NCBI GenBank assembly: GCA_963837955.1
Contig: CAWIPH010000002.1
Location: 2,996,487-3,060,486 of the forward strand
Source of the DNA: an uncultured Verrucomicrobiae bacterium
GTDB lineage: Bacteria; Verrucomicrobiota; Verrucomicrobiia; Chthoniobacterales; JAFAMB01
Direction: 5' to 3'
DNA length: 64,000 bases
Positions within the stretch are counted from its first letter, which is position 1; every line of letters begins with the position of its first letter. A model generated the notes under the pieces. That model saw only the letters and a program-made list of their open reading frames with translations, was not told where the DNA came from and made no database searches. The translations under genes were made by a program, and so were the position numbers. Shown here one piece after another: positions 1-64,000 of the stretch.

Positions 1-3000
1 ACCCAACCTTTCGGGAAACGGTTCGGCGGGTGCGTGATACCGCGTTGGGTGCTCATCAGCATCAGGATGTTCCCTTCGAGATGTTGGTGAAAGAGTTGGC
101 GACTGAACGAAATCCTGGCCGAAACCCGCTCTTCCAGACCATGTTTGTCATGGTCAACGCTCGGCCCAAGACTTACTCCTCACGAGATCTGACGATCGTT
201 CCGATCGAGCTCGAAGAACAGACAGCCAGGTTCGACTTGACGCTGTACTTGTTCAGCAGCGCCGAAGAAATCCGTGGCTCGCTAATCTATAGCGTCGATC
301 TTTTTGACCCCGCGACTATTCGACGGATGGCTAAGCATTTCTGTGCGCTTGTCTCCGGCATTGTCGCAAATCCGGACGCTCGAATATCCGAACTCCCCCT
401 GCTGACCCAAGAGGAACGCGAGCAGATCTTGGTCGAGTGGAACCGAACTCAGACTGAGTTTCCTTCCGGCGCCAGCATCGACCAACTCTTTGAGGAGCAA
501 GCCGGCAAGACACCGAACGCGATTGCCATCGAGTCCGGAGACACCCAATGGAGCTACGAGGATCTGAATCAGCGAGCGAACCAACTTGCTCAGATTCTTC
601 GTCAAACAGGTATTGGCGCTGAAACGTTTGTTGGCCTGTTCCTGGACCGCTCGCCGGAGCTATTCGCAGGAATGTTGGCGATTTTGAAGGTTGGTGGAGC
701 CTACGTGCCAATCGATCCCGGCTATCCGGCAGAGCGGCGTACAGTCATGCTTGAGCAAGTGACAATCGTCATTACGGCGAAACGCTATTCCAGCTCCGTT
801 TCTGCTGGTTCAGCTCGAGTGATCTACATCGAGGATATAGCCGTTACATCTGCCTCGATTTCGGCTCCCCCAATCGAGACTCCTTCGCCTCCGTCGCAGG
901 GCAACAGCATTGCTTACGTTATCTACACCTCCGGTTCGACGGGAAAACCTAAGGGTGTGATGGTTCCTCACCGGGGAGTCGTTCGGCTATTTCGCGGATC
1001 CAACTTCCTCAGCATCCGAGCGTCTGATGTGATCGCTCAAACACTCAACCCCTGCTTTGATGCATCGGTACAGGAGATATGGGGAGCGCTTCTCCACGGT
1101 GCCCGGTTGGTGATCCTGGATAACGAGGTTCTTTTATCTCCGCCGAGATTCAAACAGGCTTTACAAGACTACAACATCACGGCGTGGATGACTACCACAG
1201 CGCTGTTTAACTTGATGGCCAACGAGGTTCCTGAAGCGTTCGCAAAGCTCAATTACGTCGTGTTTGGCGGGGAAGCAGCCGACCCTCAGAGCGTTTCGCG
1301 GGTTCTGCGATGCGGAGCCCCGGCGCATCTCTTCAACGCTTATGGGCCTACCGAGGCATCGGTCGTTACGACATGTTTGGATATCAAACACTTGGAAGAG
1401 GACGCCATTTCCGTTTCCATTGGACGACCGATTTCTAATACTACAATTTATCTGCTCGATCGGTTTAAGGCTCCGGTTCCGATCGGAGTTGTTGGAGAGC
1501 TCTACATCGGGGGTCCCGGAGTGGCACGTGGGTACGTTAAGGCACCTGAACTGACGGCCGAACGTTTTGTTGCAGATCCATTTTCGAACGAGTCCGGCGT
1601 GCGCCTCTATCGTACCGGAGATCTGGCTCGTTGGCTGCCGGATGGAACGATCGAATTCATTGGCCGCACCGATCATCAAGTCAAAATCCGCGGGTTTCGC
1701 ATCGAGCTCGGCGAGATTGAAGCGGTTTTGAATCAGCATCCCGCGGTCAAACACGCAGCCGTGCAGCTCAGGGAACGTAATGGCGAAAAGCGCCTCTTGG
1801 CTTATGCAGCGGGTGACTTATCTCAACTGAACGAAGAATCACTTCGCGATTTTCTCAAACAGAAGCTGCCGGACTATATGGTGCCTTCTGCGATCGTCAC
1901 CCTCGAAAAACTGCCGGTGGATTCAAATGGGAAAATCGACCGGCGCAACTTACCGGAACCTTTGAGAGCGGATCAGGGAAGGGTGGCCGTTGCACCGCGA
2001 GACGCTCTCGAGGCCCACCTGGTCGGAATCTGGGAGAAAATACTCGAATCATCTGCTATTGGTGTTACCGACAATTTCTTCCAACTTGGTGGACATTCGC
2101 TTCTCGCTGTTCGCATTTTTTCCGAGATCGAGAGAACCCTCGCAAGGAAGCTCCCTCTGTCGACGCTGTTTAAGGCTCCAACGGTGGAAGCGCTGGCCGA
2201 TGTCTTGCGCCGACAAGAGCGGGAGAAAGAGTGCTCCGCGCTGGTGGCCATCCAACCGCTCGGTGCGCGGCCGCCTTTTTTCAACGTGCACGACGGCTAC
2301 GGTTCGGCGATCTATTACGGCCTCCTGGCCGGTTGCCTTGGATCCGAACAGCCGTTCTATGGTTTCTTGGCCCGGAACAAAGACGGAGGCGTTCTCCGAC
2401 AGACCTCAATCGAAACAATTGCCAAGTACTACATCGACGAGATACTTCAGGTGCAGCCGGTCGGCCCATATTACCTGGGTGGGTTCTGTCTGGGCGGTGT
2501 GATCGCTTTCGAGATGGCTCAGCAACTCTATGCCGTCGGGGAAGAAGTCGCTTTGTTGGCGTTGTTTGACACCAACAATCCGGCAACGCCGCGACGCCGA
2601 CACACATTGGTGGAGCGGTTGCGTCGCCATGCTGTCCTCACGAAGAACACCTCCCTCCGCCAAAAAATGGGCACGACGGCCAGCCGGGTCAAGCGCCACG
2701 CAAATAAGTGGCGGGAGCGCATCCTCAATCGTGCTTCCAGTGAAAGGCCGGCGCCAAATGAGATTTTCGGACGCGAAATCGAAGCGATCCTCAATCGTGC
2801 GCAACAGGCCTACACGCCTCAGTGCTATCCCGGGAAGCTCACCCTCATCCTACCGGAGAACGACCTCGAAGGATACGAGCTTCGGCCGGATCGAGGCTGG
2901 ACCGAACTCGCGGAGGGTGGGATTGAAATTCACTATATACCCGGCGGCCATGGCTCAATGTTCAAGCAGCCGAGTGTCGGGTATTTAGCCGACGTAGTCC

Positions 3001-3059
3001 AAACATGCCTTAGGGCGGCGTCGGAGCAGAGCATGGTCCCGCAGCGCGCCGCCAGATGA
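1..3059 (+). CDS. Non-ribosomal peptide synthetase, terminal module (C-domain tail, A, T/PCP, TE); 5' end cut by the window edge
   Basis: The frame of ORF 30..3059 stays open to position 1. The first ~125 aa look like the end of a condensation domain. Adenylation core motifs are present: SIAYVIYTSGSTGKPKGV, NAYGPTE, GELYIGGPGVARGY, YRTGDLARW, NGKIDRRNL. The carrier motif is FFQLGGHSLLAV. The C-terminal alpha/beta-hydrolase thioesterase has the elbow GGFCLGG, then LFDTNNP and GGHGSMF. Confidence 0.9.
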   Translation, partial: PTFRETVRRVRDTALGAHQHQDVPFEMLVKELATERNPGRNPLFQTMFVMVNARPKTYSSRDLTIVPIELEEQTARFDLTLYLFSSAEEIRGSLIYSVDLFDPATIRRMAKHFCALVSGIVANPDARISELPLLTQEEREQILVEWNRTQTEFPSGASIDQLFEEQAGKTPNAIAIESGDTQWSYEDLNQRANQLAQILRQTGIGAETFVGLFLDRSPELFAGMLAILKVGGAYVPIDPGYPAERRTVMLEQVTIVITAKRYSSSVSAGSARVIYIEDIAVTSASISAPPIETPSPPSQGNSIAYVIYTSGSTGKPKGVMVPHRGVVRLFRGSNFLSIRASDVIAQTLNPCFDASVQEIWGALLHGARLVILDNEVLLSPPRFKQALQDYNITAWMTTTALFNLMANEVPEAFAKLNYVVFGGEAADPQSVSRVLRCGAPAHLFNAYGPTEASVVTTCLDIKHLEEDAISVSIGRPISNTTIYLLDRFKAPVPIGVVGELYIGGPGVARGYVKAPELTAERFVADPFSNESGVRLYRTGDLARWLPDGTIEFIGRTDHQVKIRGFRIELGEIEAVLNQHPAVKHAAVQLRERNGEKRLLAYAAGDLSQLNEESLRDFLKQKLPDYMVPSAIVTLEKLPVDSNGKIDRRNLPEPLRADQGRVAVAPRDALEAHLVGIWEKILESSAIGVTDNFFQLGGHSLLAVRIFSEIERTLARKLPLSTLFKAPTVEALADVLRRQEREKECSALVAIQPLGARPPFFNVHDGYGSAIYYGLLAGCLGSEQPFYGFLARNKDGGVLRQTSIETIAKYYIDEILQVQPVGPYYLGGFCLGGVIAFEMAQQLYAVGEEVALLALFDTNNPATPRRRHTLVERLRRHAVLTKNTSLRQKMGTTASRVKRHANKWRERILNRASSERPAPNEIFGREIEAILNRAQQAYTPQCYPGKLTLILPENDLEGYELRPDRGWTELAEGGIEIHYIPGGHGSMFKQPSVGYLADVVQTCLRAASEQSMVPQRAAR

Positions 3060-4003
3060 AAGTTACCATTGGCGTTCCAGTTCGAAACTGCCAGGCCTGG
3101 ATTCGAGAATCCATCCAATCTGCTCTGAGCCAGACCTGGCCAGAGAAAGAGATCCTGGTTGTCGACGACGGTTCCACCGACGATACGCCACGGCTCTGTC
3201 AGAATTTTGGCCACCAAATTCGTTATTTCTCCCAAGGGAAATTGGGAGTCAGCGCTGCGCGGAATCGCATTTTGCGCGAAGCAAGAGGGGATTGGATTCA
3301 ATACCTCGACGCGGACGATTACCTCCTGCCAGGAAAACTGGAAGCGCAATTAGGCTCGACAGACAGTCTCACCGAGGTCGACGTGATTTTCGGTTCGTTT
3401 CTGATCGAGACTTTGCAGGATGGCAACGCGGTTATCCGCCGTTCCTACGCTATTAGCAAATCAAGCAATCTACTGGAACTCTGGATGGTTCAAAAACTTC
3501 CCCAGATCGCCGGGTGCCTTTGGAAGAAGACCGCACTTCTACGGATCGGCGGATGGGACGAGTCCCTCCAGACCGGCGAAGACTATGAACTCTATCTCCG
3601 AGTTCTCCAGGCCAACCTGCGGCTTCATATTGTTGAGAATCCCTTGGCGGTGTGGCGCTGGTGGTCTGTCGGAACATTGGGCCGAGAATACCGCAATCAA
3701 ATGTGCCTGGTTTACGTCGATTTAATGAAACGATGTGAGACTTGGTTGAAGTCACAAGGTCGCTGGACCGATACCTTGCAGGATCTGGCCGAACGAAAGC
3801 GTTTTTTTTTCGCTCGGGAGATTGCGAAAACTGATATCGAACTGGCCGCCCACTACTACCAAGAGCAGAAGGCGATAGGTTCGATCGGAATCGACCGCTC
3901 GATTGCTCCTTGGAAGTATGAAATCATGTTGCGGTTCTTAGGATTCAAGCGCGCCGAGCAAATCGCTCGGATGCTGCGTCCCGCCGAAGTGAACCCGACC
4001 TGA
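3056..4003 (+). CDS. Family 2 (GT-A) glycosyltransferase, translationally coupled to the NRPS
   Basis: The ATG overlaps the NRPS TGA (ATGA, 3056-3059). The N-terminus VTIGVPVRNCQAW...VVDDGSTDDT and the DxD-like LDADDY are typical of GT2. It is a paralogue of ORF 17363..18286. Confidence 0.85.
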   Translation: MKVTIGVPVRNCQAWIRESIQSALSQTWPEKEILVVDDGSTDDTPRLCQNFGHQIRYFSQGKLGVSAARNRILREARGDWIQYLDADDYLLPGKLEAQLGSTDSLTEVDVIFGSFLIETLQDGNAVIRRSYAISKSSNLLELWMVQKLPQIAGCLWKKTALLRIGGWDESLQTGEDYELYLRVLQANLRLHIVENPLAVWRWWSVGTLGREYRNQMCLVYVDLMKRCETWLKSQGRWTDTLQDLAERKRFFFAREIAKTDIELAAHYYQEQKAIGSIGIDRSIAPWKYEIMLRFLGFKRAEQIARMLRPAEVNPT

Positions 4004-4138
4004 CTCCTATCAGCTACGCTCCCCCTTCGCGATGGCCGGCAAGAGTCAGCTCGCCGGCAGAAGCCTCAGCGGCCACAAAAATCTTCGCATTAAAGAGAAG
4101 GCCCTGGAAATGCGCTTGCTTAGGATCAAGTTACTCGC

Positions 4139-4459
4139 GTGCGATCGAGTTTCCGGCGCGCCTGGACCGGCTACCGCCGCTTGCGTTTCTTTGCTATCGG
4201 GCTTTTTGCGGCCTTTATGCTGGAGCTGCGTTATCTGCAGTTTCTTCCTGGGCTTGTGTTTGCATTGACTTTTGTGGCCTACTATTTTTCTGCAACGTGC
4301 TTAGCCAACTGGAAGTGTCCGCGGTGTCGCCAGCCCTTTTTCCGTGGTTCTTTCGTTCGCAGCTTTTTTGGCGGCAAATGTTTCCATTGCGACCTTCCAA
4401 AATGGAGTGATACGGAAACGGGTAAAGCGCCGATACCGCGAAAACTCCGGTTGCCCTGA
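4139..4459 (+). CDS. Small membrane protein with a C-terminal CxxC...CxxC zinc-ribbon-like motif (hypothetical)
   Basis: GTG start, two hydrophobic segments, then WKCPRCRQ...GGKCFHCDLP. It competes with the overlapping ORF 4032..4268. No family was recognised. Confidence 0.35.
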   Translation: MRSSFRRAWTGYRRLRFFAIGLFAAFMLELRYLQFLPGLVFALTFVAYYFSATCLANWKCPRCRQPFFRGSFVRSFFGGKCFHCDLPKWSDTETGKAPIPRKLRLP

Positions 4460-4501
4460 TCCGGTACGCTACCGTCTTGCCATGGGCGGGCGAAATCGGC
4501 T

Positions 4502-6565
4502 TCAGGCCGGCAGAGCTGGCGCCCGCCCACCGTAGCCCCGAAACGGGCGGTTTTCTAGTAAGTTGTAATCCGCGTAGAAACGGCGACCACTCAGATGTTT
4601 TGGTACGGCATTGACTACCAAGCCCGAGACGCGAATTTCCCGAAACTTCAGTTCCTCTAGCGCCATGGTTGCATCATTTGGGCGGCTGAGGCCGAGTCGA
4701 ACAACAAATAACGTAGCGTCGGCGTACGCGGCCAGGGCTACGCCGTCGGTCGTCGCGAGTACCGGCGGAGTATCGATTAGAATATAATCAAACTGCGCAT
4801 TAAGCTCTTGGCGTAATTCAGCTAAATCAAAGCTAAGCAAATGCTCAGTGATGTTCTGAATCCGCTGGCCGCATGGCATCAAATAGAGATGCGGCATTCG
4901 AGTCTCGCACAGGGTCTCCTGCAAGCCTTTCTGTCGCGTTAGGAGATCCGAAAGACCGGCCCCGTTTTCGACGCTAAGCAACTGATGGAGCCGGCCTCTC
5001 CGCATGTCGCCATCGATGAGTAGGGTACGCGCATTTGTGGCCGCTAAGGCTATCGCCAAATTTGTTGCCACCAAAGATTTACCTTCCCGCGGAACGGCGC
5101 TGGTCACGGCCACGCACTGCATAGCTAAGAATTCTTGCGGTCGCCGAAGAACGCTGGAGCGCAGATGACGAAACGATTCCGCAATTCCGACGTGCTCGGG
5201 CGTACAATCAAGCACAGTCTTCTGTTTGGTGATCCATGGATCGCGTAAGATCTTACCCACGATGGGGAGATGCAAAGCACGAAGGACTCCCTCAATCGTC
5301 ATGAAGCGCGGTACTAACCGGGAATACAAAGCGATTCCAGCCAGAGCCAGGACAAGCCCAAGAGCTCCAAACTGCACGTAACTTAGAAACCGCGACTTTA
5401 TCACCTCAGTCCCATCCGAGGCGCTCTCCAAAATTGCGATCGGCTCTTGTTCCAGTTGTTTGCCGACATCGATACTCTGAAGCTGACTCACCAGTTTGTT
5501 AGAGGTCTCCCGGCTGCTATCTACCTTCGATTTCAGATTCTGGTATTTGTTCAGATTGTCGTTCAGATCGATTAGGTGAGCCTGTTTCTGTTGAACTTCT
5601 TTTTCCAGGCCTTCCGTTTCGCGATCGATGGCACTGATTTGATCGCTTCGGTGATCTTTCTGTTGTGAACGAAGAACCGTGAGTAGGTTTTTGTCTCCGG
5701 CTATCTTTAGGTCCAGTTGCTTGATCTTCGGATGTTCCGGTTTCAAGTTCTTGAGGAGGCGTTCGCGCTCAGATTCTTGCAACGCCAAGTCTTGTTGGGT
5801 CGTTAGCACCCGATCTTGGGCTCCGTCAACTTGGGTACTTCCGCTGGAAATAGAACCATCCAAGGGAATCGCGGCGGCCGCGGCCGACGCGTCGACCCCA
5901 CTACCGGTGACAGCTACCGACCTCTCGAGTCGCAGATCCGCGATTCGCTTATGCAGTGTGTTCAGGTACGCGGTGGTTGCCGTGACATCTTCGGTTAGAG
6001 AAATGACGCTGAATTGGCGTTGGAATTCGTTCAGGCTTTGCGTTCCCCGATCCAGTTCCTGCTGCACGCTCACGATCTCTTGGGCCGCCGCCGAGGAAGC
6101 AGCCTCCGTGCGTTGGAGGCGCATGTCGCGACGGACGGCAAAGAAAGCTTGCATGCTCGCTTCCAGCAGCGCTTGCGTATAAACGGGATCAGTGCCGGTT
6201 GCGCTCAACACGAAGATGGCCGTTCGCGGTATGAAGCTGACCCGAAGGTCGACCCTGGATTTCGGTGGTATAAGCCCGCGATCAGCTACAATTTTTCGAG
6301 CGCGCACTGCCACCGCATCGCCCTGAATGATGGCCGCCTGCGTTCCCAGAAAGTCCTCTCCGTTCTCCGTGTAAACGGCCCCTGTATCCAAATTGATCTT
6401 CCCAGCAATCACCATTTTCGCCTCGCTGACATACAGTGGCGCTTCGTGCGACCTTAACCATCCTGCGGCTAACAGTCCCCCGAAAATCAAGATGACTGGA
6501 AACCACCATAAGCGCCGAACCTCGGCGTAAAACGTTCCAAAATCGAAGGAATTCATAACTTGCAC
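4502..6565 (-). CDS. Polysaccharide co-polymerase / BY-type tyrosine autokinase (Wzc/EpsG-like chain-length determinant)
   Basis: It has an N-terminal TM segment, a long coiled-coil periplasmic region and a second TM segment. The cytoplasmic P-loop domain shows Walker A SAVPREGKSLVATNLA, A' LLIDGDMRRG and B YILIDTPPV. The C-terminal tail contains tyrosines (FYADYNLL..RGYGG). Confidence 0.85.
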   Translation of the reverse strand: MQVMNSFDFGTFYAEVRRLWWFPVILIFGGLLAAGWLRSHEAPLYVSEAKMVIAGKINLDTGAVYTENGEDFLGTQAAIIQGDAVAVRARKIVADRGLIPPKSRVDLRVSFIPRTAIFVLSATGTDPVYTQALLEASMQAFFAVRRDMRLQRTEAASSAAAQEIVSVQQELDRGTQSLNEFQRQFSVISLTEDVTATTAYLNTLHKRIADLRLERSVAVTGSGVDASAAAAAIPLDGSISSGSTQVDGAQDRVLTTQQDLALQESERERLLKNLKPEHPKIKQLDLKIAGDKNLLTVLRSQQKDHRSDQISAIDRETEGLEKEVQQKQAHLIDLNDNLNKYQNLKSKVDSSRETSNKLVSQLQSIDVGKQLEQEPIAILESASDGTEVIKSRFLSYVQFGALGLVLALAGIALYSRLVPRFMTIEGVLRALHLPIVGKILRDPWITKQKTVLDCTPEHVGIAESFRHLRSSVLRRPQEFLAMQCVAVTSAVPREGKSLVATNLAIALAATNARTLLIDGDMRRGRLHQLLSVENGAGLSDLLTRQKGLQETLCETRMPHLYLMPCGQRIQNITEHLLSFDLAELRQELNAQFDYILIDTPPVLATTDGVALAAYADATLFVVRLGLSRPNDATMALEELKFREIRVSGLVVNAVPKHLSGRRFYADYNLLENRPFRGYGGRAPALPA

Positions 6566-7197
6566 TACCAGTTGAAAAATCTTGCCGGCACCACGATCAC
6601 GTCGCCCGGTTTGAGCGCGACATCTAGGTCGGCTCTTCCTTGGGTCACGATCGCTGCAACATCGATCACCTTGATCTCAGTTTTGGGGGCAGACGCGCGT
6701 ACCAGTTTTACTTTCCGCTTATTCGCGAAATCCGAAAATCCGCCTGACTCCAGAATTGCCTGGGCCAGGGTCAAAGACTCATTCGCTCGCAACTCGAGCG
6801 GCCCAGGTCGAGCGATCTCACCGGTCAAGTAGATCCGTCCGGGTGAACGAACAGTCCGTCTCTCCACGGAAATCATTACCGTCGCCTTCTTGTATAGATT
6901 GCTCTCCAGCGCCCGCTTAATCTGATAGGCCAGGTCACGCGGAGTTCGGTTCATAGCCATCACACTGCCGACGTAAGGGACTTGTACCTGACCAGAATCG
7001 CTAACGGTCAACAAAGTCGCCGGATCCTCATCCTCCAAAATGCGGAACGTGAGTTGATCTCCAATTTGAATAGAGGTCTGATTGTCTAGCTGATCGATCG
7101 AAGTAAGCGGCCCGCTCGTCGTTTGGCCCTCGCCGAGCAGCGGAATTGAGGAAATCAACGTCAGGAGAAATAAAGTTAATGATCGGTTAAAACGCAT
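6565..7197 (-). CDS. Polysaccharide export protein (Wza-like, Poly_export + SLBB)
   Basis: The internal ATG at 7197 gives the signal-peptide-like start MRFNRSLTLFLLTLISSIPLLG. The motif IGDQLTFRILEDED...VQVPYVGSVMAMNRTPRDLAYQIKRAL is typical of Wza-type exporters. The long ORF start at 7344 would overlap the upstream gene by 158 nt. Confidence 0.8.
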   Translation of the reverse strand: MRFNRSLTLFLLTLISSIPLLGEGQTTSGPLTSIDQLDNQTSIQIGDQLTFRILEDEDPATLLTVSDSGQVQVPYVGSVMAMNRTPRDLAYQIKRALESNLYKKATVMISVERRTVRSPGRIYLTGEIARPGPLELRANESLTLAQAILESGGFSDFANKRKVKLVRASAPKTEIKVIDVAAIVTQGRADLDVALKPGDVIVVPARFFNW

Positions 7198-8500
7198 AAA
7201 ATACTCCAAGAGATATTTCGTTTTGGGAGTAGCTGCCTCCCCCGCCGGTCGTTGAGCCGGCGCCTTCTCGCCCAACGTACCTGTAGGATAAAGTGGCGTA
7301 GACACGTTTATATATCGGAACGTCAGCGCTGATCTGCCCGCCATATTGGGTGAAATTGCCGGGAGTCATACCAGAGACCACATGGCCCACATTCAGAAAC
7401 AAGGTCCCCGCAACTCTAGCGCTGCGACTGAGCCTGTATTCAACGCCACCGATTACGCTAGTGACTTCGTCCAGTTCCAATCCGCTAGAGTATTGCAAAT
7501 CGTGGGAGACACTGGCGATTAACTGCACGTCACGGTTTATTTGATGTCTTAGGAGAGCGGCCAGGTAATAACCCGGTGAAGGCAGGTTCCCGCTTTCGGG
7601 GAGGGTCAGCCCGGCAGAGAGATCCAATTCGATGAGCCGGGTTAGGTGACCCCGGAGGAACGGACCGAAGCTGATGGTATTCACATCCGACAAAATAGCT
7701 CCCCAACTGTGATTCAGAAAAACGTCCGCGCCGTATTGAATGCTTGGGTTCCAAAAAAAGGTCGCAGCCCCGGAAAGGCGGAACGTATTCCGGGTCTGAC
7801 TTACTCCCGTGTTAGACGACGATCCCGTGTTAGACGACGATCCCGCGTTAGACGACGAAAGAGCTTCGCTATAAGTATAGTCAGCGCCACCGGAAAGTTC
7901 GGCCGAAAATACTGGAACGCTGCAAATAACGCCGACCGTATTGGTAAGCCGGTTTAAGTTGGTCTGATTCGTTACCGTCGGATCAGACGCCGAGTCCTGG
8001 GCGATCGAAAATTGTTCGAATGCCTGGACTTTAACGTCGCCAATCAGCGCTTGGAGACGAAGCTCGGTACCCGGCGAGATTTCGACTTCTACATTGGTGC
8101 GGCCATTAGAATAGAAGTCCTCGTCGAGTTTTATCCCACCTTGTAAATCGACCCGGTTCAACGGAGTGATCAGCCACGCCAGCGATAAGCCTAGTGATTC
8201 AAAAATCTGGTTTCGGGTCAGTTTGGTCGCTGTCGGAAGACTGCCGGAAATGTTAGCATCATCGTTGTAGTCGTATCCGACGCCCAACGTGGCCAGTCCA
8301 TGAAAAGGGCCAAAATTTATCAGGTTGGTTTCGCTGGGCGGTCGAAACGTCCGCAATCCGGAAAGTTCAACCGTCCGAATCGATTCCTGGGCTGACACTA
8401 CCAAAGTTGTCGTCATGACCAGTGTGAGAGCGAAAACGATTCGTTGTGTGGCCAGATAACGCCCATGGGAAAATAGAATGGCTTGCAGACGAGTAGGCAT
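7187..8500 (-). CDS. Outer-membrane beta-barrel protein associated with the polysaccharide export locus
   Basis: It has an N-terminal signal-like segment and alternating amphipathic strands throughout. The C-terminus ...ISLGVFYAF ends in an aromatic residue, the usual OMP signature. It sits between the sugar transferase and the Wza-like gene. Confidence 0.6.
   Translation of the reverse strand: MPTRLQAILFSHGRYLATQRIVFALTLVMTTTLVVSAQESIRTVELSGLRTFRPPSETNLINFGPFHGLATLGVGYDYNDDANISGSLPTATKLTRNQIFESLGLSLAWLITPLNRVDLQGGIKLDEDFYSNGRTNVEVEISPGTELRLQALIGDVKVQAFEQFSIAQDSASDPTVTNQTNLNRLTNTVGVICSVPVFSAELSGGADYTYSEALSSSNAGSSSNTGSSSNTGVSQTRNTFRLSGAATFFWNPSIQYGADVFLNHSWGAILSDVNTISFGPFLRGHLTRLIELDLSAGLTLPESGNLPSPGYYLAALLRHQINRDVQLIASVSHDLQYSSGLELDEVTSVIGGVEYRLSRSARVAGTLFLNVGHVVSGMTPGNFTQYGGQISADVPIYKRVYATLSYRYVGREGAGSTTGGGGSYSQNEISLGVFYAF
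7806..7859. repeat. 18-nt tandem repeat x3 (cccgtgttagacgacgat) inside the OMP gene
   Basis: Units lie at 7806-7823, 7824-7841 and 7842-7859; the third unit has 2 mismatches. The repeat is in frame and encodes SSSN(A/T)G hexapeptide repeats (NAGSSSNTGSSSNTGVS). Confidence 0.9.
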
Positions 8501-8586
8501 GGAACGGCATCTAAACTGTATTCGATCTTATACAGACAGCTCCGCGACTCCTTCGTCCGAACCAACGCTCCAGGTTGACACTTCAC

Positions 8587-10077
8587 TTACTGTCCTTTGC
8601 CCGAAGCCATGATCTGCAGAGTCTTCAAAGCAATCGCAAGATCTAGAGTTACCGAATAGTGCCGTATATAGTAAAGGTCGAATTTCAGCTTTTCCAAGGC
8701 GTCACTCTCACTCGCGCCATAGGAATAGTTGACTTGCGCCCAACCGGTAATGCCCGGTCTGACTAGGTGGCGATAATGATAGAAAGGAATTTGCGATTCG
8801 TAGCTCGCGACACATTTTACCCACTCCGCTCGAGGTCCGATCACGCTCATGTCACCCCGTAGAACATTGATCAACTGTGGCAACTCATCCACCCTGGTCA
8901 TGCGCAGTAATCGACCAACCCGAGTAATTCTGGCATCCCGACGCGCAGTATAAAGTTCCCCGGAGTCTGATCCGACTCGCATCGTCCGAAATTTCAACAA
9001 CGTAAAAACTCGCCCGTCGCGCCCAAACCGGTCCTGTTTAAAAATAGCCGGTCCGGAGCTATCGAGGCGAATCAGAATCGACACGAATAACATCAACGGA
9101 GCGAGCAATACGAAGGCGATGCCCGAAAAGACCAGATCAAGAGCGCGCTTCACCTGGTCATAAATTGAGTCTCGGGCCAGTAACGACTCTTGGGCGAATG
9201 CCCACCAACCCCCGATATGTTCGACTGGGACTTGACGCCATTGTTTCTCGTAAAAGGACTCGAAGGTATAAACGGGAATTCGGCGGAAATGCACGTAGCT
9301 CAGGAGTTGTGCGATTTTGGGATCGAGTTGCCAGGGCGGGAGACCAACAATCAGGCCGTCAGTATGCAAATCTAATTCTTCCAGCGCTTGATTTAAGTCG
9401 CCGGCAAACTCCAAGCCTGATTCCGTCGAAACGCCACGGCCCACATCGGCAGGATCTAGCGCATAAACTCGCAATTCTTGAGGAGTGTCGCTTTCAGCGT
9501 AACGCTTCGCAAAAAATGACGCCGTCGCAGCATCCGCGACTAGTACGTACTTCCGGCCAGAATTGTGGATACGAAGAGATTTGGATACCCAGCGACGAAC
9601 CAGCAAACTGTACCCAGCATAGACAGCGAAGGCGCAGGCAAAAACGAGCCGGCTCGGTTTGACTAGATCGAATGCAAATATTCCGTACAGCAAGAAGGCG
9701 GATAGAACGAAAGCGGCAGCCAATGCTAATGTGTGATCCACCGCGTAGTTAACACTCAGCATCCTAATCCGACGATCGTAAGCACCAACGGTGTGAAGCA
9801 CCACGATGGTCGCACAGGCAGGGATGACCAGCGTGTGCCATTGCAGTTCGCCTGGTGAATGAAAGAATGTCAGACGAACCTGCGACAGCAGAAAATATAC
9901 AATTGGCCAGAATAGAAGATCGTTCAGGAACAGCGTCGCAGCTGGAACCCAACTGACGTCCCATCGAAGCGAAAACTTCTGCGCAGCTTGGAGCTGCGGC
10001 AAACCGCGAAGCAATAAAGGATGAACATCCGTGCGCAAACCGATTTCCGACAACTTAAATCCCTGCATACGCAACAC
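8587..10077 (-). CDS. Polyprenyl-phosphate glycosyl-1-phosphate transferase (WcaJ/EpsB-type initiating sugar transferase)
   Basis: It has four or more N-terminal TM segments and a central domain. The C-terminal bacterial sugar transferase domain shows KRALDLVFS...LLKFRTM, DELPQLINVLRGDMSVIGPR and PGITGWAQVN. Confidence 0.9.
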   Translation of the reverse strand: MLRMQGFKLSEIGLRTDVHPLLLRGLPQLQAAQKFSLRWDVSWVPAATLFLNDLLFWPIVYFLLSQVRLTFFHSPGELQWHTLVIPACATIVVLHTVGAYDRRIRMLSVNYAVDHTLALAAAFVLSAFLLYGIFAFDLVKPSRLVFACAFAVYAGYSLLVRRWVSKSLRIHNSGRKYVLVADAATASFFAKRYAESDTPQELRVYALDPADVGRGVSTESGLEFAGDLNQALEELDLHTDGLIVGLPPWQLDPKIAQLLSYVHFRRIPVYTFESFYEKQWRQVPVEHIGGWWAFAQESLLARDSIYDQVKRALDLVFSGIAFVLLAPLMLFVSILIRLDSSGPAIFKQDRFGRDGRVFTLLKFRTMRVGSDSGELYTARRDARITRVGRLLRMTRVDELPQLINVLRGDMSVIGPRAEWVKCVASYESQIPFYHYRHLVRPGITGWAQVNYSYGASESDALEKLKFDLYYIRHYSVTLDLAIALKTLQIMASGKGQ

Positions 10078-10492
10078 GAAGAACCATTATTTGAGGAGTC
10101 GGATCTTATCGTGTGCACTTAAGCGAATGCGACGTAATACCGGCGATCGGTGTCTGACTAGCGAGATAGTCAAGAAAAGCTATAATGAGCTCTCCTAGCC
10201 ATAAATTAAACGCGTCTACCCGGAACCGAATGATCCCGGACAGAAAAAGCTAACGAGCTCTCGACCTCGACTAAACCGCGGGGAGTCGGGCCGTATATCC
10301 TGATTCTAAGTTATTTACAAGTCTTTTTTGCGATGCAGTTATGAGAATTTTAGATCCAAGGCGCGAGTTTGAGACCTTTCTTGGACAATTATTCTCTGAA
10401 TTGCGCAATTCTTCCGAGTATCGCCTATTCCGACTACGCGATTTAACTTTCCAGCGTCGCCGCCTTGCCCTTCGGAGTTAGGCAGGAATTTC

Positions 10493-11512
10493 CTAGGTGG
10501 AATGCACCAAGGAAAGATAATGGTCTCTGTACTTTGGCGCGATGGCCTCTAAACCGAATTCATCTCGGGCCCGCCGGGCGAGGCTTTCGCGTCTGACCTG
10601 AGGCCATTTCCCAGCAGTCAAAATGACATTGAGATTTTGCCGTAGCGACTGGGCCGTTGGTTCAGCAATCGGCAAGCCGCCGCTATGGAGAAACTCCGAC
10701 CAAGGTGTATTGACGGTCGTAAGTACCGGAGTTCCCACTTGGCAGGCCTCGAGAACCACAAAGCCAAAGTTCTCCGAGAAAGAGGGAAGACAAAGAAGAT
10801 CGGCGGCTTGAAGATAGCGCCACTTTCGGGAATCCCAAATCGGGCCGGCAAATTCAATGGGGGGTAGATGCTCCGTATGCGCTGCGATGAATGCGCGAAG
10901 ATGATCGACATAACGAGAGGGGCCATCGCCGACGACGATAAGTCTCAGCGGATGTTGGGAAGGCGCTTGATCGAGAAGCGCTTCCAGAAAGATATGCAGT
11001 CCTTTCTTCGGATGAAGCCGAGAAAGAAAAAGAATTACAAACTCGCGATCCGAGATGTTCAATTCTCTGCGGGGACTCTCGTAGTCTGGCCCAGCCGAAG
11101 ACGTAATCGGAAGCGGGATATCGACGACTCGGGTGTTAACAAATTTTCTAAGGTTGTCGCCCTCTAGTGTGCTGGTAGCCAATAAACTATCAGCCGAACT
11201 CAGGAACCTGCGTTCGAAGAGATGGTAATAGGGCCACTTTTTCCACCACTTGTGCTGCCAGGCCCAGGGCTCCAGCATGCCATGCGGAGAAATTACGTAC
11301 GGTTTGCCGGCTCGGCGGCAGATTGATGCGAGCTTCTTGAAACGCGGCTGCCAAAGGCCATGAAAATGGGCCAAATCAAATTCAATCGCGGGAGAGGGCT
11401 CTACTACGACCTGGCAAGATTCCGAGTCAATGGCTTGCTGCAAGGAACTGATTGCGAGATCCAGACCACCAATTCTCTGCGCGGCTGGTGGTATGAAAAA
11501 CGCTACTCTCAC
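10493..11512 (-). CDS. Family 4 (GT-B) glycosyltransferase
   Basis: The GTG start overlaps the upstream stop (GTGA). The C-terminal EX7E-like region reads LLCLPSFSENFGFVVLEACQVGTPVL. Confidence 0.8.
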   Translation of the reverse strand: MRVAFFIPPAAQRIGGLDLAISSLQQAIDSESCQVVVEPSPAIEFDLAHFHGLWQPRFKKLASICRRAGKPYVISPHGMLEPWAWQHKWWKKWPYYHLFERRFLSSADSLLATSTLEGDNLRKFVNTRVVDIPLPITSSAGPDYESPRRELNISDREFVILFLSRLHPKKGLHIFLEALLDQAPSQHPLRLIVVGDGPSRYVDHLRAFIAAHTEHLPPIEFAGPIWDSRKWRYLQAADLLCLPSFSENFGFVVLEACQVGTPVLTTVNTPWSEFLHSGGLPIAEPTAQSLRQNLNVILTAGKWPQVRRESLARRARDEFGLEAIAPKYRDHYLSLVHST

Positions 11513-12666
11513 TTTCTCCCCTCGATCGCAAGTCGGTAAAGCTTGAGATAATCGTCAGCCATGCGCGAAAGGGAGAATTCATTACTCGCCCGTATCCGGG
11601 CCGCTTCACCCAGCTTCTTCCTGTTTTCGGAGTCGCTTAGCCTCGAAATCCAAGTTAGATCCTTCTGGTCGATGGAGACTACTCCCGGCGTATCCCGCCA
11701 ACCGAATTGTTCCGCCAAATTGCTCGTCAAAAAACAGGGAAGACCGGCCGCCATCGCTTCCAGAACGGCGAGCGGTAAGCCTTCGTATTCCGCCGTGTGC
11801 AGAAAGGCATCTGCCGCGGCATAGTAGGGATTCGGATTAGCTAGCCAAGACATCGTAAGCAGCCGATCATCGAATCGAAGTGATGCGGCAGTTCTTTCCC
11901 ATTCGGTGCGCAACCGACCATCACCGATCCAGCAGAACTTAACGTGAGGTAATTTCTGCCGAATAGTGTCGGCCAGTTTCAGAAAAAGGAGTGGACGCTT
12001 TTGTTCGACCATGCGACCGACGGCGAGAAGCAAAATCTCTCCGTTTTTAATCTGAAGCTGCGCGCGCATCGCGGCTCGATCTCTTTCGAGTTCCTGAAGA
12101 CTGGGGATCTGGACGCCGTTCACGATCGCACGCCCGCCGTTGGTGTTCCCAAGGAATGCTTCCAGACTTTTTTGGCGCTCTTCGCTCACAGCGGAAACGG
12201 GTCCACCAAACCGCCGAAGTCCCCGATATGCTACGAGGTCCCGGACCCAGGCCGATCGAGCTCTCAATGAACGAGCTGACTGGGTGATATGTACCGTGCA
12301 GACTCGCGGCAGCGCAGTATTCCGAGCTGCTGCCATCAGATCCAACCCATCTTCCAGATTTTGTTTGTTCAGGTGAATGACATCCGGTGTCAGGGCGAGC
12401 CATTCGCGACTGATCTGAGCGGCGGTCTTTGCATCCAGGAAAGCACTCAGGCTCCGGAGACGCCGAGAGTAGGTATTCCGATAGTCACTACGAAGGACCT
12501 GCGCAAAGCTGTTAAACCGATGGGCAAGCTCATCCATCCGCTCATCCGTAGATGTCCAAAACAAAATCTCGTGACGACGACGTTTGAGCTCTTCGCCCAA
12601 CGCAGCCAGAAAAAGCTCTCCGCCACCGCGCGACCCCGAGCTGCTCGACGCCAATAAAATGCGCAT
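11509..12666 (-). CDS. Family 4 (GT-B) glycosyltransferase
   Basis: The ATG at 12666 gives MRILLASSSSGSRGGGELF, a typical GT4 start. The motif FLHTAEYEGLPLAVLEAMAAGLPC is present. The longer ORF start at 12753 would overlap the upstream gene. Confidence 0.8.
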   Translation of the reverse strand: MRILLASSSSGSRGGGELFLAALGEELKRRRHEILFWTSTDERMDELAHRFNSFAQVLRSDYRNTYSRRLRSLSAFLDAKTAAQISREWLALTPDVIHLNKQNLEDGLDLMAAARNTALPRVCTVHITQSARSLRARSAWVRDLVAYRGLRRFGGPVSAVSEERQKSLEAFLGNTNGGRAIVNGVQIPSLQELERDRAAMRAQLQIKNGEILLLAVGRMVEQKRPLLFLKLADTIRQKLPHVKFCWIGDGRLRTEWERTAASLRFDDRLLTMSWLANPNPYYAAADAFLHTAEYEGLPLAVLEAMAAGLPCFLTSNLAEQFGWRDTPGVVSIDQKDLTWISRLSDSENRKKLGEAARIRASNEFSLSRMADDYLKLYRLAIEGRK

Positions 12667-12670
12667 GGGG

Positions 12671-13759
12671 CTAAGCAATCTGCCGGAGTAGCTGCGCCCA
12701 CTTTTCGGCTCCCCGCGCAGGGGTCCAATCGACCGCTCTTTCCCGCGAAGCAACGCCCATGCGGCGAAGAAGGTCGGGATCTCGCACCAACGAGTTCATG
12801 GCAGCCGCCAGCAGTTCAACGTCGCCGGCCGGGACACGAAACCCATTCACGCCGGGCATAACCAGATCTGCCCCAGCACCAACAGCATCTGAGCAGATGA
12901 TGGGAAGGCCAGCTCCCAGAGCTTGATTGACCACCACGCCCCAGCCATCGTGACGGCTTGGGAGAACAAATACGTGAGCGCGAGCGAACACGTTCGGGAG
13001 ATCACTGGGACCAACAAAACCGATGTATTCGATGTGCTCTCTTGCCTTGGCCGATGCCTGCTGCAGCATCAAGGGTAGTTCCGCCTCTCTTCCGGCCAAC
13101 ACCAATCGAACCTTAAGTCCCTGCGAGATCATGCGATCAAAAGCTTGAATGAGGAGGTCGACACCTTTTCGACTGATCATTTGGCCGCAGAAAAGGAAAA
13201 CAGTTTCTGTGCACGCGTTCGGAATCGCTGGACTCCGCTCAAGAAATGGTTGGAGGTCGCAATGATACGGGATGTTGAAGACTGGCACCTTCGGAAAACG
13301 ACTTTGATAGGATTCCATCGCTCGTGATCCGATCGCGACGATACCATCCAGATTCCTTAATGGTGCGGTCAGGAAATCTTGAAAACCGCGGCGAAGCCTG
13401 CCCGCCTGATATCGAAGAGATTCGCCCCAAAATAGAAGACCTTGCCCCCTGCCTTTCTTGCGCAAACAGAATTGAGATAAAGAAGAAGTGAGCGAATTGA
13501 GAACCAGGATCTTATGACGCTTGAGAACAGGGTGTCGGAGTACACAGTGAAATCTCGCGTTCGCGACCGAGAACCAGAATCCAGGGAGAACGGTCTCGTA
13601 GGGCTCCAAAGGTTTTTCTGGCCAAGGGGAATCCGGGGCGGCCCGTTCCAGGTAGTAGACATGGAGTTGAAGGCTCGGGTGCGCAGCTATCGCGCGGAAG
13701 AGATCGCGCTGATACGGTGAAGGAACGACGGAAACAATCGCAAGATCGAGTCCGCTCAT
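12671..13759 (-). CDS. Family 4 (GT-B) glycosyltransferase
   Basis: The ATG at 13759 overlaps the upstream TGA (ATGA). The motif VFVLPSRHDGWGVVVNQALGAGLPIICS is present. Confidence 0.8.
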   Translation of the reverse strand: MSGLDLAIVSVVPSPYQRDLFRAIAAHPSLQLHVYYLERAAPDSPWPEKPLEPYETVLPGFWFSVANARFHCVLRHPVLKRHKILVLNSLTSSLSQFCLRKKGRGQGLLFWGESLRYQAGRLRRGFQDFLTAPLRNLDGIVAIGSRAMESYQSRFPKVPVFNIPYHCDLQPFLERSPAIPNACTETVFLFCGQMISRKGVDLLIQAFDRMISQGLKVRLVLAGREAELPLMLQQASAKAREHIEYIGFVGPSDLPNVFARAHVFVLPSRHDGWGVVVNQALGAGLPIICSDAVGAGADLVMPGVNGFRVPAGDVELLAAAMNSLVRDPDLLRRMGVASRERAVDWTPARGAEKWAQLLRQIA

Positions 13760-15195
13760 GTTTCTTTGGCAGGGGACGAAATGTCGGAGGTCAAATCGCT
13801 TGGCACAGTGGTTCGTCGAGTGAAGACAAGTGCCAAGATTATCGAGGCAGCCGTGGGCAATGCTGCGGTCGTTAAGGCAAACAGGCTCCGCATCGAGATG
13901 GCCATGGCCAGAAATCCTGACGCGTAAATCAGAAAGCCAAATTCTGACCGAACTAACGACACTAGTTTCCCCCACCAACTCGCGAGCATACCAAAAAAGA
14001 GACCAGCTAAGACCACACCCCAGGAGCCTCCGGCGATATAAGCCTCGCCGATGTAAGTTGTCGAAACGGTCATCCCATTGCTGACATCAAGGGCGTCTTC
14101 CAGCGACAAACTCAAACCCTGAGGCTTGCCAGGCCAAAGAGCTCGCGGAACAGGTCCGACTAACGCGATATAAGGAACTTCTAAGCCGAGAAATCGATAA
14201 TTATCTGGGAACGTCTTTGTTAGTTCACCGATATTCACGAGATTCAAGTCAACGAAGAAAGTTGATGGCTGTTCGTTTACCCGCCCGGAGCGAGCCCCAT
14301 TTATAAAGTATTCTTTCAAACCGATGGTTCGAGTGGTCAACATAATCGGCGAAGCTAGAAAAAATCCGATTGCCGCCAAACCGCACAAAACCAAGAATTC
14401 TGGATATCGATTTCGCGCGGTATTAACCCCGTAAGCAATCAGAAAAGTAATAAGGTAAGTAGCGAGCAGGTTTCGTGTCGAACCGGCAAAGGCTTGGAAA
14501 ATGCAGAAGACAACTCCCAGAGTGACGAGCGCAACGGTCAAAAAGCCGTACCTTTCTCGGCGAGCCAGGATCAGGCCGCCCAGAGGCGGCACCAGCTGGA
14601 TTACCTCCCCCACTTGATTTAAGAGCGCCTTCCAATCCCCATACTTTCCTCTTCCCCAGCTTTGGGTAAATCGCGGTCCCATCATCTGGTCAATCATCGC
14701 GAAGACGTTGAAGTTGACCGCCAGCAACATGTAGAGTGTCCCAAAGAGCAGGCTAATGCCGAACACCCAAAGCAGGGCGGCAGACGGAGTAGGCTGCTGA
14801 ACGATCCTGGTAAGGGCCCTTGGCATCGGAGGAGCGAAATGCCGCCCAACGGCCATCGCCCCGAACGCCATCAAGCAAAGCCAACAAGCGTAATACATCG
14901 ATGTACGCGTCGTCATGTCGTTCACCGCACCTTGGGGGAGCAGGAATTCGAAAAAAGTAAGAAAATACAGAACGCTGAAGGCGAGCGTATCCGGACGCAG
15001 CAGAACTCGCCAATTCTGTCTCCATTCGATGGCAACCGCGCCCACTAAGGTAATCCCAACGCCCACCGCACCATGGCTGGCGATCTCTTCCGGTGTTGGA
15101 GCTGGGAGAATAAAATAGGTAATGATGAGACCCAGAATCCAAAAGGTCGTCGCCAAAAAATAGGGCTTATTCTCTCGAGGTAGAAATTCAGGCAT
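13756..15195 (-). CDS. Wzy-like oligosaccharide repeat-unit polymerase (polytopic membrane protein)
   Basis: It has about 11 hydrophobic segments. A large loop contains VPRALWPGKP, which resembles the conserved loop motif of repeat-unit polymerases. It is embedded among glycosyltransferase genes. Confidence 0.65.
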   Translation of the reverse strand: MPEFLPRENKPYFLATTFWILGLIITYFILPAPTPEEIASHGAVGVGITLVGAVAIEWRQNWRVLLRPDTLAFSVLYFLTFFEFLLPQGAVNDMTTRTSMYYACWLCLMAFGAMAVGRHFAPPMPRALTRIVQQPTPSAALLWVFGISLLFGTLYMLLAVNFNVFAMIDQMMGPRFTQSWGRGKYGDWKALLNQVGEVIQLVPPLGGLILARRERYGFLTVALVTLGVVFCIFQAFAGSTRNLLATYLITFLIAYGVNTARNRYPEFLVLCGLAAIGFFLASPIMLTTRTIGLKEYFINGARSGRVNEQPSTFFVDLNLVNIGELTKTFPDNYRFLGLEVPYIALVGPVPRALWPGKPQGLSLSLEDALDVSNGMTVSTTYIGEAYIAGGSWGVVLAGLFFGMLASWWGKLVSLVRSEFGFLIYASGFLAMAISMRSLFALTTAALPTAASIILALVFTRRTTVPSDLTSDISSPAKET

Positions 15196-15203
15196 AAAAC
15201 AGA

Positions 15204-16349
15204 CTAAATTTGGCCGGTTTCACTCTTTATTGCCCTACTCGACTGCACCATCAAATCCCGCGCTGACTTTTCCCAGGAGAAGTCGCCATCGACAATTCTC
15301 CGTTCTTCCGCCCAAATCCGCAGCTCGTGCAGCAACCCGATATGGTCCTGCACAGGGAAGATCGAGCCGTTCTTTCCCGGTTCTATAAGGTCTTTCGCGC
15401 CAACTCGATCGCTAACAATACAAGGAATACCGGAGGCTAAAGCTTGCGCGACAACCAAGCCGAACCCTTCTTCCAATGAGGGAAGAACAAGCACCGATGC
15501 TTCTCTCATGGCTTGGGCCAATTGGCTTTGAGGCACGGCGCCATGGAAGTGCAGAGGTATCACGCCCCGATACTCTTTGAGATCGGTGGACACCTCAGGG
15601 CCGATCGTACCGTAGAAGTCGACTTCCCAAGGCTCTGCACCCGCCGCCCGGAGCGCATCCAATAGCGTTCGAACCCCTTTTCGCAAGCTCAACTTGCCCG
15701 CAAAAATAATACGGAACTGCCCCGTGTCTTTACCTGTTTTACGCCAAAAAACAGATCGGTCCACCCCGTAGGGCACTAGCCAGATTTTTTGACGGTCGAT
15801 TCCGATGCCCATTAACTGCTCGCGAACCAGCGTCGACGCTACGCAATGCAAATCAGCAAGCGCGTATTCTTCCTTCTCTCTCTCGAGGTAAATGTCGTCG
15901 TAGACTGTCATTCGCTTGATATCAGTTCCGATCCTTTCGTATTCGGCCCTCATGACCTGAATCCAGTGACTTGAGGGCCCGGTAGCATGATTTAGTACGG
16001 CCTTAATCCCTAATTCTTTAGCCCGACGAAAGGTTTTCAGGCATTGCCCTGGCAAACCATGAATGAAGTCGTAGGATCGAAGTTGGCCCGCTACCCAGCC
16101 GTCAAAGGCTTGGTCTTGCCACAAAAATAAGGTGCGGTTGGCGAAACGGTATTTTTCCGGCAGGCGAAGCAGCGCGTACGTCATCACTGTGCGAAAGCTG
16201 TGGGTATGAAGATCGCCCGGATAGGGCGGTCGCAACTTCCACTTAGGATACCCGCTGAAATACGAAACGTTCTTGGCTAACGCACCGAGGGCCTGTGCCA
16301 GGGGATAAAGATGACATGGATTAGTTGCTGCAAAAGCTAGATTAAGCAC
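15204..16349 (-). CDS. Family 4 (GT-B) glycosyltransferase
   Basis: The motif VLVLPSLEEGFGLVVAQALASGIPCIVS is present. The likely GTG start at 16349 overlaps the stop of the upstream GT2 (cGTGCTTAA). The longer ORF start at 16454 would overlap that gene by 113 nt. Confidence 0.8.
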   Translation of the reverse strand: MLNLAFAATNPCHLYPLAQALGALAKNVSYFSGYPKWKLRPPYPGDLHTHSFRTVMTYALLRLPEKYRFANRTLFLWQDQAFDGWVAGQLRSYDFIHGLPGQCLKTFRRAKELGIKAVLNHATGPSSHWIQVMRAEYERIGTDIKRMTVYDDIYLEREKEEYALADLHCVASTLVREQLMGIGIDRQKIWLVPYGVDRSVFWRKTGKDTGQFRIIFAGKLSLRKGVRTLLDALRAAGAEPWEVDFYGTIGPEVSTDLKEYRGVIPLHFHGAVPQSQLAQAMREASVLVLPSLEEGFGLVVAQALASGIPCIVSDRVGAKDLIEPGKNGSIFPVQDHIGLLHELRIWAEERRIVDGDFSWEKSARDLMVQSSRAIKSETGQI

Positions 16350-17301
16350 GTTCGAGAAGATTCTTGATTTGCTCCAACGGCAGAGGGCCGGTTCGCCGCA
16401 ACAAACGAAAGGCCCGATACGCGTTACGAGAGACGGCGGCTCGATTTCGCGCATTCCGTAAGCAGGCCGGAATGGATTCCAATAATCCCTTCGACGCGAG
16501 AAGCAGAGCGTGGCGCCTAGCGGCGTACAAGCTTGTCTTCAACACGGTTGCAGGCAGATGGAACAGGATTGACGGAGCCGGTACGTTGAGATAGGTGAAG
16601 AGCACGATGTTTCGCGCTCCCAAGCGCCATAAACGTTCCTTGTTTCGAATGGCTGATTCATGGTGGTGAATCAGCACCTCGTGCCCACTTCGAATCATCC
16701 AGCCGTTATTCAATAACCGAATAGCCAAATCAGCTTCTTCATGATGCATGAAGTAGGCCTCTCGATAACCGTTAATCGCCGCGTAGGCCGCACGTCGAAA
16801 AATCACCATCCCAGCGTAATAATCAACAGTCGCGAAGACACCTTCGTTGGCCGGAGCAGCCGTCCGGATGCCATCTGCTTGCGGCAGGTTGACGAAAGGC
16901 AGCGTCACCGCCGCGATGGTAGGATCAACGAACCAGGTCAAGGCCAGCTCGATACTATCGGGCCTCGCCAAGACGCAGTCGTCATCAAGCGTGACCAGAT
17001 ATTCCCCGGTGGCCAACCGAGCTGCCTCATTGCGCGAGGCCGCCGGGCCCACATTGGTCTCATGGTGTTTGACAACTACATTGGGAAAAGACTGTTCGAT
17101 GAACTTCGTAGTTCCGTCCGTGGAGGCGTCATCGATACACACCACTTGACAAACAATCGTTTGAGCGGCAACCGAAGCTAACACGCGACCGAGGGACTCT
17201 TTCCGATTCCGGGTAGCAATCAAGACGGTCACCGTTGATCGAACTTGCGATCCGACTAATTCACCGTTCTCGGAGAGAGAATCTGTTTTCAAGACGGGCA
17301 A
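16342..17301 (-). CDS. Family 2 (GT-A) glycosyltransferase
   Basis: Motifs VTVLIATRNRKESL...VVCIDDASTDGT and LVTLDDDC (DxD) are present. Confidence 0.85.
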   Translation of the reverse strand: MPVLKTDSLSENGELVGSQVRSTVTVLIATRNRKESLGRVLASVAAQTIVCQVVCIDDASTDGTTKFIEQSFPNVVVKHHETNVGPAASRNEAARLATGEYLVTLDDDCVLARPDSIELALTWFVDPTIAAVTLPFVNLPQADGIRTAAPANEGVFATVDYYAGMVIFRRAAYAAINGYREAYFMHHEEADLAIRLLNNGWMIRSGHEVLIHHHESAIRNKERLWRLGARNIVLFTYLNVPAPSILFHLPATVLKTSLYAARRHALLLASKGLLESIPACLRNARNRAAVSRNAYRAFRLLRRTGPLPLEQIKNLLERA

Positions 17302-17362
17302 CTATCTTTCTACGCACTTTAGAAGTTTCCAGACGAAAACCAACTTATCGCGCAAAAGAAAA

Positions 17363-18286
17363 TCAGCCTCGCGCAGCTCGCGCTATTCTTTCGGCTAACC
17401 CAAAACCAAGGCACCGCAACGCAATTTTATACTTCCATGGAGCGACATCGTTTGCGGTAGCAATAAGACCCTCTCCCTTGCGTTGCTTGTAGTATTGAGT
17501 GGCATACCGGATGTCCTGAACTGCCAGCTGCCGAGCTTGTCTGAAAAATTGTTGGGACGCAATTTGCTGATAGCGAGGTGTAAGCCGGTTTCTCTCTTTG
17601 AGCCAATCGAGGAACTCATAAATCAAGCTGGTCATTAAATTGATTACTGCGCGTTTGTCGTTGCGACAGACGGTCGATTCTGACCAAATTCGATATACCG
17701 AAAGCGGTTCGCCCGCTTGAACAAATCGCAAACCGCCACGAAACGCGCGTAAGTAGAGCTCGTACTCCTGGTTGCAACGAACGGCTTCATTCCAGCCTCC
17801 AATTTCTCTCAGCGCCTCCGTTTTCCAAACTGCACCACCCGTTTGTGGCATCGACCAGCTAATCCAAAGTGCATACCAATCTATTGGTGAAGGGAAAGTC
17901 CTGACGATGCGGTCAGCCATTGTGCCGTTGACCCATCGTTCCTCCACCGTCGGGCTGCACAGAACGTCTGCGTCGGACCGAGGCGCCGAAAGCTGAGAAG
18001 ATATCTTCTCTGGCAATAAGTAGTCGTCGGCATCAAGAAATTGAATCCACTCACCCGTAGCTCGAGCCAGTCCTAGATTGCGGGCTGCGTTTCCGCCCAG
18101 ATGATCCTGGGATAGAAAGGTGACTTGTTCTCCGAATTCACGACAGATTTCGGGGGTGCTATCGGTGGAGCCGTCATCAATCACCACGATTTCTTTATCG
18201 GACCAAGTCTGGTCGATAGCCGACTGGATCGAATTCCTGATCCATTGAGCACAGTTATATACCGGGATGGCAATCGTGACCTTCAT
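17363..18286 (-). CDS. Family 2 (GT-A) glycosyltransferase, paralogue of 3056..4003
   Basis: MKVTIAIPVYNCAQWIRNSIQSAIDQTWSDKEIVVIDDGSTDST aligns with MKVTIGVPVRNCQAWIRESIQSALSQTWPEKEILVVDDGSTDDT. The two also share LDADDYLLP and the C-terminal APWKY.I.LR.LGF..AE.IAR. Confidence 0.85.
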   Translation of the reverse strand: MKVTIAIPVYNCAQWIRNSIQSAIDQTWSDKEIVVIDDGSTDSTPEICREFGEQVTFLSQDHLGGNAARNLGLARATGEWIQFLDADDYLLPEKISSQLSAPRSDADVLCSPTVEERWVNGTMADRIVRTFPSPIDWYALWISWSMPQTGGAVWKTEALREIGGWNEAVRCNQEYELYLRAFRGGLRFVQAGEPLSVYRIWSESTVCRNDKRAVINLMTSLIYEFLDWLKERNRLTPRYQQIASQQFFRQARQLAVQDIRYATQYYKQRKGEGLIATANDVAPWKYKIALRCLGFGLAERIARAARG

Positions 18287-18316
18287 TTTCTGATTCGGTC
18301 CCTCCTGGTTAACATT

Positions 18317-19165
18317 TTAAGATGCATTACTCGAAAGAAAGGATCTACATATCCCTTTCACACGGCTAACCAGCACCGCTGCCCCCCATTTCATCCATTG
18401 CAATTTAGAAACCGCGAATCGGCGCTCCAAAAAATATAGGCGCGGTATCGCCCATTGACTAAATTCGCTGCTCATGACGAAGGGCTCGGTTGTACAAGCC
18501 GAAAGAAAACCAGCCTCCCGTACGATATCGAGTAATGCCTTATTGTGGTCGCCGTACGGAAAAGCAAAGTGCTGCATCGGGACCGCGAAAAGATCCTCCA
18601 GTTTCTTCTTGGAATCGACGATCTCCCGCTTTGCCTGATCGAGAGTCAATGCAGTCAGGTGAGGATGCGTCAACGTATGCGCTCCAATCTCATGCCCCAG
18701 ACTCAGCCAATCCTTAACTTGCGATCGATCCATCAACGGCTCCATGGTGCTACCCTTATCGCGATCCCATTCGTTGTGTTGGCCAAGCCGATTCGCCACC
18801 AGAAACTGGATTGCGGTTAGGTCGTGCTCGCGTAGCGGAATGCCCGCAAGCTCTAAGGTTGCGGCAAAACCGTCGTCGAAGGTAATGACTGCTCTCTTTT
18901 GTGAGCTAGAGAACCGAGTTTTGATGAGTTCGGTCAATGAGATGACCCGAAATTGGGAGCGAGTAAGCTCCCCTGCCAATCTGCGGAACGTCTCGTGCGA
19001 AACGTAGAGCCATGAATGTGACGCATTTCTCGATGGCACTCCGACCCTATGAAATAGCAGCACCGGTGTTCCAATTTTACTGGCTACTTCGAGATCGTTC
19101 AGTCTAGTGACGACAGATTCCCACAGTCCCCCTCCCACGATCGCGGCAGTCAGCTTCGGCTTCAT
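18317..19165 (-). CDS. Polysaccharide deacetylase (CE4 / NodB-homology domain)
   Basis: Motifs VITFDDGF, GHEIGAHTLTHPHL and FAFPYG are present. The ATG overlaps the upstream TGA (ATGA). Confidence 0.85.
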   Translation of the reverse strand: MKPKLTAAIVGGGLWESVVTRLNDLEVASKIGTPVLLFHRVGVPSRNASHSWLYVSHETFRRLAGELTRSQFRVISLTELIKTRFSSSQKRAVITFDDGFAATLELAGIPLREHDLTAIQFLVANRLGQHNEWDRDKGSTMEPLMDRSQVKDWLSLGHEIGAHTLTHPHLTALTLDQAKREIVDSKKKLEDLFAVPMQHFAFPYGDHNKALLDIVREAGFLSACTTEPFVMSSEFSQWAIPRLYFLERRFAVSKLQWMKWGAAVLVSRVKGICRSFLSSNAS

Positions 19166-20214
19166 CTTTTGTACTCCGCCAGCTCCTGATAAATTGCCGC
19201 CGTCCGCTCGGCAACTAATGACCAGCGGGTCGAGAACCGCCAGGCACTCGCTTCCTCAGGATTTCTTGGGGCATTGATAGCGCAATGCAGTAACTGCGAA
19301 AATTCTTCATCCAGATTGTGAAATCGGAAAACCATCGGTGACGGCTCCCCCAGATCGACCGTGCGTAGCCGCTCCGGCAGCAGCACCGGAATCCCAGCAG
19401 ATCGCGCCAGAGCAGCCGAGCCAGAGGTCAGGATCGAGGAATAGTTAAAAACGGCACAATCGACCGCACCTAGAAGCTGGCTCAGTTCCAGATCGCTCAG
19501 CTCTCTGGGCGTGAATGTTATATGGCCTGGTATGGCTCGGGCTTGCAATTCGGCCAGATAGGACGCTTCCGAAGAATCGCCGGCAATGATTAAATGCGTT
19601 GTTGGTCGAGCCACTCTCCAATAATCGACTACCTCATCAATTCCTTTATACCGCTCTATGCGGCCGAACATGAGCGCGTACTTGCAATCGGGTCGAAGAC
19701 CAAGCTTTGTCCGACTTTTTGATTGAGGTGGCGGAGTTGGCAGCGCCTCCAGAAGATCGCCGTGTGGAATGACTCGAATTTTTTCCGGCGACAAATTCGC
19801 AGCTTTCGCAATGACCTGTTTCGCCTCATCAGAGTGCGCTATGATTGTGCCGGCTCGATGATAAGTGAATTTAATGAGAGGGTCGATCAACGATTCGATG
19901 CCGTGAGTCTTCAGATTATGAGCCGTTACAACGAGAGGATGAAGCTTGGTCGCCAAAACAAGGTCAAGCGGGTAGCGTCCACGCCTAACCTGTTGGTGGA
20001 TCGGGCCGCCGAACTTGAAGTAATGCTCCGGCCAATGCAGGTGAAGAATTGCGTTTCGTGCTCGTCGCAGACTGCGCCAAAGTGGCAGTCCCCTTCGATA
20101 TTCGTTAAGAAATTGCACTGGAAATCCAAGCGCTCGAAGAGCGTTGGCCAGCAGGGTCTGATACGGATTCCCCGCAGTATAGTCAGGCGCAAAAATGATC
20201 CGATAATCCATCAA
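19162..20214 (-). CDS. Probable GT-B-type glycosyltransferase
   Basis: The N-terminal half has an HLHW motif and the C-terminal half reads YALMFGRIERYKGID...FNYSSILTSGSAALARSAGIPVL. The assignment is weaker than for the other glycosyltransferases. Confidence 0.6.
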   Translation of the reverse strand: MMDYRIIFAPDYTAGNPYQTLLANALRALGFPVQFLNEYRRGLPLWRSLRRARNAILHLHWPEHYFKFGGPIHQQVRRGRYPLDLVLATKLHPLVVTAHNLKTHGIESLIDPLIKFTYHRAGTIIAHSDEAKQVIAKAANLSPEKIRVIPHGDLLEALPTPPPQSKSRTKLGLRPDCKYALMFGRIERYKGIDEVVDYWRVARPTTHLIIAGDSSEASYLAELQARAIPGHITFTPRELSDLELSQLLGAVDCAVFNYSSILTSGSAALARSAGIPVLLPERLRTVDLGEPSPMVFRFHNLDEEFSQLLHCAINAPRNPEEASAWRFSTRWSLVAERTAAIYQELAEYKR

Positions 20215-20231
20215 ACGATGTGCCGGCTCCT

Positions 20232-21152
20232 TTAAAAGGCCCGGCGGAACCTTTTCAGAAGGCGCGCACTTGTCAGCGCCAATCCCTCAGCATAAAAACG
20301 TTGCCGCACAGCGCCGATGTAGTGGCGCATGATGATATCCGGCGGAGCTTCGGCCGTGATCGTTACCGAGTAAGATGAAGGCAACAACTGGGATGGTTGG
20401 CAGGCCGCTGCAATTGCGAAGAGGGTTTGCTCATAGGTCCAACGACGCTCCGTTTCCAAAAGAGCCGTCTTAACGATTGCTTCAGCCAGGAATTCAGGGT
20501 CAATGAAATCAGCGGAGATTGCGCAAATCCCGCTATTAAGCTTGGAAATCGGTTTCACGCCGACTCGTGCCTCTATCGCCTCCGGCGGAACGGCAGATGC
20601 CTCTTTAACGTCAGTCAAAAAATAATTGGGGCTTTTCATACGCGTCGCCCATTGAAGAATTTCGGTCGGGCGCCGAAAGAAAATCATATCGCAATCCAGG
20701 ATAAGTCTCTTGCCTGGGGGACCAAGCAGCGGGGCATCAAGTAGTTTCAAAGCGAGTGGAAGTCTCCTTCGAAGTTCCAGCAAAACCGGCCACCGCCGAA
20801 GCGTCTCGGTCAATTGAGCATCTGCTTCCGGTCGACTGACCATCTTCGCATCGGGAGCCACGTTTGCGATAGCTCGCCAAATAGGCTCATTACACGAACC
20901 GTCATCGTGGAAAACCACTGGCCATGACTGATCGGTCACGTCGAAGAAAGACGCTAACATCCAGAGACCCAACATCCAGTATTCACTCCCTATCACGACG
21001 TGGAGAGCGACATCCTTGTTGTCAGCGGTTCCGGGCAGCCGTAGGCCCAACACGCGGTTGAGCGTGAAATAGTCGTGCCAAGTCGCTCCGAGCCCCCGCC
21101 GAATGTCGCGCCGGAGCCGCCAATAGAGATGTCCCGGACTCGGAAAGTTCAC
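20232..21152 (-). CDS. Hypothetical protein, possibly a GT-A-like nucleotide-sugar transferase
   Basis: The only support is a DxD-like LILDCDMIFF and the operon position (4-nt overlap with the wzt-like gene). No family was recognised with certainty. Confidence 0.4.
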   Translation of the reverse strand: MNFPSPGHLYWRLRRDIRRGLGATWHDYFTLNRVLGLRLPGTADNKDVALHVVIGSEYWMLGLWMLASFFDVTDQSWPVVFHDDGSCNEPIWRAIANVAPDAKMVSRPEADAQLTETLRRWPVLLELRRRLPLALKLLDAPLLGPPGKRLILDCDMIFFRRPTEILQWATRMKSPNYFLTDVKEASAVPPEAIEARVGVKPISKLNSGICAISADFIDPEFLAEAIVKTALLETERRWTYEQTLFAIAAACQPSQLLPSSYSVTITAEAPPDIIMRHYIGAVRQRFYAEGLALTSARLLKRFRRAF

Positions 21153-22423
21153 AAATTTGCGGCGTCCGCCTGCGAGCTTACGAGTTCCATGTCCTCACGA
21201 AGTTCCCAAGTATACGGCAATTTCACCAAGCCGGACCATTGCGAATTTTCCATCCGGAGTCCCTCAATCCACCCCGGCGCCACTTCAAACTCAAGTAAGC
21301 ACTCAGCCTTTTGCACCTGGAAATTATTGAGGTAGACCGCACCGAACAAATGATAGCGCCCAGGGTTAAGGCGCAACGGATTCACAATACATTGCAAGGT
21401 AATATCTCCCGTCAAAGGACCGAGATTTGCTTTTTCGCTGCTAAATTCTGTAACATAAACCAAATTCTCGTTGTAGATTTCCAGCGCGCAGTGAGCCCCT
21501 GGTACCATCGAGGCGACCTCAACCTGAAAATGGGCTGGCTTGCCGGTAGTTAGTACGTTTTGCAAAGTATCTTGGCCTTGCGACACAGTCGCGGAAATCA
21601 CTGATGGTGTGCCAGCAATTTTGGGTCTTACGGATCGCGGTTGCTCGGCCACCACGTTCAGATAAGCCTGGATCGCCCGAGCCGGGGTGTCATCGGCAAT
21701 CATTCTCCCTTCCCGCAATGCGATCACCCGCGAGCAAATGTTTTGCACCGCGGCCAGATCATGACTGACAAAAAGCACGGTACGCCCACCTTTTGCCACG
21801 TCGTTCATTTTGCCGAGGCATTTCTTCTGAAACTCGGCGTCGCCCACCGCCAGAATTTCATCGGCTATCAAAATGCCGGCATCAAGAAACGCAGCCACAG
21901 CGAATGCTAGCCGTACGCGCATTCCGCTGGAATAGCGCTTCGCTGGAGTGTCGATAAACTGTGAAATTCCAGAGAAATCAATGATAGCATCCAGTTTCCG
22001 TCGCGTTGTTTTCTGGGGCATGCCAAGAATGGCGGCATTCAAGAAGATATTTTCGCGCCCGGTGAGATCGGGGTGCATCCCGGTGCCAACCTCCAACAAC
22101 GAGGCAACTCGCTGTCGCAACACCGCCTCGCCCGCCGTTGGTTCGGTAATCCGCGAAAGGATTTTGAGCAAGGTAGACTTACCAGCTCCATTGCTTCCCA
22201 CAAATCCGAGTGCTTCACCGTGCTGAACCTGGAAACTAATGTCGCGGAGCGCCCAGACCCATTTCGATTTGTCTTTGGCGCTAGGGATACCTCCGGGGCC
22301 GGCCTGCTTCTCCTTCCGAATACGCGAAAATAATATTTGGAGATCCTCCTTCAAAGAAGTGGCACCGATTGTTCCCAAGCGGTAACGTTTTGAAAGATTG
22401 GAGACTTCGATTACCGGTTTCAT
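21149..22423 (-). CDS. Polysaccharide/O-antigen ABC exporter ATP-binding protein (Wzt/TagH-like) with a C-terminal extension
   Basis: Walker A GSNGAGKSTLLK, signature YSSGMRVRLAFA, Walker B ILIADEILAVGD and H-loop FVSHD are present. About 170 extra C-terminal aa resemble the glycan-binding domains of Wzt proteins. Confidence 0.9.
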   Translation of the reverse strand: MKPVIEVSNLSKRYRLGTIGATSLKEDLQILFSRIRKEKQAGPGGIPSAKDKSKWVWALRDISFQVQHGEALGFVGSNGAGKSTLLKILSRITEPTAGEAVLRQRVASLLEVGTGMHPDLTGRENIFLNAAILGMPQKTTRRKLDAIIDFSGISQFIDTPAKRYSSGMRVRLAFAVAAFLDAGILIADEILAVGDAEFQKKCLGKMNDVAKGGRTVLFVSHDLAAVQNICSRVIALREGRMIADDTPARAIQAYLNVVAEQPRSVRPKIAGTPSVISATVSQGQDTLQNVLTTGKPAHFQVEVASMVPGAHCALEIYNENLVYVTEFSSEKANLGPLTGDITLQCIVNPLRLNPGRYHLFGAVYLNNFQVQKAECLLEFEVAPGWIEGLRMENSQWSGLVKLPYTWELREDMELVSSQADAANL

Positions 22424-22435
22424 CGTTATCCCGTG

Positions 22436-23307
22436 CTAAATCGAGTCCACGAACGTCCGTTCTGTCCGTCGAAATATGAGTAGCCCCGCGATCAAGAGCA
22501 CTCCGGTAATGGCAATCGATATTATATTTTCTCGAGCCGTAATCGTCGAAACTCCGAGGACTACCCCGCGAAAATTCTCGATGATCGGCGCAGCGGGGTT
22601 TGCCAGGATGATCCAGTGATATTGTTGGCTAATCCGCGAAGCCGGGTAAACGATAGGAGTGACGTACATCCAGATCTGGAGCAAGAATGCGATTAAGTGG
22701 GTTAGATCCCGGTATTTCGCGGTACAAGCCGAAAAAAGCAGACCCACCCCTAAACTGAGGAACGCGGTTTGCAGCATCAAAAGGGGGATAATGTAAATAG
22801 CTTCGCCGTATTTTGGGAAAAACTTTGCTCCGGTTAGCTTAAAAAAAACACAAAGCCAACCAGACTAATAAATTGAACGAGCATCGCTATCGCGTTGGAA
22901 AATGTACTAGCGAGCGGCGCGATGAGTCTCGGAAAATACACTTTTTCAAAAAGATAAGCGTAATTTCCGAAGATGTTGGAGGTGCTGGTTACATTCAACG
23001 ATAGGTAAGACCAGATCGTTAGTCCGGAAAGATAAAAGAGAATCGGAGGAAGGCCATCCGTTGGCAGCTGGGCAACGCGATTGAAGATCACAGTGAACAC
23101 CAGCGTTGTCAGCAAGGGCTGCAATAAGAACCAGAGCGGACCCAAAATCGTTTGCTTGTACTTCAGCAGAAAATCGCGCTGAACGAGCAGGAACAAGACA
23201 TCACGGAATTCAAAGAGCTCCCGCACGGGGAAATCGAGCCAATTAGCGTTTGGCTTGATCTGAACCTCATAAGCAGATTCTCCAGTAGCTTGCATATCTA
23301 CATCCAT
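22436..23307 (-). pseudogene. ABC-2 type polysaccharide exporter permease (Wzm-like), interrupted by a 1-nt frameshift in an A8/T8 run
   Basis: ORF 22834..23460 ends ...LVGFVFFLS*. ORF 22436..22780 lies in the adjacent frame. With one extra T in the run at 22841-22848 the reading becomes ...GFVFFFKLTGAKFFPKYGEAIYIIPLLMLQTAFLSLG..., a continuous permease of about 290 aa. Likely starts are the ATGs at 23307 or 23295. Confidence 0.75.
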
Positions 23308-23327
23308 TTTTCCCGCAGTAATGTTAG

Positions 23328-24656
23328 TTACGGCCCTTTGGAAGAATCCTTTAGTCGCGAATTTGATTGGCGAGAACGCCCGCGACGGTCCTCGGTTCGT
23401 TCGTTCTTGAGCTGTAGCTTTGCCAATCCCGATACTTTCCGGGCAAATTCGGAAAGGCAAGTCTTACTCGCTCGCCAGAATTGGTCGGGGATGACTCTTC
23501 GACGCACTTGCCGCAGCAGACTAAATAGACGGCCCTTCCAGCCGAGTTGTTTTTTTATGATCCACCACTCGAAGGCAACGATTAAGGTCAAACTTTCGCG
23601 GCTAACCAATCCCAGCCAGCGATAATGTCGCCGATAGTCGTTGTAGGCTTCCTTAAATCGGGCCAGATTCTCTTCTGTTGGATGATAGTTGCGCGAATCG
23701 ATTGCATCTGACGGAGTGCTGAAACGAGGACGTTTTTTTTGCACCTCCAGGCAAACCTGACATTGCGCCTTGAGTAAAATTGTCGCCGGAGCGGCCTCCG
23801 GAAAAGCGTTCCGATGTGCGCGCATATATGTCCGGAAGGGAACATGAAAAAAAAATGGAAGATGATCCGCGCGCCAGAGAGCGTGGCCTGCGCTGCCGGA
23901 ATAACTTAATGAACGGAGCATGCTCCCAAAATCGATCATTCGAATTTGAAGTTCCTCAGCAAGCTCCTGGGCGACGATCTTGGCGGCGCCCCCCAGCGAG
24001 ATAAATGCAGAATCGGCGCCGCTCTCGCGAACTGCCGCTGCAATCTGCGCCTTAATCTCATCCAGATTCCGCGAGAGATCCCGTCCCTCACCGATAGGCT
24101 GGACAAATCGGATGCCGGCTGCTCCATCGAAACATCGCGCCGCGATCTGGCAGTAGTCGGAATCCTTTAGCAGTTCGCGTAGAAGCGGAGCTTCCGCTCC
24201 GCAAATTACTATCCGATGCCTTTGAATGTATCCCGGGAATTCAAACCAGGTCCAATCCGTCAATAGCCCGGATTTTTCGGGCGAGTCTTTCTGCACTTGG
24301 GACGATTTCGATCGGAGTCTAAGGTCTCGATTGTGCGTTCGATTGAATTCCTGGTTCCAATACCAATCTAGGTAATCACATTGCTCATAGCTCCGCAGCA
24401 GCCGGTCGCGGTGTTCAGCGTCAAGTCCGGGATAGCCGCGTGAAAATTCGACCGATCGCACTTCGGGCATCCGCGCAATCGATTCGAGGGGACCCTGTTG
24501 CAAGCGGAGTAGAAAGCGCAGTTCACCGTCGCCCATTCGCAAGTAGGAAAACTGCTCATGCGATTCGAGAAGAGCCGTTAGTTCAGTGAGGGCGGTGGTT
24601 CTCTCCAAAGAGAGCGCACCAATTTCCACTGCTGAATGCTTTGTCGATACTGCCAT
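23328..24656 (-). CDS. Hypothetical protein, first gene of the long minus-strand glycan operon (possible GT-D/DUF1792-like enzyme, unverified)
   Basis: The 442-aa ORF has a coherent composition. The motif FSYLRMGDGELRFL vaguely recalls GT-D-type enzymes. No secure family assignment was made. Confidence 0.5.
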   Translation of the reverse strand: MAVSTKHSAVEIGALSLERTTALTELTALLESHEQFSYLRMGDGELRFLLRLQQGPLESIARMPEVRSVEFSRGYPGLDAEHRDRLLRSYEQCDYLDWYWNQEFNRTHNRDLRLRSKSSQVQKDSPEKSGLLTDWTWFEFPGYIQRHRIVICGAEAPLLRELLKDSDYCQIAARCFDGAAGIRFVQPIGEGRDLSRNLDEIKAQIAAAVRESGADSAFISLGGAAKIVAQELAEELQIRMIDFGSMLRSLSYSGSAGHALWRADHLPFFFHVPFRTYMRAHRNAFPEAAPATILLKAQCQVCLEVQKKRPRFSTPSDAIDSRNYHPTEENLARFKEAYNDYRRHYRWLGLVSRESLTLIVAFEWWIIKKQLGWKGRLFSLLRQVRRRVIPDQFWRASKTCLSEFARKVSGLAKLQLKNERTEDRRGRSRQSNSRLKDSSKGP

Positions 24657-24887
24657 TCGGCGCTCACCTCATTCTGCGAAGAGATCCCGGGCCAGTTAGA
24701 TCCAGCGCATAAGCGGCGTTTTCGCAGCGTAGAGGTTAGCTCAAGTCTAGCGTCCGGCAAGCCAAAGACAGAAAAAGTCAAGCCCGCTCCCGAGAACCCC
24801 GGAAGCAAGTCCGGTCAGCACGTGCCCACAGCGCAACTATTTCGGGTCTGAATTAAAAAAGAAACCGCCCATACAGACGTGAAATAA

Positions 24888-25211
24888 TTGTTTGAATCTA
24901 GTGTTTATGATTGTTATCGTATTTCTACTCACTCTGTCGTCGTGCGTGAAGAAATCCGACTCTCATTAGGTACGCTGGCCCTTTTATGCGGCTTGCTGGC
25001 TCTCGGTTTTGCGCTCAGGGCTTATAACAATCCGCACGGGTTCGAATTGACCATCAGTTGCGGCGCTTCTGTAGTTCTGGCGGCGTTGGCAGGCTGGCTT
25101 GCACTCCTGTTTTACCGCAATGGCCCGAGGGTCCGGCTCGCGGAACGGACTCGGATCCGGCATATCTTGCGCGATCTAAAATCCGACTTGCGAATTGTTC
25201 GGCGCAAATAG
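24888..25211 (+). CDS. Small two-TM membrane protein (hypothetical)
   Basis: It has a TTG start and two hydrophobic segments (LGTLALLCGLLALGFAL, VVLAALAGWLALLF). It lies divergent from the glycan operon. Support is weak. Confidence 0.25.
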   Translation: MFESSVYDCYRISTHSVVVREEIRLSLGTLALLCGLLALGFALRAYNNPHGFELTISCGASVVLAALAGWLALLFYRNGPRVRLAERTRIRHILRDLKSDLRIVRRK

Positions 25212-25436
25212 CCTTTGCGATTCTTGGTCAGTCCGTGCCTCCAAAACCCCGTTCTGGATATTCCTCGTTTGTCCCATCACAGTCCGATTAGGTGCCCGGG
25301 CTTATTAACATCGCACTTACGCCTGTCATGGAAATGACGCTACGATTCAGGAAGCCCTTCGTTGCAAGAAAGTTTATTGCCAGTATGGGTTCAAAGCCAT
25401 CAGCCTCGCAAGAGACGGCCAGACCAGTAGCAAAAC

Positions 25437-25979
25437 ATGGACCTGAGTACTTTTGCCAATGCGGATTTCGATCGGGGCGCCCCCAAATGGAAAGAAGGCC
25501 TCTGGATCCTCGTGCGGAGCTTCTTTTTCCTTAGCGCGCTGCCTTATCCCAGCAAACTAAAGACACTGCTTCTTCGATGGTTTGGGGCAGAGGTCGGTCG
25601 GAATGTCACGATCCGCTCCCAAGTAAATATCAGTTTCCCTTGGCGATTAGTTATCCGGGACGATGTATGGATCGGCGACGGAGTCTGGATCCTGAGCCTG
25701 GCGCAGGTCGTTATCGAATCAAACATCTGTATCTCCCAGCGAAGCTATCTTTGTTCCGGGTCCCACGATTATCGGAAAAGCAGCTTCGATCTGATAACAA
25801 AACCAATCTTCATTCGTGAGCGCAGCTGGATTGCGGCAAACTCGTTCATCGGTCCAGGGGTAGAGATTGGTCCGGGTAGCGTGGTAGGCGCTGGCTCGGT
25901 CGTACTAGAGAACTTCGGGCCGAAAGTCCTAATTCGCGGGAACCCAGCGAAGGTTGTGAAAACGCTAGAAGGAAATTAG
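25437..25979 (+). CDS. Hexapeptide-repeat O-acetyltransferase (WcaF-like)
   Basis: The WcaF-like N-terminus reads FANADFDRGAPKWKEGLWILVRSFFFLSALPYPSKLKTLLLRWFGAEVG. Left-handed beta-helix repeats follow (VWIGDGVWI, AANSFIGPGVEIGPGSVVGAGSVV). Confidence 0.85.
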   Translation: MDLSTFANADFDRGAPKWKEGLWILVRSFFFLSALPYPSKLKTLLLRWFGAEVGRNVTIRSQVNISFPWRLVIRDDVWIGDGVWILSLAQVVIESNICISQRSYLCSGSHDYRKSSFDLITKPIFIRERSWIAANSFIGPGVEIGPGSVVGAGSVVLENFGPKVLIRGNPAKVVKTLEGN

Positions 25980-27088
25980 TGCGCATCTTATTTCTCAATC
26001 AATTCGCTCCCCCCGATCCAGCGCCGACCGCACAGCTCGTAGGCCGACTTGCCGATGCGCTTCGTCGGGACGGTTATGAAGTGCAGATTGTTGGTACGAA
26101 ACAGCGGTACCGATCTCGCGCCAGAGGCATTCTTTTTCGGCTAATGGATGAACTGACAGCCCTCCTCGGCCTTCTCTACCATGCGACAAAAGCTGAGCGA
26201 CCTGACACCGTTATATCCACATCTTCACCGCCTGGTTTGCTGGTGGTTGGCCTGATTGTCGCCAAGCTCAAGCGAGCGCGCTGTATTCATTGGGCAATGG
26301 ATCTCTATCCAGAGCTGGTATTTCGTTTGGGCAAACGTTGGCCCAGAGTTTTCGAAGATTTCTCCTATTGGCTGATGGGAAAGGCTTATCGACAGAGTAA
26401 CCAAATCGTCACCTTAGACGAGGATATGCGGGCACACTTAAATCGCCAGTACGCAGTCGAAGCCTCGGTCATTCGACCATGGATCCTCCAATCTGCGCTT
26501 CCGGCATCAGCACCGTTCCCTGAGAAAACGCCATTCTTCTGGATTTATTCCGGAAACCTGGGTCGCGCGCACGAATGGAAAATACTGCTGGAGGCGCAAG
26601 CGATATTGGAATCCCGTAGCCTGCCAATCTATTTAGTCTTTCAAGGCGGCGGCGCATCCCGCGCGAAGGCGGAGGAGGCTGCTAGCATCGCCGGATTGAG
26701 ACAAGTGGACTGGAGAAGCTACGCAGCCGAGTCCGAGTTGATCGAGTCGTTGTTGCGCGCGCATGTTTTCATTGTTACCCAAAGACTCAGCGTCCGAGGT
26801 CTGTTATGGCCGAGTAAACTCGGTTTGCTGAAGAAGCTGCCGCGCCCGTTGGTGTTTATCGGCCCGACCGACAGCGCGATTGCAGCTGAGGTTAACTCTT
26901 TGCCCAATGGGGCAACATTTGAGCCAACCCAAAGTCGAAGTTTGGCCGCGCATATTGAAGAGCTATTCGAAGTTTGGCCCCCAAAACTTAGTCTCATTGT
27001 CGATACTGCCGACGAATTTCCGGAAATATACAAAAACTGGAGAGCTGTCCTCGATCGGGCTGCTGTAGAGCAACCTACTTTCAAGTGA
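25979..27088 (+). CDS. GT-B glycosyltransferase (WcaI-like, family 4)
   Basis: The GTG start overlaps the upstream TAG by 1 nt. The start MRILFLNQFAPPDPAPTAQLVGRLADAL is typical. The length and C-terminal half suit a GT-B fold. Confidence 0.8.
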   Translation: MRILFLNQFAPPDPAPTAQLVGRLADALRRDGYEVQIVGTKQRYRSRARGILFRLMDELTALLGLLYHATKAERPDTVISTSSPPGLLVVGLIVAKLKRARCIHWAMDLYPELVFRLGKRWPRVFEDFSYWLMGKAYRQSNQIVTLDEDMRAHLNRQYAVEASVIRPWILQSALPASAPFPEKTPFFWIYSGNLGRAHEWKILLEAQAILESRSLPIYLVFQGGGASRAKAEEAASIAGLRQVDWRSYAAESELIESLLRAHVFIVTQRLSVRGLLWPSKLGLLKKLPRPLVFIGPTDSAIAAEVNSLPNGATFEPTQSRSLAAHIEELFEVWPPKLSLIVDTADEFPEIYKNWRAVLDRAAVEQPTFK

Positions 27089-27141
27089 TTGACCCGATAA
27101 GAAGATTGCGGCCGATCCGGTATCTCTTTCCAAGCTCATGG

Positions 27142-27699
27142 CTATTCCGCATGGTTCTCTGCTGATTTGAGCAGGCGAATCACTTTCGCTGGGTTACCGA
27201 CTGCCACACATTTTGACGGAAGTGATTTTGTGACCACGCTCCCGGCACCGACAATGGAACCGGAGCCGACGACTACGCCTTTCAAAATGGTTACGTGCGC
27301 GCCGAGCCAACAACCGTCTTCAATGACGGTGGGCTTACTGACGAGCGCGCCGGCGCTGCCCTCCAGGTCGTGATCGTGATCAGTCAGGTAGCAGAAAGGA
27401 CCAATCATACATCCCGCTCCAATATCAACCAGTTCAGATGCGTCGATAAAAGTGTTCCGATTGATGTAAGTTTGCCGGCCCAAGATGATCCTAGGCTTTT
27501 GTCGGCGATCGCCAGTGGTCAGTAACGTTACTCGTTCATCCAGCATCACCCCTTGACCAATCGCGATATCCCAGGGATTTCGCGGAATCCGTACGCTCCG
27601 AAGCCAACATTTACCCTCGATTCGGACGCCACGCGCAAGAAGCAAAAATGCCTGGAAGCGAGAGCAAAGACCAACCCAAGCTCGAATCATCAACTCCAT
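27142..27699 (-). CDS. Hexapeptide-repeat acetyltransferase (maltose/galactoside O-acetyltransferase or NodL-like)
   Basis: The hexapeptide region reads IEDGCWLGAHVTILKGVVVGSGSIVGAGSVVTKSLPSKCVAVGNPAKV. It overlaps the upstream GT2 by 10 nt. Confidence 0.85.
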   Translation of the reverse strand: MELMIRAWVGLCSRFQAFLLLARGVRIEGKCWLRSVRIPRNPWDIAIGQGVMLDERVTLLTTGDRRQKPRIILGRQTYINRNTFIDASELVDIGAGCMIGPFCYLTDHDHDLEGSAGALVSKPTVIEDGCWLGAHVTILKGVVVGSGSIVGAGSVVTKSLPSKCVAVGNPAKVIRLLKSAENHAE

Positions 27700-28595
27700 G
27701 TGCCTCGTATCGCCTTTAGCCAGCCCTCGTTCTGCGCTTTCGCCAACGCAATTGTATCAAACAGCCGATGAACAAACATTTTTATTTCCAACTTGAGGCC
27801 GCTCAGACCCATCACATCACGTGCAACAATCCGACGACTTCGCATCGCCGCGGCTGCATAGGCAGCCTTATCCATCTTGAAAGGCGTGGGTGCAGAATTG
27901 TGCTCATAAACGGCCTCGCTCTCGAAAAGCAAGCGGTGCGTTCTCGCAATCCGGGCCGATAAATGAACGTCCTCCATGAAACTGTAGCCCTCAAAATCTG
28001 GGAAACGCTCTCGAGCAAACAACTCCGACCGGTAGAGAACGCACGTCGAGTTCAACCAATCTGAAGATATCAAACCAGATTGTTCTTCGTAACAAGGGTG
28101 AGTGTTGATGGCTGGGCCAAAAAGCCGCGCGCCGAAGTTTGGATGTGAATAGCCAGCCTGCAGCCGATAATACCACCAAAGCAGCCCTCGAGGCTTAGGA
28201 TGGCCAAGACCTTCGATATGCCCAGCTACACCACCGACCGTATGCCCGTTCTCGGCTTCAAAAGGAGCCACCAGCCGAGAAAAGGTCTGCGGAGGTAGAA
28301 CAACGTCGTCGTCAACAAACGCGATCAGGGGGGTCGAAACTGACAGCGCACCTAGATTCCGCTGTTCAGCGGCGCTTGGGTTCGGGGCTCGAACGTAAAG
28401 TAGCGGCAGATTGCCTTTTATCCGCTCCGCAAGATCGCTCGTTTCATTGCCGGAGGAAGCATCCACTAATATTACCGAGGATGGTGGCCTGGTCTGTTGC
28501 ATCAGCGAATCGAGAACCATGGCGAGCGAATCTGGTCGATCCAGCGTGGCTATGACTGCGGAATAAGTAAGTTGATTGGTCGAGGAAACGGTCAT
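27690..28595 (-). CDS. Family 2 (GT-A) glycosyltransferase
   Basis: Motifs YSAVIATLDRPDSL and LIAFVDDDVV (DxD) are present. The ATG overlaps the TGA of the PPTase-like fragment (ATGA at 28592-28595). Confidence 0.85.
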   Translation of the reverse strand: MTVSSTNQLTYSAVIATLDRPDSLAMVLDSLMQQTRPPSSVILVDASSGNETSDLAERIKGNLPLLYVRAPNPSAAEQRNLGALSVSTPLIAFVDDDVVLPPQTFSRLVAPFEAENGHTVGGVAGHIEGLGHPKPRGLLWWYYRLQAGYSHPNFGARLFGPAINTHPCYEEQSGLISSDWLNSTCVLYRSELFARERFPDFEGYSFMEDVHLSARIARTHRLLFESEAVYEHNSAPTPFKMDKAAYAAAAMRSRRIVARDVMGLSGLKLEIKMFVHRLFDTIALAKAQNEGWLKAIRGTWS

Positions 28596-28972
28596 AGCGC
28601 CGCGGCATCATTGTTCGCGGCATCCGACCAATCCACTTGGAACCGGTCGCGCCGACAGAGTGACTCCAGAAAGAACCTCTCCGGAGCGTGCTCGAGGCAG
28701 GATCTAAGAATTCTTCTCAAAGCAGAACGACACACCACGAATCGGTCGCGATTGGATTCCTTTCGAAACCGGTACGCTCGCTCTGGTTCAATTAGTTCTC
28801 GAATATCCCAATCGCAGTCTCCGACCGCCACATCTAATGATACCCTGCATATATGGAGGCTCGATTCTGGAAGAATGCACGCGGATGAAACCACCTCAAG
28901 GTAATCACAGATCACGGATCCTATGCCTTCCCTCTTCCTGCCCGGAATCAAATCGGTGTCTTGAAAGTCCAT
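28592..28972 (-). pseudogene. Truncated Sfp-type 4'-phosphopantetheinyl transferase remnant (N-terminal ~100 aa only)
   Basis: It aligns by eye with the N-terminus of the full PPTase at 39655..40338. (V)ICDYLEVVSSACILPESS...DWDI..E.ERAYRFRKESNRDRFVVCRSALRRIL....APER matches MICHYPKMILPALCLPESS...DWDILESTERERAHRFRREIDRERFVVCRSILKRIL....APER. Similarity ends after APER. The catalytic GVDIE and W..KEA..K motifs are absent. An equivalent GTG start lies at 28915. Confidence 0.6.
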
Positions 28973-29132
28973 CGAATGGAGGAGATCGACCCTATTGGTG
29001 GCTTCTAAAGCGCTGCCCTAACAAAAATTGCGGCTATTCCCATACCTGTACTCCGAGCGCTGCTGTAGATCGAAAGTCACGCAACGTGATACAGTCCAAG
29101 CACCCAGCAGTGCTTGCCAAAAGCCTGGGTGC

Positions 29133-32100
29133 CTACGGCCCGGCTTTCCTGAAAACTATGTGCTCCTGAATGGGAGGCTGCGCCCCTGTTTGACAACTAA
29201 GTAACCCTGTCAACTTCCTGGCCACGTCCTCCGCTCCTGGCTCACGGATGAAAGAGACATGATCACCATCGAACTCGCAAATAGCTAGCTGAGATATCAA
29301 CTTTCCCCAACCATTCTGGGGATCGAATTCGATCGTCTTGCTCCGATCGCGGGCCCGGAGAAGTGTCGCAGCGCCGGCGAACGGTTTTGGCTCCCATTCA
29401 GACGATAGTTTCCGAAGAACAGTGGCCACATGCTGATGCTCCGGTTCTACCCATTCGATGTATTCCGGTCTTGAGCCATTTCTCTTCTCCAAAATCTTTT
29501 CTTTGGCCAAGTGTGCTCTCCACCGTAGATAACTTACCCAATCCTTCCAGCCGCGGCTTTTGAGAATGCTAAACCGGTATCTAATCCGTGTTGCCCGCTG
29601 TGCCATCTTCTCTCGGAATGACCAACGAATGTTCAGCTCCGAGGTGACGCTGTCTAAAATTGCTAGCAGGCTGATCTCCTTTCCGGTTAACTTAAGCTGA
29701 CGCGCGACCTCGAATGCGAGGAAACCGCCATAAGAATATCCAGCCAGGTTGTATGGCCCTGCTGGCTGAACCCGCAGAATTTCTTCGACGTAAAGTGCAG
29801 CCAACTCTTCCATCGAAGACACCGCCTCAGGATTTTTGTCGATCTGCGCCGCCCTGACTCCAAATACCGGTTGGGTTGGTTCCAGATGGCGTACGATATG
29901 CCGATATAAAAGAATCTCGCCGTTCACCGCGTGAAGAAAGAAAAGCGGCGATTTCGAGCCTGCCGAATGGATCGGCACGATGCATTGACTTGCGACTGCG
30001 TGGCCACCGCGAATCAAGCGAGAGAGGCTTTCAATGGTTCTGGCCTCAAAAAGCGTACCGACTCCGAGATCAAGCCCAAAGCCCTTCTTAATCTTGGTGA
30101 ACAAGCGCACGGCGATTAAGGAATGCCCTCCCAAATCAAAGAAGTCATCGCGCGCGCCCACCTGCTCAACTCCGAGAAGGTCGCTCCACCACGAAACTAG
30201 GGTGCGTTCGATATCATCGCCCGGCGCTATTTCATCTCCGCCAACTAAGGGCTCAGGATTGTGCCGCGGAGTAGATTTTCTTTGGCCTGGCGCAACCGCG
30301 CGCTCCAACTGCAGAGAGGCCGGTGCAACAATGAGTTGTGGACGCAAACCAGCTTCCAGTAGGCGCTCAAGAGCCACAATTCCCTGATCGGTTGTTATCG
30401 CTGTTTCTTCTTCATCGGTCTTCGATTCAAAACTGACCGGAATAGGCCGTTGCCGGTCAAAGTCCGTCTCCGTGCCTTCATGATAAAACATCGCGATATC
30501 CGTTACTCGCCGCAGAACGAATTCGTTGGCAGTAGCCAACACCGCGCCGCGCTCATCCAATAACGTTAAATCGAAAGTGACGATCTCATCTTGAATATTG
30601 TTATCTGTCGTCCACGTGATATGCGCATAACAATGGCGAGGTAACGCACCGTAGACGCGGAGACGCTGATACAGAATCGGGACGTAGAGATCCTCCGTTT
30701 TTTCGTAGCCAGAGATAGCGAACATCGCGGATCCGGTCGCAACGTCTAACAGAGCAGGATGTAACCCCACACTTTCTAGGTCAGATGTGAACTCCTCCGG
30801 CAACTCTGAAAAGCTAATCAGCTCCCGTTCTCCAAAATGAATTCGTCGTAAGGAACGCCAGCGCGGTCCGAAGTACAGAAACTTGGCCTGTTTCGTGTTT
30901 TGCACGTCAGATGAAAATGTCAGTGTGCTGCGACTACATCGTCGCAACGTTTCATCTAGAGGAAAGCGCTCCGGCGAAGTCTCTTCGGGAAAGTGCAGGG
31001 TAGCGGACACGCATTCGGTCGTCGGAGATTTTCCCTCCTGCCGTCGCGCTGCTGAGACAGAAAATCGCCACTCGTCCCCAGTCTTGAAAATTCGACTCTG
31101 AATCGCCCTGGTCTTGCCAAAATCGACCATCAGCGGTGCCGCGAAAGACAAATTTCGCAGCTCAAAGCCTCCGGCGCGGAAATGTTTGGATGCGAGAACC
31201 CGAGCAATTTCTATATAGCCAGTGCCCGGTAACAAAGCCTCTGCACCGTGAAACCGGTGCTCGTTCAGTACCCAGTGGCGTTCGAAACTTAATTCCTGCT
31301 CGTAACAGACTTCCTGGTCGTTAGCGCGAACGCATCGACCGGCGAGCCAATTCGGAGGTCTCTGTCCGGTTGAATCTGAACCAGGCTGGACCTTGTTCGT
31401 TGCTGCTAAACCCACGTCCCGCCACCGCCCCCAGTTAATCGCCATGACGTTCTTCCGACCCAGTGAATGCATCATTTGGGAGAACGCATCCTCAAAAGCG
31501 TTCGCTGCCGCGTAGTCGACTTGTCCAACCGGTGCTATCAGACTGCTGATCGAAGAAAAGAGCAGAAAAAAATCTAAATCGATTCCGGAAAGAGCCGCAT
31601 TTAAATTCAAGGTACCTTTGACCTTTGGTGCCAGCACGCTTTCCGCGCGATCCCTCTCTTTCAATTGGATCACTTCGTCATGAATCGTGCCGGCACAATG
31701 GAACACGCCGTCGATCGTTCCCCATCGGTTCAGAATCGATGAAACGGCTTGGTGCATATCGTCCAGAAGTGTGACATCGCCACGCAAAGCGATGACCTCG
31801 GCACCCATTTTTTCCAGTTGCTTTACTTTTCGAATTCTTTCCTGCAACGGCTCCGCGGCCGTGAGCAACAAACTCTCCCAATCCGCCCTGGCCGGTAGCC
31901 CAGTCCGGTCGACCAACGCGATCCTCGCACCCTTCTTTCGCGCAAGAAATTCCGATACAGCGTAACCGATTCCACCCAGGCCCCCAGTGATTAGGTAAAC
32001 CCCGTCGCGCTTTATTCGCTGCAGGTCAGATCTCGGAGCAAGCTGAACGGATTCGATAGCCGAGACCCAACGTTCACCCTGGCGATACGCAATAATAGTA

Positions 32101-35100
32101 TCGTTGTTGTCTTGGCTCTGTTCGGCCAGAATCTGTTGGGCCAACCGAAGTAGCCCGCTCCGACCGGAAGCGGCCTCTTGTGATTGCACGTCGATCCAGC
32201 GAGCGTTTATCCTGGGGTATTCCCGCGGGATGACCTTGATCGGTCCCATCAGTACTGCCCGTTCCGCGCTCAGGATCTCTTCCCCCCCGACGGAATGGAG
32301 GTCGTTTGAAACGACGGTCAATTCGATGGGTTCGTTGATATCTTGGGCGCCAATTGCCTGCGCTAGAAATACCAGACTATGAAAGCATCTTTCCTGGAAC
32401 GAACCTTCGCCATCCAAGGTGGATCGCGACGAAGTTGGCTCGTAGATGGGCCATAGATAAATGATTCCCCGGGGCGCACCTCGATCTTCCAAACAATGCC
32501 GCAACAGAAGATCAAAATCGGATCGAGATGCCGGATCGACTCGGAAAGCATTTCGATTCAGCACCCCAAATTCGGACCCATACGCTACACTGACCGTGTC
32601 AACCTCTCGCGCTCGCAGTTCACCTGCGAGGCAGTCACCCAAACCAAGCGGATCGCTGAAGATCAGCCACCAACCCGTCGTATCAACTTGCGTCAGGTGC
32701 GATGGAGATTCGACAGCCTTACGCCAGACCGGCTGAAAAAAAACTAACTCTTTATTTTTCGTCTTTTCAACGACCTCAGGAACCGCTTTGGCCAATTGAA
32801 CTTCGGCGGGAGCTTCAATCCAAAATCGTTGTCGCTCGAATGGATAAGTCGGAAGCAGAACTGGGTGACACTTGTCGCCCTGGTGAAACTCCGTCCAGTT
32901 AACATCGGCGCCGACAGCCCAAAGCCGACCTAGTGTGGTGAGAAGCAGCTGCTGGTCATTTACCGATTCACGTGGTCCTCGGACTGACGAGAACACTTTT
33001 CCAAAATCATTTTTCGAAACGTGACGCTTGGTCAGACCGGACAGCACCTGTCCCGGACCAACCTCCAGAAACGCTCCTGCACCTCGCTCGATCACCTGGC
33101 GAATACCGTTCGAGAACTGGACTGTGCTCCGGATCTGTTTAGCCCAATACCCAGGATCAATGGCATGCTCCGGTTTAATCCAATCTCCAGTGAAGTTTGA
33201 AACGAAGGGAATCTGAGGCGGCCTTAGCCGGCAGTGCCCAACAAATTCAACAAATGGTTGGAGAATCGAATCAGCCGAAGCAGAATGAAAAGCGTGCGAA
33301 GTCTGTAACCGTTGGGCACTCTTATCTGCGCGGCGTAAGCGCTGCGCCAGATCATCAATAGCAGTCTCCGGCCCCGAAAATACACATTGATCAGGCGCGT
33401 TTACCGCTGCCAGGGAAACCTCTGCCGGCAGCCACGCTGCAGCTTCCGACTCCGGCAGATTCGCCGCCAACATTCCGCCTGGGGACATGCTCTGCATGAG
33501 TTGCGCTCGGAGCGCCACAATGCTCAGAGCATCTTCCAAGGAGAATACTTGAGCGATGGTGGCTGCCACTAGCTCGCCAATACTGTGCCCAATCATGCAG
33601 TCGGGACGTATACCCCAGGCCGACCAAAGCTTTGCTAGCGCCAGCTCTACTACAAAAAGCGCCGGTTGGGTGAACCTGGTTTGATTGAGAAGCTTCGTTG
33701 CCTCTTCCCGCCCAGATTCGGTGGGATAAAGTAACGTTCGAATATCAATGCCAATATGGGGCCGCAAAAGTTCCGAACAGCGATCGACTTCTCCAGAAAA
33801 GACTCGCTCACCCGCATAAAGATCACTCGTCATGCCGGCGTATTGGGTGCCCTGTCCGGGGAATAAAAAAGCCAGGGAAGAACGCGATGGCGCGGCGCCA
33901 CTCACGACATTTCTTCCATTTTCGTTGCGCAGTGCCTGAACCGCTTCAGCGACCGAGCCGCATACCGCTGCCCAGCGATGAGTAAAAGCCCGTCTCCCTC
34001 GATGACAAGTGAATGCTACGTCGGCTAAATTCACGTCTGGATCATTTTGCAGATGGTCCGCCATTCTTTGCAGTGCTCTAACCAATGCTGCCTCCGTTTT
34101 AGCGGACAGCGTCAGCAACTGCGGAGAGCGTTGCGAGTGTGACGAAGCCGTGGGCGGCGCTTCCTCCAGAATAACGTGCGCATTCGTTCCCCCAATTCCC
34201 AGCGACGTGACTCCAGCTCGCCGTGATCCCTTGAGCGATTTCCATTCGGACAACTGCGCGTTAACGTAGAACGGACTATTTTCGAAATCGATCAACGGAT
34301 TCGGCTTCGTAAAATGAAGACTTGGCGGGATTTGACGGCGCTCCAGTGCCAAGACGGTCTTAATAAAGCCGGCGACTCCGGCGGCAGCATCCAGATGTCC
34401 CACGTTGCTTTTGAGGGAGCCGATGGCACACGTCCTTTTCGCACCGGTAGACTGAAATGCTTTGGTCAGGGCAGTGATTTCGATTGGGTCACCAACAGCG
34501 GTGCCGGTCCCATGGGTCTCCACATATGCAACCGACTCGGGTTCAATACCAGCAACAGCTAGCGCCTGCCGCACCACTTCGGATTGGCCAACGACGCTCG
34601 GCGCGAAAAAGCCTGCCTTGCGAGCCCCGTCGTTGTTGACTGCCGTCCCCAGAATAACGGCATGAATTCGATCGCCGTCTTGAATGGCGTTTTCCAAACG
34701 TCGAAGCACTACGACGCCTAGTCCGCTACTGAATACTGTGCCGCTTGAGTCGGCGGCAAACGGACGGCAACGCCCGTCCCGCGAAAGAATCTCGCCAGGG
34801 CGATAAAGGTAGCCGCAGCCATGAGGTATTTCGATAGTTACGCCGCCCGCTAAAGCCATATCGCACTCCTGACCCAACAAACTCTGACACGCGAGATGAA
34901 TGGCCACGAGCGAGGTGGAGCAGGCCGTCTGAACCGACATGCTCGGTCCGTTTAGATCGAGCTGATATGAGACTCGCGTCGCCAAGACATCTTTATCGTT
35001 TCCGGTTTGCTTAATCAGAAAGAGTCCCGATGTTTCCATCACCTTCCGGTTCGGCAATAGATTGTGAATCAGATAGCTGCTCATGCCCGAACCTGCGTAT

Positions 35101-35465
35101 ACGCCGATTGATCCGGGGAATTGACTCGAATCCCAGCCAGCGTTCTCTAATGCTTCCCAGGAACACTCGAGAAACAGGCGATGCTGCGGGTCCATTATTG
35201 CTGCATCTCTCGGACTGAACCCAAAAAAATCGGCATCGAATTGATCTATTCCTTCCAGTACAGCAGCTCGTTTAACGTAATGCTCGTCCTGAGTAATCGA
35301 TTGATCGACTCCGGCTGCCTCTAGATCGGCGTCTGTTAGATCCTTAATCGATTCGCGACCCTCACGAAGGTTTTCCCAAAATTGATCAAGGCTCTGCGCT
35401 CCTGGAAAACGTCCTGCCATCCCGACCACTGCGATGGCAGAGCTGTTGATCTCGGGCTGATTCAT
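29133..35465 (-). CDS. Type I polyketide synthase, single module KS-AT-(~275 aa unassigned)-KR-DH-CP-TE
   Basis: Domain positions are approximate. KS spans aa ~9-435 (VQTACSTSLVA with C182, ETHGTGT, NVGHLD). AT spans aa ~531-830 (GHSIGE, HAFH). KR spans aa ~1155-1345 (TGGLGGIG, LLDD, VDYAAANAF). DH spans aa ~1385-1660 (HRFHGAEALLPG, YFGPRW, HPALLD). The carrier spans aa ~1745-1820 (FFDLGGHSLIAV, Ser codon 30120-30122). TE spans aa ~1828-2095 (GYSYGG, ILDSV, GDH). Confidence 0.95.
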   Translation of the reverse strand: MNQPEINSSAIAVVGMAGRFPGAQSLDQFWENLREGRESIKDLTDADLEAAGVDQSITQDEHYVKRAAVLEGIDQFDADFFGFSPRDAAIMDPQHRLFLECSWEALENAGWDSSQFPGSIGVYAGSGMSSYLIHNLLPNRKVMETSGLFLIKQTGNDKDVLATRVSYQLDLNGPSMSVQTACSTSLVAIHLACQSLLGQECDMALAGGVTIEIPHGCGYLYRPGEILSRDGRCRPFAADSSGTVFSSGLGVVVLRRLENAIQDGDRIHAVILGTAVNNDGARKAGFFAPSVVGQSEVVRQALAVAGIEPESVAYVETHGTGTAVGDPIEITALTKAFQSTGAKRTCAIGSLKSNVGHLDAAAGVAGFIKTVLALERRQIPPSLHFTKPNPLIDFENSPFYVNAQLSEWKSLKGSRRAGVTSLGIGGTNAHVILEEAPPTASSHSQRSPQLLTLSAKTEAALVRALQRMADHLQNDPDVNLADVAFTCHRGRRAFTHRWAAVCGSVAEAVQALRNENGRNVVSGAAPSRSSLAFLFPGQGTQYAGMTSDLYAGERVFSGEVDRCSELLRPHIGIDIRTLLYPTESGREEATKLLNQTRFTQPALFVVELALAKLWSAWGIRPDCMIGHSIGELVAATIAQVFSLEDALSIVALRAQLMQSMSPGGMLAANLPESEAAAWLPAEVSLAAVNAPDQCVFSGPETAIDDLAQRLRRADKSAQRLQTSHAFHSASADSILQPFVEFVGHCRLRPPQIPFVSNFTGDWIKPEHAIDPGYWAKQIRSTVQFSNGIRQVIERGAGAFLEVGPGQVLSGLTKRHVSKNDFGKVFSSVRGPRESVNDQQLLLTTLGRLWAVGADVNWTEFHQGDKCHPVLLPTYPFERQRFWIEAPAEVQLAKAVPEVVEKTKNKELVFFQPVWRKAVESPSHLTQVDTTGWWLIFSDPLGLGDCLAGELRAREVDTVSVAYGSEFGVLNRNAFRVDPASRSDFDLLLRHCLEDRGAPRGIIYLWPIYEPTSSRSTLDGEGSFQERCFHSLVFLAQAIGAQDINEPIELTVVSNDLHSVGGEEILSAERAVLMGPIKVIPREYPRINARWIDVQSQEAASGRSGLLRLAQQILAEQSQDNNDTIIAYRQGERWVSAIESVQLAPRSDLQRIKRDGVYLITGGLGGIGYAVSEFLARKKGARIALVDRTGLPARADWESLLLTAAEPLQERIRKVKQLEKMGAEVIALRGDVTLLDDMHQAVSSILNRWGTIDGVFHCAGTIHDEVIQLKERDRAESVLAPKVKGTLNLNAALSGIDLDFFLLFSSISSLIAPVGQVDYAAANAFEDAFSQMMHSLGRKNVMAINWGRWRDVGLAATNKVQPGSDSTGQRPPNWLAGRCVRANDQEVCYEQELSFERHWVLNEHRFHGAEALLPGTGYIEIARVLASKHFRAGGFELRNLSFAAPLMVDFGKTRAIQSRIFKTGDEWRFSVSAARRQEGKSPTTECVSATLHFPEETSPERFPLDETLRRCSRSTLTFSSDVQNTKQAKFLYFGPRWRSLRRIHFGERELISFSELPEEFTSDLESVGLHPALLDVATGSAMFAISGYEKTEDLYVPILYQRLRVYGALPRHCYAHITWTTDNNIQDEIVTFDLTLLDERGAVLATANEFVLRRVTDIAMFYHEGTETDFDRQRPIPVSFESKTDEEETAITTDQGIVALERLLEAGLRPQLIVAPASLQLERAVAPGQRKSTPRHNPEPLVGGDEIAPGDDIERTLVSWWSDLLGVEQVGARDDFFDLGGHSLIAVRLFTKIKKGFGLDLGVGTLFEARTIESLSRLIRGGHAVASQCIVPIHSAGSKSPLFFLHAVNGEILLYRHIVRHLEPTQPVFGVRAAQIDKNPEAVSSMEELAALYVEEILRVQPAGPYNLAGYSYGGFLAFEVARQLKLTGKEISLLAILDSVTSELNIRWSFREKMAQRATRIRYRFSILKSRGWKDWVSYLRWRAHLAKEKILEKRNGSRPEYIEWVEPEHQHVATVLRKLSSEWEPKPFAGAATLLRARDRSKTIEFDPQNGWGKLISQLAICEFDGDHVSFIREPGAEDVARKLTGLLSCQTGAQPPIQEHIVFRKAGP

Positions 35466-35603
35466 CGAGGCGAAAAAACTTGAAGAACAGTCGATAGATC
35501 AAAAACTTTTGTTTGTTTATCTTGAGCATCCGATGAGCAAACTGAAGCCTTTACCCTGTCGAACCCTGATGCTTCAAATGAAAAGCTTGGCATGAAGCCC
35601 CTC

Positions 35604-37571
35604 CTATTCGGATCTTCCGGGCTTTGATTTGCCGCGTCGCAGCAACGCTTCGCGCCGGGATTGACCGCGGAGAGTTCCATCTGCGCCGGAGGTACCGCCC
35701 TCGATCGTACCATTCAAATGACGAGCTAACAATTCGACCGTCGAATGCTCAAACAGTTCAGGCAGGGTGACGCTAATTCGCAACTGTTCCCTAAGTCTCG
35801 TAACGACCTCGACAAACGACATTGAGTTCGCTCCCAGATCGATGAAATTCTTTTGATGATCAACCGTTTGTGCGTTTAACGCCTCGCACCAGATGGAAGC
35901 AACAACTTCTTCCAACTTCGAGGCATTTTGGAGATGGTGCGCCGACGCAACGGTTGGGGTCCGTACAGTTTTCAAGGCGCGACGATCGACCTTGCCGTTT
36001 GGCGTAAACGGCATTGAGTCGATGTAGAAGAACGCAGAAGGAATCATGTGCGATGGTATCATCGTCTCCAGAAACGCATGAAGCTCACTCGGAGGAACCA
36101 CCGTCTGGTCTGCGCCAGTGATATAGGCGAGAAGCGTCTGCTCGCCGGACCGTTCAGACTTTGCAATCACGGCGCAATTCCCCACTCGCGGATGCTTCTG
36201 AAGATGCGACTCGATCTCCTCCAGTTCGATCCGGAACCCGTGGATCTTCACCTGATTGTCAACTCGACCAAGAAATTCTAACTCACCGTTTGGCCGATAC
36301 CGAACAACATCACCTGTCCGGTAGAATCTCGCACCTGGCCGTGGATCGAACGGGTTAACCAGAAATTTTTCCGCGGTTAGCTCCGGCCGATTCAGGTAGC
36401 CACGGACGACTCCGGCACCACCAATAAATAACTCTCCTTGCGCCCCGATCGGCACCCTTCGAAGATCCTCATCGAGGACATACATTTCTGTATTGGCTAT
36501 CGGTTTACCGATCGGAACTGTCTGCTCACTACTTTGCAGGCGGTAAATTGCCGACCATACGGTGGTCTCGGTCGGTCCGTATGCATTTAGCACAACGCCA
36601 GATACCGAAGCAGTAAGCATCACCGCTAAAGAACTCGGAAACGGTTCTCCTCCAACTACCAGCCTTTTGATCGAGCGAAGGGCATCTCGGAGATTTCCGC
36701 TTTCGGATAACCACCGGATAAGCGACGGCGTGCACTGGAAGTGCGTCACTTGATATCGCTCGATTAGACGATGAATCGTGTATTCTCCATTTAGCGCGAG
36801 CTTGTCGACATCACTTTGCAGGACGATGGTAAATCCCCGCGCCAAAGTCCAAAACAACTCCAGCACCGAGATATCAAACGAAATGCTGGTGACAGCTAAC
36901 CAGACGCCCGGTCCGCCGCCCACAAACTCGTCCATGGCCACAAAGAAGTTGCTAACGTTCCGATGCTCAATCATGACTCCCTTTGGAACGCCGCTCGACC
37001 CCGAGGTATAGATGACATACGCGAGGTTGCTGCCTTGCGCCCTACTCCGCTGACTCGGCTCCCGATTCAAATCGAGGTCTGGCAAATCTTGGTCTGTAAA
37101 GAGCATTTGAACCAAAGCATTCGAGAAACGATCGGCCAAGGATTTCTGGGTGATGAGGATCGGCGTTCCGGAGTCGCTCAACATGAGTTGAAGCCGTTCA
37201 TCCGGGAACTCCGGATCGAGCGGAAGGTAGGCCGCGCCTGTCTTCAGGATCGCTAAAAGCGCCACGATCAGGTCTACCGACCGGGGAACACAAGCTGCAA
37301 CAATTACCTCCGCTCGCGCACCGAGCTTACTAAGCACTTCAGCTAAGGCTTCGGCACGTGCATTTAGTTCTCGATAGGTAAGGCTCTTTCCTTTGAAAAT
37401 TACGGCGGTATGCTCCGGGCTCCGCCGCACTTGTTCCGTAAAGTAATCCTGGATGCATTTTTCCTCTGGGTATTCAGTGCCCGTCGCGTTCCATGCGGCG
37501 AAGATTTCATCCGCTTCACTCTCGCTGATGATCTCGCGAGTGGCGGTGTACGGTAATGCGTTTTCCCTCAT
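35604..37571 (-). CDS. Stand-alone NRPS-type adenylation + carrier (A-T) didomain protein, probable loading module
   Basis: Adenylation motifs are LTYRELNARAEALA, LAYVIYTSGSSGVPKGV, NAYGPTE, GELFIGGAGVVRGY, YRTGDVVRY and NGKVDRRAL. A C-terminal carrier follows, with FIDLGANSMSFV. There is no C or TE domain. Confidence 0.9.
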   Translation of the reverse strand: MRENALPYTATREIISESEADEIFAAWNATGTEYPEEKCIQDYFTEQVRRSPEHTAVIFKGKSLTYRELNARAEALAEVLSKLGARAEVIVAACVPRSVDLIVALLAILKTGAAYLPLDPEFPDERLQLMLSDSGTPILITQKSLADRFSNALVQMLFTDQDLPDLDLNREPSQRSRAQGSNLAYVIYTSGSSGVPKGVMIEHRNVSNFFVAMDEFVGGGPGVWLAVTSISFDISVLELFWTLARGFTIVLQSDVDKLALNGEYTIHRLIERYQVTHFQCTPSLIRWLSESGNLRDALRSIKRLVVGGEPFPSSLAVMLTASVSGVVLNAYGPTETTVWSAIYRLQSSEQTVPIGKPIANTEMYVLDEDLRRVPIGAQGELFIGGAGVVRGYLNRPELTAEKFLVNPFDPRPGARFYRTGDVVRYRPNGELEFLGRVDNQVKIHGFRIELEEIESHLQKHPRVGNCAVIAKSERSGEQTLLAYITGADQTVVPPSELHAFLETMIPSHMIPSAFFYIDSMPFTPNGKVDRRALKTVRTPTVASAHHLQNASKLEEVVASIWCEALNAQTVDHQKNFIDLGANSMSFVEVVTRLREQLRISVTLPELFEHSTVELLARHLNGTIEGGTSGADGTLRGQSRREALLRRGKSKPGRSE

Positions 37572-37710
37572 TTCTTACAAAGCTCCGGAGATTGCGTTTA
37601 TTGTAGTTAATATCCGCCTTCCGGATCGTTTTCGATTTACCATACAGAATTCGGAGACACCGATTCTCAGTCGGTTAACTCCGCGATACACCAGAGTTTC
37701 GTCCGATGTT

Positions 37711-39519
37711 CTAGGACCTCTCAATGGCAACGCACTCAAGATGATCATCTACATTCCGCACCTTCCGGCGACGCTGAATCAGCCGATTCTCCAGGAACAA
37801 ATATTCGATTCCAGTCCCAAGGAATGTTTCTACTGCCTCCTTCGGGGAATTTACTATCGGTTGCCCTTTAACATTGAAACTGGTGTTTAATACCATCTCG
37901 CAACCGGTAATATTCCCCACCTCATGCAACAGACGATGAAACTGAGGATTATCTTTTTCAGAGACAGTTTGCACTCGGGCGCTTCCATCAACATGGGTGA
38001 TGGCGGGTAACTCCTTCCGGTATTCTTCTCGCACCAGCACCGTAGCAATCATGTAAGGCAGTTCTGTTCCCGGCGACACATCAAACCAAAGGTGCACTTG
38101 CTCCAAAGAAACGGCCGGCGCGAATGGTCTGAAAGCCTCCCTTTTTTTGACCATTGCATTAATCCGGTCCCGCATTGCCGGGTTTCCAGGATCCGCCAGA
38201 ATGCTACGGTTACCGAGAGCTCGAGGGCCAAATTCCATTCGGCCACGATACCACGCGATAACGCACCCCTGCGCTATCAGCCGAGCAGCTTCCTGACACG
38301 TCTTTTCCAGGCTCTCGAACTCGACCACCACAATCTCGTCAGCAAACTGACTTATATCCGCATCAATCTGCTTGGCCGAATATGCTGGACCATAGAACGG
38401 CACGGGCATGCGGATGTTCCGGACCGAATCGTTAGCCCATGAACCATACAGAGCAGCGCCGACCGCGGCGCCGTCGTCACCCGCAGCCGGCTGGACATAG
38501 ATTTCATCAAAGGTCCCAGAACGCATTAAACTCCCGTTAGCAGTACAATTCAGCGCGACTCCTCCGGCCAAGGCGAGCCGGCGTAAGCCGGTCTCGGATC
38601 CGAAGTGACCACAGATATGAAGAATGACTTTGTTCAGACACTCCTGCAAAGCAGCGGCAACATCCCGATGGGTCTGGGTGATATTCTCTTCGGGCGACCT
38701 GGCTGGTAACAGTCGCTCGGTCAGGAAACGGCGGGTCGCTAAGTAATTCTCGCGCTCTTCCCGTGTCTGGTTCAGACGGAGCGGCGGTATTCGTACCGTT
38801 CCATCTGCGTACAGCTCGACTGCCTCTTCAAAAAAACTGCGAAACCGGCTCGGATCGCCGTATGGGGCAAGCCCCATGATTTTGTACTCGTCCGCATTAA
38901 AGTCGAAACCAAGGTGAAGCGTAACGAGCGAATAGAATATGCCAATCGAATCGTTGGCAGATATTTTCTTGATTTCATCAAGTCCGTTTTTATCAGCGTG
39001 ATAGACCGTAACGCTTTGAGTCTCGCCCATCGCATCGATAACGATCACCAAGCATTCGTCCCATCCGGAAGTAAGAAAAGCGCTAGAAGCGTGCGCAAGA
39101 TGATGCGGGATCTGTTCTACCTTGCTCTCCGGCAGTCCAGGGAAAGCATTTTGGAGGTTTTGCAAAAGCGCTTCTCGGGAAAAAACAGTCCGATATAGTT
39201 CCGCCGAAACAGGGTCCAGATTGTACACCTCTTGGTACGGGGAATAATCGAAAGCGTGAACGACCAAATCGATGTCTTCCAGATTAAGGCCCGATTCGGC
39301 CAAGCAATAGCGAATTGCCCCCGCTGGAAGATCGCCTGTGTGTTTTTTTAGATTGAAGCGTTCTTCGGCGGCCGCAGCGACCAAACGACCATCAGTCACC
39401 AGCGCTGCCGCCGAGTCGTGCCCCTGAGAAATGCGGAGTTCTCGGATATCAGCGCTCGGCCAATGGGACGACTTAAACTTTACTGCGTTCGCTAATCCGC
39501 TAACCCCAAGGATTCGCAC
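37711..39519 (-). CDS. Carbamoyltransferase (NodU/CmcH family)
   Basis: It has a GTG start with GGAGG a few nt upstream. The N-terminus reads MRILGVSG...GHDSAAALV..G.LVAAAAEERFNLKKH. The C-terminal domain reads HVDGSARVQTV...LNTSFNVKGQPIVNSPKEAVETF. Confidence 0.9.
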   Translation of the reverse strand: MRILGVSGLANAVKFKSSHWPSADIRELRISQGHDSAAALVTDGRLVAAAAEERFNLKKHTGDLPAGAIRYCLAESGLNLEDIDLVVHAFDYSPYQEVYNLDPVSAELYRTVFSREALLQNLQNAFPGLPESKVEQIPHHLAHASSAFLTSGWDECLVIVIDAMGETQSVTVYHADKNGLDEIKKISANDSIGIFYSLVTLHLGFDFNADEYKIMGLAPYGDPSRFRSFFEEAVELYADGTVRIPPLRLNQTREERENYLATRRFLTERLLPARSPEENITQTHRDVAAALQECLNKVILHICGHFGSETGLRRLALAGGVALNCTANGSLMRSGTFDEIYVQPAAGDDGAAVGAALYGSWANDSVRNIRMPVPFYGPAYSAKQIDADISQFADEIVVVEFESLEKTCQEAARLIAQGCVIAWYRGRMEFGPRALGNRSILADPGNPAMRDRINAMVKKREAFRPFAPAVSLEQVHLWFDVSPGTELPYMIATVLVREEYRKELPAITHVDGSARVQTVSEKDNPQFHRLLHEVGNITGCEMVLNTSFNVKGQPIVNSPKEAVETFLGTGIEYLFLENRLIQRRRKVRNVDDHLECVAIERS

Positions 39520-39654
39520 GGTCCTCCAGTAGCAGAATAAGATTGGTGTTGACTACATTAAAGACAGGCATGCCTAAGGAGGAAAATACTTCTGTTACGG
39601 TTATTATGTTTTTTATGCGCTCCATAGATCCGGCCCGGCTGACCTGAGACGACG

Positions 39655-40338
39655 TCATTTGTTTAGACACTCGGCCGCCTCACTTGAGACCAGTCGTACC
39701 GGCAGTGTAAGGCGCGGCAACGCAATCGCCGAAACAAACCCGGGTATCGCATCGAGGAAACTGACCGCCAGTTCGCCTGCATCCAGCTGGTTGAGCGGTT
39801 GCGTTAGTCCTTCCCCAGTCAATTTTAGAAATGCCTCTTTAGCCACCCAGATCCGGAGAAGTGCTAAACGGCGACTCGGAAAAGGTAACGCTGAAACTCT
39901 TCGCCATTCTGATTGCGAGCAAACGGTCCGCGCGAATTCATCTTCATCGAGGGCACGCGCTTCCGGTTCGATATCAACCCCGACCGGATCGACACAGGTA
40001 ACCGCGATCAGGGATTTTCCGTCCGAGTGAGACACGTTGAAATGCAGGCCCGCCTCCGCCAAGAAAGGTTTCCCCCGTTTTTGGTATTCAAACTTCAGCC
40101 GCTCTGGGGCACGGTTCAGGTAAGCGCCCAGAATCCTCTTTAAAATGGAACGACACACTACGAATCGCTCGCGATCGATTTCTCTTCGGAACCGGTGCGC
40201 CCGCTCCCGTTCAGTCGATTCCAGAATATCCCAATCATCTTCTTCAACTGGCCTATCCAAAGATATGGTCCACACGTCAACGCTCGATTCGGGAAGACAA
40301 AGAGCGGGCAAAATCATCTTTGGATAATGACAAATCAT
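39655..40338 (-). CDS. Sfp-type 4'-phosphopantetheinyl transferase
   Basis: Motifs FNVSHSDG, PVGVDIE and WVAKEAFLKLTGEG are present. At 227 aa it is typical for the Sfp/HetI group. Confidence 0.85.
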   Translation of the reverse strand: MICHYPKMILPALCLPESSVDVWTISLDRPVEEDDWDILESTERERAHRFRREIDRERFVVCRSILKRILGAYLNRAPERLKFEYQKRGKPFLAEAGLHFNVSHSDGKSLIAVTCVDPVGVDIEPEARALDEDEFARTVCSQSEWRRVSALPFPSRRLALLRIWVAKEAFLKLTGEGLTQPLNQLDAGELAVSFLDAIPGFVSAIALPRLTLPVRLVSSEAAECLNK

Positions 40339-40524
40339 GGATCTTGCGTCTCTCTCATTTTGGCGGGATTAAAATCGGTAGTGTAGAAGCCTGTAATTGG
40401 AGAGATCGGCTTTTTACCAGGCTTCTGAAGCCAATAATACCGATAATTCCAGATTCGCTGCTCGCGCCGCCCGCGTTGCATAGGCATGGAGCTTCGAGTG
40501 CGCCTATTCCCGCAACGCAATGTA

Positions 40525-41550
40525 CTAGTTGGGAGAGATCTGGGCCTCCGCGGATATACGCTTTACCTCTTCGAATTCCGGACCCCGCCACCAGCTCCGG
40601 TAGAGCAATATGTTTCCATGCCGTACCGCATCCAGAATCGGCTGGCGCACACGCGCTAGATCAACGTTGCCGGTATAAACCACACTAAAGGCCTTCGGGG
40701 AAGTCGTGTAGTGCTCCCAGGCGGGGGTACGAGTCCCGGGCCACTTTTCTAGTGCAGCTGGATCATAATAAGGCGCGCAACAACTAAAATAACTCGCGTT
40801 TTCAAACTCCGGAACTAGCAAAGCATCGGGATATTTCTCGTGTAGTCGTTCAAAGATGCCGATGTCATACAATCCGAAATTCCAGAAACCAAAGTTCGAG
40901 TCGATGTAAAATAAAGAGCAGTTCCAGCGCCTCCGAGCATAGGCAATCTTGCGATCCAGTTCGTCGTAAATTGCATCGGAGTCGAAATAATATTCCTTTT
41001 GCTCATAGCGGTCTGGCTTTGCAAATTCGAGATGTTGAGGTCTGAGTAAAACCCCGACCCGGAGGGACGCTTCCGTGAATTTGTGAAAGAACTCGTCGAC
41101 AACTTCGTCCATTTCGGGTGCGATGCGCGCCAACATTCCCGGATTGCCAATGTATGTCGGATTGGGATGTGGAAATTGCTCGCCTTCAACGTCCCAGACA
41201 ATCATACCTTGCGCATTCATTTCTCGGAGCAACTGAACGGATCGGTCGGCATAAGCGAGAAGCGCTCGTCGAAATTCCTCGCGTCCACCCGGTGTCGTAA
41301 CGTCAAGATGTTCATCGTTAAACCAGCCCCGTGGATTGCCCTTCCAGCCGGCATTGTCTCGGGCAAGAAATAACGCGCCGATGGGGCGTCTATCTGGCCA
41401 GTCAACTGAATTGGTACGGGCCGGTTTGCAGCTCGCGAATAGGAAGAGCGAAACGATGATCATTACGATTCGTCCAGTAACGGACTGGCCGGGTTTCGAC
41501 GGCCAAGCATAAGAGCTCTCCTTATAACTCCCATATTTATTCGATCCCAT
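40525..41550 (-). CDS. Secreted or lipid-anchored protein of unknown function, paralogue A (possible glycoside-hydrolase-like fold, unverified)
   Basis: The N-terminal hydrophobic segment ends ...LFLFASCKP, which is lipobox-like. It shares WPDRRPIG, GMIVWDVEGE, LRVGVLLRP, RRRWNCSLFYIDSN and VRHGNILLYRSWW with ORF 42471..43706. Confidence 0.6.
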   Translation of the reverse strand: MGSNKYGSYKESSYAWPSKPGQSVTGRIVMIIVSLFLFASCKPARTNSVDWPDRRPIGALFLARDNAGWKGNPRGWFNDEHLDVTTPGGREEFRRALLAYADRSVQLLREMNAQGMIVWDVEGEQFPHPNPTYIGNPGMLARIAPEMDEVVDEFFHKFTEASLRVGVLLRPQHLEFAKPDRYEQKEYYFDSDAIYDELDRKIAYARRRWNCSLFYIDSNFGFWNFGLYDIGIFERLHEKYPDALLVPEFENASYFSCCAPYYDPAALEKWPGTRTPAWEHYTTSPKAFSVVYTGNVDLARVRQPILDAVRHGNILLYRSWWRGPEFEEVKRISAEAQISPN

Positions 41551-41723
41551 TATTTTCAGTGCAGTAAGCTCAAATTAAAACTACGACTCGAAATGAAACC
41601 CGCTTCGGCGCGCGTCGTTACTCAGTTATCACAGATCCAGTCAAGGTTTTGGCGCATCCAAGCCAGCCAATAGATCGGTTCCGGCTGCAGCCGAACGATA
41701 CAATCATAAAATTTTAGCTGAGA

Positions 41724-42470
41724 ATGACTTTAACTCCTCTCGAGTTCCTTCGTGTCTGCTGCATGATCCTGACAACCGCGTGGTTCTGCGGGCCCCTGCG
41801 AGCTCAAACCTCTGTCTCGCTTACCGTTCCTGGCACCTCAGATATTTTTGCGGCCGGCCTCTCCTCCGTTCCGAATTTACCGGCGGGCGGCGGCTCTTTG
41901 CCGATTGACCTGACCTTGAATAGTGTTCCGATCCTTACCTTCCAGACGACCGGCACCATAATCCTCGATAACACCACACCCACCAGCCAAAGCGGTCCCG
42001 ACGGGGGCAGCTTCCAGGGCCCGACTGATATCAATTCACTCGGCGGTATTTCGGGAATAAAGGCCCCCAACACTGGGTTCCTTGTCGGAGTCTTCCTTCC
42101 GGCAGCCGGCCAATCTTCCAACCCGCCGCCAACTCTGGATTTTAACACTATCGGAACGAACTTCACTACCCTTGCTCCAGCGCTCGGTCAGGTTTTCTTC
42201 ATCGGCGACGGCCTGACCGGAACCGGCTATGGCACCGTTCAACAGTTTATTGTTCCGAATGGCGCTACCAATCTATTCCTCGGTATCGCCGATGCAGATA
42301 ACGTGCAGGGACCTCCGGGACACTACGGAGATAACGGCGGCCAATTTAATGTAACGGTTACGTCTGTGCCGGAAACCTCGACCTGGGTTCTGCTGTTGCT
42401 TGGCCTAGGCTTGGTCAGCGTTTTGTCTGTTGCACAACGGCGCGAGCCTGCGCATCTATCTTTTCACTGA
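41724..42470 (+). CDS. PEP-CTERM sorting-domain protein (secreted, beta-rich)
   Basis: It has an N-terminal signal peptide (ILTTAWFCGPLRAQT). The C-terminus VPETSTWVLLLLGLGLVSVLSVAQRRE fits the pattern of a PEP-like motif, a TM helix and a basic cluster. Confidence 0.8.
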   Translation: MTLTPLEFLRVCCMILTTAWFCGPLRAQTSVSLTVPGTSDIFAAGLSSVPNLPAGGGSLPIDLTLNSVPILTFQTTGTIILDNTTPTSQSGPDGGSFQGPTDINSLGGISGIKAPNTGFLVGVFLPAAGQSSNPPPTLDFNTIGTNFTTLAPALGQVFFIGDGLTGTGYGTVQQFIVPNGATNLFLGIADADNVQGPPGHYGDNGGQFNVTVTSVPETSTWVLLLLGLGLVSVLSVAQRREPAHLSFH

Positions 42471-42551
42471 ATGATGTGCACCCAGCTCCTTGGTCTGCTG
42501 TTTCAGGATTGCAGCCCTCAAGGACGCGGCCTGAGACCGACTTCATCTGTC

Positions 42552-43706
42552 ATGGCTCCATCTAGGACGGCCCGCCGCGGTGGGCCACGCTGCAAAGAGC
42601 ATATCTGGCCGTCACCCCGCTGTAAGAGGTGGTCGAGCGACTGGCTATCCCTGGCCCTGGTCACGTTGCTTACTACCTGCTACCTTGCAGCCGCTCAGTC
42701 GACTCCCACGCCGTCGCCGGTCGAGCATCAGGCAGAAAATTCATTCATCTGGCAAACCTGGACTGACCGCCGACCGATCGGACAACTGATCCTGGCTGGG
42801 GCTAGTAGGGGAAAAGAGGATCCTCCTGGGAGTGACAGTTGGACGGACTGGAACAAATGGAATTTGCCCAACGTCGATTACCGGACCCCGGCCGGGCTAA
42901 CAGATTTCCATCAGAAGATGTTGGCTTACTGCGCGACCACCCGGGACAACATCCTGAAAGTTGGCGGTCAGGGCGTTATTGTGTGGGATATTGAAGGCGA
43001 AGGCCGAGGGTATTTGACCTTCCTCGGTGATCCCCGGCTCACCCATGCATGTGCTCCAGAGGTGGATTCAATCGCAGACGAAATGTTTGCGATCTTTAAG
43101 AAGGCCGGGCTAAGGATCGGCGTCTGCTTACGTGCCGATACGATCGCCTTAAAGGCGGATGGACTTCCGGTCTCCCAGACTCACCAATCCTATTATAAAT
43201 CTCGCGCCCAAGCAGTCGGAGATCTAGACGCCAAGCTTTCCTACGCAAAGAACAGGTGGGGCTGTACGATCTTTTACATCGACTCGAATGGGGACGACGG
43301 ACAATACATCGGAGAGAAAGACCGCGCCGGCATTTATCCGGCCAGTGTTTATCAGGAACTGTTTCGGCGCCATCCGGATTGCCTCTTCTGCCCAGAAGAA
43401 TATTACAACAACGGCACCGGAGGATCGAATGACAGCTACTCGCGGGTCACTGCTCCCTATGAAGAGCTCCGGGTCTCTTCTCCTGCAGTGGGAGGCGTCT
43501 CAGATTATCCCGCCGGTACCCGCAACCAGTTCCCTGGGGCCTTTATGCTCCTCTGCATCTCCGATGGCGACATCAAAGGCAACAAGGCGAAGCTCGTCGC
43601 GGGCGTAAGAGCGGGAAATATCCTCTTGTTCCGCGCTTGGTTCTGGTCACATGAGATGGATGACGTCACAGAGATTCTCAACGCAGCCAAATCCGCGCAC
43701 CGTTAG
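42552..43706 (+). CDS. Secreted protein of unknown function, paralogue B of 40525..41550
   Basis: The ATG at 42552 precedes a signal-like WLSLALVTLLTTCYLAAAQS; the ORF is open from 42471. It shares WTDRRPIG, GVIVWDIEGE, LRIGVCLRA, KNRWGCTIFYIDSN and VRAGNILLFRAWF with paralogue A. Confidence 0.6.
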   Translation: MAPSRTARRGGPRCKEHIWPSPRCKRWSSDWLSLALVTLLTTCYLAAAQSTPTPSPVEHQAENSFIWQTWTDRRPIGQLILAGASRGKEDPPGSDSWTDWNKWNLPNVDYRTPAGLTDFHQKMLAYCATTRDNILKVGGQGVIVWDIEGEGRGYLTFLGDPRLTHACAPEVDSIADEMFAIFKKAGLRIGVCLRADTIALKADGLPVSQTHQSYYKSRAQAVGDLDAKLSYAKNRWGCTIFYIDSNGDDGQYIGEKDRAGIYPASVYQELFRRHPDCLFCPEEYYNNGTGGSNDSYSRVTAPYEELRVSSPAVGGVSDYPAGTRNQFPGAFMLLCISDGDIKGNKAKLVAGVRAGNILLFRAWFWSHEMDDVTEILNAAKSAHR

Positions 43707-43814
43707 ATTTTGCTGGCATCGTCTCAGAGTACATCACTGATCAGCTGCAAGCCGTCTTGCTCGTAGGTCGCTTTCGTCCCTCAGCAACCAGTGCTATGGA
43801 TTTGCTTTACCCTC

Positions 43815-45056
43815 ATGGCCACAGACACAGGACGGAATTTGAAGGAATCGAACGCAGCACCGGCAGGAAGCGAAACCGTTTTACTCGTTTTGGTGGCTGC
43901 CAGCTTCTCCCATCTCCTCAATGACACCATTCAATCCCTTATCCCGGCGATTTATCCGGTTCTGAAGGATTCGTTTCGGCTCAACTTTGCCCAAATCGGT
44001 TTGATCACGCTAACTTTCCAGCTGACCGCTTCGTTGCTGCAGCCGCTGGTGGGTCTTTATACCGACCATCGGCCGCAGCCATTTTCGTTAGCCATCGGAA
44101 TGGCCTTATCCTTGGTAGGGCTGGTTCTGCTCGCGTTCGCTAATAACTACCCAATGATCTTGGTGGCCGCAGCTTCCGTTGGGTTGGGCTCTTCCATTTT
44201 TCACCCCGAAGCATCTCGCCTAGCCCGCCTCGCTTCTGGCGGCCGCTACGGGTTTGCCCAATCACTTTTTCAAGTCGGAGGCAATGCCGGCCAATCTTTG
44301 GGACCTCTTCTGGCGGCACTGATAATTGGCGCGCGAGCCAGAAGCAACGTCATCTGGTTCACGTTGGCTGCACTAGCCGGAATCATCGTGCTTTACAACG
44401 CGGGCCGCTGGTATCAACAAAACCTGACCCGAGCGCATCAGCACATTAGGCGACCAGTCACCCACACGCATCTTCCTCCGAGACAAGTTGGAGTGGCCCT
44501 GGCTGTTCTCATTAGCTTGATTTTTTCGAAGTTTTTCTATCTCGAGAGCATGAGAAGCTATTTTACGTTCTATCTCATCGCAAAGTTCCAGCTACCGGTA
44601 CAGCACGCCCAGTTGCTTCTGTTTCTCTTTCTGTTTTCGGTCGCGGCCGGAACCATCATCGGAGGGCCAATCGGAGACCGTTTTGGACGCAAGTACGTAA
44701 TCTGGATATCGATATTGGGCGTCGCGCCCCTCACGTTGCTGTTGCCGTACGTCGGTCTTTTCTGGACGGTAGTGCTCAGCATCCTGATCGGATTAATCTT
44801 GTCCTCGGCTTTTCCTACCATCCTGGTTTACGCTCAAGAATTGCTTCCAGGGAAGGTCGGGCTCATTTCCGGGCTTTTCTTTGGCTTAGCCTTCGGAATG
44901 GCCGGCATCGGATCCGCCGTCTTTGGCCAGCTGGCAGATCACACGAGCATCGAGTACGTGTATTGGATCTGTTCATTTCTCCCCCTTATTGGACTCCTCA
45001 CCGCATTTCTCCCAAATCTGGATAAAACTACAACAACCGCACCGGTCGAACCGTGA
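43815..45056 (+). CDS. MFS transporter (Fsr/fosmidomycin-resistance-like subfamily)
   Basis: It has about 12 TM segments. The N-terminal FSHLLNDTIQSLIPAIYPVLKDSF.L...QIGLITLTFQLTASLLQPLVGLYTDHRP resembles Fsr-type MFS proteins. An alternative GTG start lies at 43791. Confidence 0.8.
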   Translation: MATDTGRNLKESNAAPAGSETVLLVLVAASFSHLLNDTIQSLIPAIYPVLKDSFRLNFAQIGLITLTFQLTASLLQPLVGLYTDHRPQPFSLAIGMALSLVGLVLLAFANNYPMILVAAASVGLGSSIFHPEASRLARLASGGRYGFAQSLFQVGGNAGQSLGPLLAALIIGARARSNVIWFTLAALAGIIVLYNAGRWYQQNLTRAHQHIRRPVTHTHLPPRQVGVALAVLISLIFSKFFYLESMRSYFTFYLIAKFQLPVQHAQLLLFLFLFSVAAGTIIGGPIGDRFGRKYVIWISILGVAPLTLLLPYVGLFWTVVLSILIGLILSSAFPTILVYAQELLPGKVGLISGLFFGLAFGMAGIGSAVFGQLADHTSIEYVYWICSFLPLIGLLTAFLPNLDKTTTTAPVEP

Positions 45057-45307
45057 TGCTGCATCAATTAGCGATTGCTGCAGGCGAAAACAGCAAATAG
45101 CGAAACTGGAAAACGCAGACGGAAATGAGGAAACTCATTCGGGCCCGCCCGCCATTATCAAACCACGATTGGATACTAATGGACGCGAATAAAACCAGAT
45201 CCCTATTCGTGCCTGTCCGCCATAGTCCGTCGCTACCAGGCGACTGCCGCGTTATGCCGGACGCCGGCGGATACATTCGCGTTTATTCGTGGTTTTGAAT
45301 ACCTGCG

Positions 45308-45676
45308 ATGGACAGCACATGGCTCCGGTTCGGATTGAGTGCCAGTTTTTTAGCCATTTTGGCCACAACCGGATGCACAACCCGGAAGTCGGTCTCGCCG
45401 CCCGCTCCATCATACCCGGCCGTGCCGCTAACTTCGGTGCGCGTTCTGGATCAGCTGCCGAGTCCACCATACGAAGCATTAGGGACCATCACAGTGCAAA
45501 CCGACGCGGATGCTAATCGAGAAAAAGCCATCGCCGACATTCGACAAAGGGCGGGAAACGACGGAGCAAACGCTATCGTGATCTTATCAGAAAAGGTGTT
45601 CAGCTGGCGCAACGAAGCTATCCACCAGCGGCTCCGTTCGCGCCGGATCGTTGCCCGTGCGCTTCGGCTGCCTTAG
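45308..45676 (+). CDS. Small lipoprotein (hypothetical)
   Basis: It has a signal sequence with a lipobox-like LATTGC, followed by a soluble domain of about 90 aa. Confidence 0.5.
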   Translation: MDSTWLRFGLSASFLAILATTGCTTRKSVSPPAPSYPAVPLTSVRVLDQLPSPPYEALGTITVQTDADANREKAIADIRQRAGNDGANAIVILSEKVFSWRNEAIHQRLRSRRIVARALRLP

Positions 45677-45754
45677 CTGGGGCCTTATTTCCCACTAGCG
45701 AACGACAAGATCTGCAGCACGTTCATTTCCCTGGTGCTGCCCGTGAACGAATGC

Positions 45755-46768
45755 TCAGAGCCGAATCACTAGTTTGCCGTTGGCTTGGTTTGACTCCATC
45801 AAGCGATGGGCTTCCCGGATATCTTCGAACGGAAAAACCTTCGCCGGTTTTGCCTTGTACGCACGGGCAGCAGCCCGATCGATTATCGTCTGGAACGGGA
45901 CATCCGATAGAGGAAAATCCGGCATGCCGTACATAAAACTGCCGAAAAAACTGAAATGCACGCCACTCGGCATTTGGAGCAGCGGATTGAAAGAGGCAAT
46001 CGGAGCAAGACCCCCCAAGAACCCGGCCAGACAGACGCGTCCGCCGCAGCGCGCCATAGCGAGCGAATCAAGGAGGGTGCTATTGCCGACCAACTCCAAC
46101 ACCGCGTCCACACCCTCTGGATAAAGTTTGCGAACGCGGCGGGAAAGGTCCGGACCTTCCAGATCGACGTGTTCCGCCCCTAAGCCTTCCAACATCGAAA
46201 TCCGATCGCGATTGCGGGTTGTTGCGATAACGTGCGCGCCAGCCTGTGCAGCGATGTTTAAAGCCGCCTGTCCGAGTGCCGATGTAGCTCCCCGTATGAC
46301 GAGAGTCTGATCAGGGACGAGCGCAAGATTACCGTGCAGGCAGGTCCAGGCTGTCGCATAGGATTCCGGAATTGCCGCGAGTTCCTCCCAAGAAAGGTCG
46401 GACTCAATCGGCATCACATTCGTCGCCGGCACGCGCGTGTATTCGGCGTAGCTGCCATCGATCGTGCGCCCCATGCCCCCCATCAACGCCACAACCTTTT
46501 GGCCCTCGGCGAGCCGGCCCTCGGGATCGGCCTTTACCAAACCCACGCATTCGATGCCACTCACCTTGGCTACATCGCCCCATTCCCCTTTTCTCATGTA
46601 GGTCTCGGCGTGATTCACTCCGAATGCTTTGACTTGGATAACCACGTGGCCGGGTTTTGGTTCAGGAATAGCTAGCTCCTGAATCACTAATTCCTCAGGA
46701 CCGCCATATCGTTGTCTGACAATCGCGCGCATCTTCTCTTCGTTTTTTTGAATTGTTTCGGTGTTCAT
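45755..46768 (-). CDS. Medium-chain (zinc-type) dehydrogenase / quinone oxidoreductase family protein
   Basis: It starts with a GroES-like N-terminus (MRAIV...GPEELVIQELAIPEPKPGHVVIQVKAFGVNHAE). The Rossmann segment reads VIRGATSALGQAALNIA. Confidence 0.85.
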   Translation of the reverse strand: MNTETIQKNEEKMRAIVRQRYGGPEELVIQELAIPEPKPGHVVIQVKAFGVNHAETYMRKGEWGDVAKVSGIECVGLVKADPEGRLAEGQKVVALMGGMGRTIDGSYAEYTRVPATNVMPIESDLSWEELAAIPESYATAWTCLHGNLALVPDQTLVIRGATSALGQAALNIAAQAGAHVIATTRNRDRISMLEGLGAEHVDLEGPDLSRRVRKLYPEGVDAVLELVGNSTLLDSLAMARCGGRVCLAGFLGGLAPIASFNPLLQMPSGVHFSFFGSFMYGMPDFPLSDVPFQTIIDRAAARAYKAKPAKVFPFEDIREAHRLMESNQANGKLVIRL

Positions 46769-47010
46769 GACTGTTTCCTTGCTTTGGGCCGGCCCTATTG
46801 GGACGACATAGGTTCAGACAAGAACTGCCGGGCGTTGTGACAGTTTCCCGGGAACATTTTTTGGCGGACCAGCGCACCTCACGTACAGCGGTGGTGTCCT
46901 CGCAGTCATGCGTGCGCGCCAAAACGAGGACTTGCAATTAGGCTCGGACTGGTCCGTCAACGACCAAGGAATCGATGCCGGCTTCTCAGCCGTCCGGAGG
47001 ACTTGTCCCA

Positions 47011-47215
47011 CAGGGACGAATGAAAGTAGCCCAACACTTTAGTGCTGGGTTAGCGTTTTTTTACCCGAGACGTCCGGACGATCGACCCTTATCTGTTCTC
47101 ATGAAGTTACATTAAGGCCCAAGAGGCGAACGTTTCTATCGTCCCCTACGGAACGGACGCGTCTTTTGCACCATTCCCCAGCAATAAATTGCTGGGCTAC
47201 TTTCATTCGTCCCTG
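47011..47215. repeat. ~205-bp imperfect palindrome (MITE/REP-like element), two ~40-bp arms each carrying its own small hairpin
   Basis: The left arm 47011-47049 reads cagggacgaatgaaagtagcccaacactttagtgctggg. The right arm 47177-47215 reads cccagcaataaattgctgggctactttcattcgtccctg. The outer 23 nt are perfectly complementary. Weaker inner complementarity also exists (gagacgtccg / cggacgcgtct). Confidence 0.7.
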
Positions 47216-48696
47216 GGGGGCTTGTCGGACTTTTCAATTGGGTAGCAGATCTGGTAAAAAGGTGGATGCCAGAGCGATATGTAGTCATTGATCGGCAGAC
47301 GCCGATGTTGTTGCCGGTCGATTTGCGAGATTGGGTGGCAAAGGATGATTTGGCGCGCTTGATAGCGGAGGCGATCGATCAATGCGATCTACGGCTAGCT
47401 TGTACCAATGAGCGGGGTAGCGGTAGTGCGCAGTATCCGCCTGGAATGATGTTGGGCTTACTGATTTACGCTTATGCGCGAGGAGTATTTTCTTCCCGGC
47501 GCATCGAACAACTCAGTTACGAAAGCCTTTCGGTGCGTTACTTGTGTGGCAACACCCATCCGGATCACGATACCATCGCGAAGTTTCGGCGAGAGAACGG
47601 AGCGTTATTTCGAGAGTGTTTCCGTAGCGTGTTATTGTTGGCGCGGGAATTAGGATTGGTTCGAGTGGGCAAGCTAGCAGTGGATGGAACGCGACTGGAA
47701 GCCAACGCCAATCGCCATCGCTTCAGCACGCGGGAGCAATTAGAGCAAGAAAGGGCTCGAGTCGAAGAGCTCATTAGCGAGCTGATCCAACGAGGGGAAG
47801 CGGCTGATCAAGCTGAAGAGGGCGAAGCAGAGACTGAAGGCTTGCCAGCGGAGTTAGCCGATGGGCAAAAGCGCCGTAAGGCCATCAAAGAAGCTCTAGA
47901 GCGCATCAAGCAACGAGAAGCCCAGCAGCAAGCCGAAAAAGAGCAATTAGCCCAGAGCGGTCGTCAGAGCCAGGCCAAGGAGGTACGGATGAATTTGACC
48001 GATCCAGACTGTGGGATCTTACACCGTAAAGGGGCAGGTACAGTCATTGGCTATAACGCCCAAATTGGAGTCGATATCCAAGGTGCAGGCCTGATTGTGA
48101 CTAATGCCGTCAGTGCCAAAGGGGGCGACGCGGAGTTATTGAACCAAGTCCTTGAGCAGCTCGCTCCCGAGTTAGGAGCAGTAAAGGAAGTGGTCGTCGA
48201 TTGTGGCTATGAGAGCGGACCCAAAGCCTATGAGCTGGAAAAGAGCCTTGGCACCAAAGTCTATTATCCTCCCCGTCCGATCCAAGTCAGTGCTAGTGGA
48301 CCAAAACATCGCAACAGCCATAGGCAACGCTTGGCGCGACACATGCGTTATTTAATCAAAAAACGCATCGAGTCCCCCCACGGACAGTGGTTGCAACGTC
48401 GGCGCCAAACGGTAGCTGAGGGTGCTTTTGGTTTTATCAAACGCGCGTTGGGCTTTCAGCGCTTCAGTCTACGCGGCTTGCAAAAAGTTCAGACCGAATG
48501 GCAACTAGTCTGCTTGGCCTTTAACCTGCGCAAACTGGCCTAAAGAAAACAAAAAGGCTCTGCACCTACCCGCAGCTCCCTTCGCGGAAAATTACGGCTT
48601 ACCTCAAAGCTGATCGCAATCCTCCCCTTTACCGTCTCCCTTCCGCCAAAAAAAAGCGGAAAAAACATCACGAAGTCCGACGGCCCCCGGAGGGAC
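47209..48696 (+). mobile_element. Insertion sequence, IS1182/IS5-like, single transposase gene with ~24-bp imperfect terminal inverted repeats
   Basis: The left end 47209-47232 reads gtccctggggggcttgtcggactt. The reverse complement of the right end 48673-48696 reads gtccctccgggggccgtcggactt. These bracket the transposase ORF. The boundaries are approximate and no clear target duplication was seen. Confidence 0.7.
47266..48543 (+). CDS. IS1182/IS5-family DDE transposase
   Basis: The N-terminal transposase domain reads MLLPVDLRDWVAKDDLARLI...GSAQYPPGMMLGLLIYAYARGVFSSRRIE and HPDHDTIAKFRREN. A Glu/Gln-rich linker follows. The C-terminal DDE region reads VVDCGYES...FGFIKRALGFQRFSLRGLQKVQTEWQLVCLAFNLRKL. 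Confidence 0.9.
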   Translation: MPERYVVIDRQTPMLLPVDLRDWVAKDDLARLIAEAIDQCDLRLACTNERGSGSAQYPPGMMLGLLIYAYARGVFSSRRIEQLSYESLSVRYLCGNTHPDHDTIAKFRRENGALFRECFRSVLLLARELGLVRVGKLAVDGTRLEANANRHRFSTREQLEQERARVEELISELIQRGEAADQAEEGEAETEGLPAELADGQKRRKAIKEALERIKQREAQQQAEKEQLAQSGRQSQAKEVRMNLTDPDCGILHRKGAGTVIGYNAQIGVDIQGAGLIVTNAVSAKGGDAELLNQVLEQLAPELGAVKEVVVDCGYESGPKAYELEKSLGTKVYYPPRPIQVSASGPKHRNSHRQRLARHMRYLIKKRIESPHGQWLQRRRQTVAEGAFGFIKRALGFQRFSLRGLQKVQTEWQLVCLAFNLRKLA

Positions 48697-49634
48697 TAGT
48701 TCCCGGAATCGAAACCGGATCCGGTGATCAGTTCGCGGAGTTTGGTAGCTAAATCAGCCGGCGCCAGAAACGCATGTTCGCGAAATAGTTCGGCGTGTTT
48801 GCGGTCGAGCGATTCGAGTTCATTTAGGCGGTGCGGCGCAATATCGCCTACGCTGGCCAATCTACCCTTCGTAAATTGTAAACGGTCGGGATCCACATAG
48901 CCCGCCTGCATGAAGCCTCGGGTCTTCTTCGCGCATCGGCAGGGGTTAGCAGCGTTAACCAGACCGCACTTGTCACTCATGAATTGGTAAAGATCGCGTC
49001 GCGCGCGAGAGAGGAGTTGCCGAAAATTGTCCGGCAAGATCTCCATCGCCTCGGCTCCAACTTCGCTGCTAACACCGAAAATTTCGCCAAGGATGAAAAC
49101 CAAACGCTGGCGACGGTCCAAGCACAAAAGCATCGCGTTCATGCAGGTGAGTCGAGTTTCTTCGACCAGAAGCGGTAGCTCGACCGGAACGGCCTGAGGA
49201 TCAGGCAGATCAAGATTAGGCGTGGCATCAAGTGAACGACCCATATCGGTAAAGGTCATCCTCTCTTCCATTTCGGTTTTGCGCACGTTAAGCAGGTGAT
49301 TGACAGCGATACGATACAACCAGGTCCGAAATTGGCTCTGACCCCGGAATGTGCTCAGCTTCGTTACGATCTTGATAAGGATTTCTTGGGTGGCGTCCTC
49401 AGCCAGATCGCGCCGCCACATCATTCGGATAGCGATATTAAAAACCCAAGGCTGGTGGCGACGTACCAATTTCTCCAGGGCGACCTCGTCACCAGCCTGA
49501 GCCTTGGAAACAAGCTCCTCATCCCCGGGCCCGTTGCTCTCCGTTGCAATTTGAGCAAAGGGGTTGGCCCATTCTCCTCGGGTTTCAGCACCAAAAATTT
49601 CGTTGGATGTGTTCGTTATGTCCAATTTAGACAT
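48696..49634 (-). CDS. ECF-type sigma-70 family factor with a C-terminal extension of about 110 aa
   Basis: Region 2 reads LVRRHQPWVFNIAIRMMWRRDLAEDATQEILIKI. Region 4 reads LDRRQRLVFILGEIFGVSSEVGAEAMEILPDNFRQLLSRARRDL. The extension contains C-x8-C-x-C (CGLVNAANPCRCAKK). The ATG is at 49634; the ORF-track start at 49664 is a TTG. Confidence 0.8.
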   Translation of the reverse strand: MSKLDITNTSNEIFGAETRGEWANPFAQIATESNGPGDEELVSKAQAGDEVALEKLVRRHQPWVFNIAIRMMWRRDLAEDATQEILIKIVTKLSTFRGQSQFRTWLYRIAVNHLLNVRKTEMEERMTFTDMGRSLDATPNLDLPDPQAVPVELPLLVEETRLTCMNAMLLCLDRRQRLVFILGEIFGVSSEVGAEAMEILPDNFRQLLSRARRDLYQFMSDKCGLVNAANPCRCAKKTRGFMQAGYVDPDRLQFTKGRLASVGDIAPHRLNELESLDRKHAELFREHAFLAPADLATKLRELITGSGFDSGN

Positions 49635-49878
49635 TTTGAAAAAACTATTGTGACAGTGATCCAAATTAAAGAGCTTGTTAAGCGCTCGCCTATTCCGACG
49701 GCAAATTCTCTAAGAGCCTCTCATCAGTTCCAGCCTCATTCTAGGGGGCGATCCATAGCGCCACTCAGAACGCTTATAGAGTGACCCGATCGGGTTGAGG
49801 CCGACTCTGTACCTTGGCAAGGGCTCAAACCGGATTTGCGGAAATGAGCGAAGACAGGGGTCACGTAATAGGCTGGGC

Positions 49879-50259
49879 TCACCTGGCGGAAGACGCTCTG
49901 CGCCCGCATTCTGTCAGATCAACGCATCGGCAACGGGCCACCCTGTCTACTAGGCTGCGCATCAGTAATAGGCGGGCCATCTGCGCGTCGAGCTCGTGCC
50001 GTTTCTCTTGAGCCAGCTTGCGCCAACGCTGAGATGGTGGGACGTCCGGATCGAAACCGTTCACGAGTCTGCGTATCTCAGCAAGCCGGAAGCCACAAGC
50101 CTTGGCCAGCCGAAGGACGGCGACTTGGTCCACATCCCCCGACCGATACCGTCTCCGCCCGCCAATACGCTCGGGTCGAGGTAGTAAATCGATTCGTTCG
50201 TAGTAGCGAATCGTCGATGTAGGCACTCCACACTTTGCCGCGAGTTGGCCGATAGTCAT
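49879..50259 (-). CDS. MerR-family transcriptional regulator
   Basis: The ATG at 50259 gives MTIGQLAAKCGVPTSTIRYYERIDLLP..R..GGRRRY, the MerR HTH signature. A coiled-coil dimerisation helix follows. The C-terminus has C-x-C-x5-C (RCRCVDLTECG). Confidence 0.85.
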   Translation of the reverse strand: MTIGQLAAKCGVPTSTIRYYERIDLLPRPERIGGRRRYRSGDVDQVAVLRLAKACGFRLAEIRRLVNGFDPDVPPSQRWRKLAQEKRHELDAQMARLLLMRSLVDRVARCRCVDLTECGRRASSAR

Positions 50260-50276
50260 AGAAGTTGCTCCGAGCG

Positions 50277-50299
50277 CTTGACTTAAACCGTACTTCAAG
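50277..50299. promoter_or_regulatory. Candidate MerR operator/promoter element in the divergent intergenic region
   Basis: It consists of CTTGA-N13-TCAAG with an embedded TTGACT (-35-like). It lies between the merR-like start (50259) and the GGAGG + ATG of the divergent gene (50302/50315). The dyad is short, so this is tentative. Confidence 0.25.
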
Positions 50300-50314
50300 T
50301 CGGAGGATTCGGCT

Positions 50315-50714
50315 ATGAAGATAGCGGCAGTTTTGTTCGGGTCCTTGTTCTGCGCATTTGCGGTAGCCGAGGACGTTCCATCACCGGCTTTGGCCTGTAA
50401 TCCCAATGGGATCGATGCGGCGGAATGGCCTCACTATGAGAAACTTTTGGGTCTGCTGTACAGCGCGGCAAGGGAGCGGCGCGAGCTTTCCGACGGGTAC
50501 ACTGTTCCGGCTGGATGGCAAAAAGATTTCCCTGCAAGAGACCGCACAGTGGATAAGCCTGGAACGCCTTTGTTGTCCTTTCCTGACATTTCAGGTCGAG
50601 GTCACCGGCGCAACGGACGATTGCTGGTTGACACTCAAGGGTCCCTCGGGGGTCAAAGCTTTCCTTGATGCCGAGCTGGCAATCGTACCAGTCCGGAACA
50701 AAGTCGGCCCCTAA
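50315..50714 (+). pseudogene. Small Cys-containing protein divergent from the MerR gene, apparently split by a +1 frameshift near 50504
   Basis: ORF 50315..50668 has a good RBS and a plausible N-terminus up to ...RELSDGYT, then a low-complexity R/G/P tail. The +1 frame (ORF 50406..50714) reads FRLDGKKISLQETAQWISLERLCCPFLTFQVEVTGATDDCWLTLKGPSGVKAFLDAEL from 50505 onward. Joined, the two halves give a coherent protein of about 133 aa. Confidence 0.45.
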
Positions 50715-50805
50715 CGTTAGGCGAAAACTCTCCGCCAAGGCGCACCAAAGTTTAGCAAGGAATCGGGTGCGCGAGGAAGGTTCGTGTCCGAGCGCTTCCC
50801 GTCAG

Positions 50806-51795
50806 TTACTCTGGGCGTTCGGAGAAATCCGAGCAGTCGCGTTTCAGCAACTCTGCCGCCGTAGGCTCATCCACGATCAACTCGGTCATCAGACCGCCGC
50901 GCAGAGCTGCGCGCAATCCGTCTACCTTGCCCAGACCCGAAACTACGCAAAGAGCGTGCTTGGCCTCTTGAAAGATTGTTAGATCCGGACCGCTGGCCCG
51001 ATGGTTAATTGGGATGTCGTGGAAGCTACCGTCCGCTCGAAAAAAAACTGTGGCGATATCACCGACCGCACCCGCCTTCTTCAGCTCACGAAAATCCCCC
51101 TTTTCCAAATAGCCGCCAACGTAAACATGGCTCGGGACACGCGCACCAAAAGCGCCGATGCTGTAAACCAGCAAGTCGGTGCGGGCGATCATTTTCAAGA
51201 TCCGTTGAACTGAACGTTCTCGGAGCATTGCGGTTTTCGTCTGGGGAAAATCAAAAAAAGTCGGAACAGGAAAGAGATGGGCCCGGGCCCCGTAATTCAA
51301 GGCAAAGCGGCTATAAATTTCGCCAATATAGAAATTGTTAAATGCCAGAATATTGGCCGAACCGTTCAATTGCACTAGATCGACGTTTTTACATGGTTTT
51401 GGCAGCAACCGCCGGGAAATAGCATCCAGCGTCGTTCCCCAAGCGATTCCGACCGTCATCTCGGAGTGAATTAATCCATTGAGATGATTCGCCGCGAAGT
51501 TGCCTACACGTTCCAGCCACTCATCTTCGCGCGAGTTGGCTGGCACTGGAATAACCCTAACTTGTCCTACCTGGAACTGTCTTTGAATTGCTTGCTCTAG
51601 CTCTTGCGGGTGAGCTAGTGAATCCTGAATTCGAATCTCTACCAGGCCACTCGACCGGGCAAAGCTGAGCAGGCGCGACACCTTTGGACGAGAAAGCTTC
51701 AACTCGGCGGCGATCGCTTCGGTTGTTAACCCCTGATAATAATAGAGTCGGGCGACCTGAACCGCCGAAGCCCTTTGTTGCTCGGATGGCGACAT
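50806..51795 (-). CDS. SorC/DeoR-type sugar-binding transcriptional regulator
   Basis: The ATG at 51795 gives MSPSEQQRASAVQVARLYYYQGLTTEAIAAELKLSRPKVSRLLSFARSSGLVEIRI, the SorC-family HTH. A sugar-phosphate-binding domain follows. The gene is divergent from glpF. Confidence 0.85.
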   Translation of the reverse strand: MSPSEQQRASAVQVARLYYYQGLTTEAIAAELKLSRPKVSRLLSFARSSGLVEIRIQDSLAHPQELEQAIQRQFQVGQVRVIPVPANSREDEWLERVGNFAANHLNGLIHSEMTVGIAWGTTLDAISRRLLPKPCKNVDLVQLNGSANILAFNNFYIGEIYSRFALNYGARAHLFPVPTFFDFPQTKTAMLRERSVQRILKMIARTDLLVYSIGAFGARVPSHVYVGGYLEKGDFRELKKAGAVGDIATVFFRADGSFHDIPINHRASGPDLTIFQEAKHALCVVSGLGKVDGLRAALRGGLMTELIVDEPTAAELLKRDCSDFSERPE

Positions 51796-52139
51796 CGTGA
51801 AAGGCAGACCATATACTACAGAGATGCCTTCCGTCGAGGACAGTGAACAAAGGTTCAAACTCATTGACAAACTGTTCAGTGTGCGATAAACGGACACAAT
51901 CAGAGCCACCTCCCCCAGCCTGGTGTGGTCTAGCCGCCTGTTTGCGGTCGACCTTACCGTTCGGTGTACGGCTGGGTTGGTCCAGCTCGCTTAAACCCCA
52001 CCCAAAAACAAAAAACCTGAAGCTTGATTGACCCGCTAATGGGGTCACTCGGGCGATTTGGATTTTTTCAGGTTGTTGGCTCGGCTGCCCACAATCTGAC
52101 CTGTCCAATTAAACACCCCCCAAGACATCTATTCAAATT

Positions 52140-52889
52140 ATGGACATATTCCTTCCAGAACTGATCGGCACCATGCTGCTGATTATCTTCGGCGACGGAG
52201 TCGTTGCAAACGTCGTATTAAGTAAGACGAAAGGACAAAACTCCGGCTGGATTGTTATCGCGACCGGATGGGCGATGGCCGTCGTAGTCGGCGTTTATGC
52301 CGTTGCAGGATACACCGGTGCGCACATTAACCCGGCTGTGACTATCGGCCTCCTCTCGATCGGAAAATTGACCGTCGACAAGGCGATCCTCTACATCCTT
52401 GGTCAGTTTACCGGTGCATTCATCGGCGGCGTCATCGTCTGGTTGGCGTATCACGAGCATTTTGCTGCGACCGAGGACAAAGGGCTAAAATTAGCCGTTT
52501 TCTGCACCGGCCCGGCGCTTCGTACGCCCGGTTGGAACCTTGTAACCGAAATAATTGGTACGTTCGCCCTGGTGTTTGGGGTGCTTTCAATGCTCTCCAC
52601 TCGCAACCTGGTGGAGAAGACCGGTTTGGCTCCGGCTTTAGCTCCTTTTATCGTCGGACTTCTGGTCTGGGGCATCGGCCTTTCGCTCGGTGGTCCGACT
52701 GGGTATGCCATTAACCCGGCGCGTGATCTTGGCCCGCGTATCGCTCATGCTGTACTGCCGATACCGGGGAAAGGTAGCTCCGATTGGGGTTATTCGTGGA
52801 TCCCCGTCGTCGGTCCAATCATCGGTGGCATCCTGGGAGCTCTTATCTATACCTGGACTCTCGGCTCATTTCCCACTCCCACTACTTAA
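52140..52889 (+). CDS. glpF: Glycerol uptake facilitator (aquaglyceroporin, MIP family)
   Basis: It has six TM segments with two NPA boxes (HINPAVTIG and INPARDLGPR). It lies directly upstream of glpK. Confidence 0.9.
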   Translation: MDIFLPELIGTMLLIIFGDGVVANVVLSKTKGQNSGWIVIATGWAMAVVVGVYAVAGYTGAHINPAVTIGLLSIGKLTVDKAILYILGQFTGAFIGGVIVWLAYHEHFAATEDKGLKLAVFCTGPALRTPGWNLVTEIIGTFALVFGVLSMLSTRNLVEKTGLAPALAPFIVGLLVWGIGLSLGGPTGYAINPARDLGPRIAHAVLPIPGKGSSDWGYSWIPVVGPIIGGILGALIYTWTLGSFPTPTT

Positions 52890-52917
52890 ACCACAAAATT
52901 AGAACAGTCTCGATAAT

Positions 52918-54402
52918 ATGAAGTATATACTTGCTCTTGATCAGGGCACCACTAGTTCACGCGCACTCGTCGTTGATCATGACGGGAAAGTCGTGGCGGT
53001 CGCACAAAAAGAATTCACCCAAATCTTCCCGCAACCCGGTTGGGTTGAGCATGATCCAAAGGAGATCTGGGCAAGCCAGATTGGTGTAGCCTCCGAGGCT
53101 CTAAGTCGCGCTGGCGCCTCAGCCAAAGATGTCGCGGCGATCGGTATCACCAATCAACGCGAAACAACCATTGTTTGGGATCGCAAAACCGGTGAACCGA
53201 TTCATAACGCTATCGTTTGGCAGGATCGTCGCACCGCGCCTTTCTGCGACAAGCTGCGCGCGGCTGGGCATGCAAAATTAATTCAGGAGAAGTCGGGACT
53301 GGTAATCGACGCCTACTTCTCTGGAACAAAAGTGAACTGGCTGCTCGACAATGTTCCCGGAGCTCGCGAAAAAGCGAATCGCGGCGAGCTGGCGTTTGGA
53401 ACCGTCGACTCCTGGTTGATCTGGAAACTCACGGATGGAGCTGTTCATGTCACGGACGAGAGCAACGCTTCCCGTACTCTCTTCCTCAATCTGAATACCA
53501 AGCAGTGGGACGATGAGTTATTGGGCATTTTGAACGTTCCACGATCCGTTTTGCCGGAAGTGCGTAGTTCGAGCGAGGTCTACGGAAAAGCCAAAGGTAC
53601 GCTGGAGGGGATCCCGATCGCGGGTATCGCTGGTGACCAGCAGTCCGCTCTGTTCGGGCAAGCCTGCCTGAAACCGGGTATGGCCAAGAACACCTATGGA
53701 ACCGGCAGCTTCATGCTGATTAATACCGGCACTAAACCCGTACCCTCCAAGAACAATATGTTAACCACCATTGCGTGGCGAATCGGTAAAGAGAAAACCG
53801 AATACGCACTGGAAGGTAGCGTCTTCATCACGGGTGCGGTCGTGCAATGGTTACGCGATGGGCTCAAGATCATCCGTACGTCAGCCGAAGTGGAAGAGTT
53901 GGCCGGATCAGTTCCCGATAACGGCGGCGTCTACTTGGTTCCGGCGTTTGTTGGATTGGGAGCTCCGCATTGGGATGCGTACGCACGAGGCACAATCGTT
54001 GGTTTGACCCGTGGTTCGACCGCGGCTCACATTGCACGTGCTGCCTTGGAGGGTATAGCCTACCAGGTGGCCGATGTTCTGTTTGCCATGGAAGCGGACT
54101 CGGGGGTAAAGCTCGCGGAACTCCGCGTCGATGGTGGCGCTGCCGGCAATAACCTCCTAATGCAATTCCAGGCAGATATTCTAGGAATTCCGGTTGTGCG
54201 CACCGCCAACCCCGAGGCGACCGCGTTCGGCTCTGTGTATCTCGCCGGATTGGCCGTAGGCTTCTATAAATCGACCGACGATATTGTTGCCCAATGGGCA
54301 TCAGATCGCACGTTCCAGCCCAAGATGTCAGCGGATCAGCGACAGAAATTGCAAGCCGAATGGAAGAAGGCTCTAGGGCGCGCCAAGGGCTGGCTCAGTT
54401 AG
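52918..54402 (+). CDS. glpK: Glycerol kinase
   Basis: The canonical N-terminus reads [61 protein letters not shown] and the FGGY C-terminal domain are present. Confidence 0.95.
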
Positions 54403-54406
54403 ATTC

Positions 54407-55975
54407 GTGAACAGGGAGGTCGCTATACAGGCAATCTCGGACCGCTCCCAGGTCTGGGATTGCCTCGTAATCGGGGGCGGTGCCACAGGGCTGGGCACTG
54501 CTCTCGAAGCTGCGTCGCGTGGTTATCAGGTCTTATTGGTCGAGAGACACGATTTCGCCAAAGGCACGTCTAGTCGATCGACCAAACTCGTTCACGGAGG
54601 CGTTCGCTACCTCGAACAGGGGAACATCGGACTCGTGCGCGGAGCGTTGCATGAACGCGGCCTACTAATGCAGAACGCAGCCCATCTCGCTCATCCACTC
54701 CAGTTCATTATCCCAGCCTACCGATATTGGGAGCTGCCGTTCTATGGCGTCGGGCTAAAAGTTTATGACGCGCTTGCTGGCGCTCTTTCGCTGGGAAAAT
54801 CGCGCGTCCTCAGCAGAAAAAAAGTTGTCTCCCAGTTGCCAAACGTCGAAGGAGCCGGACTGAAAGGCGGGATATCTTATTTCGATGGTCAGTTCGACGA
54901 TTCTCGATTAGCAATTTCCCTTCTCCGCACCATCCAGGATCAAGGTGGGTTTGTAGCAAATTACACCGAGGCGGTATCGCTGACCAAGGAGAGCGGCAAA
55001 ATTTGTGGGGCGGTGATCCGCGACACCGAAACAGGCCAAGAGCACTCCGTTCGAGCGAAAGTGATCATCAATGCGACGGGGATTTTTTCTGATGCTATTC
55101 GAGATTTGGATGACCCGCAAGCGGTCGACATCATTGCAGTCGCACAAGGCTCCCACCTCGTTCTTCCGGAGAAATTTCTTAAGAGTAAGTCGGCCTTAAT
55201 GGTACCCAAGACCTCAGATGGTCGCGTTCTCTTCGCGATTCCATGGCACGACCGACTCGTCGTCGGAACGACCGATTTCGGCGTGCCAAAGCCGGAGGAA
55301 GAGCCATGGATCCAACCGCATGAAGTCGACTTCATCCTTTCCGAAGCTGCTAAGTACCTGGCCGAAGATCCGACTGAAAGCGACGTACTAGCATGCTACA
55401 CCGGGCTTCGTCCATTGGTGAAGCACGCTGGCAGTAAGAGTACGGCCGCGCTATCTCGCGATCACACTGTACTTGTCTCTGAGTCCGGTCTGGTGACGAT
55501 TACTGGTGGTAAATGGACTACCTATCGTCACATGGGTGAGGATTGTTTGAACCACGCCGAAGAAGTTGCAGGTTTCGAACACAGACCATCCAAGACCGCC
55601 GATCTGCGTCTCCACGGCAACTCGGCTGCTTCTGAGATCTTCGCTGCACCGGAGCATCTTGCCGTGTACGGAACGGATCGCAAAAGTATCGAGCAGATGG
55701 CCAAGGCAGACGCGAAAGAGGGCGACAGGCTACACAGTCGTTTGCCCTATTTAGTCGCCGAGGCAAACTGGGCGATCGACCACGAAATGGCTCGAACGAT
55801 TGAAGACGTACTGTCGCGCCGGACTCGAGCGCTTCTGCTCGATTCTAAGGCTGCCGTGGAGGCGGCGCCTCGGGTGGCTCGGCTCTTGGCGGAAAAATTG
55901 GTACGCGATGCCGCTTGGGAAGCCAAACAAGTTCAAGAATTTTCCGAGCTAGCAAAGCACTATTCACTCAACTGA
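54407..55975 (+). CDS. glpD: FAD-dependent glycerol-3-phosphate dehydrogenase
   Basis: It has a GTG start. The dinucleotide fold reads VIGGGATGLGTALEAASRGYQVLLVERHDFAKGTSSRSTKLVHGGVRYLEQ. It is the third gene of the glpFKD arrangement. Confidence 0.9.
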   Translation: MNREVAIQAISDRSQVWDCLVIGGGATGLGTALEAASRGYQVLLVERHDFAKGTSSRSTKLVHGGVRYLEQGNIGLVRGALHERGLLMQNAAHLAHPLQFIIPAYRYWELPFYGVGLKVYDALAGALSLGKSRVLSRKKVVSQLPNVEGAGLKGGISYFDGQFDDSRLAISLLRTIQDQGGFVANYTEAVSLTKESGKICGAVIRDTETGQEHSVRAKVIINATGIFSDAIRDLDDPQAVDIIAVAQGSHLVLPEKFLKSKSALMVPKTSDGRVLFAIPWHDRLVVGTTDFGVPKPEEEPWIQPHEVDFILSEAAKYLAEDPTESDVLACYTGLRPLVKHAGSKSTAALSRDHTVLVSESGLVTITGGKWTTYRHMGEDCLNHAEEVAGFEHRPSKTADLRLHGNSAASEIFAAPEHLAVYGTDRKSIEQMAKADAKEGDRLHSRLPYLVAEANWAIDHEMARTIEDVLSRRTRALLLDSKAAVEAAPRVARLLAEKLVRDAAWEAKQVQEFSELAKHYSLN

Positions 55976-56306
55976 GGCTAGTCGCAACGAGCCTCTTCCA
56001 TACTCGGCTCTTCGGCCAAATCTTAATCCGCCTGATGCGCACTGGGCAGATCATAAACGCCGGCGCTGAATCTGGAAATTCATTCGAACGGTTCGGCAGC
56101 CAACGGCTACGAAGTGACGTCTCCGTCACCTCATAACGGAACCCGCTGGCATCGAGAATTTCGCCTTAGCGCGATCGGCGAACCAATCGGTATTTCCGTT
56201 TTAGCTGTTGCTTCAGCCGGGACAAAGGAAGCTCCCACGCATTTTGCGAACTGTCTCATGAGCCTCAGTCATGATTTGGTCGTTCGTCCCCGCGAAAGTC
56301 TTCCAA

Positions 56307-57584
56307 TCATTCGCGAACCTGGTCCGGCCGACGTTCTTTCCCATATTGAATAACAATCGTGGGCTGCACGGTCTCGTCATCATCGAAAAGCTTTTCACCT
56401 TTCTCTTCTGCCACGCGGCTAACAGTCTTAACGCTCTGGAGAGTTTTTGAACCGGGGACCGCCGGCACATCCTCGCGATAGTAGTCAAACCAGGGAAGGC
56501 CACGGTCATTATACTCCTTAGCCGAAATCGGCTTATACGGCGGCTTCGTGCCAGTGATCCGGCTCCACACTTGGGAATTGCAGAGGTGAACAAAACAGCG
56601 AGACGTGGTTTCCAGGTCCCAATCGGTTAGTGGCCGCAGATCCTTATAAACTTCGTGCTGCATCCTTCCCCCGGCACCAAGTCCCATCTCTGGTGCCGCA
56701 CAAGCGGGCGTGGGAACGATCGCGCGGGAACACCTGGTTATAATTCTCTCGTGAGGAATGATACTCGGCAAAAGCTGCAGGAGTGATTTAGGAAATCTCG
56801 GTTCGATTGTTTGCCGGAAATAAACCGATGCTTTCAAAGGAAAGGCTTGGAGTTGCAGCCCGCCATGCGGCTCTTCTCCGGTGATTTGCTCCTCCGCAGT
56901 ATAGCCTTCCCCTAGAGGCATGGCCACGAACTGGCGGATGAAGCCTTTTTCAACACAGTAACCATCAAGCCACGGCTGATCGGGGATAACTACATAATCC
57001 TGGGGATCTTGACTCAACCATGGGCGCCAAACCTTTCCCGAGACAGCGTTGATCTTGCCCGTACCCACCTTGAGTGCAACCGGAAAGCGGCTATGGAAAT
57101 TGAGCCATAGCGCCTCGGATTGATAGATCGGCATCATCACGCCACCGTGCCTCGACCAGTTCGCAGGGATCCGCTGAGCGTAATCGGCAACATGCTGCAG
57201 CGGGAAGCTGCCCAAACCTGGTGGAAGTGGATAGGTTTTCCCATCATCCGGAATGCGAAGCGTGCGCAGGAAGGAAATCGTCGCGCCTACCGTTGATTCT
57301 CCATCCCAATCAACCGGCAGAAAAGGAGAGATCGCGCTAGCGATCGCCTTCCAGATGGCTTCAGGAGGGAGAGCCAGAACCCCTTCGATGGTCGACTGTC
57401 TCTCGAATGCGTTCATATCGCGATACCCGAAATCCTCGGCAAACAAGCGAGTGACTGCTGCGCGTCGATCCTCTGCAATAATCCGACGAAAAACCTCCGT
57501 ATGTTTTGTCTGGACGAGTCGATCAAGTTCCCCAGCGTTGGCTTGAAAACTGAAATGAAGTTCGTTGTTCGTGAGAGTGACCAT
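56307..57584 (-). CDS. Conserved-looking soluble protein of unknown function (425 aa)
   Basis: It is a long, compositionally normal ORF with no TM segments and no recognised motifs. Examples of its sequence are PDDGKTYPLPPGLGSFPL, MPIYQSEALWLNF and GLPWFDYYRED. Confidence 0.6.
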   Translation of the reverse strand: MVTLTNNELHFSFQANAGELDRLVQTKHTEVFRRIIAEDRRAAVTRLFAEDFGYRDMNAFERQSTIEGVLALPPEAIWKAIASAISPFLPVDWDGESTVGATISFLRTLRIPDDGKTYPLPPGLGSFPLQHVADYAQRIPANWSRHGGVMMPIYQSEALWLNFHSRFPVALKVGTGKINAVSGKVWRPWLSQDPQDYVVIPDQPWLDGYCVEKGFIRQFVAMPLGEGYTAEEQITGEEPHGGLQLQAFPLKASVYFRQTIEPRFPKSLLQLLPSIIPHERIITRCSRAIVPTPACAAPEMGLGAGGRMQHEVYKDLRPLTDWDLETTSRCFVHLCNSQVWSRITGTKPPYKPISAKEYNDRGLPWFDYYREDVPAVPGSKTLQSVKTVSRVAEEKGEKLFDDDETVQPTIVIQYGKERRPDQVRE

Positions 57585-57850
57585 AATAGTTCCTTACCGA
57601 ATACTCCTGAGTTGTGACGCAAATTGTCCTCTATGTTGCGTTCTCTTCCTCTGGGCCAGTCTTCGGCGTTGGTAACAACAAACACAGAGCCCTGATCAGC
57701 TGCTGAATAACTCCTAAGTTTATAGCCACTCCTAACCTCTAGCGGCGCGCTTTGTGAAACCTGGTAATCAGGCAGGTTGTGAGCACCGTTAGTAAAACTC
57801 GGTCAAAGCCTGTAGGACCTCGCGAGGAGATAAACAGATCGGTAAACTCG

Positions 57851-59434
57851 TTATTCTACTCCGGGCGCATGCAGCCTCGCTTCGGCATGATCGAGGTCGC
57901 TCTGAATGCGGCGTAAAACTTCGTCATTGATCACATATTCATCGCGCAATTGAATAATGGTCCGGCGTTCTACATCGAGCGCGTCTTGCTGCAAGCGTTG
58001 GTAGGAGGGCGCGATCAATCCATCAGAGCCGTCTCCGCCAGTACTCGCGTATACTTCTAACTGCCGAATGCGGTCATCGTATTCAGCGCGGAGGCGCTCC
58101 ACGATGTCCGGCGGGAACTGGCTATCGACTTCCGCAAGGTAAGCCAGCGCTGCTTCATTCGCTTTCAGCCGCGCCGTCCTTTCTTCCACCTTTGCGAGCC
58201 CATCATCTACCACTCCAAGGCGGCGGATCACCGCGGGCAAACTCAGACCTTGGAGCACGAGCGTCGCGAGAATCACGCAAAAGGTGATGAACAAAATGTA
58301 GTCGCGTCCAGGGAACGGGCTGCCGTCCGAAAGCGTCAGCGGTATCGCGAGCGCAGCTGCGAGCGACACAACACCGCGCATCCCTGTCCAGGCAACAATC
58401 GCCAGGTTCTGCCACGCCGGATATGGATCTCTTTTGCACAAAGAAATGCTTATCAGACGCAACACGTTGGTTGATGCAAAGACCCAAGCGATGCGCACGA
58501 CGATGGTGGTGCAGCTTATCAGCGCGCCGTGCCAAAAAAGCTGTCTTAGAGAGCGGCCGGAGAACGAATGAAGAAGGCGCGGCAGTTGCAGACCGATCAG
58601 GACAAAGACCAGACCATTCAACAGGAATACCATCATCTCCCAAAACACGTATAAGTTGAGCCGCGTTCGGTAGGTGAGGATCTGCGGCGTACGCCAGCCG
58701 AGAAACAGCCCGGACGCGACCACTGCCAGTACGCCGGAGACATGCAAACGCTCGGCCGGAATGTAAGCGGCAAACGGCGTGAGGAGCGAAATTGTGATTT
58801 GAACGGGCGGATCGTCGAGACGGCGCTGAAGTTGGGAAGCGAGCCAACCGACAGCCAGCCCAATTCCCGTGCCGCCAAGGGCAGCTAAAACAAAGCGGAG
58901 GCTTGCTTCAGAGAGTGAGAACGTTCCGCTCATCATCGCCGCAATTGCGAAGCGGTAGGCGACGAGCGCCGTCGCGTCGTTGACGAGACTCTCGCCCTCT
59001 AAAATGGTAACGATTCTTCGTGGTATGCGCAGACGTTTCGCGATCGCGGTCGCTGCAACCGCATCCGTAGGCGAAATAATTGCGCCGAGAATAAATGCAT
59101 TCGCCCAGGGCAAACCAGTCAACGCGTGCGCGACAACGGCCACGAACGCGGTTGTTAACAAGACAAGCCCTATCGCGAGCAACAAGATGGGGCTCAGGTT
59201 CGTGCGAAAATCTCGCCAAGAAGTAAAGAGCGCCGCCGGATAGAGCAACGGGGGCAACAAAAACAAAAACACCATGTCCGGCTCTAGCCTTACCCCTGGC
59301 AAGCCAGGAACAAACCCAAGAGCTAGTCCGCCGATCACCAGCAACACCGGGTAAGGCAACGCCACTTTTTTGGCGAAGATTGGCAGCGCCGCAACGACAA
59401 TCAGAAGCGTGCAGATAATCTCAGCTTGGTTCAT
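57851..59434 (-). CDS. Na+/H+ antiporter (CPA1/NhaP-type) with a cytoplasmic C-terminal domain
   Basis: The ATG at 59434 gives MNQAEIICTLLIVVAALPIFAKKVALPYPVLLVIGGLALGF. It has about 12 TM segments, with AIISPTDAVA in a conserved TM. The soluble tail is about 130 aa. Confidence 0.85.
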   Translation of the reverse strand: MNQAEIICTLLIVVAALPIFAKKVALPYPVLLVIGGLALGFVPGLPGVRLEPDMVFLFLLPPLLYPAALFTSWRDFRTNLSPILLLAIGLVLLTTAFVAVVAHALTGLPWANAFILGAIISPTDAVAATAIAKRLRIPRRIVTILEGESLVNDATALVAYRFAIAAMMSGTFSLSEASLRFVLAALGGTGIGLAVGWLASQLQRRLDDPPVQITISLLTPFAAYIPAERLHVSGVLAVVASGLFLGWRTPQILTYRTRLNLYVFWEMMVFLLNGLVFVLIGLQLPRLLHSFSGRSLRQLFWHGALISCTTIVVRIAWVFASTNVLRLISISLCKRDPYPAWQNLAIVAWTGMRGVVSLAAALAIPLTLSDGSPFPGRDYILFITFCVILATLVLQGLSLPAVIRRLGVVDDGLAKVEERTARLKANEAALAYLAEVDSQFPPDIVERLRAEYDDRIRQLEVYASTGGDGSDGLIAPSYQRLQQDALDVERRTIIQLRDEYVINDEVLRRIQSDLDHAEARLHAPGVE

Positions 59435-59913
59435 AAGCCTTTTACGCAATGGCGCGGGCTGACGCCAACCCAATTCACTTCGCTCCCGTTGTCACTTCCA
59501 CTTTTACGACGTCTGGTATCCTAAGACTATGGGTAAAGAACTAATTCAACCCACTGCCGTCGCGCTTCAATTTGAATGGCGTCATTCATTGGAAGCCTAT
59601 TCACCGGGCATTGGCCTACACGCCAAAAATGGCGGACAGCCGTCATGAAACACATAAAGCCACTTTCGGTCTGCTGGCTAATCGCTGAAAGGCTTGCGAG
59701 AAACGCAAATCCCCCAAAGAGAAATGGAGGCAGGATCCTGGTAATTATGCCGGCACTCATATTAACCATTCTTACTTTAACGTTCGCTCTGTGACAGAAA
59801 AGCGTACTCAGCTCCCGCCGGACGATCAGCATAGATCAAGGACTTTTGTAGATATCTTGTCACAAGCTCTCGTCATCGATTAAGACTAAGAACAACAATT
59901 CACTGGTTATCAT

Positions 59914-60393
59914 ATGATGCTTGCCGATATGGCTTCACCTTTTTACGTCACGTCACCATTGCTCTTCGCTTGGTCGGCAGCCAGCTTTTGCGTTATCGTT
60001 CTGATCGAAAGCGTCCTTCTACGCTTGTTTCGCTGGGGAAAAATCGTCCCTGTCCTACTAACCGGCTTCTTCATTAACCTGGTCACCTCACTCATAGGAA
60101 CCGGATTCATCGTCGTATTCCCAGATTTGGCGAAACGGCTTCCCTTTGCAGTTTGGTTTGCTGCAGCTTTCATCCTTACTGTGGCCATAGAGGGAGTTCT
60201 TCTGAAAGCAGCTAAGCGTTCCACTGGATTTGGTCGCGCCATGCTTCTGTCTGGAGTCATCAATCTGGCCTCCTATTTCTTTCTTTGGTCAATGATGATG
60301 ACATTCCTCAATCCACCAACGGAGATTGAATATCGATTTAATCACCCGCGGTTTTCTACCCCAAGCCCAGGTGTGTCTCCTGCTCGCCAATGA
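59914..60393 (+). CDS. Four-TM membrane protein (hypothetical)
   Basis: The hydrophobic profile supports a membrane protein. Its stop overlaps the start of the next gene (ATGA at 60390-60393). Confidence 0.45.
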   Translation: MMLADMASPFYVTSPLLFAWSAASFCVIVLIESVLLRLFRWGKIVPVLLTGFFINLVTSLIGTGFIVVFPDLAKRLPFAVWFAAAFILTVAIEGVLLKAAKRSTGFGRAMLLSGVINLASYFFLWSMMMTFLNPPTEIEYRFNHPRFSTPSPGVSPARQ

Positions 60394-61454
60394 ATAATTT
60401 TGGTTTTTCGGCCTCACTCCGGCTTCCCTTAGTTCTAGGACTCGCCCACGGCGTTGCCGACGGTTCGGCTGGACTATTGCTTGGCCATCTGCCCGCTGCT
60501 TGTCCGGGGCTGCAGGTAGCTTTACTCATCTTCATTTATAACGCGCTCGCTTTCGGCGCTCAGCCGCTGGTTGGTTGGTTTGCCGACAAATTGGATCGCT
60601 GTCGGGCAACCGCTATAGCCGGCCTCTGCTTACTCGCCTTGTCCCTGCTGCCAATGCCAATCGGGGGTTTTGCGTTGCCCGTTCTTTTGGCCGGAATCGG
60701 TTCAGCTGCTTTCCACGTTGGTGCTGGCGCTCTCACTTTAAGGTCATGCGGCGGCCGCTCGGATGGAGCTGGCCTATTCGCAGCACCCGGGGTTGTTGGT
60801 CTGGCCATCGGAGGCGCACTGGCCGTAAGCAACTGGTATCCCTATTTCCTATTTCAGATCGGACTAATCGTTGTTCTTTTCGTGATCGCGCTTTGGCCCA
60901 ATCAAACCCAAGTTCCGCTCAAGCTCACCAGGCAACAGCAGCCGATATTTGAATCGCATGACTGGATCATGATTGGTCTATTGACTGCGGTATCGCTTCG
61001 ATCACTGATCTGGAGCACGCTCCAGTTAGCGTCCGGCGGCCATATTGGCGCATTAGTAGCGCTGGGAGTCGCCGCCGGAATTGGCAAAATTATCGGGGGC
61101 TTTCTAGCTGAGCGAGTCGGCTACCGCCGATGGACGTTTCTTGCGCTGGCTATCGCCGCGCCTCTCCTCGCCTTCGGTGGGAAACGGCTCGGGTATTTGT
61201 TACCCGGGGTTGCTTTGCTGCAATCTACGATTCCATGTTCCATCGCGGCGATGGCCCGCTTACTTCCGACTCGCCCAGCGACCGCAACCGGCCTTGTACT
61301 TGGGCTGGCAGTAGCCCTGGGAGGTTTGCCGGCAATGTTCGCGATCCCGGTTCCGGTGCTTACTCCAATCTTAGCTTTGGTCATCATCCTCGCAGCAGCC
61401 GCCGGATTCTGGTACACGATCAGTCCACGCTCGATCTCATCGGTCGGCGCGTAA
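60390..61454 (+). CDS. Polytopic membrane protein (about 10 TM, hypothetical; a weak MFS-like GWFADKLDR motif)
   Basis: The profile is continuously hydrophobic and the gene is translationally coupled to the preceding ORF. No family was recognised. Confidence 0.55.
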   Translation: MNNFGFSASLRLPLVLGLAHGVADGSAGLLLGHLPAACPGLQVALLIFIYNALAFGAQPLVGWFADKLDRCRATAIAGLCLLALSLLPMPIGGFALPVLLAGIGSAAFHVGAGALTLRSCGGRSDGAGLFAAPGVVGLAIGGALAVSNWYPYFLFQIGLIVVLFVIALWPNQTQVPLKLTRQQQPIFESHDWIMIGLLTAVSLRSLIWSTLQLASGGHIGALVALGVAAGIGKIIGGFLAERVGYRRWTFLALAIAAPLLAFGGKRLGYLLPGVALLQSTIPCSIAAMARLLPTRPATATGLVLGLAVALGGLPAMFAIPVPVLTPILALVIILAAAAGFWYTISPRSISSVGA

Positions 61455-61705
61455 GCGCGAGCTAGTTAAACACGACTCGCCCAATTGAGGCTTTTCCCAG
61501 CGCGGGTCTTCAATAGTGCGACTCGTTGGTCGCCCAAGTCCTAACGCTAGCCCCATGCGAACCGGCGAGGTCCAATCAGTGCTCGCACCCCGGATCGGGA
61601 ATCTATCGGACCGGTTAGACAGCTAACGGCCATTACTGTGAAGATCCCTTCTAACGCGTCAATTCTTCCGTCACATCAGTAGGGCTGTTCCTCAAGAGCT
61701 AACAG

Positions 61706-61879
61706 ATGAAAAATGACATTCGCAGACTGCTGTATACGACTATTTGGATTGGGATATTGATAGTCGTCTTCTTATGCCTAGGTCTCTCCAACCGGGCAAC
61801 GGGTACGTTTATCGGCCTGCTCATCGGCCTCCCTCTCGCGGCCTTCGTCCTGTTCCTCAAAAGCATTCTGAAACGATGA
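61706..61879 (+). CDS. 57-aa two-TM micro-protein (hypothetical, below the ORF-track cutoff)
   Basis: Hand translation gives MKNDIRRLLYTTIWIGILIVVFLCLGLSNRATGTFIGLLIGLPLAAFVLFLKSILKR*. It runs from ATG 61706 to TGA 61877-61879. Confidence 0.3.
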   Translation: MKNDIRRLLYTTIWIGILIVVFLCLGLSNRATGTFIGLLIGLPLAAFVLFLKSILKR

Positions 61880-61931
61880 ATGTGGCAAGTGCTTTGTCAC
61901 ATGCGTTGCCCTGTTTCTTAAGAGTTGAAGT

Positions 61932-62177
61932 ATGAATAACGAAACAGAAAGAACGGCAGACGAACATGTTTTCAAGTTGCAGAAAAAGGCTAACCGCGAG
62001 GTCGCCAGAAAGAATATGGTGTTCGGGGCAATCTGGTGCATCGGTGGGACTCTGGTCACAGCCTTAACGTATCAGGCAGCTTCCGGAGGCGGGCACTACA
62101 TCATTGCTGGGGGAGCGATTATATTCGGCGGATTCCAGTTTCTGCGAGGATTAGTCCAATTGGCAGGGAACCTCTAA
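61932..62177 (+). CDS. 81-aa two-TM small membrane protein (hypothetical)
   Basis: It has a charged N-terminus followed by MVFGAIWCIGGTLVTALTY and HYIIAGGAIIFGGFQFL. Confidence 0.4.
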   Translation: MNNETERTADEHVFKLQKKANREVARKNMVFGAIWCIGGTLVTALTYQAASGGGHYIIAGGAIIFGGFQFLRGLVQLAGNL

Positions 62178-62353
62178 GAAGTAGCAAAGTAGCCTGATCC
62201 TCCCGGCTCAGGGACCCAAGGCGTAGTGCACAAGGTCATAGATTTTTCTCTGGCTCGCCGTGTGTCGCTCGACCATCCGGCCGTAGAATTTTATGCAAGT
62301 AAGGGAATGGAGTTTGCGCCCCAGGAACTAAATCCTGGGGCACTCCTTCAAAA

Positions 62354-62599
62354 CTACCCTTTCGGCCAGGGCTCCCAAAACTCCACCCATTCGCGCTGCG
62401 TTTGCGGCAGCTGGTGCCGCTCGATAAACTGCATGCGGCACTGGCACCGGACCGACACCAGGCACTGGTGGAAGGTATGGTCGGCAATCCAGATCTCCGA
62501 CCCGCAGGTTCCGCACCAGAAGCCGATCGCGCGGTAGCGGCGGAGTTGGCCGAACAGTTCGGCCAAACGGTCTTTCATTTCTCTTTCTTTGATTTGCAT
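62354..62599 (-). CDS. 81-aa Cys-rich (zinc-ribbon-like) protein (hypothetical)
   Basis: It contains the cysteine pattern WCGTCGS...HQC....C.C. It is the most protein-like of several overlapping ORFs in 62226-62761. Confidence 0.35.
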   Translation of the reverse strand: MQIKEREMKDRLAELFGQLRRYRAIGFWCGTCGSEIWIADHTFHQCLVSVRCQCRMQFIERHQLPQTQREWVEFWEPWPKG

Positions 62600-63148
62600 G
62601 TTTTTCCTTTTGTTTTCCCGGTTGGGCAGAACTCACCTGTGGCGAGTCGCCAACCGGGTATCAGGGCATGCGGAAAAGAGAATCAGGGCACGGTAGTCGA
62701 TCTCACGAAAGCCGTTCTCGGTCAGATTGCGAACGGTAATTCAATTCATCAGAGCTATTGAGATATCCGGATCAATTGTGACCCAAAAAGTCGCCTCACG
62801 ATTTGGGCACGCCAGCCCCCTCACCCGCCAGCCAAACATTCTATTCGCGGAGTATAAATAAAAACTATCTGCATCTTAGTCCCTCGGGGCAATGAAGCTC
62901 TTTCTGTCACAACGAACAAGCGAGGCTCAAGTAGTACATGCAACCTTGGCTAATCATCGAACTCCGATCGCAAGTACCTGCAGCGAACATCGTCCACAAC
63001 ATCAAAGAGATTCCTCGGAAGCGTATGGAATTTATCAAAAGAATACGAGCCATCCTGAGCATCAGGACTGATGACGCGATTGCCTTTTACGGTTCGTCAG
63101 GACGGGAATTGAACTGAACAGACTCAAGAAAAGGTAATAACGGCCGCC

Positions 63149-64000
63149 ATGCCCCCGCCCGATACAATCTCTCCTGAGCACCGGCTTGCTTTGCCAGTCG
63201 GGTTCCAGCTTGAGGAATATCGAATCGTCAAGGTGCTGGGCCAAGGCGGATTTGGCATTACTTATTTAGCAGAAGACACCCGCATGAATCATCAGGTGGC
63301 AATTAAAGAGTTGTTGCCCACTGATTTTGCCACTCGCAGCCAGGATTACACGGTTGTTCCGCTTACGCAATCCGACGAGCCAGACCTCGCTTGGGCCAAA
63401 CAGCGCTTCATCGACGAAGCGCGCATTTTGGTGAGGTTGAACCATCCGAACATCGTCAGGTTTTTCCGCTATTTCGAACTCAATAGCACTGCCTACCTGG
63501 TGATGGAGTTTGTGCGCGGGCAGAACTTCAAAGGCTGGATGCAAAGCGCATCGGCAACCGCGCGAACAGGAGCTAAAAGCTCTGCTATTGCCGTTGCTCG
63601 ATGGTCTGGAATACGTGCATCAACAGCCTCTGCTGCATCGGGATATCAGTCCGGAAAATGTGATGATCACTGAAGCAGGGCGTCCGATGCTTCTGGATTT
63701 CGGCAGCGCGCGGGCGGCTCTGGGAAACAACCCAAAAACGGAAGTTGTCCGGCGCGGCTTTTCTCCCATCGAGCAATACCAAAGAAATAGCCCACAAGGA
63801 CCATACACCGACCTCTACGCGCTTGCTGGGATCATGATCCAGGCCATCACCGGAGAAGCGCCTCCTCAATCAATCGATCGCTTCGGCAATCGCGATCCCT
63901 ATGAACCTTTAACCCGGCGCTACGCTGGAAAGTACTCCCAGAGCTTTCTCCGGGCTTTGGACGCAGCCTTCGCCGCCTGGCCGGAAAAGAGGCCTCAGAG
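63149..64000 (+). pseudogene. Hanks-type Ser/Thr protein kinase, split by a +1 frameshift near 63545-63560; 3' end runs off the window
   Basis: Frame 1 carries the G-loop GQGGFGITY, VAIKEL and LVMEFVRGQNF. The +1 frame from ~63552 to 64000 has no stop. It encodes REQELKALLLPLLDGLEYVHQQPLLHRDISPENVMI..LLDFGSAR...GFSPIEQY...DLYALAGIM, i.e. the catalytic loop, DFG and the activation segment. Confidence 0.8.

Follow-up and report, generated by a model that had tools for sequence, protein, structure and literature searches.

Among the described systems closest to the locus analysed here is a conserved hybrid PKS/NRPS cluster of roseobacters (Martens et al., 2007). It combines a PKS, a glycosyl transferase, an NRPS and a PPTase, and is described as an orphan cluster, with no known product (PMC5014874). 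Nine Rhodobacterales loci with the gene order GT2 / uncharacterised / PKS / GT2 / F-A(MOx)-T / PPTase represent this cluster. Their PKS homologues are collinear over their full length with the single-module KS-AT-KR-DH-T-TE enzyme of the window (the whole 64,000-nt stretch of DNA analysed), with 37-39% identity. In both systems GT2 genes immediately flank the PKS, and a separate NRPS protein with A-T domains and a PPTase of the Sfp type are also encoded. In contrast, the roseobacter NRPS protein harbors an N-terminal formyltransferase and a luciferase-like monooxygenase in its A domain, neither of which is found in the A-T protein of the window. The gene orders also differ, the roseobacter cluster is devoid of a carbamoyltransferase, none of its GT2s is an orthologue of GT2d of the window, and it lies outside any Wza/Wzc/Wzm/Wzt locus, a variant, L097, having Wzc and GT4 genes.

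The polysaccharide genes of the window resemble PEP-CTERM/exosortase-associated EPS loci (the TIGR03013/03018/03025/03027 set), as XrtA-associated models are the best NCBIfam matches of its Wzc and Wza, and the gene of a PEP-CTERM-tagged protein lies 1.4 kb away from that of the PPTase. An AMP-forming acyl ligase and a carrier protein are among the components of XrtA systems (TIGR03098 neighbourhood), whereas, in place of a simple ligase and ACP, the window encodes a complete type I PKS and an NRPS; its Wzc, its Wza and both A domains remain below the XrtA-specific cut-offs, and no gene for an exosortase was detected in the window. Mycobacterial glycopeptidolipid/glycolipid loci, with NRPS, PKS, glycosyltransferase and acetyltransferase genes, and heterocyst glycolipid loci make envelope glycoconjugates, and, like the window, they bring together an assembly line and its dedicated PPTase with glycosyltransferases and an acetyltransferase; the PPTase of the window has a HetI-like best match. 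However, orthology is absent at the sequence level, and the mycobacterial and heterocyst systems involve long lipid chains, multi-module or iterative PKSs and MmpL or DevBCA export, while the window has a one-module PKS with a glycine-like starter and Wza/Wzc/Wzm/Wzt export genes.

With rhizobial Nod genes the window shares a CE4 deacetylase, a NodU/CmcH-family carbamoyltransferase, a hexapeptide acetyltransferase and an ABC-2 exporter, all from generic families. The parallel drawn from this in the first-pass annotation would imply a lipo-chitooligosaccharide, i.e., a deacetylated, N-acylated, carbamoylated and acetylated chitin oligomer with NodIJ-like export. Such a product is highly improbable. 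The resemblance is weak and at the family level, with 33, 174 and 91 bits for CE4 vs. NodB, CarbT vs. NodU and Wzt vs. NodI, far below the respective equivalog cut-offs of 240, 1000 and 521 bits, which effectively refutes a Nod-factor system; the acetyltransferase also falls far below its Nod cut-off, and generic polysaccharide families fit better. The annotation had recognised no NodA and no clear NodC equivalent, and neither has a match in any scanned protein. Furthermore, the GT2s are of the non-processive type, with approximately 300 aa, the locus uses undecaprenyl-phosphate-type initiation, and its initiating transferase, Wzy-like, Wza and Wzc proteins are typical of lipid-linked polysaccharide assembly.

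The gene map proposed from the letters was borne out when the ORF products were assigned by Pfam and NCBIfam profiles. On the plus strand, an NRPS termination module (3-3059; partial C, then A-T-TE; Pfam, NCBIfam) precedes GT2a, a GT2 glycosyltransferase (3056-4003). The minus strand then encodes the tyrosine autokinase/co-polymerase Wzc (4502-6565) and a Wza-type export protein (6565-7344), both with Pfam and NCBIfam matches, an OMP-like protein without a family match in either collection (7187-8500), and the initiating polyprenyl-phosphate sugar-phosphate transferase PGT (8587-10077), which passes TIGR03025 with 342.9 bits for a cut-off of 295.6. The glycan assembly block (10493-21152, minus strand) harbors GT4a, GT4b and GT4c (10493-13978), a Wzy-like protein (13756-15195), GT4d, GT2b, GT2c, the CE4 deacetylase (18317-19165), GT4e, and an uncharacterised, possibly GT-A-like protein of 306 aa. 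It is followed on the same strand by the ABC exporter genes wzt (21149-22423) and wzm (22436-23460), the latter being read in two frames split at an A8 run (22841-22848), and by the gene of a GT-D-fold-like protein (23328-24656), the first of this long minus-strand glycan operon. A WcaF-family acetyltransferase (AcT, 25437-25979) and GT4f (25979-27088) are encoded on the plus strand, convergent with a minus-strand series composed of the hexapeptide acetyltransferase AcT2 (27142-27699), GT2d (27690-28595), a PPTase 5' fragment (28592-28972), the single-module type I PKS (29133-35465; KS-AT-(psiKR)KR-DH-T-TE), a stand-alone A-T loading protein (35604-37571), the NodU/CmcH-family carbamoyltransferase CarbT (37711-39519) and an intact Sfp/HetI-type PPTase (39655-40338). 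Eleven glycosyltransferases are recognisable in the locus by Pfam and NCBIfam, and no Wzx flippase was found in it. Beyond the intact PPTase, the PEP-CTERM-tagged protein (41724-42470, plus strand) is encoded between two paralogous uncharacterised proteins (40525-41550, minus strand, 341 aa; 42471-43706, plus strand), and the 341-aa protein has an orthologue (52% identity) at the edge of the glycan block of L173, a locus from another organism. The contig that carries the window is 5.04 Mb long, and the cluster of its GlpK includes a Verrucomicrobiota MAG protein.

All the gene overlaps given in the annotation were confirmed directly on the sequence: the ATGA shared by the NRPS and GT2a genes (3056-3059), the PPTase-fragment TGA overlapping the GT2d ATG (28592-28595), and the 10 nt common to GT2d and AcT2 (27690-27699). 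The PKS stop and the GT2d start are 537 nt apart, and the ORF that overlaps GT2d is no more than the PPTase fragment. The assembly-line genes are contiguous with the glycan genes as described, and both junctions recur in independent assemblies. L081, a JGI contig with 99% identity, repeats the series PKS / PPT fragment / GT2d / AcT2 / GT4f / AcT / GT-D, and a Logan contig repeats the junction between the NRPS gene (1334 aa) and GT2a. Misassembly of the junctions is therefore excluded.

This contiguity, with short gaps and no prominent terminator-like signals between the modules, is what would be expected of one integrated glyco-lipo-peptide system in which a peptide or polyketide moiety primes or anchors an exported polysaccharide. 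Such integration is nevertheless improbable, given how the left end behaves in relatives. NRPS-GT2a is convergent with wzc, not co-transcribed with it. The NRPS gene, cut by the window start, is a full C-A-T-TE gene of 1334 aa in the Logan contig, where a second NRPS gene precedes it, making a dimodular NRPS (C-A-T then C-A-T-TE). Its orthologues in L090, L092 and L175 are 55-58% identical. In L090 and L091, with 58% identical orthologues, the NRPS and GT2 genes overlap by 4 nt as in the window; a PIN gene is found upstream of the unit in L090, and no Wzc downstream of it in L091. In L092, the NRPS is accompanied by two paralogues of GT2a, an Aas-like acyl-activating enzyme and an Acyl_transf_3 protein. 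No glycan export genes were seen in the contigs of these three loci, of which L091 and L092 include downstream sequence. Judging from this conservation, NRPS-GT2a is a self-contained cassette, with GT2a, 44% identical to GT2c, as the partner of the NRPS, which argues against the statement that the locus is “not two neighbouring clusters.” The NRPS would be translationally coupled to its own glycosyltransferase and most likely yield a small glycosylated dipeptide, probably N-acylated because the NRPS has an N-terminal C domain.

The polysaccharide genes are similarly found on their own. The glycan assembly block is syntenic with four loci of relatives (L082-L085) arranged as GT4f / AcT / Wzm / Wzt / ... 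/ GT2c / GT2d / ... / GT2b / GT4d / Wzy / GT4c / GT4b / OMP-like / Wza, where the OMP-like gene is matched by position, its similarity being undetectable. The Wzt orthologues of L082 and L085 have a Wzt_C domain, and the GT2b-GT4d-Wzy trio is also found in L173. PKS and NRPS genes are both absent within the 10-kb flanks of L082-L085, a further point against a single NRPS-PKS-glycan product, which the stand-alone NRPS-GT2a cassette also contradicts. As relatives have this syntenic locus without a PKS, the PKS is dispensable for the glycan backbone, a point against a link between its product and a sugar. The surface-polysaccharide module would comprise PGT, some nine glycosyltransferases, the Wzy-like protein, CE4, acetyltransferases, Wzm/Wzt, Wza/Wzc and the OMP-like protein.

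The junction between the PKS and GT2d has a different history. The overlapping GT2d-AcT2 pair is conserved in L086-L088, and L089 has GT2d only. In L087 and L088, Wzc (53-54%) is directly upstream of GT2d (70%) and AcT2 (73-74%), as it is of GT2d in L089, where the contig ends; in L082-L085 the pair sits within the PKS-free syntenic operon. By these gene orders, GT2d-AcT2 is part of the glycan locus in relatives, and in the closest of them it comes after Wzc. The PPTase fragment corresponds to residues 1-92, the 5' third of the gene, with 50% identity to the intact PPTase, and the catalytic ACPS domain is missing from it; the homology stops approximately 45 nt ahead of the GT2d ATG. It is present in L081 (98%) and absent from L173. 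Gene content, junctions, synteny and the scar are directly established. The fragment is a recombination scar, and the PKS-GT2d junction is unique to the window species, another argument against an integrated system. In the window lineage, a rearrangement transferred GT2d-AcT2 from its place after wzc to one after the PKS, with a breakpoint inside a second PPTase gene that was thereby truncated, and the TGA/ATG overlap is the first stop of the truncated ORF rather than a designed coupling. The proposed translational fusion of the PKS to a GT2 gene therefore does not hold, while the recombination mosaic offered as its alternative is largely right, since the scar is real. As for conservation of the junctions in relatives, that of NRPS-GT2a is kept in L090 and L091, in contrast with that of PKS-GT2d.

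The catalytic motifs and specificity codes suggest what the PKS cassette makes. The PKS has KS residues Cys180/His318/His354, the AT motifs GHSIG and HAFH, the KR motifs LDD and YAAAN, the DH motif HRFHGAEALLP, the T motif GGHSL and the TE motif GYSYG. The A-T code, DILQVGAVWK, is glycine-like, and that of the L173 orthologue is DILQIGAI, both as read against a GrsA fragment. The A-T protein would load glycine, and the PKS would add one malonyl unit, reduce it with a B-type KR and dehydrate it, giving a 4-aminobut-2-enoyl-type thioester or, should the module act iteratively, a longer polyene. Release or transfer of the product would fall to the TE, and CarbT would tailor the product or a sugar. 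No enzyme for acyl-to-sugar transfer was identified.

The normal GxSxG of the TE is in line with a free small molecule being released by hydrolysis. Such free-acid release might indicate that three unrelated clusters, an NRPS-GT2 unit, an EPS locus and a PKS-CarbT cassette, are simply juxtaposed in a recombination-prone island, the PKS product never meeting a sugar. The scar, an IS transposase 7 kb away with several copies in the genome, and a module order that differs in every relative are all in keeping with simple juxtaposition, which is nonetheless rather unlikely, owing to where the PKS cassette recurs. In L173/L174, found in JGI sources only, CarbT, A-T and PKS are 90, 73 and 77% identical to those of the window, and the CarbT stop overlaps the A-T start in L173. 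Over the 21.7 kb seen of L173, a divergent GT2, GT2, GT2b (48%), GT4d (57%), Wzy (56%) series lies upstream of the cassette, and a convergent GT-A-like gene and GT4f (75%) downstream. By this comparison CarbT-(A-T)-PKS recurs inside a rearranged version of the window glycan locus, again between GT genes and beside GT4f although the overall arrangement differs. The same embedding in two species is also compatible with integration, but no NRPS is found within 10 kb on either side of the L173 cassette.

In addition, GT2 genes flank the matching PKS architecture in the Rhodobacterales, L097, L098 and L035. L098 reads, all co-directionally, GT4 / PGT / Wzc / C-A(MOx)-T / PKS / sugar epimerase / sugar C-methyltransferase / ... 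/ GT2. Of 18 full-length PKS homologues, 11 have flanking GT2/GT4 ORFs, against none of the 142 other PKS homologues, a count that is phylogenetically non-independent, nine of the 11 positives being one orthologous Rhodobacterales cluster, and that uses a GT2 profile partly built from Rhodobacterales loci; the 142 without GT neighbours fit juxtaposition. The PKS-glycan link is therefore the part of the first-pass proposal that stays plausible, given the embedding in L173 and the GT2 association across phyla.

The CarbT family is abundant, with a 69% identical member in Acidobacteria without a PKS nearby. In L175, CarbT (75%) is beside a PPTase, paired as in the window, and an NRPS orthologue (56%), an arrangement that a picture of separate modules leaves without explanation. 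The convergent topology of that NRPS and PPTase-CarbT pair also brackets the window glycan locus, which favors integration and hints that both window ends might once have been one BGC.

Altogether, with a probability of roughly 60%, the region is a mosaic, free of assembly errors, in which a cell-envelope locus is made up of four modules that recombine independently in related genomes, namely NRPS-GT2a, the surface-polysaccharide locus, GT2d-AcT2 and PPTase-CarbT-(A-T)-PKS, whose PKS product is most likely joined to a sugar. The linkage is plausible on two grounds, the position of the PKS cassette amid glycan genes and beside GT4f in two species and the association of its architecture with GT2 genes in other phyla. 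The product could take the form of a small glycoside or glycolipid; alternatively, it could serve the exported polysaccharide as a non-carbohydrate substituent or as a cap at the chain end. The large surface-polysaccharide cluster of this soil-type Verrucomicrobiota genome has acquired two small assembly-line cassettes, one of which, the PKS with its loader, possibly attaches a non-sugar group to a glycan.

The first-pass annotation had read the NRPS, PKS and glycan genes as a single fused system. This reading is supported in part: the overlaps and contiguity are real, but gene order and homology show a mosaic locus made up of separable modules, in which an NRPS-GT2 cassette and a recombination scar take the place of the supposed fusions. 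An ORF listing combined with Pfam and NCBIfam scans of the window bore out all the gene classes that had been named and their coordinates. On the forward strand, an NRPS termination module (3-3059; the end of a C domain, then A-T-TE), the 5' part of which lies outside the window, is followed by the glycosyltransferase gene GT2a (3056-4003), whose ATG overlaps the NRPS TGA. A long glycan operon occupies the reverse strand from 24656 to 4502, in the order GT-D-like gene, Wzm, Wzt, an unknown 306-aa protein, GT4e, CE4 deacetylase, GT2c, GT2b, GT4d, Wzy-like, GT4c, GT4b, GT4a, initiating sugar-phosphate transferase (PGT), OMP-like gene, Wza and Wzc. A forward-strand pair encoding a WcaF-family acetyltransferase (AcT) and GT4f (25437-27088) is convergent with the PKS string, which runs on the reverse strand from 40338 to 27142 and comprises an intact PPTase (39655-40338), the carbamoyltransferase CarbT (37711-39519), the stand-alone adenylation-carrier loading protein A-T, the 2110-aa PKS (29133-35465), a PPTase fragment, GT2d and a second acetyltransferase, AcT2. 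The overlaps at 28592-28595 (PPTase fragment/GT2d) and 27690-27699 (GT2d/AcT2) were read from the sequence as previously described. GC content is flat, at about 0.53.

Both junctions are reproduced elsewhere and are not products of misassembly. L081, a JGI metagenome contig with 99% identical proteins, has the same order of PKS, PPTase fragment, GT2d, AcT2, GT4f, AcT and GT-D, and a Logan assembly holds a 1334-aa NRPS (C-A-T-TE) that overlaps GT2a and is itself preceded by another large gene. The glycerol kinase encoded on the 5.04-Mb contig to which the window belongs falls into one cluster, at 90% or more, with a protein of a Verrucomicrobiota MAG. Homologues of GT2d and GT2a bear names from Verrucomicrobiota, from Chthoniobacterales-type taxa (Chthoniobacteraceae) and from Methylacidiphilales. 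Beyond the PKS string, two paralogues of 341 and 411 aa that match no family and are 33% identical bracket a small PEP-CTERM-tagged protein (40525-43706). An IS-type DDE transposase gene (47266-48543; DUF772 and DDE_Tnp_1) is found 7 kb away from the PPTase. Three proteins of its 90% cluster are encoded on this 5.04-Mb contig, which makes the element multi-copy in the genome. A glycerol utilisation set (50806-55975; SorC-type regulator, GlpF aquaporin, GlpK, GlpD) bears no relation to the finding.

The glycan genes resemble EPS loci of the PEP-CTERM type, in that the PGT passes the model for EPS-type polyprenyl glycosylphosphotransferases (TIGR03025, 342.9 bits against a cut-off of 295.55) and that a PEP-CTERM-tagged protein is encoded nearby (41724-42470; PF07589, 21.2 bits against 20.7). 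Unlike those loci, the window has no exosortase family match among its scanned ORFs, and the XrtA-associated models for Wzc (TIGR03018, 133.5 against 230.65) and Wza (TIGR03027, 88.7 against 180) are not reached. The Wzy assignment is weak (E = 0.003; XrtY-associated Wzy-like, 27.7 bits), and none of the scanned ORFs matched the MOP/Polysacc_synt families expected of a Wzx flippase. The Wzt ATPase is intact; the reading frame of Wzm (22436-23460) is broken in two at an A8 homopolymer (22841-22848), and either A9 or A6 would restore it, giving a 279-aa-type permease as in L082, a PKS-free syntenic locus. The break may be an error of sequencing in the homopolymer, a genuine inactivation or a site prone to slippage, the first being possible because the L081 contig stops before the A8 site.

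At the right junction, 537 nt separate the PKS stop from the GT2d start, and the sole ORF that overlaps GT2d is the PPTase fragment. It matches residues 1-92 only of the intact PPTase, lacks the catalytic ACPS domain and loses its homology about 45 nt before the GT2d ATG; the remainder of the broken gene is absent from the other frames. An origin as a recent duplicate of the intact PPTase was rejected, since the two proteins are only 50% identical. Homologues of GT2d at 50-70% identity are numerous. Among contigs from other species, the three closest (L087-L089; GT2d 70%) have Wzc (53-54%) directly upstream and co-directional; AcT2 (73-74%) follows with the same kind of overlap in L087 and L088, and L089 stops at GT2d. 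In L082-L085, GT2d (59-60%) sits inside a syntenic glycan operon ordered GT4f, AcT, Wzm, Wzt, Asn synthase, GT2c, GT2d, two unknowns, GT2b, GT4d, Wzy, GT4c, GT4b, an OMP-like gene (placed by position, with no similarity detected) and Wza, with no PKS or NRPS within 10 kb. The simplest reading is that a rearrangement brought GT2d-AcT2 to its place behind the PKS, disrupting a second PPTase gene in the process; the TGA/ATG overlap at 28592-28595 would then be merely the first in-frame stop of the broken ORF. When the sequence 5' of GT2d was aligned with that of L087 and L088, at 70% protein identity, no non-coding homology emerged by which to place the breakpoint, and a tblastn search of the entire window with every locus protein revealed no other gene fragments. 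Promoter and terminator scans across the junctions returned fewer matches than shuffled sequence and are uninformative on transcription units.

At the left junction, the nearest non-self homologues of GT2a (53-58% identity) again lie directly 3' of an orthologous NRPS. Contig L090 encodes C-A-T (918 aa), C-A-T-TE (1354 aa) and a GT2 with the same 4-nt overlap, with a PIN gene upstream; the overlap in L091 is identical in kind (4 nt), and in L092 the NRPS is accompanied by two GT2a paralogues, a protein of the Acyl_transf_3 family and an Aas-like acyl-activating enzyme. Neither Wzc nor other export genes adjoin the cassette in these three contigs, the downstream side being covered by L091 and L092, since L090 stops ~0.6 kb past the GT2. 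Because GT2a homologues thus accompany an NRPS without adjoining export genes, these comparisons identify NRPS and GT2a as a separate, conserved two-part BGC, which in the window simply lies tail to tail with wzc, with a gap of 500 nt between them. Within this gap, a forward-strand ORF of 106 aa (4139-4459) is possibly a genuine small gene; it encodes a hydrophobic segment and, after it, a zinc-ribbon-like motif (CPRC...CFHC). The first NRPS gene opens with a C domain, which suggests an N-acylated dipeptide, presumably glycosylated by GT2a. Read against a GrsA fragment, module 1 has a Ser-like code in L090 and L175 (DVWFISLVDK), and the code of the window module is DAQTVGAVVK. In L175 (JGI 3300063339, 1-12528), the last NRPS module is 56% identical to the window NRPS, with a near-identical specificity code, and adjoins PPTase-CarbT (40% and 75%), together with genes for an O-methyltransferase and an FAD monooxygenase. 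There the NRPS orthologue is next to PPTase-CarbT in the same convergent orientation, a topology that in the window brackets the whole 36-kb region; a mosaic origin does not explain this adjacency of both region ends.

The parallel with Nod-factor logic that had also been drawn fails. Among the scanned ORFs of at least 150 aa at 1-45 kb of the window, no Pfam match to NodA was obtained, and GT2a-d, all GT2s of about 300 aa with EpsD, TuaG or MftF-like proteins as best matches, gave no match to an NCBIfam model of NodC. Scores against the Nod equivalogs are far below the cut-offs for NodB (33.3 against 240), NodU (173.7 against 1000) and NodI (91.3 against 521), and the cut-off that the acetyltransferase does pass is that of the WcaF family (227 against 192).

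The PKS retains all the catalytic motifs of a modular type I enzyme: KS (TACS/HGTGT/NVGH, with Cys180/His318/His354 intact), malonyl-type AT (GHSIG, HAFH), B-type KR (LDD, YAAAN), DH (HRFHGAEALLP, which exceeds HxxxGxxxxP by one residue), a PCP-like carrier (GGHSL) and TE (GYSYG). The KR precedes the DH, both domains being confirmed by PDB matches; this is the reverse of the usual cis-AT order. The carrier is NRPS-like, and the T-TE region is 31% identical to that of the NRPS. The A-T code (DILQVGAVWK) resembles that for glycine. One round of extension would yield a 4-aminobut-2-enoyl thioester, and iteration an amino-polyene. In L173, from a second species with the PKS cassette, the CarbT stop overlaps the A-T start, which ties CarbT to the cassette. 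The CarbT family also occurs without a PKS, at 69% identity, beside GH130, DUF218 and UDP-glucose dehydrogenase. It is very abundant at 67-76% identity (at least 8000 matches; all source names among the matches listed are Acidobacteriota, namely Bryobacteraceae and Terriglobales). CarbT itself is unusually conserved, with 90% identity in L173 against 73-77% for A-T and PKS. Together this suggests strong constraint or horizontal spread.

PKS scans of GTDB representative genomes and JGI metagenome contigs gave no orthologue above about 51% identity, and L173 and L174 were reached only through the carbamoyltransferase search. These contigs (CarbT 90%, A-T 73%, PKS 77%; DNA identity 74-81%) represent another organism in two samples. 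That L173 might be a second, paralogous locus in the genome of the window was rejected, as its proteins are recorded from JGI only, whereas that genome is present in NCBI and ENA. No PPTase, PPTase fragment or GT2d-AcT2 adjoins the L173 cassette, which is nevertheless wedged between glycan genes: upstream and divergent are two GT2 genes, GT2b (48%), GT4d (57%), Wzy (56%) and an orthologue (52%) of the 341-aa protein, here at the edge of the glycan block, and downstream and convergent are a GT-A-like 309-aa gene and GT4f (75%). GT4f, convergent with the PKS in both Verrucomicrobiota species and conserved as well as the cassette itself, is their shared PKS neighbour. Farther afield, L098 carries GT4, PGT, Wzc, C-A(MOx)-T, PKS, sugar epimerase, sugar C-methyltransferase and GT2, all co-directional. 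In a set of 160 loci with PKS homologues, 11 of the 18 with a full-length single-module match have GT2 or GT4 ORFs in their flanks, against none of the 142 others. This count is inflated by shared ancestry, as nine positives are one orthologous Rhodobacterales cluster, members of which were included in the GT2 profile used. About four independent lineages remain (the window with L173, Rhodobacterales, L098 and L035), and this repeated, cross-phylum association makes a polyketide-sugar conjugate a reasonable and testable hypothesis.

In the nine Rhodobacterales loci the PKS is collinear and full-length, at 37-39% identity (each tblastn match is one HSP, about 2160 aa long at 37-38%, that covers residues 4-2101), and the conserved order is GT2, unknown, PKS, GT2, F-A(MOx)-T, PPTase; a variant, L097, has Wzc and two GT4 genes in addition. 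They are the "hybrid PKS/NRPS cluster conserved amongst roseobacters", composed of PKS, glycosyl transferase, NRPS and PPTase, with an orphan product (PMC5014874). Among described systems, that cluster comes closest to the PKS part of the window, with which it shares a single-module KS-AT-KR-DH-T-TE PKS, collinear over its full length, and a dedicated PPTase (39655-40338 in the window, with the second-copy fragment directly after the PKS). The A and T parts of F-A(MOx)-T are 37-48% identical to A-T, whereas its N-terminal formyltransferase domain and its monooxygenase are absent from A-T; in the NRPS partners of the distant PKS homologues (L098, 5948-10372; L008, 17426-22015) this monooxygenase is luciferase-like and inserted in the A domain, and the formyltransferase domain is an addition in Rhodobacterales. 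The roseobacter GT2s have no detectable similarity to GT2d, which follows the PKS but whose orthologues sit in PKS-free loci. Literature searches on PKS genes within O-antigen and EPS clusters, and on the roseobacter product, found nothing beyond PMC5014874.

Stop-start overlaps between biosynthetic and glycan genes are no proof of designed coupling, because one of the two found here is probably a by-product of the rearrangement that broke the PPTase. A tentative proposal, to which we give roughly three chances in ten, is that CarbT-(A-T)-PKS makes a short amino-polyketide acyl group from glycine and malonate, possibly carbamoylated, that is attached covalently to the exported polysaccharide, for example as a substituent on a side chain or as a non-reducing-end cap read by the C-terminal domain of Wzt. 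Orthologues of Wzt bear the cap-binding Wzt_C domain, which makes a terminal non-sugar cap one concrete candidate role. If the proposal is true, the window locus, L098-type loci and the roseobacter cluster would form one uncharacterised class of "polyketide-decorated glycan" systems. A sugar-linked product of the cassette would give a testable function to the family of one-module PKS, A-T, PPTase and glycosyltransferase clusters, which has been on record in roseobacters since 2007 with no product assigned. Substituents made on an assembly line would then join the known routes by which bacteria diversify their surface polysaccharides.
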